Source: an archaeon
GTDB lineage: Archaea > Iainarchaeota > Iainarchaeia > Iainarchaeales > JANQMZ01
Direction: 5' to 3'
Length of the DNA stretch: 32,000 nt
Assembly: GCA_028279805.1 (NCBI GenBank)
Contig: JANQMZ010000007.1
Coordinates: 360,001-392,000 of the forward strand
Shown: positions 1 through 32,000 of the stretch, one piece after another
Numbering within the stretch: position 1 is the stretch's first letter
Layout of the letters: every line of letters starts with the position of its first letter
The notes under the pieces: generated by a model
What the model was told of the DNA's origin: nothing
The model's database searches: none
The model's input: only the letters and a program-made list of their open reading frames with translations
Made by a program: the position numbers and the translations under genes

Positions 1-2
1 AA

Positions 3-3000
3 AAAATTTCACTGGCTAACGTGGAATTGGTTGTGGACGGGGAAATTTTTTCTTCAGGAACAACAGATGAATCCGGAAATGTTTTATTGGTTGCACCTTC
101 GGAAAAAAATTTTTCAATACAGGTTTCAAAAGCCGGGTTTGAAGACAAAACTTTGAGAGGCTTACTGTCAGATGGAAGCACTGTTGATGTTGAATTGCTG
201 GAAAAAATTGGAAGCAGAATAATTTCATTCAAGGACGATGAAACCGGTGCATTAATTGAACAGGATTTGGTTGTAACTTTTTATTGTTCTGATTCTGATT
301 TTGAAACAACACGTGTTTTAAGTGACGGAACAATTGAACTTGAAAATGTTCCGGGGGATTGTGGCACACTGACTTTCAGGCAGATTGAAGGATTTGAATC
401 TGGAACAACCTCAATTAATGTTAATGAAGCTGAATCTGAAATTGTTTTAAAAAATCTGGGCAGTACCGGAATTGCTGATGTAATAGTTACAGGTGAAGAT
501 GGCTTGCCTGTTTTCGGGGCAACAGTTTCTCTGATGAGTACACAGGGAACAAAAAACGAGGAAGATGACATTGTGGAACAGGTAAGCGAAACAACACAGG
601 CAGGGATTGCTTCATTTGAGTCTGTGCCTTTGTCAGATTATTATGTGATTGTGGCAGACGATGAACATGAACAAAAGAAAAGCGAGATTCAGAGCCTTTC
701 ATTTGAAGCTTTAACGTTTAGTGTTTCTCTTGAAAAAACAAGTTCGGGAATTGTAAAAGTCAGAGTTAAAAATGCACAGAATGAATTGTTAAAAGATGCG
801 CAGGTTAAACTTGTAAAAGAAGATGTGGAACATGATTCAGGCTTTACTGATGAATCTGGTACAGTGGAATTAAGGGTTAATGCTTCTTTGAATTATAATT
901 TGATTGTTTCAAAGCAGGGATTTGCCGAGGCAAAAGTTTCAAATGTTTCAGTCGGGGAAGAATTTTATGAAATTAGTTTAACAAAAGCAACAGCTTCAAA
1001 CACTGCCAATCTGGTTGTAAAAGTTATTGATTCAGAATCAGATCCGGTGGAAAACGCAAAAATTTTGTTAAAATATGCGGATGGTGAAACCGCCGGAGAG
1101 CCTGTTATAACGGGAATTAAGGGAAAGGCAGAGTTTTTTGACGTGGCTCCGGGAAGATATTATGTTCACGCGGTAAAAGAAGGATTTGAAGGGGTAACCA
1201 CAAACGAGTTTTCCTTAAATGCAGGGCAACAGAAAACTGAAACATTTCAGTTAAAACTGGGTTTCGGGCAGATTGATGTAATTGTTTTAAACGATGACGG
1301 GGAAAAAATAAGCGGAGCAACAGTTAAAGCTTATGATTTTTATTCACAGCAACTGTTAGACGAAAAACTTGGAAGCGAGGGAACAGCATCCTTTAATTTA
1401 AGAGTTGACAGGCTGCCTTTTTTTGTTATAACCCATCCTGATTATTCTTCTTTTACAAGTGCAACATTAAAACCTGTTAAAGGATTAACACAGCAGAAAA
1501 AAGTTGAACTTGTAAAAAATGTTTCAGCATTAAAAGCAGAATTTTTAGGATTGTTTTTGAATGAACAAACTGAAAAATCCTTAAACCCGGGAACAAAATA
1601 CACTGCAAAAATGAGATTGCTTGTTCCTGAAACAAAAACATATTCAAAAGTCGGATTCTTTTTAAGAACAGGGGAAGGAGTTCTGAACAAAACAAACAAA
1701 ATGGAAGAAGACTCGGTTTTTATTAAAAATGTTAAAACGTCGGCAGACAGTTTGAGAAAAGGAATGTCTTATACGCCCAACAAAGGTTTTTCATCTGATG
1801 CTAAAAATTTAACATCAGGCAATGCAAAATGGGTTCAGATGGAATGGGAAATTCAGGGATTACTACCAAAAACAGGAGTGTTTGAAGTTGAAGCAGAAAT
1901 ACAGGTAAAAAGTGAGGCAAGCATAGGCGATTCCGCAAAAATTTCTTACAGAGGTTTCGGAATTTCAGGGAATACAATTGAAAGAAATCCTGTTGACAAT
2001 GAACTTGGCACAAACCTGAATTCATCTTCAAAAAATGGCTTGTATGCAAATTCAGGAGAATTATTTGCAACAATCGGGCCAAGCAATTTATGCTTTGAAG
2101 GATTCTGCAAGACTTTTGCAGTTGAAGATTTAACCCAGAATATCAGGACAAGCATTATAACAGATTATCCGGCTCAAATGGAAAATTCTTACAAATTATT
2201 TTTCACAATAAACAAAGATTCGCCTATAACAAAAACAAATTCTTTTATTTTGATTAAAAATGAAACAGCTTCACTGTTATTCAAAGATTACCAGATAACA
2301 GATGCCGCAGGGCAAACTTTTAACGGGAATGCGGATGGATATGAAGTGTCAAGAAACATTGGCTCATTGCAGGAAGGAAGTACAATTTCAGGGAACGTTG
2401 TGTTTGAACCGCAGATTCCTGGAAGAAATTTAATTAACATATCCGTTATATCGGAAAATCAGGTAATAGCAACCAAAAACTTATACATAATCGTTGAAGC
2501 CCCGAAAGTCCTGCATTTGGATATTATTCCAAAAACAATTGCTCCGATGATTGACAATTCTTTGATGTTTAAGGTGACAGATGAATCCGGAAAAAATGTT
2601 TCAAATGCAACAATTTCCCTGCTTTTGAATGATGTTCTGATTAAAGACGGAAAAACAAATTCTGACGGAGTTATGACCCATGTTTTAAGAGCACCTAGAA
2701 CCGGTTCTGAATTAAAGGCTGTTGTAAGAAAAAACGGTTATAAAACTTTGGAGAAAATTGTAACAGTTGATGACAGCATTTTTACACTAAGCCCTGAAGA
2801 GCTGAATATTGATTTGAAAATAAGCAGCGGGGAACAAAGGGATGTTGAAATGCTTTTGAACAATTTGCTTCCGGCTGAACTTGAAATAACAGATGCAAGA
2901 GTTTCAGACAATTTATCCGGACTGATTCAGGTTAACGGGTTGGATGCATTGCTTGGGGAAACTGTTGAAACAAGTTCCTCAAAACCTTTCACTATTTCAG

Positions 3001-6000
3001 TTTCCTTAACTGATTCAGGAAAACTTGTTGAAGAAACAAAATTAATTGAGTCAATTTTAACATTTACTGTTGTCGCCAAAGACACTCAGATTCACTGGAA
3101 CAAGTCTGTGCCGCTGAACATAAGAATATTGCTTGGAAAAGAAGTTGATTTCAGAAACTGTTTGATTGTAAATCCGAAAGAATGGCGTATCAGTTCAGGC
3201 GGAGCAACAGAATCGGTTGAGCTTGATGTAAGAAATGACTGTAAAATTTCAGGAACCCCTGTTCCTTTGAAAAATTTGTCGGCAAAAATAGACTGGGGAA
3301 ACAAAAATGCACTGGGAGAATTTTCAGCAAGCGGTTCCGAAATAAGAAACATGACAATAGGAGAAGAATTTGGTTTGCTGAGTGAAACAATTTCATCCAA
3401 TTTTGATGAAACAATTACATTGACATTTTCACCTGACGCTTCAGTAAAAAGCGGCAGGGTCAATTCAAAAATTATTTTACAGGCAACTCATCTGACTCTT
3501 GCAGGAGAAGAAAAAATCAAGGCAGGCATTGAAACAGGAATAAATCTGAACAATTTATCAGAATGTGTTCAGGTTGAAGATAATGATATTGAAGTTGCAA
3601 CATGTGCTCCTGACACCGGGTTTGGAAATTATTCACAATACGGCTTTTACGACCCTTATGCAACGGGAATATGGGGACAGCCTTCTTTTGCACAGGCAGG
3701 CTATGGTTATGGAAATTATCCTGGAACGCTTTACCCTAGAACAAACCAGACAGGTGCATTTGGCTCTCCAAACAGCCAGTGGGCTTGCGGCGCTGAAGAA
3801 AAAGCAAAACTTGTTGTCAACAATTCCTGTTCTGATCCGGTTGAAATATTTTTGGATCCGGACGGAGGAGTTTCGTTGTCAAATGATTCAATTATTTTGA
3901 ATCCGAACAGGAGAACGGAGATAAGCGTTGAAGCGGGAACAATAACAGGATTATATGATGTGGCTGTTGAAGGAAGAATAGCGGGCTCTGACTCAGAACC
4001 TGAACAGATTGATGTTGCAACAATAAAAGTTGCAAGAATTGAAGATTTGCAGAATCAATGCAGGCCTGTTGTGGAACCTACAAATTTAAGAGTGCCTTTT
4101 ATCGGTTCAAGTGAAACCGAATTAAAAATTACAAACAATTGTTTTGGACTGGGATACAGGCTTGACAGAATTAATGCTTCACATTTTAATTGCGGGGCTC
4201 CGCAGGGCTATGGTTTTACGGGAAGATGTGCATTGATTTCACATGCAATTTCAAGCCAGCCTTTACAGGTTGAAGACAACAAGGAAATAATGCATGTAAA
4301 AATTTTAATGAATCCGGGAGTCAGCCAGAATCTGGGGTCTGTGCAAAGACCTCAACCTTTCAGCAGGGGAAGCACATTGTATCCGAGATATGATGATGTT
4401 AGTGAGGGAGATGACATTTTTGACCCGTGGGTTTTAATTTTTGGTTCAACTCACAGCAGTGTTAAAAGTCAGGCTTTGTTGCAGGTTCCTATGATAACAC
4501 CAAGAGGAAAAAGAATGTTTGAAGAACAAATAACAATAACCAATCCTTTGGACTGGGTTGACATTGTTTTGAATTTGCCAGGTGAAGACGGAAAAGGAGA
4601 TGGAGGAGACATTCCTGTAAGGCCTCCTACACCGGGAGAACAATTACAGTTATGCAGTTCTGACCCGAATGATTCAGGAGCATTGACAGGAGAAAACGCA
4701 TTTGAATCATATGGTTTTGACAGGATTAAATTTGACTGGAGAAAAAATGAAATCGGTTTAAATGCATGTGCTGTTCAAGGGGACGGATTTTTCTGTGATT
4801 CAACGCAGTTTACTTTAATGGCTTCAAAATGGGTTAACGGTGTAAAAAATGAAATTAATTCATTTTTTGATTCTGTAAATCAGGGTTCGGTGCAGGCTGA
4901 CCTGATTCAGGAATTTGCTTCAGATGTTACAGGTGTGAAAGAATTTTACAGGTTGTCGTATGCTCAGGCAAAAATTGAAAATGATGCAGGGGGAACAACA
5001 GGAAACAAGGCAAATGTTCTTTCTGAAGAAAATTTTTATTTCTTTGTTAGCAAAGAAGGAGAATTGTTAAAAGCAAATGAGCTTATTGGAAAAGGAACTG
5101 AATGCAGGGCAAATGTTTCCGGAATTTTGAATAGTCAGATTGCCGAACCGTTTTTGGAGGATGATCAATTTGAATCGCTTTATGATGAAACCGGTTCAAT
5201 TGGAATTGACAAAAGGCTTGAAAACTGTTACGGTGAAAATTTTGGAGGAGAAGACAATACAAACAATGTTTTGATTTTATTGAATTCTTCGCTTGAAGAA
5301 AATGCTTTGTTTGAATTGTTTAAAGGTTTGGGAATAATTGAACAGTTTGATAATGGTTATGTCATGACATTTGATGAATATTATCATATGAGATTGCAGT
5401 TGATTAATGCTTTGACTGAGAATGGAGATTGTGGCCAGGAAAATGTTTGCAAGATTCAGTATAATGATAAAATTATTGAGGAAAGCTTTGAAGCATGGGC
5501 AGAATTTTTGGGATTACTGGTTGATGAAGAAAATGCAGAATTTGTTTTAGGGTTTACAAACAGTAAAGGTTTGAGTGACTCGGTTAAAATCAAAATTCTG
5601 GAAAACGGAAACAATCTGATGAACGGGGAAAGCATTGTGAATGATTTGGCTTCATCCGGAACAGCAAATGTTTACCTGATGGAAGATGGTTTTTCGGAAG
5701 ATTTCAGGGAAGATTTTGACAAAAAATACAGAGTGGGAATAAATGACTGGACTTTTTCTGTTTCAAACACTGATGAATTTTTGAATTCGGCAAAACTGCC
5801 TGTTGTTTTCGGAGCAGGAGAATATCTTGCAAGAATTAATATTCAAAATTTTTCAATTCCTGAAAACATTTTAACAAATTTGGGGGCAAGTGTTGACTTT
5901 GAAAATTCGGAAACAGTAATTGAACTTGCAAAACAAAAAAGGTTGATAGACATTGACATTGAAAATGAAGGAAAAGGCAATAAAACAAATTACAGTGAAA

Positions 6001-6848
6001 ATATGCTGTTAAAACTGCCTTTTGACGGAGATGTTGGATTTGAAGATGAAGGCGTTGGGGATAGAAAAGGATACGGAACAAGGCATTACAACAGGGGTTC
6101 GGAAGAATTTGAAGGATTATTTGTCGTAAATGAAAAGAATTCTGACAACAAGCTTGAACTCAAAAAAACAACAATTGGCTTGGAAGGAAAAAGGCTGGAA
6201 ACGGTTCTTGGAAAAAAAGCTGCAGATACGCAGAGAGGAATTTTGTTTCACATTGAAGGAACAAAATATTCATACACGCCATCCGTTCCGCTAAAAATTT
6301 TAATGAATCTGGAAAAAGGCGAAAGAAATGTTTATTATGGTTTTTTGAAATCAGTTGACGGTTCACCTGAACCATTACAATTTGTTTCAAAAGAAGATTA
6401 TGGAAATACAGAGCATTTGATTGAATGGAAAATAAATGAAACAGATGAACAAACACAGTCAGATTTTATTGAAACAGAATTTAATGACAGTCAAACATGC
6501 AACGGATGGGAAAATAAAACAGATATTGCAAGGCTTTCATTTGAACAGGCATTGCCGGAAAACAAAACAATAACTTCAACATCATTTTTTCCTGAAAACA
6601 CAAAGTTTGCAAGATTGTGTTCTGCAAAACCTGCAACCATTCAGGTTACAAAAAGAAAAGACGGTTTGAATGAAGGAGTTGGACAGGGCATAACAATAAG
6701 AGAGCTTGAAAGTGAAACAATAAACGGAGTTAACTTTGAAGGGGACTCTGTTGCAAGGTTTGTAAATGAAATAAGAAAAGGAGATGTTTGCTTCAAATCA
6801 TCCCAGGTTTCACTTGAATTGAAATGGAACCCTAACCTGTTTAATTAG
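3..6848 (+). CDS. Giant surface protein, paralog 1 of 3 (5'-truncated by window edge, >=2281 aa visible); uncharacterised family
   Basis: The frame is open from nt 3, with no stop before the GTG at 21 that the ORF track used as a start. The product lacks the leader plus TM seen in the two downstream paralogs, so the true start lies upstream of the window. The N-terminal part consists of repeated ~80-90 aa modules ending in PEGA-like motifs (VSKAGFE, VSKQGFA, AVKEGFE, RKNGYK). From ~nt 1537 it shares co-linear blocks with the paralogs: EFLGLF, AKWVQMEWE, CFEGFC, GTPVPLKNLSAKIDW, FFCDSTQFT, LMEDGFSEDFREDF, KGYG and KWNPN at the C-terminus. Stop TAG at 6846-6848. Confidence 0.9.
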   Translation, partial: KISLANVELVVDGEIFSSGTTDESGNVLLVAPSEKNFSIQVSKAGFEDKTLRGLLSDGSTVDVELLEKIGSRIISFKDDETGALIEQDLVVTFYCSDSDFETTRVLSDGTIELENVPGDCGTLTFRQIEGFESGTTSINVNEAESEIVLKNLGSTGIADVIVTGEDGLPVFGATVSLMSTQGTKNEEDDIVEQVSETTQAGIASFESVPLSDYYVIVADDEHEQKKSEIQSLSFEALTFSVSLEKTSSGIVKVRVKNAQNELLKDAQVKLVKEDVEHDSGFTDESGTVELRVNASLNYNLIVSKQGFAEAKVSNVSVGEEFYEISLTKATASNTANLVVKVIDSESDPVENAKILLKYADGETAGEPVITGIKGKAEFFDVAPGRYYVHAVKEGFEGVTTNEFSLNAGQQKTETFQLKLGFGQIDVIVLNDDGEKISGATVKAYDFYSQQLLDEKLGSEGTASFNLRVDRLPFFVITHPDYSSFTSATLKPVKGLTQQKKVELVKNVSALKAEFLGLFLNEQTEKSLNPGTKYTAKMRLLVPETKTYSKVGFFLRTGEGVLNKTNKMEEDSVFIKNVKTSADSLRKGMSYTPNKGFSSDAKNLTSGNAKWVQMEWEIQGLLPKTGVFEVEAEIQVKSEASIGDSAKISYRGFGISGNTIERNPVDNELGTNLNSSSKNGLYANSGELFATIGPSNLCFEGFCKTFAVEDLTQNIRTSIITDYPAQMENSYKLFFTINKDSPITKTNSFILIKNETASLLFKDYQITDAAGQTFNGNADGYEVSRNIGSLQEGSTISGNVVFEPQIPGRNLINISVISENQVIATKNLYIIVEAPKVLHLDIIPKTIAPMIDNSLMFKVTDESGKNVSNATISLLLNDVLIKDGKTNSDGVMTHVLRAPRTGSELKAVVRKNGYKTLEKIVTVDDSIFTLSPEELNIDLKISSGEQRDVEMLLNNLLPAELEITDARVSDNLSGLIQVNGLDALLGETVETSSSKPFTISVSLTDSGKLVEETKLIESILTFTVVAKDTQIHWNKSVPLNIRILLGKEVDFRNCLIVNPKEWRISSGGATESVELDVRNDCKISGTPVPLKNLSAKIDWGNKNALGEFSASGSEIRNMTIGEEFGLLSETISSNFDETITLTFSPDASVKSGRVNSKIILQATHLTLAGEEKIKAGIETGINLNNLSECVQVEDNDIEVATCAPDTGFGNYSQYGFYDPYATGIWGQPSFAQAGYGYGNYPGTLYPRTNQTGAFGSPNSQWACGAEEKAKLVVNNSCSDPVEIFLDPDGGVSLSNDSIILNPNRRTEISVEAGTITGLYDVAVEGRIAGSDSEPEQIDVATIKVARIEDLQNQCRPVVEPTNLRVPFIGSSETELKITNNCFGLGYRLDRINASHFNCGAPQGYGFTGRCALISHAISSQPLQVEDNKEIMHVKILMNPGVSQNLGSVQRPQPFSRGSTLYPRYDDVSEGDDIFDPWVLIFGSTHSSVKSQALLQVPMITPRGKRMFEEQITITNPLDWVDIVLNLPGEDGKGDGGDIPVRPPTPGEQLQLCSSDPNDSGALTGENAFESYGFDRIKFDWRKNEIGLNACAVQGDGFFCDSTQFTLMASKWVNGVKNEINSFFDSVNQGSVQADLIQEFASDVTGVKEFYRLSYAQAKIENDAGGTTGNKANVLSEENFYFFVSKEGELLKANELIGKGTECRANVSGILNSQIAEPFLEDDQFESLYDETGSIGIDKRLENCYGENFGGEDNTNNVLILLNSSLEENALFELFKGLGIIEQFDNGYVMTFDEYYHMRLQLINALTENGDCGQENVCKIQYNDKIIEESFEAWAEFLGLLVDEENAEFVLGFTNSKGLSDSVKIKILENGNNLMNGESIVNDLASSGTANVYLMEDGFSEDFREDFDKKYRVGINDWTFSVSNTDEFLNSAKLPVVFGAGEYLARINIQNFSIPENILTNLGASVDFENSETVIELAKQKRLIDIDIENEGKGNKTNYSENMLLKLPFDGDVGFEDEGVGDRKGYGTRHYNRGSEEFEGLFVVNEKNSDNKLELKKTTIGLEGKRLETVLGKKAADTQRGILFHIEGTKYSYTPSVPLKILMNLEKGERNVYYGFLKSVDGSPEPLQFVSKEDYGNTEHLIEWKINETDEQTQSDFIETEFNDSQTCNGWENKTDIARLSFEQALPENKTITSTSFFPENTKFARLCSAKPATIQVTKRKDGLNEGVGQGITIRELESETINGVNFEGDSVARFVNEIRKGDVCFKSSQVSLELKWNPNLFN

Positions 6849-6858
6849 TTTAACAAAA

Positions 6859-7323
6859 TTGTTGATTTTTGTGGCAGAAGAAAAATTTTTAGGGATTGGT
6901 TTAAGACTAATTATTTTAATTCTGCTAAATTTTGTTTTTTTTGGCGGCGGAATATTTTTAGCAGAGCAAATTGGCACAATTTACAACATAAGCCTGGTTG
7001 AATATGCTTTACTTGTGCTGGCAGTGTTTGTTTTTTCACTGCCTTTCTTCGGATATTTAAGCCCTTTAATTTTTGCAGGCACAGGTTACCTGCTGGGATT
7101 ACAGATTTTAAAAGAACCATTGCTTGGATTAACATTGGTGCCTTTAATTTTTTCCTCAACAGGCGGATTAATTCTTGCCCAAAATTTGCTTTCAAATATT
7201 AAAAAAAATGAGCCTGTTGAAAAAAAAAGAATTTCAATAATTTTTCTCGTGCTTGCTTTTTTAATGGTTTTAGGAATAAAATGGTTCCTTGTATCACAGG
7301 GAAAAGCAACTCTTTTAAACTAA
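6859..7323 (+). CDS. Small polytopic membrane protein (~154 aa, 4-5 predicted TM helices); possible divergent member of the small 3-TM family downstream
   Basis: The ORF lies 10 nt after the giant-1 stop on the same strand. There is no ATG before residue ~135, so the start must be non-ATG (TTG 6859 or GTG 6871) and is uncertain. The sequence is strongly hydrophobic. The segment LAEQIGT...LLVLAVFVFSLPFFG...AGTGYLLG resembles IKKHIGS...SVVLAVIVVYFGFF...FFGTGLF of the 23356 gene. Confidence 0.6.
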   Translation: MLIFVAEEKFLGIGLRLIILILLNFVFFGGGIFLAEQIGTIYNISLVEYALLVLAVFVFSLPFFGYLSPLIFAGTGYLLGLQILKEPLLGLTLVPLIFSSTGGLILAQNLLSNIKKNEPVEKKRISIIFLVLAFLMVLGIKWFLVSQGKATLLN

Positions 7324-7345
7324 AAAATGCTAATAAAAAGCATTT
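7323..7345 (+). terminator. Weak hairpin plus T-run after the 6859-7323 gene
   Basis: AAAATGC (7323-7329) pairs with GCATTTT (7339-7345) across a 9-nt loop and runs into TTTTATAT. The stem is AT-rich and therefore of low stability. Confidence 0.2.
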
Positions 7346-7405
7346 TATATAACAAAAAACAATAAATTATAAGAAAAGTAATTAATTAATGAGAGGTAAT
7401 TAAGA

Positions 7406-10400
7406 ATGGGGCTTGCTGACGGATTTAAAGACCTCTACTACAAATGGGAAGACAAATGGTATGGTTTTCTTGACAAAGTTCAGGAAAGAATTCCGGTATA
7501 CAAAGTAATTGACCCCATTGACAAAGTTGTTCCAAGTTTTGCGTTATTTTCAGGCATAATTTTAATATTGGTAGGCTGGGGATTGTTTGCACTTGTTTTT
7601 GGAACAATTCAGCAATCTGTTTTTTCGGTTCAAATTGTTGACGCAGACGGACAACCGGTTGAAGGAATAAATGTCAGCTTTTCCTATAATGAAACAACGG
7701 ATACGTTCCCCACAAACCAAAGCGGTTCAACTGCGCCCGTAACCGTAACACCGGGAACAAATGTAACGGTTAGCTTTTTTGCATCAGGTTTTGGAGAGAT
7801 TGAAAAAAATTATACAACTGAAGGCGGATTGGACAGACGAAGAATTCCTTTAACTGAAAGGGATGCAGGTCAAAGAGTTTACAGGTTTCAGGTACTGGAT
7901 TCTTTAAACAGGCCGGTGGACACTTCAGTCAGACTGGAATTTGACTGTTCAAATGCATCGGCAACAGCACCCGATGACCAGACTGTTTTTGAATCAAATG
8001 TTGAGGTGCCTGTTCCAAATGACTGCGGGCAGTTAAGCGTGAAAGCTTACGCTTCAGGTTATGATTCGGGCTCAAGACAGAATGTTTCAGACGGCGGGCA
8101 GATTTTGCTGGCAGGAGAAGAAACAGGATTACTTCCGGCCGGTTCAGGAGAATTAAATGTTAATCTTACTTTTAACAGTTTAAGAGTTCTGGATTTGGTA
8201 AATGTACAGGTTTACAAATCCACATTAGGTGAAGGGGTAAAATATGACAGCGGAACATCTGTTTCAGGAGAAATTAATTTTGTTCTGCCGGCAGGAAATT
8301 ATTATATTGTAACAGATGCAACAACAAAATATGCATCAGCAAGAACTCTGGCTTTTTTGGTGCAGGAAGGGCAGACAATATCGGTTGATGTTGCATTAAG
8401 CGGTAGTGTTGACGGTTTTATTAAAGTAAAGCCTGTTGACAAAATATCAGGAGCAGAACTTGATGATACAGGAATTACCGTTAAAAAAGACGGGCAGGAA
8501 GTTTGTTTTGTCACGACAACCGAACAGGATTCAACTGTTCAATGTGGCGGAAAAGAAAGTGAAGAATACACTTTAATCGGATACAAAGAGGGTTACTGCA
8601 GGGAAGTTAAGGAAAATGTTTTGATCTCCGATAATGTTATAACACTGAAAATGACAAGAGACACAGGCCAATGCGGAGGAAAACTTCAGGCAGTTGTAAA
8701 AGATCAGGATGGAAATCCTGTTGCAGATGCAAAAGTTTCATTGTTTGATGATGAAAGAAAATCTTTGGGATTTTTGGAAAGAATTACGAATAGCGAGGGT
8801 GAAGCTGTTTTTTCAGGTGTTCAAACCGGTTCATATAAAGTGTTTGCATACAAGGGACAGTTTTCAGGATGGTCCGATGCTCAAAGATTTGTAAGAGATT
8901 TTGATGATGAAACTTTGTACGAGGTTTCAATGTTAATCCCTGACGGAACAATCAGGGTTGTTGTAAAAAATGAGGACGGGGAACCGGAACAGTTTTCAAC
9001 AGTTTTGCTTGTTGACGGAATAACATGGAAAGCAGTTGAAGGGCCTTTGCCTGTGACAAGTCCTGACGGTGTTTTAGATATTGTTACAAAAGCGGATAAA
9101 GATGTTTTTGCTGTTGTAACCAAAAACGATTTTGCTGATTTTACTTCAAGAGTTTATAATGTTAAGCCTGAATCTGTTCAGGAAATTAATGTAACGCTTG
9201 AGCCTGAAATCATTTCAGGGGATTTGGATGTAAAATTTTTGGGATTGTTTAAAGGGGATTTGATTGCACAGGTTGTACAGCCCGGAAAAGAATATGCTGC
9301 AAGGTTTCAGTTAAGAATTCCGGAAAACAAAGGGTATGATGAATTAGGGCTTCATGTGAGAACAGGGCACTCGAATGCAATGGAAACAGATGAATGGTTT
9401 ATTAAGAAATTAAATGCTCCTGAAGCATCTGATGAGAGGTCAACAGCGTTTAATCCTGAGGAAGGGCAGGAACATGATGAAGAATTTGTAAGCAGGGCAG
9501 GTTCAAAATGGGTTAACATTTTATGGCATGATTTTGACAACAGGACAGGCATAATTGAATCAGAGGTTATTGTAAAAGTTAAGGAAAATGCAGGAGAAGA
9601 ACCGTTTTTGCCTTTAAGATGGAGAGCATGGGGTGAAGATGGCGGGGAAATAATAAGGAGTCCCAAAGACAATTCACTTGGAACGTCAAGTTCAGCCAGT
9701 GATTTGTATGCTAACACCAACGGAGAAGAATTTGAAGTTGGCTCTGAAACATTATGCTCTGATGTGTGGTGTTTTAATGCAAATATTTTAGATGTTTCTG
9801 AAAATTTGGTTGAAACGGTTTCAGATTCGTATACGGCAAAGCATAACACTTTGTACAAATTAACTTTTTCAGTTTTAAACAATTCACAGTTTGACACTGA
9901 TTCATTTAATGATGCGCAACTCCAGATAATTAATGATGATGAAGCAATATTGATAGGAGAATATTCTGTTACAGGAGCAGACGGTTCTACAATCACAAAC
10001 GATTTAAGCGATTATGAAACTCCTTTGATTAATGCCGGGGATGTAAAACCAAGAAAAGATGTTTCCGGTTATTTTTTCTTCAAACCGGAATTGTCAGTAA
10101 ACTCTGATCTGGTTTTACAGGTCAGGTCGGGAAACAGGATAAGATTTGAAAAAACAATAACTGTTGACATACTTGCCCCAAATTCCTTTAATATGGAATT
10201 TGAACATGATGACAAGTTTTCACAGCAGCCTCCGATTTTAAAAAGCGGAATTGAACAAAATTTGAGAGTCAGGGCTTCAGATGCGGCAAACGGAGAATTT
10301 GTCCAGAATGCTGATATTAAGGCCAAAAACAGGTTCGGAGATGTTTTGGTTACAGCAACAACAAATGAACTGGGAATAGGAGTATTATCATTGCCTGCAT

Positions 10401-13400
10401 TAGAACCGGGAGAACCTTTGACTGTTAGTGTTGAAAAAGCAGAATTTGAAACACTTGAAGAAACAGTTAATGTTGATTCAAGGGTTGTAGTAATTGACCC
10501 GAACAGTTTAGGCGTTTCATTAAACACAAAAACAGTTTTTTCACAGCAAAAATTTGTTGTAATAAAAAATGAAACAGAGCTTGATTTGAAAATCAAAAAA
10601 GTTGAAATTGAGGGAGACTTCAGAGGATATTTGGATGAAACAGGAATGCAGGACTGGCTGGATTCACAGTACAGCAACAACATCATAGAGGCTGAGGAGG
10701 ATCTGCCTTTAACGTTAAATTTTTCATTAAGCGAGTTGGGAAAAAGCCTGGCAAAAACAGAATCATTGGACGGATTTTTTAACGTGGAGGTTACAACAGG
10801 AGCAACAGACTTTGTTGAAAGCATTCCGGTTAAAATGTCAATAGGGGTTGGAGGAGAAGTTGATAATCCTAACTGTTTTGTTGTGACAAAAAGAAACTGG
10901 GAAACAGGAACAGAGGGTTCCGAAAGAATTTTATCATTTGAAATTGAAAACAATTGTGCAATAAAAGGACAGCCTGTTCCTCTGAAAAATTTAAGCGCAA
11001 TGGTTAAGTGGAATTCAAATCACGTGGGAGATTTTTCACTGCAGGTCGGAGCAAGCCAGCAGGCAGGCCCAAGCCAGATTGAATTAACATCAGGTTTCTT
11101 TAAACTTGTCAGAAACATTGTTGAGGCTGGGGAAAGCATTCCGGCTTCATTAACATTTGTTCCGGACGGAGGAGTTTTGGGAGAAGCAAATGCCACAATA
11201 ATTATCAGGGCAGACAATGAAAAAGCAGGCGGAGCACAGGTTTTGGAAGATAAAATCAATGCAAAAATTGATGTTATAAATTTAACAGAATGCATAAGGT
11301 TTGACAGGGACATTGTAAACCTGAAAGAAGGGAAAGACAGCAAATTTAAAGTTGAAACAAAGTCATGCGGGGGCAAAGTTGACTTTAAATTTGAAAGTCC
11401 TCTTGATATTGACCCGCCTGAAATAACATTACAGGCAACCGATTCAAAAAGCATTACAATTCTGGCAGATGAACAATGGATTACAGGGCAATACCCTATT
11501 TATGTTCTGGCTCGGGGTACACAAGATACACAGTTTTCTTTAAGAAAATTAATCAGGGCAAGAATTCCTTCAACAGGATGTTTTGAATTAAGCTCATACG
11601 AATATGACATTTATGATTCAGCTGATTCGCCTTATGACGGGTTTGATGTAGGAATTTTAACAAACAGATGCAAGGAAACACAGGTTGATGTGACAATACA
11701 GTTTGATGAAAGAGACTGGATGAAAGCAATGGAAGAAGGATTAAAATGGGGTTTAGTCGGAGGAGTTTTAGGATTATTAAATGACGGAGATTTGGATGAC
11801 ATTTTTGACGACCTTCTTGGCAAAAAGAAAAAAGACAATGTAGCAACACAGCCGGAATCATCATCAGGTGAAGAAACAAGCGAGGAAGAAAATGAAGAAA
11901 CACCTGAGGAAACTGAAACAATTGAAGAACAGCAAAGCGAGGAATCACAGGGATTTTTGGTTGACGGTTACTGCGGGGCTGTTGAAGGAGGAATAATACC
12001 CGACTTTATGAATCTTTGCGGTGAAGAAAAAGCTGTAGAGACATCAACCCCAACAGAAGCTCCGATAGAACAGCCTGTTTTGACCGGCAGTGAAGCTTTA
12101 ATGAATGAAGCACTGGAAGCATCAGGATTGCCGATAAGCTTAAGTGAATTGGAGAGCGATTATCCAAACGATTATGATTTGTTCAAAAATACTGTTGAAA
12201 CGGAGAACGAAGGTGCAAACTTTTATTTTGACGGCACAAGATTCTGGACTGTTAACCAGGTGCTGGACAAAATTCACGGAGAACTTGTAAGTGACGCTGC
12301 AAGAGAAAATGCACCAACAGCAACAAATGAAACGGTTGCAACAGAAGAACAGGAATGCCCCGAAGGGCAGTACTGGAATCCGAATAACGGAACATGTGAA
12401 GAGGAAGTTGAGTTTGCAGCGGAAAATGAATCATTGTTAAGGGAACCTGTTGGATTGTTTGTGTTTGCAGGAAATGAAACAGGAATTGATTCAGAAGAAA
12501 AAATAACAGAAGAATCTGAAAATGTTGTTGCGAGTGTTAACCCTGTTGGATTTATTTCACTTGGAGGAATTTTTGAAGGCGGCGGAATCGGAAACGTTTG
12601 GGATATTTTAACGGAAATGGTTGCAGACCCTTTAACAGGATTTACAAACGGATTTTTGATCGGAACATTGTTAACATATTTTGATATGGAAAGCGGAACA
12701 ATTCAGGGAACAGTTATTGTTGAAGACATTAATGTTTCAACAACAACTCCTTTGGAATTATTGGAACCGCCTGGAAGAAATGATATTCCTCTTGCAAGAA
12801 ACATTACTGTTATGGCAGGAGAGGAAAGAACTCAAAGGAATTTGCAGGATATTGCGTTAAGACAGGGAAGAGTTGAATTAATATTTGAAAATGCAGGCAA
12901 CGAAGTGCAGGATAATCCGTTTACACCAATATTCGGAGTATTAAAAGTAACAGGTGAAGAAATTGAATATGTTACAAATTACAGCAATAATAATAGAAGT
13001 GTGCTTGCGGAAGGAAAATTAAGAGAAAAAGAAAGAAAAGATTACAGTGAAAAATTCCACATACAGTTCAATTCTTTTTCACCGGAAGAACAGCCTCCTG
13101 AATTAATTGAAACAAAGTCATGCCAGATTAGAAACCTGAGAGGAGAAACAGGAATAAATGCAAGGCCAAAAGTTTTAATGGAATGGAACTGGTCAGATGT
13201 TCAGGAAAATGCATGTGATTCCGATGGCCTGGGCAATTATTGTGACGCAACACAGTTTTCAATCACTTTACTGAAAAAAATAAAAGAAATAAATGATTTT
13301 TTGGAAACAAGTGCTCCGTTTGAATGCCCTACAAGCACAACAGCTTTAAGTGAAGCTGAACAGGATTTGGATGATTTCAGCAAAGACGTTGCAATAACAG

Positions 13401-15025
13401 GATTAAAAGCACAGCCATCAGCAAATGATTACAAGTTAACAGCAGAACTGGCAAGCAACAACCAGTTTTCAATGGATGTGGATGTAGAATTTGTAATAAA
13501 CAGAATTGATACAACAACAACGGTAACCTGTGAAGAAGGGAATGAACAAACTGTTAACATGACAAGCTTCAGGAATGTTGAATGCACTTTGGTTGGAATA
13601 AACAACGGAGAATTTGAAGCAACTGTTAATATTACACCTGATTTAAGCAGCTGCAGCGGAGGCACCTGTCTGAATGGAGACCTGGACAATGATGATTTGT
13701 CTTTAACTTTTGCCACTGCAGACCAGGGAGAAGGATTACAGCAATGCGAGCCTTATAGTACAGCAAGGCTTGGAGAATTTATGGCAGCCACAGGCCTGGA
13801 AGATTCAGGAATTTTGAAAAAAACAAGCTTTAATGCAAACCTGATGAGAGACGGTTATACGCATGATTTCCAGAAAGACTTTCACGAGTTTGCCACAACA
13901 AAAGCATTTTTCCAGACACCCGGTTATTATGAAAGTGAAGGATTAGGAGAATATTTTTCAAACCCGGATTTGTTCAAATTTGACTCGCCTTTACTGGTAA
14001 GCCCGAATTCACCACTGCCGGCAGGCAAGTACAGGGTTACAATTGACATAACATATGATGATGATTCATGGGAATTGTTTGAAAATGACCAGCCAAATGC
14101 AAAAATTACAGTTGAATTGGAAAAACTGGCAACACCTCAGCCGGATTCACCGTTTTATTATCTGCCGTTTAACGGTTTGGTCGGAGTTGACACTGCAAAC
14201 GGAAGGCAGGGTTATGGTGTGAATTATGTGCAGGGAACACAGGAAGAAATAAGAATAAATGACGATGTACAACAGCTTGTTGTAAGTGAATCAATTCCAA
14301 ACTCTAATCCGGTTCAGAACGGTTTGATTACAACAAGAAAAATTGAAGATTTCAGAACGCTTAACATGGATAACAGGGGAATTGTTTTGGATGTTTCAAG
14401 AACCGGAAGCACTAATGCTTTAACATTCAGCCCTGGAAGAGCTTCACCTCTGTTAATGAAAGTCACAGGAGGAGACAGTGACAAAGCTTATGCATTTTAT
14501 TCAATGAATTTAGGCGGAACACCACAGGATATTGGTTCGTCCTTAACAGTCTGGGACGGAATAACAAGAGGATGTAAAGATTTCCTGGATCAGGAATTAA
14601 GTGAACATTACCTGCAGAGAACAGATGTTCAGGGTGGGGTAGGATTAACAGAATGTTCCGGAACATTTGACCAGACAGAATATGGATTGGAATGGTGCAA
14701 TACTAAAAACAGCGGAGATGTTTACCTGCAAACCGTTTTCTTCACACCTTTAAACAAAACAGCAACATTAAGCATGATTTCATCACAGGACGACGCAGTG
14801 TTTTATGATGCCGGAAGCAATGAAACAACACAGGTTGACTTGGATCAGTCAGCTCAGACAATTGACAATGTAAAAGCTGTGCTGGATTTAATAACATCTG
14901 AAGATGTTTGTGTTAACGGATTCGGAAACGGGTCAGCTGCAAGATTTTTCTGGAACCCTGAAAAAATAATTAACGGTGCATACAGCGGGGTTAAAGCTGC
15001 AATACCGGCTTCATGCATACAGTAA
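7406..15025 (+). CDS. Giant membrane-anchored surface protein, paralog 2 of 3 (2539 aa); uncharacterised family
   Basis: ATG at 7406 is preceded by GAGGT (7393-7397) at 8-nt spacing. It has a conserved N-terminal leader (aa 1-44) and one TM (FALFSGIILILVGWGLFALVFG, nt 7538-7603). Beta-sandwich modules follow (e.g. LQAVVKDQDGNPVADAKVSLFDD...SEGEAVFSGVQTGSYKVFAYKGQF). The core starts at KFLGLF (~9232) and carries the blocks SKWVNILW, CSDVWC, GQPVPLKNLSAMVKW, YCDATQFSI, LMRDGYTHDFQKDF, SPFYYLPFNG..NGRQGYGVNY and FFWNPEK. Many N-x-S/T sequons and paired Cys residues suggest an extracytoplasmic location. Confidence 0.93.
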   Translation: MGLADGFKDLYYKWEDKWYGFLDKVQERIPVYKVIDPIDKVVPSFALFSGIILILVGWGLFALVFGTIQQSVFSVQIVDADGQPVEGINVSFSYNETTDTFPTNQSGSTAPVTVTPGTNVTVSFFASGFGEIEKNYTTEGGLDRRRIPLTERDAGQRVYRFQVLDSLNRPVDTSVRLEFDCSNASATAPDDQTVFESNVEVPVPNDCGQLSVKAYASGYDSGSRQNVSDGGQILLAGEETGLLPAGSGELNVNLTFNSLRVLDLVNVQVYKSTLGEGVKYDSGTSVSGEINFVLPAGNYYIVTDATTKYASARTLAFLVQEGQTISVDVALSGSVDGFIKVKPVDKISGAELDDTGITVKKDGQEVCFVTTTEQDSTVQCGGKESEEYTLIGYKEGYCREVKENVLISDNVITLKMTRDTGQCGGKLQAVVKDQDGNPVADAKVSLFDDERKSLGFLERITNSEGEAVFSGVQTGSYKVFAYKGQFSGWSDAQRFVRDFDDETLYEVSMLIPDGTIRVVVKNEDGEPEQFSTVLLVDGITWKAVEGPLPVTSPDGVLDIVTKADKDVFAVVTKNDFADFTSRVYNVKPESVQEINVTLEPEIISGDLDVKFLGLFKGDLIAQVVQPGKEYAARFQLRIPENKGYDELGLHVRTGHSNAMETDEWFIKKLNAPEASDERSTAFNPEEGQEHDEEFVSRAGSKWVNILWHDFDNRTGIIESEVIVKVKENAGEEPFLPLRWRAWGEDGGEIIRSPKDNSLGTSSSASDLYANTNGEEFEVGSETLCSDVWCFNANILDVSENLVETVSDSYTAKHNTLYKLTFSVLNNSQFDTDSFNDAQLQIINDDEAILIGEYSVTGADGSTITNDLSDYETPLINAGDVKPRKDVSGYFFFKPELSVNSDLVLQVRSGNRIRFEKTITVDILAPNSFNMEFEHDDKFSQQPPILKSGIEQNLRVRASDAANGEFVQNADIKAKNRFGDVLVTATTNELGIGVLSLPALEPGEPLTVSVEKAEFETLEETVNVDSRVVVIDPNSLGVSLNTKTVFSQQKFVVIKNETELDLKIKKVEIEGDFRGYLDETGMQDWLDSQYSNNIIEAEEDLPLTLNFSLSELGKSLAKTESLDGFFNVEVTTGATDFVESIPVKMSIGVGGEVDNPNCFVVTKRNWETGTEGSERILSFEIENNCAIKGQPVPLKNLSAMVKWNSNHVGDFSLQVGASQQAGPSQIELTSGFFKLVRNIVEAGESIPASLTFVPDGGVLGEANATIIIRADNEKAGGAQVLEDKINAKIDVINLTECIRFDRDIVNLKEGKDSKFKVETKSCGGKVDFKFESPLDIDPPEITLQATDSKSITILADEQWITGQYPIYVLARGTQDTQFSLRKLIRARIPSTGCFELSSYEYDIYDSADSPYDGFDVGILTNRCKETQVDVTIQFDERDWMKAMEEGLKWGLVGGVLGLLNDGDLDDIFDDLLGKKKKDNVATQPESSSGEETSEEENEETPEETETIEEQQSEESQGFLVDGYCGAVEGGIIPDFMNLCGEEKAVETSTPTEAPIEQPVLTGSEALMNEALEASGLPISLSELESDYPNDYDLFKNTVETENEGANFYFDGTRFWTVNQVLDKIHGELVSDAARENAPTATNETVATEEQECPEGQYWNPNNGTCEEEVEFAAENESLLREPVGLFVFAGNETGIDSEEKITEESENVVASVNPVGFISLGGIFEGGGIGNVWDILTEMVADPLTGFTNGFLIGTLLTYFDMESGTIQGTVIVEDINVSTTTPLELLEPPGRNDIPLARNITVMAGEERTQRNLQDIALRQGRVELIFENAGNEVQDNPFTPIFGVLKVTGEEIEYVTNYSNNNRSVLAEGKLREKERKDYSEKFHIQFNSFSPEEQPPELIETKSCQIRNLRGETGINARPKVLMEWNWSDVQENACDSDGLGNYCDATQFSITLLKKIKEINDFLETSAPFECPTSTTALSEAEQDLDDFSKDVAITGLKAQPSANDYKLTAELASNNQFSMDVDVEFVINRIDTTTTVTCEEGNEQTVNMTSFRNVECTLVGINNGEFEATVNITPDLSSCSGGTCLNGDLDNDDLSLTFATADQGEGLQQCEPYSTARLGEFMAATGLEDSGILKKTSFNANLMRDGYTHDFQKDFHEFATTKAFFQTPGYYESEGLGEYFSNPDLFKFDSPLLVSPNSPLPAGKYRVTIDITYDDDSWELFENDQPNAKITVELEKLATPQPDSPFYYLPFNGLVGVDTANGRQGYGVNYVQGTQEEIRINDDVQQLVVSESIPNSNPVQNGLITTRKIEDFRTLNMDNRGIVLDVSRTGSTNALTFSPGRASPLLMKVTGGDSDKAYAFYSMNLGGTPQDIGSSLTVWDGITRGCKDFLDQELSEHYLQRTDVQGGVGLTECSGTFDQTEYGLEWCNTKNSGDVYLQTVFFTPLNKTATLSMISSQDDAVFYDAGSNETTQVDLDQSAQTIDNVKAVLDLITSEDVCVNGFGNGSAARFFWNPEKIINGAYSGVKAAIPASCIQ
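7538..7603 (+). other. Signal-anchor transmembrane helix of giant paralog 2; conserved cytoplasmic leader at 7406-7537
   Basis: FALFSGIILILVGWGLFALVFG is the only strongly hydrophobic stretch near the N-terminus. It is preceded by a charged leader with Lys and Arg residues, which fits an N-in orientation. Confidence 0.7.
11822..11953 (+). other. Acidic low-complexity linker inside giant paralog 2
   Basis: The translation is KKKKDNVATQPESSSGEETSEEENEETPEETETIEEQQSEESQG. Paralogs 1 and 3 have no counterpart. Confidence 0.8.
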
Positions 15026-15028
15026 CGG

Positions 15029-15038
15029 AGTTTAAATT
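15029..15038 (+). promoter_or_regulatory. TATA-like element upstream of giant paralog 3
   Basis: GTTTAAATTA lies ~30-39 nt upstream of ATG 15068. A T5 run (15051-15055) lies between it and the ATG. Confidence 0.3.
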
Positions 15039-15067
15039 AATGAAATGGCTTTTTCAAAGGCGTTGTA

Positions 15068-18000
15068 ATGGGTTTAAAGGAAATTTATTTTGAGTGGGAA
15101 AATAAATGGTACGATTTTTTAGACAAGGCTAATGAAAAAATTCCTATATACAAAATAATTGACCCTGTTGACAAAATTGTCCCAAGTTTTGCATTGTTTT
15201 TGAGCATTATTGGAATTCTTGTTTTATGGGGAGCTTTTATTTTGTTATTGCCCGGCGTTGCATTAACATTAACATTTGAAGATTCTTTGGGAAACCCGGT
15301 TTCAGGCTTAAATGTTACATATTCTTTTGGAGCCGGAACAGCTACAGCGTTAACCAATTCAAGCGGAATGCTTGACCTGCGCGTTCCTCCAAATTCAACT
15401 GTTGAAATAATTGTGGAAGAACAGACTGTGAACGGAACAGGTATTCAGAGAAAAACTGAATTTTTTGAAATGGGAGAGGAAAATTTAAGCAGAACAGTTT
15501 CTTTGAGAACGGGTTCGGCTTTGTTTTCAGGTGAAAAAACTTTAATTTTTGAAGATGCTTTTGGAATAATAACAGGAGAACCAATTAAAGCAAACTTTTC
15601 ATGCTCTGATTCTTCAGTGGAAGACTGGGTTAAAGAAGATTCGGATGAAGACGGAAGAATTTCATTTGAAGTGCCGGAAGAATGTGAAAGGCTTACCATA
15701 AATGTAAACGAATCAGAATATGAAGCCAAAACAATTGTTTTTTCAGGTGAAGAAACACAGGTTGTTGTTCTTGTAAAAGAAATGCCTCCCGGAGGAACAC
15801 TTGAAGTTGAAATAAGAGATGAAAATGATAAAATTGTTTCATCAGATTTTTTGATAACAGTAACAGGCCTGGATGAAACACAAAAACAAAATGTTTCTTA
15901 TGGTGCAACAGCATTTGAAGATTTGATTCCCGGAACATACACTGTTAGTGTTTCAGACAACAGCGGAGAATACAGTTCGGGTTATGTTTCAAGCGTTGTG
16001 GTTAATTCAGGTGAAACAACAAAAACAGAGATTCTGATAAGCAAAAACATTAAAGGAACAATAAAAGTAACAGTAAAAGACAAGGTTTCCGGAAGCATTG
16101 TTGAAAATGCAGTTGTACAATTACAGGATGAATTAGGCGTTTTAATAACTGAAAAAAACACGGGAGAATTGGCTGAAACAGTTCAATTTTTGTTGTTTGA
16201 AGGAACCGATTTTCAGGTTATGGCAAAAAAAGCCGGAGACATTGGAACAGGTTATTTTGCAAACATTGTTGAAAATGTTAAGCTGAATGACAATATTATA
16301 ATAGAAATTGAAAAAATGACTCCTGCCAATACCGGCAGAATAAAGGTAAATGTAACAGATGAATCCGGAAAAAAAGTTTCAGGTGCACTGGTTTATTTAA
16401 GATATGCTGAAGATGACAGCATTATTAACATTTCAGATTCTGATGCAATAGGAAACGCAAAAGAAACAGATTTGGAAGGAGAAGCAAATTTTTTGCTGAA
16501 TGTTTTTGACAAAGAAGTTTACCCTTTTGCAGTTAAATATCCGGCGCAGGCCGGTTCAAAAGAAAATGCAAGACTTCTGGATGAAAGAGAGGAAAATGTT
16601 TTCAATATTCAGATGGTTATCGGGGAAAGTGTTTTGAAAATAAAAGCGGTTGATGAAACCGGTTTGCTTGTACCGGAATCATTTTACCAGATTTTTAAAT
16701 CAAACGGGGAAAAACTTGTGGGAACACAGACACTTGTGACCGGGGAAGGGTCGTATACTTTAAAAGCTGATGAAAAAATTTTTATAATTGCAGAAAATGA
16801 AAATTTTCAGTCATACCAGAGCAATGTAATACAGTTATGGCCAAAACAGGATTTTGAAATAACCGCAAAACTGTTGCCAAAACTTTTGGCAGGCCCTCCT
16901 GAAATAAAATTTTTAGGATTATTTAATGATAAAAAATCCGTTACAACACCTTTGGCCGGAAAAACTTATTCCGCAAGATTTGAATTAACAATGCCCGTGG
17001 GGGAAGATATTGACAAAGCCGGAGTGCATGTGAGGGCAGGTGATACAAAATATTTTGAAAATGACGCGTTATACATTAACAATGTAAAAGCTTCAAATTA
17101 TTCGGCTGTAATAAGAGGAAAAAGTTTTGATTCTCCTCTTGGAGAAAATGAAGAATTAACAGAGGGGAAGGCAAAATGGGTTAACATTGAATGGGAAAAC
17201 CCGTTAAAAACAACAACAGAATTTGAAGTTGATTTGACTGTTAAGCCTGATACTGAAAGCCAGGAACCGTTGCATTTGAATTACAGGGCCTGGATTAAAA
17301 CAGGTGATGGAAAAATTTTAAGACAACCTGAAGACATTGTCCTGGGGCTTGGAGGAAGTAATGCAACACGCAATGAATTGTATGCTGAAACCGAATCAGC
17401 TTTATGGTTTGAGGGCGTGAACAACTTATGTTCAGGAGAATTTTGCCTGGATTTGGAAGAATTATTCGGGTTCAGGGAACAATTGTTTGTTGAAAAAAAA
17501 GATGTAATTGTTTCATCCGATTATAATTATTCTTTCAGGATAAGAAATGATTCTGATGACAAATATGATTCAGTTGAATTTTTTGCCGAAAGCATTGATT
17601 TGGACGGAGAACAGGATGACGGATTATTGTTAAAAGATTATAAAATTAAAACAGGTTCAGGCAACTTTGTTCAGGGCTCTGAATTAAATGGTTTTAAAAT
17701 TGACGGAGTTGACCTGGAAGAATTTTCAAAAGGAGAAAGCATTACTGGGGAAATTACTTTAATGCCTCAGAAAGCCAAAGCAAACCATTTGAGAATATGG
17801 ATTGTGGCTGACAAAAGAATTGTTTTCGATTCAGAGGAAGAAAATAAATTGATTTTTAATGCGGAAGATGAAGATGTTCTGAATATGGAAATTGTTCCGG
17901 AAACAATTCCTGCTTTTCTGGGAACTGAGTTAAGCATTAATTTTACGGATGAAAAAGACAAGGCTGTTGAAAACGTTTTAGTTTCAGTTAAAATTAATGC

Positions 18001-21000
18001 TCCGGGCTATTCAAATACTTTGAATTATTCTTCAAATGAATTTGGAAATGTTAAAGTTAATTTGCTTGGAAGGCCTCCGGGAACAACAATAAAAATTACA
18101 GGCCAAAAAACAGGGTTTAAACTGGCAGTAAAAGAATTTGAAATAAATCCGGACCCTTTAACCGTTTCAGGAAAATTAAACTTTTCACTTAACACTCAAA
18201 CAGTAAAAGAAGATTCAAAAGAAATAACAATAAAGAATGAAACAGCTGAAGATTTTGAAATAATTGACATGTTTTTGAGCATTGAAAATGTTCCAGGGAT
18301 TGAAGCATTGGACCAGGGAAGAATTTTGGCACATTTGGAGTCACTGGAAGGCATAATAGTTGAACAGGATTCTGAAAAACTTTTAACAATCAAGGCAATG
18401 TTAAGGCAGGATGCACAACAATTAATTTCAGACAATGTAAGCCTTGACGGCACTCTGACAATAATTGTGAAAAATAACAGGTTTAATTTTAACCATGCTC
18501 TGACTCTTGATGAAAAAATTTCAATAAAAGTAGGCGCAACACCGGATGATATTGGAAACGGATGTGTTTTTGTTGAAGGAATAAATGTTCCTGAATGGGA
18601 GTCATCAACGCTTGGTTCTCCTGCAAGAACACAGTTTGACATTATAAACAGATGCCGTTCAGGTTCTGTTCCAATAGAACTGGAAAAAATAAGGGCAAAA
18701 TTAAATTTGGGTGCAACACCATCCGGAATGGGAACAGTTAACCTGCAGATTGGTTCCACAACAAGTGAATTGCCTCCAAACAGGTGGGTTGATATTTTGT
18801 TCGCAGTTGAACCTGAAAAACCTTATTCTGCAACTTTGATTTTTACTCCGAGAGCAACCCAAAACTTTTTGGGGGAAAGAGCAGATTTTGAAATTGAATG
18901 GGATGCAATTGTAATAGCTGACGGAAAAGAAACATCTGTTGAAGTTGTTAAAGACATTCAGGCAGAAATAGGAATTCTGGATTTACAGCAATGCCTTGAG
19001 TTTGATGGAAGAGTTGTGCTTGGAAGCTTTAGGGATACAACTGATTTTTCAATTGAAAATGTTTGCAACAATGTTACACTAAATATTGATTTGTGCAAAA
19101 ATGACCCGGGATGCAAAGGAGGTACAACCGAGGGAGGAATAGAATTTCCGGATTCGAGAGATAGACGATTTAATCTGGCTTCAGGTGAACAAAGAATAAT
19201 TGAGGTTGGACGAGGGCCAAGAGATATTCCGGGAATTTACGGAATAGGAATTCATGCAGGAGTACGGGGCGGGAACACAGCATTCCGTTCCCAGATAAAA
19301 GCCGGAGAAATTGATTTAATTGTTGAACCATCACCATCAGATTATTTTTATTTTAAAAACCATAATTATGATTTTGAATTAATTGGTTTGGGAGCATCGG
19401 ATGAAAAAACACTTGTAAACACAATGTTACTGGAAACACCGAGAATAAGGGCAAATTATTGCCAGCTTGACAGAGCAGCAGGAAGCAATACTTATTATGA
19501 AGAATCTTTTCAGGTTGCTACAGCCATACTAACCGTTGGAGGTTTGTCAGCATGGCTTCCGGCAGTAATAGCAGTTGGTGTGGCAGCATTGCTTGACCTG
19601 TTTGGAATTGGTGACACGGATTGCAGTGACCGGTCGGATGTTGTTCCATGGCAGGATTTTGTGATAAGATTGGGTGATAATATTGAAAGTGATTGTGGCA
19701 CAATTACAACTGACCGAGGAATAATTGAAGTTCAGGGCTTTAATGATTTTACAGGGGAATGGGTTGGCCCTGCTGAAACAAGCAAAATTGGTTCAAATTT
19801 AAGTGAAGAAATTGGGTTAAAGTTTACAAACAATTCAGGAGCAGAATTTGAAAAACCAACATATGCAATCGGAGTAATACAGGCAAAAGAACATATTCAT
19901 GGTGATTCTCTGCATACCTGGGACATTAATCCGGGGCAAAAGCCTCATGATATTCGCGGGAAAGGAAGATTGTGTCCGACATTTGTTCCGGACAGTGACA
20001 CTACAACATATGAGCAAAAATTGCATTTAAGGTTTAAAACAAAAGCATTGCCTGAAGAAGGATTAATTGCAAAAGAAGCACAGCAATGCGTGTCAGACTT
20101 TAAAGTGGGGCACACCGGTTCAAATGCTTTGCCAAAAATTGAATTAAACTGGGAATGGGGTTCAAACGGAATTCAGGCTGACTCATGTGATGCTGATAAT
20201 CCTGAAGGAATTTACTGTGATGCAACACAGTTTTCAATAGCTTTAAGCAAAAAAATTAATACTTTTGATGAATTTTTAGCTGCAAACAATTACGATTTTG
20301 CATGCCCTGACAACTGGCCTGACATTCAGGCAAATGAAGCTGCTGAAAATGAAAATAATGAAAATTCAAGCCAGTCAATTCAAAACGGAAAAATTGGTTT
20401 AAGTAACCTGGCTCACAGCCTGTCAGGAGAAAATGCAACAATAATTGCAACAATTCAGAATAAAGGTTCGGAAGCTTCAACTGCAACCGTTTCAATGACA
20501 ATAAATGGCCCGGATGGTTATTCTGATTCATGTGATGTTACAAGCGGGAGCATTGATTCTGGAAACAATGCAAATGTTGAATGTGATTTCACAGGATTAA
20601 AAGTTGTGCCTGACGATTTTTATTCAGTGGCAGCACAGGTTACAGATTCAAATCCTGTTGAAAAACAGGACTCTGTTCTGACAAGAACTTTTACAAACTT
20701 TGGTTCAAGCTCAAGCTGTTGGCTTGAGAGAAGCACAAGAAAAGTTGGAGAAACACAGTTAATTGAATTATGGTTAAATGAAAACCTGGCTCAAACCGGG
20801 CAATACGTAAATGAAAACAATGTTGTCTGGACAACAAATGTGTCTGGCTTTGAAGCATTGCATGACTTGCTGCATTTCAGGGCTCAATTAATCAGGGATG
20901 GTTATACTTCTGATTTCAGAAAAGATTTTGCAGAATTTTATACAACTTCAAGTTTTTTTGATGCACCTGGCTGGTTTGCATCCGATTCAACAGGAAAACT

Positions 21001-22120
21001 GGCTGACTATTTTGCTTCACCGGATAACAGAATCAGATTTGTAAAACAGTGGAACAAAAAAGAGGATGCAAAGCTTGCAACTCCGGGAGAATATGCGGTT
21101 GATATTGATGTAATTTTTGAAGATGACTGGAGTTTTTACAATAATGCACAGCCAAATACAAACATTACAATTGTTTTGGATAAAATACAAGAACCTGTGC
21201 CAAATTCCCCGTTTTATTATATTCCGTTTAATGGGGAAACAGGATTGGACAGCAGTAATGGAAGGCAGGGTTACGGAGTCAATTATTCAAATGAAGATGA
21301 CAAAATTTTGTTAAAAGATTTGCCTCGCCCTCTTGACACAACAAATCTGATTAATTCAAATCCGTTGTTTTTGTTAAAAACAGATGTTGAAAAAGGATTC
21401 AGGCAGGTTAATTCAATTAGTTCAACAAGAGGCATAGTTTTAACAGTTGATCAGGGTTCAAATGAAAAAGAAAAAACACTGGTGTTTGCACCAAGCTTTG
21501 CAACACCTATTACAATGCATGCAGAACAGCAAAATGTTACAGAGGAAAATTTTTCAGAATACTTTCAGTTGTTTGAAAATTCACAGGCAATAAATGTTGG
21601 CCCGGTATTAAGTTACTGGAATGGCATGGGACAATGCAAAGATTTTACAGGCGGACCAATTTCACAGGAATTTGATTATTATGCTGACAGGCAGGCAACA
21701 CAATCAGACCAAATCGGAGGATGGCAGCAGGCTTATGCAATTGACTGGCCTTTCGCAGATAAAACAGGTGATGTTTATCTATATACAACCATTTACACTC
21801 CGGCATCAAAAGATTATTTGATTGCATCCCATTCAAACAGTTCTTTGAATTTTTTCACACCAAATGAAATTGAGGCAGTACAAATATCAGCACAAGGTGT
21901 TTTGGGAATGACAGGCAATGACATGCTTGGTGCAGACAGTTTGTCATCATTACAAGAGGTGTTTGACCTGGTTGAATCTGAAACATTGTGCGTAAGCGAA
22001 AATGGCTTGAAATCAGAATTTTTCTGGAACCCTGAAAAATTATGGGAAGCCTCAGGTTCAAATGTAAGCCAGGAAAGCTTTTCAGCCGGCTTAACTGCCG
22101 GAAACAGTTGCATTGGCTGA
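15068..22120 (+). CDS. Giant membrane-anchored surface protein, paralog 3 of 3 (2350 aa); uncharacterised family
   Basis: ATG at 15068 lies 42 nt after the paralog-2 stop. The leader plus TM (nt 15188-15265) are highly similar to paralog 2. The core starts at KFLGLF (~16907). Shared blocks are AKWVNIEWE, CSGEFC, YCDATQFSI, LIRDGYTSDFRKDF, SPFYYIPFNG..NGRQGYGVNY and FFWNPEK. It also has a CARDB-like stretch (NATIIATIQNKGSEASTATVSMTINGP...) and an internal 33-aa uncharged hydrophobic segment (19514-19612). Confidence 0.93.
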   Translation: MGLKEIYFEWENKWYDFLDKANEKIPIYKIIDPVDKIVPSFALFLSIIGILVLWGAFILLLPGVALTLTFEDSLGNPVSGLNVTYSFGAGTATALTNSSGMLDLRVPPNSTVEIIVEEQTVNGTGIQRKTEFFEMGEENLSRTVSLRTGSALFSGEKTLIFEDAFGIITGEPIKANFSCSDSSVEDWVKEDSDEDGRISFEVPEECERLTINVNESEYEAKTIVFSGEETQVVVLVKEMPPGGTLEVEIRDENDKIVSSDFLITVTGLDETQKQNVSYGATAFEDLIPGTYTVSVSDNSGEYSSGYVSSVVVNSGETTKTEILISKNIKGTIKVTVKDKVSGSIVENAVVQLQDELGVLITEKNTGELAETVQFLLFEGTDFQVMAKKAGDIGTGYFANIVENVKLNDNIIIEIEKMTPANTGRIKVNVTDESGKKVSGALVYLRYAEDDSIINISDSDAIGNAKETDLEGEANFLLNVFDKEVYPFAVKYPAQAGSKENARLLDEREENVFNIQMVIGESVLKIKAVDETGLLVPESFYQIFKSNGEKLVGTQTLVTGEGSYTLKADEKIFIIAENENFQSYQSNVIQLWPKQDFEITAKLLPKLLAGPPEIKFLGLFNDKKSVTTPLAGKTYSARFELTMPVGEDIDKAGVHVRAGDTKYFENDALYINNVKASNYSAVIRGKSFDSPLGENEELTEGKAKWVNIEWENPLKTTTEFEVDLTVKPDTESQEPLHLNYRAWIKTGDGKILRQPEDIVLGLGGSNATRNELYAETESALWFEGVNNLCSGEFCLDLEELFGFREQLFVEKKDVIVSSDYNYSFRIRNDSDDKYDSVEFFAESIDLDGEQDDGLLLKDYKIKTGSGNFVQGSELNGFKIDGVDLEEFSKGESITGEITLMPQKAKANHLRIWIVADKRIVFDSEEENKLIFNAEDEDVLNMEIVPETIPAFLGTELSINFTDEKDKAVENVLVSVKINAPGYSNTLNYSSNEFGNVKVNLLGRPPGTTIKITGQKTGFKLAVKEFEINPDPLTVSGKLNFSLNTQTVKEDSKEITIKNETAEDFEIIDMFLSIENVPGIEALDQGRILAHLESLEGIIVEQDSEKLLTIKAMLRQDAQQLISDNVSLDGTLTIIVKNNRFNFNHALTLDEKISIKVGATPDDIGNGCVFVEGINVPEWESSTLGSPARTQFDIINRCRSGSVPIELEKIRAKLNLGATPSGMGTVNLQIGSTTSELPPNRWVDILFAVEPEKPYSATLIFTPRATQNFLGERADFEIEWDAIVIADGKETSVEVVKDIQAEIGILDLQQCLEFDGRVVLGSFRDTTDFSIENVCNNVTLNIDLCKNDPGCKGGTTEGGIEFPDSRDRRFNLASGEQRIIEVGRGPRDIPGIYGIGIHAGVRGGNTAFRSQIKAGEIDLIVEPSPSDYFYFKNHNYDFELIGLGASDEKTLVNTMLLETPRIRANYCQLDRAAGSNTYYEESFQVATAILTVGGLSAWLPAVIAVGVAALLDLFGIGDTDCSDRSDVVPWQDFVIRLGDNIESDCGTITTDRGIIEVQGFNDFTGEWVGPAETSKIGSNLSEEIGLKFTNNSGAEFEKPTYAIGVIQAKEHIHGDSLHTWDINPGQKPHDIRGKGRLCPTFVPDSDTTTYEQKLHLRFKTKALPEEGLIAKEAQQCVSDFKVGHTGSNALPKIELNWEWGSNGIQADSCDADNPEGIYCDATQFSIALSKKINTFDEFLAANNYDFACPDNWPDIQANEAAENENNENSSQSIQNGKIGLSNLAHSLSGENATIIATIQNKGSEASTATVSMTINGPDGYSDSCDVTSGSIDSGNNANVECDFTGLKVVPDDFYSVAAQVTDSNPVEKQDSVLTRTFTNFGSSSSCWLERSTRKVGETQLIELWLNENLAQTGQYVNENNVVWTTNVSGFEALHDLLHFRAQLIRDGYTSDFRKDFAEFYTTSSFFDAPGWFASDSTGKLADYFASPDNRIRFVKQWNKKEDAKLATPGEYAVDIDVIFEDDWSFYNNAQPNTNITIVLDKIQEPVPNSPFYYIPFNGETGLDSSNGRQGYGVNYSNEDDKILLKDLPRPLDTTNLINSNPLFLLKTDVEKGFRQVNSISSTRGIVLTVDQGSNEKEKTLVFAPSFATPITMHAEQQNVTEENFSEYFQLFENSQAINVGPVLSYWNGMGQCKDFTGGPISQEFDYYADRQATQSDQIGGWQQAYAIDWPFADKTGDVYLYTTIYTPASKDYLIASHSNSSLNFFTPNEIEAVQISAQGVLGMTGNDMLGADSLSSLQEVFDLVESETLCVSENGLKSEFFWNPEKLWEASGSNVSQESFSAGLTAGNSCIG
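15188..15265 (+). other. Signal-anchor transmembrane helix of giant paralog 3; conserved cytoplasmic leader at 15068-15187
   Basis: FALFLSIIGILVLWGAFILLLPGVAL. The arrangement is homologous to paralog 2. Confidence 0.7.
19514..19612 (+). other. Internal 33-aa uncharged Gly/Ala-rich hydrophobic segment in giant paralog 3
   Basis: VATAILTVGGLSAWLPAVIAVGVAALLDLFGIG sits ~1480 aa into a protein that otherwise looks extracytoplasmic. Confidence 0.75.
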
Positions 22121-22133
22121 TTAAAAGAACAGC

Positions 22134-22141
22134 TATTTAAA
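22134..22141 (+). promoter_or_regulatory. TATA box candidate (TATTTAAA) for the small-membrane-protein operon
   Basis: This exact octamer lies 33 nt upstream of ATG 22167 with no SD, which fits a leaderless archaeal mRNA. A T6 run at 22155-22160 could terminate the giant-3 transcript. Confidence 0.45.
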
Positions 22142-22166
22142 TGAGTTAATCCTATTTTTTAGCAAC

Positions 22167-22592
22167 ATGTTCGGGGAAGCAACAGCTTTATTTTCATTCG
22201 GAGAATTGTTTGCAGATTTTAATTTTGTGTTAAAAATATTTGTACTTTTAAGCATTATTTCTTTCATAAAAAACCATTTGGGCACAGGGCCATTGGCAAT
22301 AATTTTAATTTTAGGAATCGGTTACTTTGTTTTCTTTGAAGCATGGGTTTTTTTCGGAGGAATTTATGTTTTGTATATGCTGCTTGCTTTAGGTGTAAGC
22401 GGAATACTAATAGACTTTTTCTTTGTATCCGGAGGACCTGCTGGCGGAAAACCTGAAGAAGCCGGACAACAATTAAGTCCTGTTTCATCAGGTGCTGACA
22501 TTGCACGAAGACAGGCTCAGATGAAAGCAGCTCATCAGGCTCAGGCAAGACTGGGCGGAAAACCAAAGCCTCCAATGAGGCCGGGTGGTTAA
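22167..22592 (+). CDS. Small membrane protein (141 aa), 3-TM family member A, with a basic Ala/Gln/Pro-rich C-terminal tail
   Basis: ATG lies 33 nt downstream of a TATTTAAA octamer with no SD, which fits a leaderless transcript. It has three hydrophobic helices with the loop IKNHLGTGP. It aligns without gaps to the 23356 product (ADFNFVL..FIKNHLGT..YFVFF vs ANFTTVL..WIKKHIGS..YFGFF). Confidence 0.75.
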   Translation: MFGEATALFSFGELFADFNFVLKIFVLLSIISFIKNHLGTGPLAIILILGIGYFVFFEAWVFFGGIYVLYMLLALGVSGILIDFFFVSGGPAGGKPEEAGQQLSPVSSGADIARRQAQMKAAHQAQARLGGKPKPPMRPGG

Positions 22593-22593
22593 A

Positions 22594-22914
22594 ATGAATG
22601 AACGTGGAAATTTAATTTTAATGATATTGGGTGCTTTCGTAATACTTGCATTGCTGCCACCCGTAATAATGATGGTTTTTCCTTTGGCAGATTTGCTTAT
22701 GAGAATTATTCTGGTTTTGCTAATTTTTACAACTGTCAGAGGTTATTTAGGTTCAAATGCTTTGGCGATAATTATCAGTGCTGTGTTAATTTATTTTATT
22801 GTAATAAAACATCCTTACATTTCCACAAGCATTTATGTAATATTTTTCGTATTATTAATGTTCCAGTTTTTGAGTGTCATAATCTGGGGAATAGGAACAC
22901 AAATGAGGCATTAG
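22594..22914 (+). CDS. Small membrane protein (106 aa from ATG 22594), 3-TM family member B with one extra N-terminal helix
   Basis: The ORF track starts at GTG 22585. I prefer ATG 22594 because it lies 1 nt after the upstream TAA (22590-22592) and is preceded by GGGTGG. The core TVRGYLGSNALAIIISAVLIYFIVI...IYVIFFVLL matches the family pattern. Confidence 0.7.
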   Translation: MNERGNLILMILGAFVILALLPPVIMMVFPLADLLMRIILVLLIFTTVRGYLGSNALAIIISAVLIYFIVIKHPYISTSIYVIFFVLLMFQFLSVIIWGIGTQMRH

Positions 22915-22922
22915 GTGAATAA

Positions 22923-23309
22923 ATGAAGAGAAAAGTGGAACGCAGGAAAAATATTGAAAGGTTGCCAAAAATTCCTTTTGGAATGGAATATCAAATACAA
23001 CTTGAAACATTTGAAAAACATTTTAAGAGCATTCCATTTGATAAAGCAAAAGAAATTGCAAGAGACATTGCAGAAATTGCTTCAAACCCATGGATGTCTG
23101 AAGCTGAAGTTTTTGCCGGAATAAGAGACATTTACAAAGAAAAAGTTTTGCCCAATATTTCAAATGAAGGAGAAAAACAAAAGGCTGAGATTAGTATTAG
23201 AAGCATGGAAACCGAATACGGAAGAGCCATAACAGAAGAAAGTTTGAAGGAAATAAGCGAAACCGGAAAAGCAAGGTTAAAAAGAAGAAGAAAGCCTGAA
23301 TTGAGATAG
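22923..23309 (+). CDS. Small soluble, highly charged protein (128 aa) with basic N- and C-termini; function unknown
   Basis: ATG is preceded by AGGTGA (22913-22918), which overlaps the upstream stop, indicating translational coupling. It has no hydrophobic segment. Termini are MKRKVERRKNIER... and ...KARLKRRRKPELR. I recognise no family. Confidence 0.7.
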   Translation: MKRKVERRKNIERLPKIPFGMEYQIQLETFEKHFKSIPFDKAKEIARDIAEIASNPWMSEAEVFAGIRDIYKEKVLPNISNEGEKQKAEISIRSMETEYGRAITEESLKEISETGKARLKRRRKPELR

Positions 23310-23315
23310 AATAGT

Positions 23316-23323
23316 TATTTAAA
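23316..23323 (+). promoter_or_regulatory. TATA box candidate (TATTTAAA) internal to the small-gene cluster
   Basis: The same exact octamer lies 40 nt upstream of ATG 23356, in the only gap longer than 20 nt within the six-gene cluster. Confidence 0.4.
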
Positions 23324-23355
23324 CCATGGAAAAGTAAAAATATTAAGGTATTAAA

Positions 23356-23637
23356 ATGTTGGAATTTTTAAACGGGCTTTTTCCTGACATATGGGCAAAT
23401 TTTACAACAGTATTGGCAATACTTTACACAATATGGTTTTATTCCTGGATAAAAAAACACATTGGCTCTGCAAAAATTTCAGTTGTGCTTGCGGTAATAG
23501 TTGTTTACTTTGGATTCTTTACAAATCCGATATTGTTATGGGTTCCGGTAATATTATACCTGTTGGCATTTTTTGGAACAGGATTGTTTGAAAAAATTCC
23601 GGAAGGAAAAGAAAAACCCGATTATTTAAGAGACTAA
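23356..23637 (+). CDS. Small membrane protein (93 aa), 3-TM family member C
   Basis: ATG lies 40 nt downstream of a second exact TATTTAAA octamer. It has three TM helices with the loop IKKHIGSAK and is a clear paralog of the 22167 product. Confidence 0.75.
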   Translation: MLEFLNGLFPDIWANFTTVLAILYTIWFYSWIKKHIGSAKISVVLAVIVVYFGFFTNPILLWVPVILYLLAFFGTGLFEKIPEGKEKPDYLRD

Positions 23638-23653
23638 AAAATTTGGTGTTTGA

Positions 23654-23953
23654 ATGGACAAATTTACACTGGCAATAGCAATAATAATGATAGCATTGTC
23701 ATTACAGTTTGAACAGAATTTGCTGGCAGCAGGAATAATTGTTTTGATGATAATATCCTTAAAGTCGTGGGTTGCAACAATTGTTTTAATTGGTTCACTG
23801 GCTTTTTTGTTTTTTACAAGAGAAGCAATAGGAATTTACTGGCCTTACATAATTGTGGGACTGGTGATATTGGCATTTGTTCTGGATTCAAGAGCAAAAA
23901 ATCCCGCACCAGATTACGGAGGAGGCTTCGGAGGATTAGGCGGCGGATTGTAA
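23654..23953 (+). CDS. Small membrane protein (99 aa), divergent 3-TM family member D with a Gly-rich C-terminus (GGGFGGLGGGL)
   Basis: GGTG (23645-23648) lies 5 nt upstream of the ATG. The pattern LKSWVAT...LAFLFFTRE...IIVGLVILAFVL resembles the KKHIGS...YFGFFTNP... pattern of the family. Confidence 0.7.
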   Translation: MDKFTLAIAIIMIALSLQFEQNLLAAGIIVLMIISLKSWVATIVLIGSLAFLFFTREAIGIYWPYIIVGLVILAFVLDSRAKNPAPDYGGGFGGLGGGL

Positions 23954-23954
23954 A

Positions 23955-24320
23955 ATGAAAAAATTTGCAAAACCGTTTATTGTTCTGGCTATATTTTTAC
24001 TGGCAAGCTGGTTTTTTGGTTACATATTTTTAAGTTATTTTTTCGCAGCATTGCTTTTGGTTTACACAATTTTGACCTTGTTTTTAATAACTGGAAAAAA
24101 AGGATTAAAGGAAACAAAAAAAAGTTTGAAGGAAATGGACAAACATGAAGCCCCCGGACCAAACACAAAACCATGGGGCAAAGCACTAAAACAAATTGGA
24201 GAAAAAACAGGAGAACAAATAGTCAAATCAGATGAACCATGGGGTTCCCACAGGACAGGAACAAGAATAGCAAAAGGCTCAAAAAGCCTTATAGAGCAAT
24301 TTAAAGAGTTATTTGAGTGA
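23955..24320 (+). CDS. Membrane protein (121 aa) with two N-terminal TM helices and a Lys-rich soluble C-terminal domain
   Basis: ATG lies 1 nt after the upstream TAA (23951-23953), indicating tight coupling. Hydrophobic aa ~7-46 are followed by a hydrophilic tail. I recognise no family. Confidence 0.7.
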   Translation: MKKFAKPFIVLAIFLLASWFFGYIFLSYFFAALLLVYTILTLFLITGKKGLKETKKSLKEMDKHEAPGPNTKPWGKALKQIGEKTGEQIVKSDEPWGSHRTGTRIAKGSKSLIEQFKELFE

Positions 24321-24389
24321 AAGGCAAGTATTAAAAAGAAAAAAAGCGCTAAAATAATAACAAAGAACACTTTATAGAGTGAATAAGTT

Positions 24390-26756
24390 ATGAAAAGATT
24401 TTTTATTCTGGCAATTGTGTTAGGCCTGATTTTGCTTAACCCGGGTGTTTTCGCTTTAAATTTCAATGAAAATGTTAACGTTTCTTTAAAAGAATGGCCA
24501 AGCGGAGGAGGATTAAAGCTTTTTTTAAAAATTGAAACACAGAAACAATTTGAATGCAAAAGATGGTTGTCAGCCGAAACAAGTGTTCACGGAAATAAAA
24601 TAAATGTTAATTTAAAAAAAATATTAAATCCCACAAATAATTGTTTAAGGGAGAGGCCAGCGGTTTATTCAACAAAATTGCCTCAGCTTGAAAAAGGAGA
24701 ATATGTTTTAAACATCAATTCAGGTCTGGGTGCAGATGTTTACAATGTTTTAATTGAAAAAAACAGAATAGTTTTGAAACAAAAAAATGTAAGTTTTTCA
24801 AAAGCAATTCCTGAAATTTTTAACAGGTTTGTACAGGAAGAAGAATTAACTGAAGATATTCCGGAAGAGCCCGGATCAATGGTTGAAGTTGAAGCTGAAT
24901 CTGATTTGCCTGCTGAGCCTGAGTCTCAGCCAGAGCCGGAACTTGTTCCTTTGCCTGAACCTGTTTTGACAAAAACGCTTAAAATTGAAAGTCCTCCTGA
25001 AAACCAGAATTCGGGTGAAGATGAAACAGGACCTGAAATAAAAGATTTTTATTCAGATAATCCGCAGCCAGACGTTTATGAACTGGAAGTAACAGCCAAT
25101 GACACATTAACCGGAAATTCAGATATTGCCTTTTGTGTTGCAGAATTAATCGGAACGCAGAAAGTTTTTGATGAAACAATTGAAGATGCAATAATAAAAA
25201 GCGGTTTAATGAATCCTGTTGACGGTTTATATGATTCGCCTGTTGAAAGAGCATCAAAAAAATTTGAAATTGGATTTGAACCAAACATTGAGAATACTGT
25301 TGAAAAAGTTCAAATTCGTTGTTATGATATAAGATTAAATGAAACAATTTTTGAACAGGAACCAATTTGTGATGGAGGAACATTTGAAAATGAACAATGT
25401 GTTTTGTATGAATGCATCCGGGATTCACAATGCGGTTCAGGAGAATATTGTTCTTTCCACACAAACAAATGTGTTCAAAAAACAACTTCCTGCGTTCCCG
25501 TTATAAACACCGGAAGTTCTGAGGAAAGAGCTGACATTGTTTTTTTAGGAGACGGTTATGAAAATTATGGCGAGTTAGAACAGGATATCATGGAAATGAT
25601 TACTTTTAACGGAAATAAAAGAGGGCTATTTTCAATGTATCCTTTCAGCGGCAATAATAAAATGAAATTTAATATTTGGATGGTTCAACCGGAACAGGAA
25701 CTGGCAAGACAAGGCTGTGTGCAGATTCAGGGTTGTAAAAAAATTTTAGGAATAAAGTTTTGTGATTATAAACCGGTTTGTAAAATTGGGGACATTGATT
25801 TGAAATCAGCACCAAATGTTACAACAGGAACAAAACAGGCTTTTTCACAATGCCCTGCAGTTGATTATAAAGTAACATTGTCAAAAAACGGAAAAGGTGA
25901 TTACAGGTCATTTTGCCCTTATCAAAACCAGTCATTTAAAGTAAAAGCAAATGACGGATCTAAGGGTTATATTACTTTAAGCGAGTTAGGCTGCTTTTTG
26001 GGGCTGGATGCGGTTCAGGAAAGCCAATGGGGAAAACTATTAACACATGAATTTGGCCACCAGTTCGGAAAATTAAAAGACGAATATATGGATGAAAGGA
26101 ACACTGCTGCCGACGGCCCAAACTGTGTTGAAAATATTGAACAGGCAAGAAAAGCATGGGGGCACATGGTTGAAAATGAAACAAAAACAATTACAAAAAC
26201 ATCTGAAGGAATAATTTTAAGTGAAGAAGAATTCGGAGGAAATGAAAAAAGCCTTGTAAAAAGAGTTGAAAGAGGAAAGCTTGAGGGAATGAATTTTTAT
26301 AATATTTTTAACGGCAAAGATGTATTAACAGCAATTGACAAACCGGGAGAACAAAAAGAAAGAAGATTGGAATATTCATGGGACGGGGAAGTAGGTTATT
26401 ATGCCGGGTGTGAAGGAAAACTCCATAATATAAGGCCGACAAAAAATTCGGTAATGAATGATTTTTTCACAGGTTATGATCATGGTTTTGGTCCGGTGAA
26501 TGAAGAAGTTTTGTTAAAAGAGCTTGACAAATATACAGGAGCAATAGAAATGCTGCCGCCGGTTCCGATAGAAGTTCCGGAACAAATATTTCAACCATTA
26601 ACAATTACAAATCAAAAAAATTCTATTTCTCCATGGGAAACTCCTCAAAAAGAAAATGAACCAAAATCAACCGCATGGGACAATCCTTTTGCGAGAAAAG
26701 CACCTGAAAAAAAATCAAAAGGTTTGTTTTGGTGGGGGCACACTTTTCTGGATTAA
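24390..26756 (+). CDS. Secreted or membrane-anchored zinc metallopeptidase, peptidase M64 (IgA-peptidase)-like
   Basis: It has an N-terminal signal or anchor (MKRFFILAIVLGLILLNPGVFA) and an acidic Glu/Pro linker (~24835-24965). A module with 7 Cys in 42 aa spans 25368-25493. The stretch ADIVFLGDGYENYGELEQ and the motif LTHEFGHQFGKLKDEY (HEFGH at 26046-26060) match my recollection of the M64 signature (DGYT... and HEFGHsFagLaDEY). Confidence 0.65.
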   Translation: MKRFFILAIVLGLILLNPGVFALNFNENVNVSLKEWPSGGGLKLFLKIETQKQFECKRWLSAETSVHGNKINVNLKKILNPTNNCLRERPAVYSTKLPQLEKGEYVLNINSGLGADVYNVLIEKNRIVLKQKNVSFSKAIPEIFNRFVQEEELTEDIPEEPGSMVEVEAESDLPAEPESQPEPELVPLPEPVLTKTLKIESPPENQNSGEDETGPEIKDFYSDNPQPDVYELEVTANDTLTGNSDIAFCVAELIGTQKVFDETIEDAIIKSGLMNPVDGLYDSPVERASKKFEIGFEPNIENTVEKVQIRCYDIRLNETIFEQEPICDGGTFENEQCVLYECIRDSQCGSGEYCSFHTNKCVQKTTSCVPVINTGSSEERADIVFLGDGYENYGELEQDIMEMITFNGNKRGLFSMYPFSGNNKMKFNIWMVQPEQELARQGCVQIQGCKKILGIKFCDYKPVCKIGDIDLKSAPNVTTGTKQAFSQCPAVDYKVTLSKNGKGDYRSFCPYQNQSFKVKANDGSKGYITLSELGCFLGLDAVQESQWGKLLTHEFGHQFGKLKDEYMDERNTAADGPNCVENIEQARKAWGHMVENETKTITKTSEGIILSEEEFGGNEKSLVKRVERGKLEGMNFYNIFNGKDVLTAIDKPGEQKERRLEYSWDGEVGYYAGCEGKLHNIRPTKNSVMNDFFTGYDHGFGPVNEEVLLKELDKYTGAIEMLPPVPIEVPEQIFQPLTITNQKNSISPWETPQKENEPKSTAWDNPFARKAPEKKSKGLFWWGHTFLD

Positions 26757-26772
26757 ACCAGGTTTAACTGCA

Positions 26773-27258
26773 TTAAAGTTTGTTTAAAATTTTTCTGTTT
26801 GCCTCTAAAACTTTTTCCATTAACTGTTTGACAGCTTTTGCATTTGCATTTGAATCGGATATGTCTTTTTTCAAATCATCAACTTTTTTTGACAAATCCT
26901 TTAATTCTTTTAAACCGGTTTCACCTGACACCGGTTTTAATTGTTCAATTTTTGAATGAATCTCGTTCATTGTTTGTTTTTGCTGTTCTAATGCAACATC
27001 TGTCTGAGTTTGCCTGAAATCATGTTCCTGTGCCTGCACATCCAGGTGTTCTTTTACTTTTTTGGCAGTGTTTTCAGCAACAACATCAGGTTCTTCCACA
27101 GATTGAGGTTCTGAAACTGAGCCAATTTTGGTTAAAAAATTCTGAGCTTCTTCCGATGACAAGCCGATGTCCTGCAACGTGGTTACAATAATTGAATCTT
27201 CAACGCCTGAATTTTTCATTTTTTTAATGGTATCCATTACCACTTTTTCATTAACCAT
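26773..27258 (-). CDS. Coiled-coil protein (162 aa) with a small UBA-like N-terminal helical domain; function unknown
   Basis: The ORF track starts at 27324. I prefer the internal ATG at 27258 (MVNEKVV...) because GGTGA (complement of 27263-27267) sits 4 nt upstream. The residues upstream of it in the ORF-track product (MFALFKSIKYCLTHITLFSGEQ) show no features that support the longer 27324 start. The C-terminal two thirds are heptad-like and charged. It shares QKQ..SKIEQL and LKELK with the 28903 product. Confidence 0.6.
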   Translation of the reverse strand: MVNEKVVMDTIKKMKNSGVEDSIIVTTLQDIGLSSEEAQNFLTKIGSVSEPQSVEEPDVVAENTAKKVKEHLDVQAQEHDFRQTQTDVALEQQKQTMNEIHSKIEQLKPVSGETGLKELKDLSKKVDDLKKDISDSNANAKAVKQLMEKVLEANRKILNKL

Positions 27259-27330
27259 TTGCTCACCGGAAAACAACGTAATATGCGTTAAACAATATTT
27301 AATGCTTTTGAATAAAGCAAACAATAGAAT

Positions 27331-27338
27331 TATTTAAA
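27331..27338 (+). promoter_or_regulatory. TATA-like octamer (TATTTAAA) in the divergent intergenic region 27259-27386
   Basis: This is the third exact copy of the octamer. It lies 56 nt upstream of ATG 27387 and is bracketed by an AAACAATA / TATTGTTT inverted repeat. Confidence 0.3.
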
Positions 27339-27386
27339 TCTTAACCTTTTTTATTGTTTTAATCACAATAATATGCACTGATTCAA

Positions 27387-28898
27387 ATGGATTTCAAACT
27401 AAATCACGGGCCATGGAACAAATTGTTTTCAGGGCAAATAGAAGAACATGAAGTTGAAATTTATTCAAACCAGAAAGGAATGCTTTTATCAATGATTTAT
27501 GATGAAGAAAATGGTGAAAAAAAAGGAGCATTAATTGAATTGTTTAAGGTTTTTTTTGCAAAAGGAGAATTGGAACATTTTGCGGAATCATTGTCAAAAA
27601 ATGCAATTTCTTTTGTTAAACATTCACAGGCCGGAAACATAAAAATTTTAATGATTGATTCAGGAGCAGATTATGTAAAATTTGAAGAGGAATTGTTTGC
27701 ACAGGAAGTTGACCAAAAAATTGAACAGCTTTCAGCATTCAGTGAAACAGTTAAAGAGTCAGCAAAAGCAAACGAATTGGAATTAAATGAACTTGAAAAA
27801 GCTTCAGAAGAAGAAAAAGGATTTTTTTCAACAATGCCCTTATTACAATTAATTTTAGCACCCAAACTAAAAAAAGAAATAAAATCAGCAATTGAAGGAA
27901 AACCTGTTACACACGGAGAACTTATTTTAGGAAAAACAAAAACAGGAGAAATGTTAAAAGAGCCCTTGGCAGTATTTGAAAAATCAGTGGTAATAGGCGG
28001 AAACCATAATGAAAGAATGAAAGTAATCCATGTTTTCAGTGAAAGCGCATTGCTTTCAGGTTTTTCAACAATAATAATAGACCAGGAAGACAATTTTGAA
28101 TTGTTAAAACAGCAAACCTCAAAACCTGAAAAACTAAAAGAATTCGGAGTTGACATTGACCCCATTGGCTTCCCAATAAAAACATTCAAACCCTTAGAAG
28201 ACATAAAAGTCAATTTACAGGTTGTCAACCCAAAAGCATTGCTTGAATTGTTCGGATTAAAAAAAGGAATAGTGCTTGAAACAATTGTAAAAACAATGAA
28301 TGAAAACAAAACAGAAAGCATTGAAGAATTAATAAAACTGGTTGAACAAATGCCTGAAACAAAAGAATTAAACAGTTTTCAAAAACAAAGAACCATGAGA
28401 GTTTTACAATTAATAGAAGAAACCCATCCGAGGCTGTTCAGCGGAACAAACAATGTTGAAGAAATTGAAAAAAAAGGAATCAAAGGAATCGGAAGGGCAG
28501 GCATACTCAAAATAGGAAAAAATCCAAGAGAAAACTTGCTTTTAATCAATTCCATTTTCAAAGAACTTTTAGAAAAACACAAAAAAGAAAAAAAAACAAG
28601 CCAGTTAAATTCTTTTATTGTTTTTCCAAAAACAGATTCTTTAATGAGAAGAGAATCGGAATTGTCAATGGTTCGGGAAACTGCGGAAACATTAAAAGAA
28701 TTATCAGAATATGGCGTTGGGTTCATAGCAGAAGCAGAACATTTTACTGACTTGGATGAAAATTTAAGAAAAGAATTTGAAAGCAAGTTAACAATAATAA
28801 AAGATGATGATGTGGGAATAGAACTGGAAAACAAAAAAAATTACAGAATAACCATAAGACCAAGTTTAAGCGACTGCAATTCAAACCTGGAGAATTAA
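27387..28898 (+). CDS. HerA/DUF87-like protein (503 aa) with apparently degenerate Walker A and Walker B motifs
   Basis: The layout resembles HerA-type ATPases as I remember them. ILGKTKTGE...VFEKSVVIGGNHNERMKV occupies the place of ...H.lI.G.TGSGKS. TIIIDQEDNF resembles vl.iD.hGEY. SFIVFPKTDSL occupies the place of lvviEEAH. EYGVGFIAEAEHFTDLDENL resembles GRKyGvgl.l.sQrPsdld. No GxxxxGK[ST] occurs anywhere in the protein. Confidence 0.35.
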   Translation: MDFKLNHGPWNKLFSGQIEEHEVEIYSNQKGMLLSMIYDEENGEKKGALIELFKVFFAKGELEHFAESLSKNAISFVKHSQAGNIKILMIDSGADYVKFEEELFAQEVDQKIEQLSAFSETVKESAKANELELNELEKASEEEKGFFSTMPLLQLILAPKLKKEIKSAIEGKPVTHGELILGKTKTGEMLKEPLAVFEKSVVIGGNHNERMKVIHVFSESALLSGFSTIIIDQEDNFELLKQQTSKPEKLKEFGVDIDPIGFPIKTFKPLEDIKVNLQVVNPKALLELFGLKKGIVLETIVKTMNENKTESIEELIKLVEQMPETKELNSFQKQRTMRVLQLIEETHPRLFSGTNNVEEIEKKGIKGIGRAGILKIGKNPRENLLLINSIFKELLEKHKKEKKTSQLNSFIVFPKTDSLMRRESELSMVRETAETLKELSEYGVGFIAEAEHFTDLDENLRKEFESKLTIIKDDDVGIELENKKNYRITIRPSLSDCNSNLEN

Positions 28899-28902
28899 AA
28901 AT

Positions 28903-29355
28903 TTATTTTTTGGATGTTTTTGATTTTTCCATTTTTTCATTAATCAAATCTTTAGCCTGGTCAAGTGTGACAAATTCCAGAGGATTAATTGATTCAATTA
29001 CAGATTTTAATTCTTTAACAACAGTAAAATCCGTTTTAATGGATTCAATTTCGGAAGACATCTGTTCAATTTTGGACGCATTCTGCTCCAGTTGTTTCTG
29101 CAAATTGTTCAGCTGTGATTCCAGATTTGCGGGAATTTTTCCGGATCCGTTTTGAATGCCTGTTTTTTCAAATTTTTTGCTTAAAACAATCAAATTTTTT
29201 CCCAAAATTTTTTCATTGCGGACAATATGCTTCAGTTTTTGTGAAATTAAGTCAATTGAACTGTTTAACGCTTTAACATCCTCAACAATATGGCTAAACA
29301 AAGCATTATCCTGTTTACCGGCTCTCGGAGGCGAATGTCTTCTAATTGCAGGCAT
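28903..29355 (-). CDS. Coiled-coil protein (150 aa); function unknown; possibly related to the 26773 gene product
   Basis: ATG (complement of 29353-29355) lies 30 nt from a TATA-like element. The sequence is charged and heptad-like. The segments LQKQLEQNASKIEQM and VKELK echo the 26773 product. Confidence 0.6.
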   Translation of the reverse strand: MPAIRRHSPPRAGKQDNALFSHIVEDVKALNSSIDLISQKLKHIVRNEKILGKNLIVLSKKFEKTGIQNGSGKIPANLESQLNNLQKQLEQNASKIEQMSSEIESIKTDFTVVKELKSVIESINPLEFVTLDQAKDLINEKMEKSKTSKK

Positions 29356-29377
29356 GTTTAAAGTAAACTCAAACCTC

Positions 29378-29385
29378 TTTAAAAG
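29378..29385. promoter_or_regulatory. Shared, centrally placed TATA-like element between divergent genes 28903-29355 (-) and polB (+)
   Basis: TTTAAAAG lies exactly 30 nt from both ATGs (29355 on the minus strand, 29408 on the plus strand). Neither gene has an SD. Confidence 0.4.
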
Positions 29386-29407
29386 TCTTTTACATTAAGT
29401 TTTTTTG

Positions 29408-31819
29408 ATGGCAAGAGAAATAACAGGTGTTCTAATTGACGCGGATTACAGGCAAAAAGGGCCTGATTCGGTTATCAGGCTGTTTGTAAAAACACCTGAA
29501 AAAACGGAGGAATTGTTTGACCCGGATTTTGAGCCATATTTTTATGTTTCAGCTGAAAAAAATGAAAAAATGAAAAAAATTCTGTTAGAAAAAGAATTTG
29601 AAGGAGTAAAAGTTAAAAAAATTGAAATTGTTGAAAAACAATTATCTCCGAATGAAAAACCTGAAAAATTGCTAAAATTAATTTTTCACGCAACATTTGA
29701 TTTGACAAAATGGCGGGACAAAGTTGTTGACATTGAAGGATTTAAAGAAAAAAGAGAATATGACATTCCATTTCACAATCGTTATCTTATTGACAAACAA
29801 TTAGAGCCGACCAATCTGGTTAAAATTAAAGCTGATGGAAATGAAGTACTGGAAATAAAAAAAGCAGGGGAGCCAAAAGAAGATTTTACAATGGGTTCAT
29901 TTGATCTGGAAACATATTCAAGGGGAAAATTTTCAGATGCAAAAACCGATCCGATTTTAACAATTTCTTATGCTTCAAAAAAAACTGAAAAAGTTTTAAG
30001 CACAAAAAAAATTAAGCAAAAATATGTTCAGTTTGAAGAAACAGAACAAAAAATGATTCAGGCATTGGTTGATGAAATAAAAAAAGACAATCCTGATTTT
30101 TTAATAACATATAACGGGGATTCATTTGACTTTCCTTATTTGAAAGACAGGGCTGAACAATTCAAAATAAAACTTGACATGGGCCTGGATGGAGCAGAAC
30201 CAAAAGCAAAAAGAAAAGGATTTGGGTCAGCAGTGCAGGTTAAAGGCCGGCCTCATTTAGATGCTTTTCAGATAGTCAGAATTCTTGCAAGATTTCAGGT
30301 AATAAATTTATTAAAATATGATTTGGAATCAGTTTCAGAAGCATTACTGGGAGAAAAAAAAGAAAAAATTCAGGCAGCAGAAATAAATCAAATCTGGGAT
30401 TCAGGAAAAGATTTAGAAAAACTGGCAGATTATAATATTGCAGATGCAATAACAACCCACAAACTAACAGAACAATATCTGCCATTGTTTCTGGAATTAA
30501 GCAGGCTTGTAAAGCATGTTCCCTTTGATTCAAGCAGAACAAGCGCAGGACAACTGGTTGAATACCTTTTAATGAATAAAGCCTTTATTGAGGGCATTTT
30601 AATACCAAATAAGCCATTTGAATCAGATGTTAAAAGCCGTGATTTGTCGCCTATTACCGGAGGATATGTAAAAGAACCAAGGCCCGGATTGCATGAAAAC
30701 TTGGCTGTACTGGATTTTACAAGTTTGCATCCGAGCATAATGATTTCACACAACATCAGTCCTGACACGTTAAATTGTGGTCATGCTGATTGCAAGAAAA
30801 AAAATTCTGCTCCCACCGGAGACTATTTTTGCACTGAAAAAAAAGGATTCATGTCAGGCATATTGGAGGAATTGTTTAACAGGAGAAAAAAATTAAAAAA
30901 AGAATTAAAAGAATTGAAAAAAGGTTCACGTGAATACAAATTGATTCATGCAAGACAGCATGCTTTGAAAATTGTGTTAAATTCTTTTTATGGTACACTA
31001 GTTTTTCCAAGATTTAGATGGTATTCAAGAGAATGTGGGGCAGCAGTAACAGCATGGAGCAGACAATATGTTAAAATGATTTCAAAAAGAGCCGATGAAA
31101 ATGGTTTTGAATCAATTTATGGTGATACAGATTCGGCTTTTTTAAAAATTCCTGAAAATAAAACAAAGCAAAATGTAAAAGAATTTGTAAAAAAAATTAA
31201 TTCAGAATTGCCGGGCATAATGAATTTGGAATTGGAAGATTTTTATAAAAGAGGAATTTTTGTAACAAAAGAGTCAGGTGAAGCGGCAAAAAAAAGATAT
31301 GCATTGGTTGACTTTAAGGGAAATTTAAAAATTGTCGGCTTTGAATATGTTCGCAGAGACTGGGCAGGCGTTGCAAAAGAAACTCAAAGAGAAGTAATTG
31401 CAGCAATTTTGGATGAAGGGGATGTGGACAAAGCTGCAAAAATTGTTAAAGAAAAAATAAAACAATTAAAAGACGGAAAAACTCCGAAAAAAGATTTAAC
31501 TGTGTTTACTCAAATCAGGCAAGGGTTAGATGAATACAAAAGTGTCGGGCCGCACATTGCAGCTGCGAAAAAGGCTGTGGAAAAAGGAAAAGATTTGGAT
31601 TCTGGTTCAATAATTGAATACATTATAACACGCAGGGGAAAAAGCATTAGTGATAAAGCGCAATTGGCTGAATATGTAAAAGAAGGGGATTACGATGAAG
31701 AATATTACATTTCAAACCAGGTTATTCCGGCTGTAATAAAAATAATGCGGGAATTAGGTTATTCAGAAGATGACCTGAATCACGGGGGAAAACAGGTTGA
31801 TTTAAGTTCTTTTAGCTAA
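29408..31819 (+). CDS. polB: Family-B DNA polymerase (archaeal PolB type, 803 aa from ATG 29408)
   Basis: Exo I is FDLET, Exo II is YNGDSFDFPYL and Exo III is YNIADA. Motif A is DFTSLHPSIM, with His where Tyr is expected. Motif B is KIVLNSFYG, motif C is YGDTDS, and KKRYA and VRRDWAGVAKETQ are present. The N-terminus IDADYRQKG..VIRLF...FEPYFYV is archaeal-type. The ORF track starts at TTG 29405, but ATG 29408 is more likely. Confidence 0.95.
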   Translation: MAREITGVLIDADYRQKGPDSVIRLFVKTPEKTEELFDPDFEPYFYVSAEKNEKMKKILLEKEFEGVKVKKIEIVEKQLSPNEKPEKLLKLIFHATFDLTKWRDKVVDIEGFKEKREYDIPFHNRYLIDKQLEPTNLVKIKADGNEVLEIKKAGEPKEDFTMGSFDLETYSRGKFSDAKTDPILTISYASKKTEKVLSTKKIKQKYVQFEETEQKMIQALVDEIKKDNPDFLITYNGDSFDFPYLKDRAEQFKIKLDMGLDGAEPKAKRKGFGSAVQVKGRPHLDAFQIVRILARFQVINLLKYDLESVSEALLGEKKEKIQAAEINQIWDSGKDLEKLADYNIADAITTHKLTEQYLPLFLELSRLVKHVPFDSSRTSAGQLVEYLLMNKAFIEGILIPNKPFESDVKSRDLSPITGGYVKEPRPGLHENLAVLDFTSLHPSIMISHNISPDTLNCGHADCKKKNSAPTGDYFCTEKKGFMSGILEELFNRRKKLKKELKELKKGSREYKLIHARQHALKIVLNSFYGTLVFPRFRWYSRECGAAVTAWSRQYVKMISKRADENGFESIYGDTDSAFLKIPENKTKQNVKEFVKKINSELPGIMNLELEDFYKRGIFVTKESGEAAKKRYALVDFKGNLKIVGFEYVRRDWAGVAKETQREVIAAILDEGDVDKAAKIVKEKIKQLKDGKTPKKDLTVFTQIRQGLDEYKSVGPHIAAAKKAVEKGKDLDSGSIIEYIITRRGKSISDKAQLAEYVKEGDYDEEYYISNQVIPAVIKIMRELGYSEDDLNHGGKQVDLSSFS

Positions 31820-31844
31820 AAAAAGCTAATATAGGCGTTTTTTT

Positions 31845-32000
31845 ATGGATGAAACAATTGCAAAAAAATACCAAAAAGCAGGCAAAATATTGAAAGAAGC
31901 ACAAGAAAAAGCCAAAAAAAAGGCTAAAAGTGGTGTAAATTTGCTTGAATTGGCTGAAACAATTGAAAAATTCGTAGAAAGTAAGGGCGCAAAACCGGCT
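31845..32000 (+). CDS. map: Methionine aminopeptidase, archaeal/type-2-like (3'-truncated, first 52 aa only)
   Basis: My own translation gives MDETIAKKYQKAGKILKEAQEKAKKKAKSGVNLLELAETIEKFVESKGAKPA. This matches the typical archaeal MetAP N-terminus (..kaGeI...v.e.a...ikpG...lel.e.iE..i...Ga.pAFP). The ORF runs off the window and is too short to appear in the ORF track. Confidence 0.55.
   Translation, partial: MDETIAKKYQKAGKILKEAQEKAKKKAKSGVNLLELAETIEKFVESKGAKPA

What the first reader, a model, noticed from the sequence alone, without database searches (positions are those of the whole stretch)
3..26756. Candidate undescribed cell-surface system: three giant anchored proteins, a family of small 3-TM proteins and an M64-like protease in one co-directional block
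All 11 genes from nt 3 to 26756 are on the + strand, with intergenic gaps of 69 nt or less. The block has three parts. (a) Three giant paralogs have N-in signal anchors and huge ectodomains rich in Cys pairs and N-x-S/T sequons. (b) Seven small genes are present, six encoding polytopic membrane proteins and four or five of those being paralogs of each other; one sits between giants 1 and 2 and the rest follow giant 3. (c) A secreted zinc metallopeptidase closes the block. I do not recognise any component other than the protease as a named family. There is no pilin, secretion ATPase, archaeosortase signal or S-layer motif that I can identify. I infer a dedicated surface apparatus. The giants could be adhesins or contact structures, the small TM proteins an insertion, anchoring or partner complex, and the protease a maturation or target-degrading enzyme. 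In a small-genome episymbiotic archaeon this would be a plausible host-interaction locus, but that lineage assignment is a guess.
Basis: partly seen in the sequence, partly recalled or inferred. Interest (0 to 1): 0.85.

Follow-up and report, generated by a model that had tools for sequence, protein, structure and literature searches.

The report
Iainarchaeota giant surface-protein gene cluster
This stretch of a small DPANN archaeon (Iainarchaeota/Diapherotrites) holds a gene cluster kept across the phylum: several tandem 250-280 kDa membrane-anchored surface proteins plus five tiny membrane proteins, none of them described.

Summary
The genes are real and co-directional. G1 is cut by the window edge, S4 is soluble, and only S2/S3/S5 are demonstrably paralogs. 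The three giants are ancient paralogs. Each has a conserved N-terminal cytoplasmic motif plus one TM helix, beta-sandwich stalk domains, about 1,700 unannotated residues, and a 560-700 aa Cys-containing C-terminal module with no Pfam, PDB-sequence or fold relative. The family has 869 cluster representatives, and the 219 genome hits fall in at least 66 species genomes, almost all Iainarchaeota. In 55 of about 61 cluster ends the last giant is followed by S2-S3, and in 54 of 55 that giant is G3-type. Forty-six loci also keep S5, S6 and S7, usually followed by D1(-), a HerA-fold protein without Walker A (D2), D3(-) and PolB. S2/S3 are as conserved as PolB (about 52% identity) while the giants are at about 30%. 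One clade keeps only giants+S2'+S3' at another genomic site. S1, S4 and the M64-like protease have no counterpart in any other locus. Best reading (about 0.45): a heteromeric envelope spike or canopy held on a platform of small TM proteins. The main rival is a partner-cell adhesion apparatus. Undescribed; function inferred only.

The parts
3..6848 (+). G1, a giant surface protein (>=2281 aa visible). Its N-terminus, about 90 aa, lies outside the window. It is the G1-type paralog with a divergent C-terminal module.
   Evidence: Searches show no stop before nt 3. CarboxypepD_reg occurs five times, E 2e-34. blastp to G2 gives 1e-93 and to G3 4e-57. The best ortholog is the second giant of L005.
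4611..6845 (+). C-terminal module of G1. FCDSTQF lies at nt 4791-4811. It is a divergent version of the family module.
   Evidence: Weak blastp matches link it to the G2/G3 modules.
6859..7323 (+). S1, a 154-aa protein with 4-5 TM segments. It is lineage-specific, and its TTG start is uncertain.
   Evidence: A profile search found no homolog in any locus. The match to the positionally equivalent 155-aa gene of L003 has only E 0.015.
7406..15025 (+). G2, a giant surface protein (2539 aa, 279 kDa, pI 4.3), G2-type.
   Evidence: The penultimate giant is G2-type in 23 of 38 loci.
7406..7621 (+). G2 N-terminal conserved cytoplasmic motif (EDKWYGFLDK..IPVYKVIDPIDKVVPSF) followed by a single TM helix.
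   Evidence: 110 of 113 family members of >=2000 aa have this N-terminal TM.
13058..15022 (+). G2 C-terminal conserved module.
   Evidence: Alignment A2.
15068..22120 (+). G3, a giant surface protein (2350 aa, 259 kDa, pI 4.4), G3-type. This is the paralog that always sits last, next to S2.
   Evidence: The last giant is G3-type in 54 of 55 loci.
15068..15280 (+). G3 N-terminal conserved motif plus TM helix.
19508..19612 (+). G3 internal Gly/Ala-rich hydrophobic stretch (aa 1481-1515), conserved in G3-type orthologs. It may be a TM hairpin or a membrane-inserting element.
   Evidence: P0003 1473-1528, P0004 1472-1532.
20033..22117 (+). G3 C-terminal conserved module (695 aa). YCDATQF lies at nt 20213-20233. 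Six Cys are invariant.
   Evidence: A2. 869 representatives. AF2 pLDDT 77. No fold, Pfam or PDB relative.
22167..22592 (+). S2, a 141-aa protein with 3 TM segments, a K-x-H-L-G-T loop (nt 22269-22286) and a basic disordered tail. It is a core partner of the giants.
   Evidence: It follows the last giant in 55 of about 61 cluster ends. Median identity is 52%, equal to PolB.
22594..22914 (+). S3, a 106-109-aa TM protein and paralog of S2 (an alternative GTG start lies at 22585). It is a core partner.
   Evidence: hhalign 98%; 53% identity.
22923..23309 (+). S4, a 128-aa soluble basic protein. It is a lineage-specific insertion and not part of the conserved set.
23356..23637 (+). S5, a 93-aa TM protein and the third paralog of the S2/S3 family.
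   Evidence: 46 loci.
23654..23953 (+). S6, a 99-aa polytopic protein with a Gly-rich tail. It is a separate conserved family.
   Evidence: 46 loci.
23955..24320 (+). S7, a 121-aa protein with an N-terminal TM hairpin and a charged tail ending in FxELF. It is a separate conserved family and occupies the fifth small-gene position.
   Evidence: 46 loci after profile iteration.
24390..26756 (+). Secreted M64-like zinc metallopeptidase (788 aa; HEFGHQFGKLKDEY at nt 26046-26087). It is an accessory insertion unique to this genome.
26773..27324 (-). D1, a coiled-coil protein with a small conserved N-terminal helical domain. It is a conserved neighbour, and its membership in the system is uncertain.
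   Evidence: (41 loci).
27387..28898 (+). D2, a HerA-fold protein (HAS barrel plus RecA-like core) with degenerate Walker A/B motifs. It is a conserved neighbour, and its membership is uncertain.
28903..29355 (-). D3, a 150-aa coiled-coil protein with a conserved NEKILGRNLIVLNKK helix. It is a conserved neighbour.

Best explanation
The locus encodes the main proteinaceous outer structure of Iainarchaeota cells: a heteromeric set of three or four different giant acidic glycoproteins, mounted on a membrane platform built from small TM proteins.

Proposed mechanism. Each giant is inserted through Sec as a type II (N-in) protein. Its conserved roughly 45-residue cytoplasmic N-terminal motif and single TM helix dock onto a complex of the paralogous 3-TM proteins S2/S3 (plus S5, S6 and S7 in most lineages). 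This platform brings the non-redundant paralogs (G1-, G2- and G3-type) together. Beta-sandwich stalk domains and about 1,700 further beta-rich residues project the conserved, disulfide-bonded C-terminal module away from the membrane. There the modules contact each other, or a conserved ligand, to form a spike layer or canopy that works like an S-layer.

Shown: gene content, paralogy, domain layout, conservation, synteny and relative constraint. Inferred: topology, glycosylation, hetero-oligomerisation, the S2/S3-giant contact, and the canopy role.

The M64-like protease (here) and a papain-like protease (L051) are accessory secreted enzymes that landed in a permissive slot. They are not maturation factors.
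For: Giants:
- They carry an N-terminal TM helix (110 of 113 members) preceded by a motif found only on giants in the 78 loci.
- Their stalk-type Pfam domains are CarboxypepD_reg, SpaA, Big_1, SdrD_B and bMG3/MG4.
- They are acidic (pI 4.3-4.6), have even Cys counts in local pairs, and show mild sequon excess.
- The C-terminal module is their best-conserved part: 33% mean column identity, 33 invariant columns including 6 Cys. It always lies at the C-terminus of 2,200-3,200 aa proteins.

Distribution: 219 genome hits were found, and the best 73 loci come from 66 different species assemblies, including complete genomes CP010424.1 and CP064981.1 and I. andersonii.

Fixed order: the G3-type is last in 54 of 55 loci and the G2-type is usually penultimate. 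Giants are packed 4-140 nt apart. This points to retained, non-redundant paralogs.

Partners: S2 follows the last giant in 55 of about 61 resolvable ends. S2/S3 travel with the giants even in the clade where the cluster sits in another neighbourhood. They are as constrained as PolB (52-53% identity against 30-32% for the giants). By the positive-inside rule, the basic loop and tail of S2 and the N-terminal motif of the giants lie on the same (cytoplasmic) face; this is read from the sequence.

Scale and lifestyle: 21-29 kb of a genome of roughly 0.85-1.2 Mb, always present, fits a core structure better than an optional factor. The phylum includes a lineage inferred to be possibly free-living.
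Against: - No expression, abundance or imaging data exist.
- The giants fail several classical S-layer criteria. They are 250-279 kDa against the usual 40-200 kDa. They have 24-32 Cys, whereas S-layer proteins have few sulfur residues. They match no S-layer domain model. They have neither a cleavable signal with a C-terminal anchor nor a PGF-CTERM.
- The stalk-domain repertoire is the one typical of fibrillar adhesins.
- The S2/S3-giant contact is purely inferential.
- Conserved adjacency alone is weak evidence in this phylum, because PolB and an M24 peptidase are also kept in the same neighbourhood.
- At least two loci (L010, L072) show a giant not followed by S2.
- The mid-protein hydrophobic stretch of G3-type giants is not explained by this model.
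Confidence: 0.45

Rival explanations
1. Partner-cell adhesion or contact apparatus. The giants are fibrillar adhesins whose distal C-terminal module binds a host or neighbour cell. The Gly/Ala-rich hydrophobic stretch of G3-type giants inserts into the partner membrane. The small TM proteins anchor the fibres or form a conduit at their base.
For: - The domain types are those of fibrillar adhesins.
- The anchor-stalk-distal-head layout fits.
- The giants evolve fast, at about 30% identity.
- G3-type giants have a conserved internal hydrophobic element.
- DPANN archaea are mostly ectosymbionts, and 'Forterrea' (a Diapherotrite) is predicted to be symbiotic (abstracts listed).
- Accessory LamG/Calx-beta and protease genes are inserted in the cluster.
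Against: - The putative head is the most conserved part, and it is conserved phylum-wide. Host-specific adhesin heads usually vary.
- The module matches no known adhesive domain.
- The cluster is universal and syntenic with core genes.
- Some members of the phylum are inferred to be possibly free-living.
Confidence: 0.3
2. One reading: the giants, the small TM proteins and the M64-like protease act together, with the protease maturing or releasing the giants (LapA/LapG-like logic).
For: - The genes are co-directional, and the protease lies 69 nt after S7.
- An unrelated secreted Peptidase_C1 occupies the same slot in L051.
Against: - The protease is absent from all 77 other loci. It forms a singleton cluster and has no metagenome relative.
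- More than 30 loci go directly from S7 to D1.
- S4 and S1 are likewise unique to this genome.
Confidence: 0.05
3. A translocation machine of the FtsK/HerA-VirB4 type (Ced- or conjugation-like). D2 is the cytoplasmic ring, the small TM proteins are channel or pilin subunits, and the giants are accessory surface components.
For: - D2 has a HerA fold: Foldseek E 8e-13 to archaeal HerA, with TrwB also listed.
- Seven of 19 family members hit DUF87.
- The five small hairpin-like TM proteins lie next to D2 in 34 or more loci.
- The block S5-S6-S7-D1-D2 is inverted as a unit in L059.
Against: - No family member has a Walker A GK[ST] motif, and Walker B is degenerate, so D2 cannot power transport.
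- There is no polytopic CedA/VirB6-like protein.
- The type-B clade keeps giants+S2'+S3' without D1-D3 adjacent.
- D1-D3 are equally linked to PolB and M24.
Confidence: 0.07
4. Not a system at all: unrelated genes held together by generally conserved synteny, or a mobile or viral island.
For: - PolB and the M24 peptidase are conserved in the same neighbourhood.
- Lineage-specific insertions occur within the block.
Against: - Giants+S2+S3 recur together in a second, different neighbourhood.
- There are no integrase, tRNA or repeat boundaries, and composition is uniform.
- S2/S3 occur only in this phylum and, in every locus read here, next to giants.
Confidence: 0.05

Closest known systems
Tandem giant surface-protein clusters and fibrillar adhesins of bacteria (e.g. 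Apilactobacillus kunkeei Giant1-5, PMC12863079; fibrillar adhesins, PMC8286594)
   Same: Several consecutive genes for multi-thousand-residue extracellular proteins take up a few percent of a small genome. The layout is anchor, then repeated beta-sandwich stalk, then terminal specialised domain. The stalk Pfam families are shared (SpaA, Big_1, SdrD_B, CarboxypepD_reg).
   Different: These are archaeal proteins with an N-terminal signal-anchor carrying a unique conserved cytoplasmic motif. The terminal module is C-terminal and has no known fold (A. kunkeei has an N-terminal beta-solenoid). The paralog order is fixed across the phylum. There are dedicated, highly conserved small TM partner proteins. 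No sequence homology was detected.
Archaeal S-layers, including the two-component SlaA/SlaB of Sulfolobales (own knowledge) and the Micrarchaeota SLP_Mh (bioRxiv 10.1101/2021.04.28.441871)
   Same: Acidic, probably N-glycosylated envelope proteins, universal in the lineage, with a membrane-anchored stalk carrying a distal assembly domain. This is the role I consider most likely by analogy.
   Different: The size (250-279 kDa) is above the usual 40-200 kDa. Cys content is 24-32 per protein. No TIGR01564, TIGR01567 or SlaB model matches (the only hit is 15 bits against a cut-off of 700). The anchor is at the N-terminus. There are three or four paralogs instead of one or two proteins.
SPEARE and other giant proteins of Nanohaloarchaeota (own knowledge; Hamm et al. 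2019 is PMC6642349, listed but not read)
   Same: Giant surface-exposed proteins in DPANN archaea, proposed to mediate cell-cell interaction.
   Different: No protease, restriction-endonuclease or other SPEARE domains were found here. The family is restricted to Iainarchaeota. It is a tandem paralog set with small TM partners.
Mycoplasma mobile gliding proteins Gli123/Gli349/Gli521 (own knowledge)
   Same: Three giant membrane-anchored surface proteins are encoded in tandem, act as one heteromeric surface machine, and are co-encoded with an NTPase-like protein.
   Different: No homology. There is no evidence of motility. The adjacent NTPase-fold protein (D2) lacks a P-loop.
HerA / FtsK-HerA superfamily (for D2)
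   Same: D2 has an N-terminal beta-barrel plus a RecA-like core. Foldseek gives E 8e-13 to T. kodakarensis and S. solfataricus HerA. The profile hits the HerA-like YjgR at E 9e-4.
   Different: Walker A is absent in all 19 aligned members, and Walker B is degenerate (DEAH becomes P-E-A-E, or P-K-T-D in the window). There is no NurA, Mre11 or Rad50 neighbour. D2 is flanked by two coiled-coil proteins.
Peptidase family M64 (IgA peptidase-like; PDB 3p1v)
   Same: The HEFGHxFGxLxDEY motif and the upstream DIVFLGDGY strand align to 3p1v. Pfam M64 covers profile positions 99-282.
   Different: The score is 25.6 bits, just under the gathering cut-off of 26.0. The protein has a long N-terminal extension with an acidic linker and a Cys-rich region. 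It has no detectable close relatives.

Membership tests
Archaeal S-layer protein | Molecular mass about 40-200 kDa, acidic pI 4-6, few sulfur-containing residues (criteria as quoted in bioRxiv 10.1101/2021.04.28.441871) | tested here: not met
   The pI of 4.3-4.6 fits. The mass of 250-279 kDa and the 24-32 Cys per protein do not.
Archaeal S-layer protein | Match to an S-layer domain model (TIGR01564, TIGR01567, SlaB and similar) | tested here: not met
   The NCBIfam scan gave only NF040788 SlaB at 15 bits against a cut-off of 700. Pfam gave none.
Archaeal S-layer protein | Cleavable Sec signal with a C-terminal TM, PGF-CTERM or lipid anchor, or a separate stalk protein | tested here: not met
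   The anchor is an N-terminal TM preceded by a roughly 45-aa conserved motif. The C-termini end ...NSCIG...ASCIQ and ...NPNLFN, with no hydrophobic tail.
Archaeal S-layer protein | Forms a 2-D lattice and is among the most abundant proteins | not testable with these tools
   Needs proteomics or cryo-ET.
Fibrillar adhesin (anchor + stalk + adhesive domain) | Repeated stalk domains of recognised families | tested here: met
   CarboxypepD_reg occurs 3-5 times above cut-off in G1 and G2. SpaA is above cut-off in G1. Big_1, SdrD_B and bMG3/MG4 are sub-threshold.
Fibrillar adhesin (anchor + stalk + adhesive domain) | A recognised adhesive or ligand-binding domain at the end distal to the anchor | tested here: not met
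   The C-terminal module has no Pfam hit (0 of 12 members), no PDB sequence relative, and only an inserted Ig-like sandwich matched by Foldseek.
Peptidase M64 | Pfam PF09471 at or above the gathering score | tested here: inconclusive
   25.6 bits against 26.0.
Peptidase M64 | HExxH zinc motif with downstream DEY, as in the solved family member 3p1v | tested here: met
   HEFGHQFGKLKDEY aligns to HEFGHSFGGLADEY of 3p1v.
HerA-type ATPase (for D2) | HAS barrel plus RecA-like fold | tested here: met
   AF2 pLDDT 83. The top 48 Foldseek hits are HerA, down to E 8e-13.
HerA-type ATPase (for D2) | Walker A GxxxxGK[ST] and Walker B hhhhDE | tested here: not met
   Neither motif is present in any of 19 aligned members.
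Ced / type IV secretion-like DNA transfer system | Active VirB4/HerA-class ATPase plus a polytopic (>=6 TM) CedA/VirB6-like protein | tested here: not met
   D2 lacks a P-loop. No ORF in the block has >=6 TM segments.
Ced / type IV secretion-like DNA transfer system | VirB2/CedA1-like pilin fold of the small TM proteins | not tested
Type IV pilus / archaellum locus | PilB/FlaI ATPase, PilC/FlaJ platform, class III signal peptides | tested here: not met
   No such Pfam or NCBIfam hits in the window.
   S2/S3 occur in 58 loci. S2 is within 1.5 kb (one case within 3.5 kb) of the last giant in 55 of about 61 cluster ends.
   0 of 77 other loci. No metagenome relative.

The most novel reading that the evidence does not exclude
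The cluster encodes a previously unseen kind of archaeal envelope or contact machine that defines the phylum Iainarchaeota. It would be a heteromeric array of type II anchored giants assembled on a new family of 3-TM proteins. The G3-type subunit would carry a membrane-inserting hairpin that lets the cell staple itself to, or open a bridge into, another membrane. The adjacent P-loop-less HerA ring and coiled-coil proteins (D1-D3) would form its cytoplasmic base.
Probability: 0.12. Interest if true: 0.85.

Novelty: new variant of a known kind. Interest (0 to 1): 0.62.

Why it matters
Iainarchaeota (Diapherotrites) are uncultured, and I found no description of their cell envelope in the literature searched. 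This cluster takes about 3% of a roughly 1 Mb genome and is kept in fixed order across at least 66 species. It consists almost entirely of protein families with no Pfam, PDB or fold relative. It is therefore the best candidate for what the surface of these cells is made of, and for how they touch other cells or particles.

It also gives concrete handles for experiment:
- a 560-residue C-terminal module with invariant Cys/Trp/Asp positions;
- an N-terminal motif specific to the giants;
- two small membrane proteins as constrained as the replicative polymerase.

These can be used for antibodies, metaproteomic searches, complex prediction and cryo-ET interpretation. Finally, the case shows that the eye-catching protease is a local insertion, which corrects the functional model.

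Tried and rejected
- Pfam and NCBIfam on all small proteins gave nothing.
- Sequence search of G3 and D2 against the PDB gave nothing useful.
- Foldseek of the C-terminal module against PDB and BFVD matched only a roughly 110-aa inserted Ig-like sandwich, TM <= 0.16.
- The weak Snf7/PspA hit of D3 was rejected as a coiled-coil artefact. Only 1 of 17 orthologs hits Snf7, and the profile hits GCN4 and designed coiled coils.
- I suspected a VWA domain in P0009/P0012 from a DxSxS-like string. Pfam did not confirm it at E <= 1e-3.
- S1 and the 155-aa gene at the same position in L003 are not demonstrably homologous (E 0.015).
- An attempt to recover G1's N-terminus and the NCBI accession failed. 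Exact look-ups of G2, G3 and D2 were 'not on record', and the cluster look-up carried no accessions.
- A metagenome scan for M64 relatives found none.
- Literature searches for a description of this cluster found none. Youssef et al. 2015 is not held.
- A mobile-element or viral origin was rejected. There is no tRNA, Rfam hit or flanking repeat, composition is uniform, and synteny is with the core genome.

Full report
**Observation**

The window carries eleven + strand ORFs between nt 3 and 26756. They are:
- three giants: G1 3-6848, G2 7406-15025 and G3 15068-22120;
- seven small genes: S1 6859-7323, then S2-S7 between 22167 and 24320;
- a 788-aa protein at 24390-26756.

G1 has no stop or start before nt 3. 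The giants are true paralogs, at 24-27% identity over about 1,200 residues and again over the last roughly 700 residues of G2 and G3. Six of the seven small proteins have TM-length hydrophobic segments, and S4 has none. Cys counts are even (24, 32, 24) and mostly in short-range pairs. Sequons exceed shuffled expectation only mildly (z 1.6-2.0). The last protein has a signal-like N-terminus and the motif HEFGHQFGKLKDEY. This aligns to the M64-family structure 3p1v, and the Pfam M64 score is 25.6 bits against a cut-off of 26.0. Gaps are <=82 nt, and most contain a TTTAAAT-type TATA-like box, so several promoters are likely (the promoter reading is my inference from the general archaeal TATA consensus).

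**Anatomy of the giants**

Pfam sees only beta-sandwich stalk families in the first 500-600 residues: CarboxypepD_reg (up to five stretches, E 2e-34), SpaA, Big_1, SdrD_B and bMG3/MG4. The remaining roughly 1,700 residues are unannotated.

All family members start with a conserved motif of about 45 residues, consensus ..EDKWYxxLDKxxxxIPIYKIIDPIDKIVPSF, followed by one TM helix. 110 of 113 members of >=2000 aa have this helix. Within 78 loci the motif occurs only on giants.

The last 560-700 residues form a module with 33 invariant columns, including six Cys and the YCDATQF signature (alignment A2). It has no Pfam hit in any of 12 members and no PDB sequence relative. An AF2 model (pLDDT 77, pTM 0.70) matches only through an inserted Ig-like sandwich, with TM <= 0.16 against PDB and BFVD.

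G3-type giants also have a conserved 35-60 residue Gly/Ala-rich hydrophobic stretch at about residue 1480 (nt 19508-19612). This stretch remains unexplained.

The giants are 250-279 kDa with pI 4.3-4.6.

**Distribution**

A word-indexed search with G3 found 13 relatives, and the few that carry a source name are Diapherotrites MAGs. An exhaustive HMMER search with the C-terminal module found 869 cluster representatives. Among the 150 listed, the module lies at the C-terminal end of proteins that are mostly 2,200-3,200 aa (the shorter entries look like fragments).

A scan of one genome per GTDB species found 219 coding stretches. The best 73 loci come from 66 different assemblies, almost all named Candidatus Iainarchaeum or Diapherotrites. 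They include the complete genomes CP010424.1 (AR10) and CP064981.1 and the single-cell genome of I. andersonii. A few records are named Thaumarchaeota, Chloroflexi or Micrarchaeota. They show the same synteny, and two of the three also keep a PolB matching at 42-55% identity, so they look mislabelled.

**Conserved gene order**

tblastn of the window proteins against all loci found these counts:

| Protein | Loci with a hit |
|---|---|
| S2, S3 | 58 |
| S5 | 50 |
| S6 | 38 |
| D1 | 41 |
| D2, D3 | 34 |
| PolB | 26 |
| S4, M64-like protease | only the copy of the same genome |

Profile iteration puts S5, S6 and S7 at 46 loci each (window included) and finds no homolog of S1 or S4.

The canonical order is [3-4 giants] S2 S3 S5 S6 S7 D1(-) D2(+) D3(-) PolB. 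A divergent lineage on a 983-kb contig keeps the same order.

Of 131 giant C-termini, 64 are followed by another giant, 55 by S2, 6 by a contig end and 6 by something else. Of those six, L041 is an interrupted giant, three are within 1.3 kb of a contig end, and L010 and L072 are genuine exceptions.

The giant next to S2 is G3-type in 54 of 55 loci. The penultimate giant is G2-type in 23 loci and a second G3-type in 15.

Median identity to the window is 30-32% for the giants, 52-53% for S2/S3 and 52% for PolB.

A clade of nine species, including CP064981.1, has giants followed only by S2' and S3', then TrmB and a Glx-tRNA synthetase. The minimal unit that moves together is therefore giants + S2 + S3.

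**The small proteins**

S2, S3 and S5 are paralogs: hhalign gives 98% for S2-S3, 94% for S2-S5 and 48% for S3-S5, and an S5 profile absorbs S2/S3 on iteration. S6 and S7 are separate families. None has a Pfam or NCBIfam hit. S2 homologs are confined to Diapherotrites 'hypothetical proteins'.

From the sequence, S2 has an acidic N-terminus, a K-x-H-L-G-T loop after the first helix and a basic tail. By the positive-inside rule this puts the loop and tail in the cytoplasm, on the same face as the N-terminal motif of the giants. This is inference.

**The protease and other insertions**

The M64-like protease is absent from every other locus. It is a singleton at 90% clustering and has no relative in the JGI metagenome contigs.

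Other genomes carry different insertions in the block:
- L051 has a Peptidase_C1 lipoprotein (65.5 bits) in the same S7|D1 slot.
- L070 has a 1,405-aa LamG/Calx-beta protein between S3 and S5.
- L040 has a 969-aa lipoprotein.

The slot seems permissive for secreted accessory proteins. A dedicated maturation protease is not supported.

**Downstream neighbours**

D2 is a HerA-fold protein. Seven of 19 members hit DUF87. The profile hits the HerA-like YjgR at E 9e-4. The AF2 model (pLDDT 83) matches archaeal and bacterial HerA at E down to 8e-13. No member has a Walker A motif, and Walker B is degenerate.

D1 and D3 are coiled-coil proteins with no informative relatives.

Whether D1-D3 belong with the giants is open. 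They always accompany the five small genes in type-A loci, and in L059 the block S5-S6-S7-D1-D2 is inverted as a piece. However, PolB and an M24 peptidase are conserved in the same neighbourhood, and the type-B clade lacks D1-D3 next to the giants.

**Interpretation**

I consider a heteromeric envelope spike or canopy anchored on an S2/S3-based membrane platform most likely (0.45). The reasons are these:
- The cluster is universal in the phylum.
- The paralog order is ancient and fixed.
- The distal module is the best-conserved part of the giants.
- S2/S3 are under strong constraint.
- The cluster takes about 3% of the genome.
- At least one member of the phylum is inferred to be possibly free-living (PMC6349945).

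It works like an S-layer but is not a member of any S-layer family by the tests made.

The main rival (0.30) is a partner-cell adhesion or contact apparatus. This is favoured by the adhesin-type stalk domains, the fast evolution of the giants, the hydrophobic element of G3 and the DPANN lifestyle. The two readings are not exclusive.

**Novelty**

No paper describing this cluster was found. The records call the giants 'carboxypeptidase regulatory-like domain-containing' or hypothetical proteins.

Tandem giant surface proteins are a known kind; one example is A. kunkeei Giant1-5 (PMC12863079). What is new here:
- the archaeal family itself;
- the N-terminal motif;
- the fold-orphan C-terminal module;
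- the fixed set of paralogs;
- the dedicated small TM partners.

I rate it a new variant of a known kind, with a 0.12 chance of being something categorically new.

Noticed in passing
window 26773-29355: A triad is conserved across the phylum: D1(-), the HerA-fold D2 without Walker A (+), and D3(-). It lies between the small TM genes and PolB. D2 appears to be a phylum-wide pseudo-ATPase of the HerA family, flanked by two coiled-coil proteins.
   Followed up: partly
window 29405-31819, and L001/L002/L079 downstream: A family B DNA polymerase and, further on, an M24 peptidase are kept in the same neighbourhood in many species. Synteny in this region is therefore generally high, and adjacency alone is weak evidence of a functional link.
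   Followed up: partly
L051:14178-16016: A lipoprotein with CarboxypepD_reg and Peptidase_C1 domains sits in the same S7|D1 slot that holds the M64-like protease in the window.
   Followed up: partly
L059:8179-14837: The segment S5-S6-S7-D1-D2 is inverted as one block between S3 and D3. D3 and PolB keep their orientation.
   Followed up: no
L005:451-2331; L079:20454-21482: A 626-aa ORF between two giants starts with MDKKGFTLFTALVSFVLILL, which looks like a pilin-type (class III) signal. An 814-aa gene near the cluster in L079 has a faint Class_IIIsignal hit.
   Followed up: no
L041:5166-11992: One giant is split into ORFs of 936 and 1,062 aa. This may be a frameshift, a pseudogene or an assembly error.
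   Followed up: no
L047, L048, L064 and P0169: Contigs or proteins with this Iainarchaeota-specific synteny are deposited under the names Thaumarchaeota, Chloroflexi, Micrarchaeota or Bacteroidales. These are probably binning or labelling errors.
   Followed up: no
window intergenic gaps (15026-15067, 22121-22166, 23310-23355, 27325-27386, 29356-29404): TTTAAAT/ATTTAAA boxes recur about 25-40 nt upstream of start codons. This suggests separate archaeal promoters and short or absent leaders. It was not tested statistically.
   Followed up: no
window 1-32000: GC skew is positive in every 1-kb bin, and cumulative skew rises monotonically. This fits purine-rich coding strands with almost all long genes on the + strand.
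   Followed up: no
window 24095-24135: This is the only tandem repeat in the window: two copies of a 21-nt A-rich unit inside S7, encoding part of its Lys-rich tail.
   Followed up: no
window 11800-12700 (G2 aa about 1446-1760): G2 has an acidic low-complexity insert with a small Cys-knot-like CPEGQYWNPNNGTC segment (weak CBM_14 hit). It is flanked by two Gly-rich hydrophobic patches. Orthologs carry coiled-coil, PT-rich or other inserts at the same place.
   Followed up: no

What the first reader, a model, noticed from the sequence alone, without database searches (positions are those of the whole stretch)
3..22120. Tandem triplication of a giant gene occupying 67% of the window
The three ORFs (6846, 7620 and 7053 nt) are co-linear paralogs. 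Shared blocks can be read directly, listed here as paralog 1 / 2 / 3. EFLGLF / KFLGLF / KFLGLF lies at about 1537 / 9232 / 16907. AKWVQMEWE / SKWVNILW / AKWVNIEWE lies at about 1821 / 9501 / 17169. The C-x4-C motif is CFEGFC / CSDVWC / CSGEFC. G[TQ]PVPLKNLSA occurs in paralogs 1 and 2. [FY]CD[SA]TQF[TS] lies at about 4793 / 13241 / 20216. Further blocks are [ML][ER]DG[FY][ST].DF[RQ].DF, then GYG, then WNP at the C-terminus. Paralogs 2 and 3 are visibly closer to each other than either is to paralog 1; for example both have SPFYY[LI]PFNG..G.D..NGRQGYGVNY. Keeping three genes of more than 2200 codons intact, with no internal stops, argues for selection. The divergence argues for diversification in specificity or antigenicity.
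Basis: seen in the sequence. Interest (0 to 1): 0.8.

Follow-up and report, generated by a model that had tools for sequence, protein, structure and literature searches.

The report
Conserved giant surface-protein operon of Iainarchaeota
Three huge neighbouring genes are real but very old copies of one another, kept in the same order across a whole phylum of tiny DPANN archaea; they encode membrane-anchored stalk-and-head surface proteins of a family nobody has described.

Summary

The interpretation needs correcting. This is not a recent triplication and not antigenic diversification. In 28 Iainarchaeota (Diapherotrites, DPANN) genomes the same three types lie in the same order. Genes group by array position (50/50 bootstraps), and dN/dS is 0.18-0.22.

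The window cuts a larger cluster. Upstream lie a fourth giant and a gene with a prepilin-like start. Downstream lie four conserved small membrane proteins.

Each giant has:
- a conserved cytoplasmic N-tail and one transmembrane anchor;
- roughly a dozen Ig-like beta-sandwich domains, about half seen only by structure prediction;
- a variable hinge, which carries membrane-grade hydrophobic segments in the third paralog;
- a ~650-aa C-terminal head with no Pfam family and no whole-domain PDB or viral fold match.

Most likely the cluster builds a constitutive, multi-subunit surface coat or tether. No experiment bears on its function. I found no paper on the family.

The parts
3..6848 (+). P1-type giant gene. 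It is cut by the window edge: 2281 of 2359 aa are present, and the N-tail and TM anchor are missing.
   Evidence: ORF. The exact full-length protein is P0201, whose N-terminus is MPEDNFYRKIENKYYDLMESIDGKGIPVYKVIDFIEERNIPSF followed by a TM helix. PF13620 CarboxypepD_reg scores 118 bits against a cut-off of 32.3. It clusters with first-position genes of other genomes.
6859..7323 (+). Small hydrophobic ORF (154 aa, TTG start) between P1 and P2. It is an uncertain gene.
   Evidence: ORF list. A 150-aa gene is called here on the Logan contig, and a 166-aa gene at the same place on a JGI contig. There are only weak tblastn matches in 3 loci and no Pfam hit.
7406..15025 (+). P2-type giant gene (2539 aa, 279 kDa, pI 4.3).
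   Evidence: It is identical to P0001. P2-type orthologs are 30-41% identical.
7406..7600 (+). P2 N-terminal conserved tail (aa 1-45, ...EDKWYGFLDK...IPVYKVIDPIDKVVPSF), presumed cytoplasmic, plus the TM anchor (aa 47-65).
   Evidence: This is the most conserved 50-residue block of the family (cons 0.60). TM hydropathy is 2.54. The motif is present in P2- and P3-type genes of the loci.
7601..11740 (+). P2 stalk: roughly a dozen Ig-like beta-sandwich domains (aa 66-1445).
   Evidence: Pfam CarboxypepD_reg, Big_1 and bMG3 hits in aa 69-491. The AF2 model of aa 585-1445 is all-beta, with pLDDT 82 and pTM 0.44. Foldseek matches multi-Ig, ASH and MG-domain chains at E down to 5e-21.
11741..13057 (+). 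P2 variable hinge (aa 1446-1884): an acidic low-complexity insert flanked by Gly-rich hydrophobic segments (LKWGLVGGVLGLL; NPVGFISLGGIF...FLIGTLLTYF).
   Evidence: Alignment occupancy falls to 0.25-0.46 here. Sequence shown. This region has the highest dN/dS of the gene (0.28-0.42).
13058..15022 (+). P2 C-terminal head (aa 1885-2539) with an inserted Ig-like (CARDB-like) domain.
   Evidence: AF2 pLDDT 86.7, pTM 0.73. Foldseek against PDB and BFVD gives no whole-domain match, only short alignments of 108-172 columns to small beta-sandwich proteins (TMq <= 0.16). No PDB sequence match and no Pfam family. A profile search finds 882 clusters; in the 150 best hits listed, wherever the protein is long the domain lies at its C-terminus.
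15068..22120 (+). P3-type giant gene (2350 aa, 259 kDa).
   Evidence: It is identical to P0015. It clusters with third-position genes.
15194..15250 (+). P3 N-terminal TM anchor (aa 43-61).
   Evidence: Hydropathy 2.83.
19508..19612 (+). P3 internal hydrophobic segment (aa 1481-1515, FQVATAILTVGGLSAWLPAVIAVGVAALLDLFGIG). It may be a membrane hairpin.
   Evidence: Hydropathy 2.13-2.25. A segment of at least 1.6 lies at the same place in 29 of 38 P3-type proteins and of at least 2.0 in 23 of 38, against 9 of 47 P2-type and 0 of 37 P1-type. In most orthologs it is followed by DPC...DY(V/I)INL.
20024..22117 (+). P3 C-terminal head (aa 1653-2350).
   Evidence: It aligns with the P2 head at 31% identity. 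The BLASTP segment is 29% over 713 aa.
22167..22592 (+). tm141: small multi-pass membrane protein, the first of four paralogs following P3.
   Evidence: Found after the last giant of the array in 30 loci at 46-62% identity. Paralogous to tm93 and tm109. No Pfam hit.
22585..22914 (+). tm109: small multi-pass membrane protein.
   Evidence: Found in 29 loci at 48-61% identity. All homologs are Diapherotrites hypothetical proteins with no Pfam hit.
23356..23637 (+). tm93: small membrane protein.
   Evidence: Found in 26 loci, with the same order conserved.
23654..23953 (+). tm99: small membrane protein.
   Evidence: Found in 24 loci, with the same order conserved.

Best explanation
The window holds most of a phylum-wide gene cluster of Iainarchaeota (Diapherotrites, DPANN archaea). 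The cluster order is P0, then a gene with a prepilin-like start, then P1, a small ORF, P2, P3, and four small membrane proteins. P0 and the prepilin-like gene lie outside the window.

P1, P2 and P3 are anciently diverged paralogs that are not interchangeable. Each is held in the cell membrane by one N-terminal helix behind a conserved 45-residue tail, which I take to be cytoplasmic. Each carries a chain of roughly a dozen Ig-like domains, which would reach a few tens of nanometres if extended. Each ends in a conserved, Cys-containing head of about 650 aa that has no catalytic-looking invariant residues.

I infer that the giants assemble, probably with each other and with the small membrane proteins, into a constitutive surface structure. 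This would be a spike coat or tether doing the job of an S-layer and/or holding the cell to a surface or partner. The head would make a conserved protein-protein or ligand contact.

Shown: paralogy, ancient origin, fixed order, purifying selection, membrane anchoring signals, beta-sandwich stalk, unassigned head.

Inferred: extracellular location, hetero-assembly, coat or tether function.
For: - Paralogy.
- Distribution: 222 tblastn-confirmed hits in species-representative genomes, mostly labelled Candidatus Iainarchaeum or Diapherotrites, the rest mainly unclassified archaeal MAGs, including the complete genomes CP010424.1 and CP064981.1.
- Order: P1>P2>P3 in 28 loci and never any other order.
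- Age: position clades are monophyletic 50/50, and the nearest neighbour has the same position in 69/69 cases.
- Selection: dN/dS 0.18-0.22, with the head most constrained and the hinge least.
- Anchoring: an N-terminal TM is found in about 85% of full-length orthologs, and the N-tail is the best-conserved block.
- Stalk: Ig-like, from Pfam and AF2 plus Foldseek.
- Head: confidently folded (pLDDT 86.7). Its invariant residues are W, C, D, Q, G, Y, P and N, with no His, Ser, Glu or Lys.
- Composition: acidic pI 4.3-4.6 and mild sequon excess.
- Linkage to the small membrane genes: they stay attached to the last giant even where P3 is absent (L005, L045, L048, L056, L064) and where the next block is inverted (L016).
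- Operon-like spacing: gaps of 10-82 nt between genes.
- Larger cluster: a fourth giant and a conserved prepilin-like gene lie upstream.
Against: - There are no expression, localisation or interaction data.
- No lattice-forming S-layer domain was found.
- The whole region through to PolB is syntenic. Adjacency alone is therefore weak evidence of function for anything beyond tm141 and tm109.
- Some genomes lack P3 or carry extra copies, so a strict 1:1:1 complex is not required.
- The topology of P3 is ambiguous. If its internal hydrophobic segment crosses the membrane once, the head would be cytoplasmic. Sequon density does not discriminate between the two sides.
- Sequon enrichment is weak (observed/expected 1.0-1.3).
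Confidence: 0.55

Rival explanations
1. The giants are independent host- or substrate-binding adhesins. Each binds a different target, and the paralogs exist to broaden or vary specificity.
For: Long Ig-repeat stalks with a terminal head are the standard adhesin design. Many DPANN archaea are episymbionts that carry very large attachment proteins, for example SPEARE (PMC6642349). The ectodomains evolve faster than PolB, at 31-41% identity against 48-53% to this window. Copy number varies in some genomes.
Against: The head, which would be the binding tip, is among the most conserved and most constrained parts. No window has dN/dS above 0.47. The three types and their order are fixed across the phylum. 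There is no recombination or conversion signal. At least Ca. Iainarchaeum andersonii has been argued to be capable of independent life (PMC6349945).
Confidence: 0.25
2. The cluster is a cell-to-cell bridging or membrane-inserting device. The stalk carries the hinge's hydrophobic hairpin (P3) and Gly-rich amphipathic segments (P2) to a partner cell's membrane. They insert there, with the head acting as a clamp or pore-forming part.
For: Membrane-grade internal segments are conserved at one position in 29 of 38 P3-type proteins, and weaker ones occur in P2-type. They lie after about 1400 aa of stalk, which puts them far from the N-terminal anchor. Cytoplasmic bridges and membrane contacts are documented in other DPANN-host pairs (abstracts of PMC11329633 and PMC11291902, listed).
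Against: The segment could equally sit in the cell's own membrane, giving a doubly anchored loop. P1-type proteins lack it entirely. Five genomes lack P3. No pore-forming or fusogen fold was detected. No host is known for Iainarchaeota.
Confidence: 0.12
3. The giants are extracellular enzymes or protease traps related to alpha-2-macroglobulin or thioester proteins, or are carboxypeptidase-like as the database names suggest.
For: There are faint Pfam hits to MG3, MG4 and bMG3. Foldseek matches complement and A2M MG-domain chains. Source names include 'carboxypeptidase-like regulatory domain-containing protein'.
Against: There is no thioester motif C[GLA]EQ and no HExxH. No thioester, CUB or peptidase domain appears in Pfam or NCBIfam. 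PF13620 is a non-catalytic beta-sandwich. The head has no invariant His, Ser, Glu or Lys. TM-scores to A2M and complement proteins are only 0.11-0.18, so the match is of repeated domains, not of architecture.
Confidence: 0.04

Closest known systems
Sulfolobales SlaA/SlaB S-layer operon, and tetrabrachion of Staphylothermus marinus
   Same: These are archaeal surface structures built from very large glycoproteins encoded by adjacent, co-transcribed genes. A membrane-anchored stalk containing beta-sandwich domains holds an outer part tens of nanometres from the membrane (PMC5744192). The proteins are acidic.
   Different: The anchor here is N-terminal, not C-terminal. The stalk is an Ig-domain chain with no coiled coil. 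There are three or four paralogous giants of 250-300 kDa rather than two unrelated proteins. There is no sequence match: SlaB NF040788 scores 15 bits against a cut-off of 700. Lattice formation is untested.
SPEARE proteins of Nanohaloarchaeota (DPANN)
   Same: These are giant, mostly extracytoplasmic, single-TM-anchored proteins of a DPANN lineage. They take up several percent of a small genome and are proposed to mediate cell contact (PMC6642349).
   Different: SPEARE proteins carry serine-protease, laminin-G, toxin-like and restriction-endonuclease domains, and most have a C-terminal anchor. None of these domains is detected here. The present family has a fixed multi-paralog operon.
Giant1-5 surface-protein gene cluster of Apilactobacillus kunkeei
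   Same: This cluster has consecutive genes for 3,000-8,000-aa extracellular proteins, partly paralogous, with elongated predicted structures. It occupies a notable share of a small genome (PMC12863079).
   Different: It is bacterial, with beta-solenoid binding domains at the N-terminus. It is restricted to a few species and shaped by recombination and exchange. Here the paralogs are phylum-old, show no conversion, and have the conserved head at the C-terminus.
Bacterial Ig-repeat adhesins and MG-domain proteins (SpaA, SspB, PrgB, alpha-2-macroglobulin)
   Same: They contain chains of prealbumin-, Ig- or MG-like beta-sandwich domains (Pfam PF13620, PF17802, PF02369 and PF11974 hits; Foldseek).
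   Different: There is no LPXTG sorting signal at the C-terminus and no thioester motif. Isopeptide-domain models match only below threshold (TIGR04228 scores 19.8 against 36).

Membership tests
CarboxypepD_reg (PF13620) domain-containing proteins (the name these proteins carry in databases) | At least one match to PF13620 above the gathering score (32.3 bits) | tested here: met
   P1 scores 118 bits and P2 65.3 bits. P3 scores only 27 bits, below the cut-off. The label describes a non-catalytic stalk domain and says nothing about function.
Archaeal S-layer protein families (S_layer_N PF05123, SlaB NF040788, Methanosarcina-type S-layer duplication domain) | A sequence match to a curated S-layer model above its cut-off | tested here: not met
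   No Pfam S-layer family matches at E<=0.01. SlaB scores 15 bits against a cut-off of 700. The S-layer protein of Micrarchaeota, another DPANN phylum, is a different 101-kDa PF05123 protein.
Archaeal S-layer (functional class) | Forms a regular lattice covering the cell and is among the most abundant proteins | not testable with these tools
   This needs microscopy or proteomics of Iainarchaeota, and no such data were found.
Alpha-2-macroglobulin / thioester-containing proteins | A thioester motif CxEQ inside a helical thioester domain, together with MG domains | tested here: not met
   No C[GLA]EQ motif is present. No TED or CUB domain was found. Only MG-like beta-sandwiches match, at TM-scores of 0.11-0.18.
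SPEARE proteins | Serine protease, laminin-G adhesion and type III restriction-endonuclease domains | tested here: not met
   None of these domains appears in the Pfam or NCBIfam scans of P1-P3. The features are taken from PMC6642349.
Gram-positive-type isopeptide/sortase adhesins | A C-terminal LPXTG sorting signal and isopeptide-forming domains above threshold | tested here: not met
   No C-terminal LPXTG is present; the single internal LPKTG in P1 lies at aa 621. SpaA PF17802 scores 29 bits in P1 only, and TIGR04228 scores 19.8 against 36.
The giant-protein family itself (Iainarchaeota P1/P2/P3 types; unnamed) | An N-tail motif plus TM, an Ig stalk, and a C-terminal head carrying YCDxTQF ... 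DGYSxDFxxDF ... (S)PFYxxPFDG ... GYG ... WNP | tested here: met
   All three window proteins carry the head motifs. P2 and P3 show the N-tail plus TM within the window, and P1 shows it in its full-length form P0201. Profile E-values for the head are 5.5e-218 (P2) and 1.5e-198 (P3).

The most novel reading that the evidence does not exclude
Iainarchaeota may build their cell surface, or a cell-cell contact organ, from a machine of a kind not yet described. It would consist of four paralogous 250-300-kDa stalk-and-head proteins, a large pilin-like protein and four small membrane proteins, all from one conserved cluster of more than 30 kb. The head would have a new fold, and the third giant would be anchored twice or would insert into a partner's membrane.
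Probability: 0.2. Interest if true: 0.8.

Novelty: new variant of a known kind. Interest (0 to 1): 0.55.

Why it matters
Nothing is known experimentally about the cell envelope of Iainarchaeota or how they touch other cells. None has been cultivated, to my knowledge.

The three giants in the window span about 21.5 kb of an 853-kb source contig, or 2.5%. With the fourth giant upstream the figure rises to about 3.5%. The cluster is conserved in order across the phylum, so it is very likely central to their biology.

It offers three things:
- a concrete target for metaproteomics and cryo-ET;
- a marker for the phylum, which also flags mis-binned contigs;
- a confidently predicted 650-aa domain with no family assignment or whole-domain fold match.

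It also shows that a tandem array of giant paralogs can be an ancient fixed set of subunits rather than a diversifying adhesin repertoire.

Tried and rejected
- **PDB sequence searches.** P2 alone and a profile of the head gave no match.
- **Pfam on the head.** All 19 head sequences scanned at E<=1 gave nothing consistent.
- **Other libraries.** NCBIfam gave only sub-threshold noise. PADLOC defence models gave none. Rfam and tRNA scans gave none.
- **Contig and locus look-ups.** The look-up of encoding contigs found nothing on record for P0001. The full family alignment A1 was too diverse for the search for related loci, so the P2 subfamily alignment A2 was used.
- **Recent duplication or gene conversion.** Rejected. 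The longest DNA repeats between the genes are 25-117 nt at 71-96% identity, over motif-coding patches only.
- **dN/dS between the window paralogs.** Not meaningful at about 25% amino-acid identity, so I used ortholog pairs. Most are saturated (dS 1.5-2.1 or undefined). One pair is usable (L012/L051, dS about 0.6).
- **N-glycosylation sequons as a topology marker.** Too weak to use.
- **Thioester, HExxH, RGD and C-terminal LPXTG motifs.** All absent.
- **The M64-like peptidase as part of the system.** Rejected, because it is absent from all 74 related loci.
- **Literature.** Five searches found no paper on this family. The 2015 Diapherotrites paper (PMC4303637) is not held.
Full report
**1. Observation**

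The window has three long + strand ORFs at 3(21)..6848, 7406..15025 and 15068..22120, with no internal stops. I call their products p1, p2 and p3.

- BLASTP gives p1/p2 27% over 1182 aa (E=3e-94) and p1/p3 24% over 1191 aa (E=9e-58).
- For p2/p3 it gives 26% over 1377 aa plus 29% over 713 aa.
- A three-way alignment is co-linear from end to end.

p1 is cut by the window edge. An identical protein in the public collection (P0201) is 2359 aa long. It supplies the missing 78 residues, which are an N-terminal tail and a transmembrane helix like those of p2 and p3.

**2. The copies are old, not new**

A search of 5.8 billion proteins found 35 relatives of p2. Most are 2000-2900 aa, and the few that carry a source name are labelled archaeon or Diapherotrites; the only functional names are 'carboxypeptidase-like regulatory domain-containing protein' and one 'protocatechuate 3,4-dioxygenase beta subunit', the rest being 'hypothetical protein'.

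Each window paralog scored best against different outside proteins rather than against its neighbours. A scan of one genome per species gave 222 confirmed hits and 74 loci. Most are labelled Candidatus Iainarchaeum or Diapherotrites; many others are simply 'archaeon' or 'uncultured archaeon'. They include two complete genomes and Ca. Iainarchaeum andersonii.

- The order P1-type, P2-type, P3-type appears in 28 loci, and no other order was ever seen.
- To avoid circularity I then labelled 69 giants from 23 genomes only by their position in the array.
- The nearest neighbour shares the position in 69 of 69 cases.
- Each position forms a clade in 50 of 50 bootstrap NJ trees.
- Identity is 32-38% within a position and 21-27% between positions.
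- At the DNA level the genes share only short patches under the conserved motifs, so there is no recent conversion.

The unsaturated ortholog pair L012/L051 (dS about 0.6) gives dN/dS of 0.18, 0.21 and 0.22 for the three genes. No 200-codon window exceeds 0.47. The hinge is the most relaxed region and the C-terminal end the most constrained. More distant pairs agree but are saturated.

**3. The cluster is larger than the window**

Upstream, from a Logan contig that contains the window (L075; the window starts at L075:10233):

- There is a fourth giant, P0, of at least 2717 aa. It has the same tail-plus-anchor design.
- Its Ig region is 22-23% identical to p1-p3 over about 1000 aa, but its C-terminus is different.
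- Next comes a 576-aa gene, then p1.
- A JGI contig shows the same layout.
- The 576-aa gene has orthologs directly upstream of P1 in about 30 loci.
- These orthologs begin M-(N/D)-(K/E)-(K/R)-(G/A)-F-(T/N)-L-F-T-A-L..., which resembles a type IV prepilin (class III) signal.
- Only a sub-threshold ComGF hit supports that reading, so it remains a motif-based inference.

Downstream of p3:

- Four small multi-pass membrane proteins (tm141, tm109, tm93, tm99) follow in the same order in 24-30 loci.
- They are mostly 45-60% identical, better conserved than the giants.
- They are paralogs of one another.
- Outside the window's own contig, tm109 has relatives only among Diapherotrites hypothetical proteins.
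- They stay next to the last giant where P3 is missing (L005, L045, L048, L056, L064) and where the following block is inverted (L016).

Gaps between the genes are 10-82 nt. The M64-like peptidase, the 128-aa ORF and, largely, the 154-aa ORF are not conserved elsewhere.

**4. Anatomy of a giant (p2 numbering)**

- **Residues 1-45.** The most conserved block of the family (...EDKWYxFLDK...IPVYKVIDPIDKVVPSF). A strong TM helix follows at 47-65.
- **Residues 66-585.** About six prealbumin-like domains, which Pfam partly recognises as CarboxypepD_reg, Big_1 and MG-like.
- **Residues 585-1445.** AF2 predicts a chain of further beta-sandwich domains (pLDDT 82; pTM 0.44, as expected for beads on a string). 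Foldseek matches multi-Ig, ASH and MG-domain proteins by repeated domains only.
- **Residues 1446-1884.** A hinge, variable in length and composition.
  - In the P3 type it contains hydrophobic segments of membrane grade. They are present in 29 of 38 orthologs and often reach a hydropathy of 2.4-3.5 over 19 residues. Most are followed by DPC...DY(V/I)INL.
  - In the P2 type there are weaker Gly-rich segments. In the P1 type there are none.
- **Residues 1885-2539.** The head. AF2 gives pLDDT 86.7 and pTM 0.73, with mixed alpha/beta structure and an inserted Ig-like domain.
  - Against PDB and BFVD there is no whole-domain match. The confident alignments are short and to small beta-sandwich proteins such as the CARDB domain 3idu, which I attribute to the Ig insert (TMq at most 0.16).
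  - No PDB sequence and no Pfam family matches.
  - A profile search of 1.84 billion representatives finds 882 clusters. In the 150 best hits listed, wherever the protein is long the domain lies at its C-terminus.
  - Its invariant residues include four Cys, Asp, Gln, Tyr, Trp and Asn, but no His, Ser, Glu or Lys. This argues for a binding or assembly module rather than an enzyme.
- **C-terminus.** P2 and P3 types end in a conserved Cys-Ile-x(1-4). P1 types do not.

**5. Function**

No experiment bears on this family, and five literature searches found no description of it.

The best-supported reading is a constitutive, multi-subunit surface structure. The three (or four) giants would be non-redundant subunits anchored in the membrane. 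The small membrane proteins, and perhaps the pilin-like protein, would form its base or partners. I put this at about 0.55.

The presumed tip is the most constrained part, and the set is fixed across the phylum.

A membrane-bridging role for the P3 hinge cannot be excluded (about 0.12).

An enzyme or alpha-2-macroglobulin-like role fails its defining features.

The topology of P3 is unresolved. A single pass would place its head in the cytoplasm, and sequon density does not help decide.

**6. Comparison and novelty**

In design the proteins resemble stalked archaeal S-layer systems (SlaA/SlaB, tetrabrachion), DPANN giants such as SPEARE and bacterial giant-protein clusters such as Giant1-5. 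They are members of none of these (membership table).

The kind, giant Ig-repeat surface proteins in a tandem array, is known. Four things are new:
- the family itself;
- its unassigned head;
- the phylum-wide fixed set of paralogs;
- the conserved accessory genes.

I therefore rate it a new variant of a known kind, with moderate interest.

Noticed in passing
L075:2-8155 and L075:8172-9902 (upstream of the window; the window starts at L075:10233): A fourth giant gene (P0, at least 2717 aa) has the same N-tail, TM and Ig region but a different C-terminus. It is followed by a 576-aa gene whose orthologs in about 30 loci begin with a type IV prepilin-like signal (MNKKGFTLFTALVSFVLI...). Only a sub-threshold ComGF hit supports the pilin reading.
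   Followed up: partly
window 24390-26756 (+): A 788-aa secreted protein has a signal peptide, a Cys-rich stretch and an HEFGH zinc-peptidase motif. Pfam Peptidase_M64 scores 25.6 bits, just under its cut-off of 26. It is absent from all 74 related loci, so it is an insertion into an otherwise conserved gene order.
   Followed up: partly
window 26773-29355: cc183 (26773-27324, - strand), u503 (27387-28898, + strand), cc150 (28903-29355, - strand): A conserved block lies between the small membrane genes and PolB. It holds two coiled-coil proteins and a 503-aa protein with no family. cc150 gives a weak Snf7/ESCRT-III hit (E=8.5e-4, below the cut-off). It might be cell-division related. The block is inverted in L016.
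   Followed up: partly
window 15011-15025 and 22106-22120; loci generally: P2- and P3-type giants end in a conserved Cys-Ile-x(1-4) C-terminus (23/23 and 21/23 genomes). P1-type proteins do not (1/23). Its role is unknown; it could be a disulphide partner or a modification or processing signal.
   Followed up: partly
L005, L045, L048, L056, L064; and L019, L021, L022, L040, L065, L069, L074: In five loci P2 is followed directly by tm141, with no P3. Other loci carry an extra P2- or P3-like giant, and L065 has three P3-like genes in a row. The set is therefore not strictly invariant.
   Followed up: partly
L012 (JAFCCG010000009.1), L053 (JAGVNS010000003.1), L048 and L064: Contigs carrying this cluster are labelled Chloroflexi bacterium, Thaumarchaeota archaeon and Micrarchaeota archaeon. 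Given the otherwise strict Iainarchaeota distribution, these are probably mis-binned or mislabelled.
   Followed up: no
window 22923-23309 (+): A 128-aa basic, non-membrane ORF sits between tm109 and tm93. It has no counterpart in any related locus. It is either a lineage-specific insertion or not a gene.
   Followed up: no
P3-type orthologs, about aa 1490-1560 (for example L074:10121-17314, L067:19776-26876, L059:19389-26507): Several P3-type proteins have C-x-P-C at the start of the internal hydrophobic helix (CVPCVVIG, CPPCIIAG, GCIPCIVV). The window's own p3 lacks it.
   Followed up: no
window 29405-31819 (+): This is a family B DNA polymerase (PF00136 E=6e-57). The listed TTG start is immediately followed by ATG at 29408, which is the more likely start. 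Orthologs in the related loci are 48-53% identical.
   Followed up: no

Follow-up and report, generated by a model that had tools for sequence, protein, structure and literature searches.

The stretch of DNA analysed here (the window) comprises 32,000 nucleotides of contig JANQMZ010000007.1 from an archaeon of the DPANN phylum Iainarchaeota. It contains three giant surface-protein genes, a group of six small genes and, further downstream, a gene for a HerA-like protein. Five of the small genes are referred to by the letters A to E. The features are:

21-6848, + strand: giant surface-protein gene 1, at least 2275 aa, with CarboxypepD_reg/Ig-like repeats
7406-15025, + strand: giant surface-protein gene 2, 2539 aa, with a leader, one TM helix and a large extracellular part
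15068-22120, + strand: giant surface-protein gene 3, 2350 aa, with leader and TM helix as in giant 2
22134-22142, + strand: TATA-like box (TATTTAAAT), 25-33 nt 5' of the g141 ATG
22167-22592, + strand: g141, A subunit, 141 aa
22594-22914, + strand: g106, C subunit, 106 aa
22923-23309, + strand: g128, 128 aa, soluble and basic
23356-23637, + strand: g93, B subunit, 93 aa
23654-23953, + strand: g99, D subunit, 99 aa
23955-24320, + strand: g121, E subunit, 121 aa
27387-28898, + strand: o503, HerA/DUF87-like, with no Walker A or Walker B motif; synteny kept in 48 of 63 related loci and in locus L065

The ORF coordinates bear out the layout given in the initial annotation, with six + strand ORFs separated by 1, 8, 46, 16 and 1 nt. 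The Shine-Dalgarno sites that it reported are present before the five internal genes (GGTG/GAGG-type, 5-12 nt upstream), but no such site was found upstream of the g141 ATG. The archaeal TATA-like box at 22134-22142 is likely to be the promoter of the small-gene operon. For the start of g106, the ATG at 22594 is favoured over the GTG at 22585 by the N-terminus of the C family, which reads MN-x-KGN.

The ORF of giant gene 1 is without an N-terminal leader or TM helix within the window, and the gene probably continues upstream of it. The complete giants all possess an N-terminal cytoplasmic leader and one TM helix; the conserved leader of giant 2 is about 40 aa long and reads YYxWEDKWYxFLDK..IPVYKVIDPIDKVVPSF. 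An orthologue of giant 3 is found directly 5' of the A gene in related genomes. The locus is of the same kind as that of Ca. Forterrea (Diapherotrites), for which a cluster of membrane-anchored extracellular proteins, each longer than 1,800 aa, was described. About 5% of that genome, which measures roughly 0.85 Mb, is devoted to these proteins, and a role in cell-cell interaction was inferred for them (Probst and Banfield 2018, PMC5905446). A term search of the main text of that paper turned up no mention of the small membrane-protein operon, of its paralogy or of its phylum-wide linkage.

It had been proposed that the 141-, 93-, 106- and 99-aa products are paralogs fitting one three-helix template. 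These proteins are short and very hydrophobic, so their likeness might be an artefact of hydrophobic composition and the ORFs no meaningful family; g99 had been grouped with the others on precisely this basis. For A, B and C, this explanation is already refuted and retains practically no probability. BLASTP with compositional adjustment among the 141-, 93- and 106-aa products gave values of 3e-8, 2e-4 and 2e-4, and Smith-Waterman comparison of their hydrophobic cores with 1000 shuffles gave z = 9.4, 5.3 and 4.7, which shows that the similarity stays significant after correction for composition. Profile-profile comparison also favoured homology, with hhalign probabilities of 97.8% for A-C, 95% for A-B and 59% for B-C, and an iterated HMM seeded by A, B or C alone converged on the identical set of 171 proteins. 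A compositional artefact is further contradicted by 109 homologues, 24 of them with E<1e-10, and by the fixed synteny and position-specific conservation over 64 loci described below. A, C and B are true, ancient paralogs whose homology goes beyond composition. The candidate fourth member, g99, behaved differently (BLASTP E = 13, shuffle z between -0.3 and 2.8, hhalign probability below 6%). It is not detectably related to A, B and C, and the number of paralogs is three, not four or five.

The core shared by A, B and C consists of three helices and is predicted, from the distribution of charges, to have an N-out/C-in topology with a cytoplasmic [KR]-x-[HY]-L-G loop. Counts over 61 A sequences (D+E of 2.8 at the N-terminus, K+R of 1.0 in loop 1 and of 6.5 in the tail) fit the positive-inside rule, and A is therefore assigned an acidic outer and a basic inner side. 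The AF2 model of A (pLDDT 80) has three membrane helices and a tail helix. Conserved residues are D17, K23, G76 and D83-F-F-F, so that A has a buried Lys (K23) in TM1 and an Asp (D83) at the inner end of TM3; its cytoplasmic basic tail includes a P-V-S-S-G-x-D..R helix. C is a paralog of A with one additional N-terminal TM helix, and B has a short tail of mixed charge, with KPDYLRD at the end of its close relatives. That each paralog carries a different tail, as first noticed in the window, was borne out as a conserved trait of the subfamilies. The proposed K-x-H-[LI]-G-[ST] loop had to be narrowed: it is found in A and B of the window, but the C loop is R-G-Y-L-G-S. Of this motif, L-G alone is shared generally by the families. 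Four positions ahead of the G, B and C keep a basic residue where A varies; two positions ahead of it, His/Tyr is kept in A and C only.

By its sequence, D (g99) represents a separate conserved family of small membrane proteins, unrelated to A/B/C; its members begin with MD-x-F and carry a Y-W-P motif, and D has four short TM segments and a C-terminal tail rich in Gly. E (g121), also unrelated to A/B/C, has an N-terminal hairpin of two TM helices followed by a basic soluble (cytoplasmic) domain of about 75 aa. The suggestion that the 121-aa and 128-aa proteins are further subunits is supported for the former, which is conserved in 49 loci and occurs in four tandem copies in L065. It fails for g128: a counterpart was present in none of the 63 related loci and in none of the viral contigs scanned, and the gene is a lineage-specific insertion rather than a core subunit. 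The M64 peptidase encoded downstream, without counterpart in any related locus, is likewise a lineage-specific insertion.

The description of the family as unrecognised held against curated collections, with no Pfam, NCBIfam, PHROG, PADLOC or PDB match for the window proteins or for 110 A/B/C members. With the window proteins, nothing better than E = 0.007 was obtained in Pfam-A, NCBIfam, PHROGs and PADLOC, all far below the cut-offs; no curated family was matched by more than 4 of the 110 members, and 67 D and E members gave nothing consistent. Sequence-profile searches of the PDB with A, D and E and Foldseek comparison with the PDB (best E = 3.8) yielded no match, the A alignment had no relatives in the viral contigs scanned, Rfam matched nothing over the entire window, and literature searches returned no description of the small proteins. 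A to E are five core small integral-membrane proteins without known relatives. To the proteins of unknown function the locus contributes three linked families that are new (A/B/C, D and E), besides a HerA-like family without Walker motifs.

When 1.84 billion proteins were searched by profile, 109 small A/B/C representatives were obtained at E<1e-3, which fall into three subfamilies of 79, 19 and 11. A word-indexed search with g93 alone matched only g93 itself, exact look-ups of the window proteins gave no encoding contig, and their sequence clusters are singletons. Sixty-three species-level loci and one metagenome locus (64 in total) were compared; they are labelled Iainarchaeota/Diapherotrites or unclassified archaeon, except one labelled Micrarchaeota. 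The relatives lie in the same genomic context, adjoining giant genes, and not in unrelated ones. The common order is giant gene(s), A, C, B, D (g99-like) and E (g121-like), with median gaps of 2.5, 47, 15 and 1 nt along A-C-B-D-E. The full run of five genes is called in 36 loci, and most of the other loci contain partial runs or are ended by contig edges. Where at least 2.5 kb of upstream sequence was available (46 loci), an ORF of at least 600 aa ends before A in 44, and in 37 of these 44 it ends within about 300 nt of A.

These arrangements bear on whether A-E belong with the giants or form a small complex in the membrane that is self-contained, such as an ion channel, a transporter of small solutes or lipid-linked glycans, or a membrane-integrity factor, whose position next to the giants would merely be an order frozen in reduced genomes. 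Conservation of the gene order extends to PolB, a gene of unrelated function, and synteny that reaches such genes makes conserved order alone weak evidence of shared function. A TATA-like box is located at -22 to -40 in 33 of 60 A genes, so that in the window and in about half of the loci A has its own promoter-like element instead of coupling to the giant gene, as a separate complex might. Small transporters also come to mind because of the Lys and Asp that are buried in the membrane and the pairing of small paralogs. On the other side, in about 12 species the stop codon of the giant gene, a GGTGA Shine-Dalgarno site and the start codon of A abut, which indicates translational coupling. In two loci (L061 and L063) the module of large protein and small genes is kept even though the downstream neighbours have changed (HisRS and AlaRS), and no similarity to SMR, MrpF or other small transporters was detected in the window proteins, the 110 A/B/C members or the 67 D and E members. 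SMR paired transporters have four TM helices with a conserved glutamate in TM1, whereas the A/B/C core has three, and Multi_Drug_Res/EamA of Pfam matched neither the window proteins nor the 110 members. A complex independent of the giants is therefore considered rather unlikely, though it is the strongest of the alternatives.

The downstream gene o503 is possibly associated with the small-gene operon. Pfam DUF87/HerA was matched by 13 of 23 members of its family (best 2.2e-6), the o503 of the window itself remaining below the threshold; the family profile found HerA 4d2i in the PDB at E = 0.003, and the top non-trivial matches were the HerA structures 4d2i and 7f6d and YjgR. The likeness to HerA/DUF87 ATPases concerns this neighbour only, not A-E. 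Walker A (GxxGxGK[ST]) and Walker B (hhhhDE) are absent from all 23 aligned homologues, in which GGxxxDRxH and hhhP[EDNK]A occupy their places, and for this reason no motor is evident in o503. The genes o503, o183r and o150r keep their synteny in 43-48 of the 63 loci, and also in L065, which is divergent; profile searches of the PDB with o150r and o183r gave coiled-coil noise only.

With these neighbours, A-E could be imagined as a dedicated translocation conduit that exports or inserts the giants of 2300-2500 aa, or as a channel for exchange with a host cell, with the Walker-less o503 and the two coiled-coil proteins encoded downstream forming a cytoplasmic ring or scaffold underneath. Export gates such as FliP/Q/R are typically built of several small paralogous hydrophobic subunits, and by analogy the three paralogs and the conserved intramembrane charges of A (K23 and D83) would suit a conduit. 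The synteny of o503, o183r and o150r and the HerA matches also point in this direction, as do the A/B/C distances, which after control for PolB correlate with those of o503 (partial r 0.45-0.52, with pairs that are non-independent and distances that saturate). The missing Walker motifs, however, argue against it, as does the position of o503 behind an opposite-strand gene and its absence from L061 and L063. No similarity to Sec, Tat, T3SS or T4SS components was found. A single protein (P0038) joins an o503-like N-terminal half to a C-type protein and was considered as a Rosetta-stone fusion. It lies on a Logan contig of 2,625 bp with the order E, o183r, o503N|C', B, D; this is a circular permutation of the normal gene order, and the fusion was therefore treated as very probably an assembly artefact. 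Taken together, we regard a conduit as unlikely.

The resemblance to FliP/FliQ/FliR of the type III secretion export gate is one of architecture only. These are likewise small, hydrophobic, related proteins encoded in tandem, and in their own system they build one hetero-oligomeric membrane assembly. The A profile, however, met FliP in the PDB only at E = 1.0, Foldseek gave no match, and Pfam FliP/FliQ/FliR matched neither the window proteins nor the 110 A/B/C members; moreover the host is archaeal, and the window showed no partners of the FlhA, FlhB or ATPase type. Class I holins, with three TM helices, N-out/C-in orientation and a charged C-terminal tail, match the predicted topology and the basic tail of A. 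They differ in that the A-E locus has no phage or lysis-cassette context, is core chromosomal across 63 species and contains three paralogs conserved phylum-wide. Neither a PHROG nor a BFVD fold match was found, nor were there relatives on the viral contigs scanned.

In being small, hydrophobic and helical, with a basic loop that is short, and in having a HerA-superfamily gene about 3 kb downstream, A/B/C also recall VirB2/VirB3, CedA1/CedA2 and TedC, which have a HerA/VirB4-superfamily gene nearby; they might be pilin or conjugation parts that work with such a protein in DNA transfer. Those proteins, however, form a two-helix hairpin. The TM helices of A/B/C number three or four, and neither in sequence nor in fold was there a match to VirB2/TrbC/CedA1/TedC pilins (Pfam TrbC/VirB2/VirB3 matched 0 of 110 members). 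An active VirB4/CedB ATPase partner was not found, the sole superfamily relative being the Walker-less o503, and the ORFs of the window and of the inspected loci included no polytopic gene of the VirB6/CedA kind. In contrast to conjugation and DNA-import systems, the cluster is a fixed chromosomal core locus adjoining PolB; it is no mobile element, and the viral contigs scanned held no relatives. A role in DNA transfer is thus highly improbable.

The small proteins belong to no known family, yet the order and position of the giants and A/B/C/D/E are kept across the whole phylum Iainarchaeota, and the operon therefore probably encodes the membrane part of the cell-surface apparatus of this lineage. 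Since the three paralogs diverged long ago and are still retained 1:1:1 in a constant order, it is reasonable to infer that A-E form a hetero-oligomer. A physical linkage to the giants is putative. In PolB-controlled comparisons it was the C-terminal domain of the giants with which the A/B/C distances correlated most strongly (partial r 0.55-0.65), a weak hint that is suggestive of linkage given the same dependence between pairs and saturation of distances. The explanation that we prefer, tentatively and with somewhat less than even confidence, is that A, B, C, D and E come together in a single hetero-oligomeric platform in the membrane, by which the giants, with their N-terminal anchors, are held in place or assembled. 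Such a platform would dock, anchor or organise their leader and single TM helix, and would be the membrane base of a cell-surface or cell-cell contact apparatus.

A wider apparatus can be envisaged, although in full it is an unlikely proposition: an undescribed, vertically inherited envelope structure of Iainarchaeota made of two to five giant N-terminally anchored surface proteins and a five-protein base (three paralogs and two orphans), possibly with a catalytically dead HerA-like ring and two coiled-coil proteins facing the cytoplasm. Through it these reduced-genome archaea would have a physical interface with other cells, for attachment or perhaps as a conduit. The metabolism of DPANN archaea is minimal, and for many of them a reliance on contact with other cells is presumed; to our knowledge, the molecular hardware of this contact is almost unknown beyond a few cultured lineages. 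If the function of A-E proved mundane, such as that of a small transporter, they would be merely a lineage-specific orphan family. A-E and the leader plus TM helix of the giants are concrete, small and clonable targets. Five orphan membrane proteins kept in fixed order beside genes that take up about 5% of the genome, in at least 63 species-level lineages, point to a machine that belongs to the core and is passed on vertically, and not to an accessory set of adhesins.

The initial annotation had described six closely spaced small genes. They were found, as plus-strand ORFs following three giant ORFs, exactly at the positions claimed, with gaps of 1, 8, 46, 16 and 1 nt, in DNA of about 36% GC. 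Five of them code for the small membrane proteins A (g141), C (g106), B (g93), D (g99) and E (g121; numbers give lengths in amino acids), and the gene between C and B codes for the soluble protein g128. Of the Shine-Dalgarno sites described earlier, GGTG/GAGG-type sequences precede the five internal genes, but there is none before g141. Instead, TATTTAAAT at 22134-22142, located 25-33 nt 5' of the g141 ATG, looks like an archaeal TATA box, which would imply a near-leaderless transcript. Features of the window, by coordinate, are:

21-6848, plus strand, giant surface-protein ORF 1 (giant1)
7406-15025, plus strand, giant ORF 2 (giant2)
15068-22120, plus strand, giant ORF 3 (giant3)
22923-23309, plus strand, g128, basic protein
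24390-26756, plus strand, secreted M64-like metallopeptidase, 788 aa, with a Cys-rich module
26773-27324, minus strand, conserved coiled-coil protein whose N-terminus forms a small helical domain (MVNEKVV..); translation probably begins at the ATG at 27261
27387-28898, plus strand, o503, 503 aa, divergent HerA/DUF87-like family
28903-29355, minus strand, conserved coiled-coil protein with an invariant RNEKILGRNL motif

Between giant1 and giant2 a 154-aa ORF with a TTG start (6859-7323, plus strand) encodes about five hydrophobic segments; tblastn found no counterpart in the related loci.

Four of the small proteins had been regarded as paralogs. This was borne out for g141, g106 and g93, but not for g99. 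BLASTP with compositional adjustment gave E values of 3e-8 (g141/g93), 2e-4 (g141/g106) and 2e-4 (g93/g106), and 13 for g93 against g99. In Smith-Waterman comparisons with 1000 shuffles of the hydrophobic cores, the corresponding z values were 9.4, 5.3 and 4.7, and z did not exceed 2.8 for g99 paired with any of the three. Iterated HMM searches among the ORFs of related loci reached the same 171 proteins from g141, g106 or g93 as seed, g99 and g121 led to separate families (48 and 49 loci), and g128 matched only itself. Profile-profile alignment with hhalign yielded 97.8% for A-C, 95% for A-B and 59% for B-C, and less than 6% for D against A, B or C. The original observation is real but overstated: there are three paralogs, and g128 is outside the core. 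That the likeness of A, B and C merely reflects shared composition is refuted and has a negligible probability; the similarity survived composition correction both in BLASTP and against the shuffles.

The window proteins are singletons in a collection of 15 billion proteins. A profile made from the cores of the three paralogs retrieved 109 proteins at E<1e-3 (24 of them at <1e-10) from 1.84 billion cluster representatives, nearly all 71-194 aa long and falling into three cleanly separated subfamilies. The A-like proteins (79) conserve D17, K23, H37-L-G, G76 and D83-F-F-F, and have a P-V-S-S-G-x-D..R tail with a basic end; the C-like proteins (19) begin with MN-x-KGN, carry one more TM helix at the N-terminus and contain TVRGYLG and WG-x-G motifs; the closest relatives among the B-like proteins (11) terminate in KPDYLRD. 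All named matches are "hypothetical protein" without a precomputed Pfam domain. The six window proteins had no significant match in Pfam, NCBIfam, PHROG or PADLOC, and 110 A/B/C, 34 D and 33 E members scanned singly gave no consistent Pfam family. PDB sequence-profile searches found nothing significant (best for A: EMC1 0.9, FliP 1.0, SecG 1.8), Foldseek with the A model was negative against both the PDB (best E = 3.8) and BFVD (best E = 1.1), the viral contig collection contained no relatives, and no description of these small proteins was found in the literature. No test places the system in any known kind, and the interpretation that the family is unrecognised and linked to giant genes stands.

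The AF2 model of g141 (82-sequence alignment, mean pLDDT 80) contains helices at 2-38, 42-58 and 60-87, and a tail helix at 109-128. Family alignments show acidic N-termini and loop 2, and basic loop 1 and C-tails; from this charge pattern and the positive-inside rule, an N-out/C-in topology is predicted for the shared A/B/C core. The additional helix of C would put its N-terminus inside, leaving the orientation of the core unchanged. In A, a Lys inside TM1 is nearly invariant, and an Asp close to the inner end of TM3 is fully so.

When one genome per GTDB species was scanned, 63 related loci were obtained. Those with lineage names belong to Candidatus Iainarchaeum or Diapherotrites (Forterrea is given as a Diapherotrite in PMC5905446), with one labelled Micrarchaeota; the others bear only the label of uncultured or unclassified archaea. 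By tblastn, g141 was matched in 63/63 loci, g106 in 62, giant2 and giant3 in 60, g93 in 59, o503 and the coiled-coil protein o183r in 48 each, the coiled-coil protein o150r in 43, the neighbouring PolB in 40, g99 in 33 (48 by HMM) and g121 in 4 (49 by HMM). The full A-C-B-D-E order was called in 36 loci (median gaps 2.5, 47, 15 and 1 nt), and most others end at a contig edge or show a partial run. As expected from the initial annotation, relatives lie beside giant genes: in 44 of the 46 loci with at least 2.5 kb 5' of A, an ORF of at least 600 aa terminates upstream of A, in 37 of them not more than about 300 nt away. Of the 60 A genes compared (59 loci and the window), 33 have a TATA-like box between -22 and -40. 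In about 12 A genes the stop codon of the giant, a GGTGA Shine-Dalgarno site and the start codon of A are immediately adjacent, an arrangement which, judged from sequence, indicates translational coupling.

The divergent loci L061 and L063 retain, after the large protein(s), A and C and then ORFs of 71-79 aa and 89 aa, and HisRS and AlaRS replace the usual downstream neighbours. In L065, a metagenome locus with a still more divergent A subgroup, the C-terminus of a large protein is followed by A, C, B and D, then by four tandem E-like paralogs, a 205-aa ORF and o183r-like, o503-like, o150r-like and PolB genes. These E-like copies (2051-3752; 142, 142, 117 and 167 aa) stand in place of the single E gene; each consists of an N-terminal TM hairpin and a soluble tail. 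In two other loci (L003, 5510-9157; L009, 7217-10864) PolB matches fall in two blocks about 1.2 kb apart, which points to an intein, or to a gene inserted within PolB.

Neither g128 nor the M64-like peptidase, whose Peptidase_M64 match (8.5e-6) was slightly below the cut-off, has a tblastn counterpart in any of the 63 loci, and therefore both look like lineage-specific insertions into the conserved cluster. Of the two proteins put forward as extra subunits, the 128-aa protein thus drops out, but the 121-aa protein remains a candidate, with its family in 49 loci. Pfam DUF87, the HerA central domain, was matched by 13 of 23 o503-family members (best 2.2e-6), and the family profile matched HerA 4d2i in the PDB (E = 0.003; 7f6d and YjgR weaker). 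Walker A and Walker B motifs are absent from all 23 members, therefore o503 is, on sequence grounds, a catalytically dead HerA-like protein, a conserved pseudo-ATPase. The two coiled-coil genes bordering it on the opposite strand encode proteins without identifiable relatives, with only coiled-coil noise in the PDB and weak Snf7/PspA-type Pfam matches. That A-E form a conduit for translocation, to which the dead HerA-like ring might contribute, is improbable. An apparent o503-C fusion (P0038, from locus L064, Logan contig SRR12235899_174173) was rejected as an assembly artefact, the 2.6-kb contig being circularly permuted relative to the normal gene order; large protein collections do contain chimeric proteins.

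All complete giants have an N-terminal segment, predicted to be cytoplasmic, followed by one TM helix, and a long conserved leader (YYxxE[DE]KWYxFxDK..IPVYxxIDxIDxVxPSF) is common to 20 ORFs from 19 sources. Their C-termini share an FFWNPEK motif and, a few residues from the stop, a conserved [ST]-C-I-G/Q (..NSCIG*, ..ASCIQ*, ..TCIGxG*; window 22100-22120 and 15005-15025, and many loci just upstream of A). Midway along giant3, which is otherwise extracellular, residues 1483-1515 form a hydrophobic Ala/Gly/Val-rich stretch, ATAILTVGGLSAWLPAVIAVGVAALLDLFGIG; this may be either a second membrane-embedded segment or an element resembling a fusion peptide.

Three anciently diverged paralogs and two unrelated small membrane proteins thus occur 1:1:1:1:1, in fixed order and tightly coupled, directly after genes of giant, N-terminally anchored surface proteins, including loci with changed downstream context. 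On the basis of this order, coupling and position, and of the translational coupling in some species, we propose, at somewhat less than even confidence, that A-E may form a hetero-oligomeric membrane platform anchoring or organising the giants. With PolB controlled for, A/B/C pairwise distances correlate best with those of the C-terminal domain of the giants (partial r 0.55-0.65), a weak hint in the same direction. Since the conserved order extends to PolB too, the position may be frozen synteny and A-E an independent small channel or transporter, an explanation that we consider rather unlikely but worth keeping in mind. A T4SS/Ced-like pilin system is very improbable, its defining features having been looked for and not found. 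The system is of interest chiefly for the biology of archaeal cell surfaces and of DPANN archaea.
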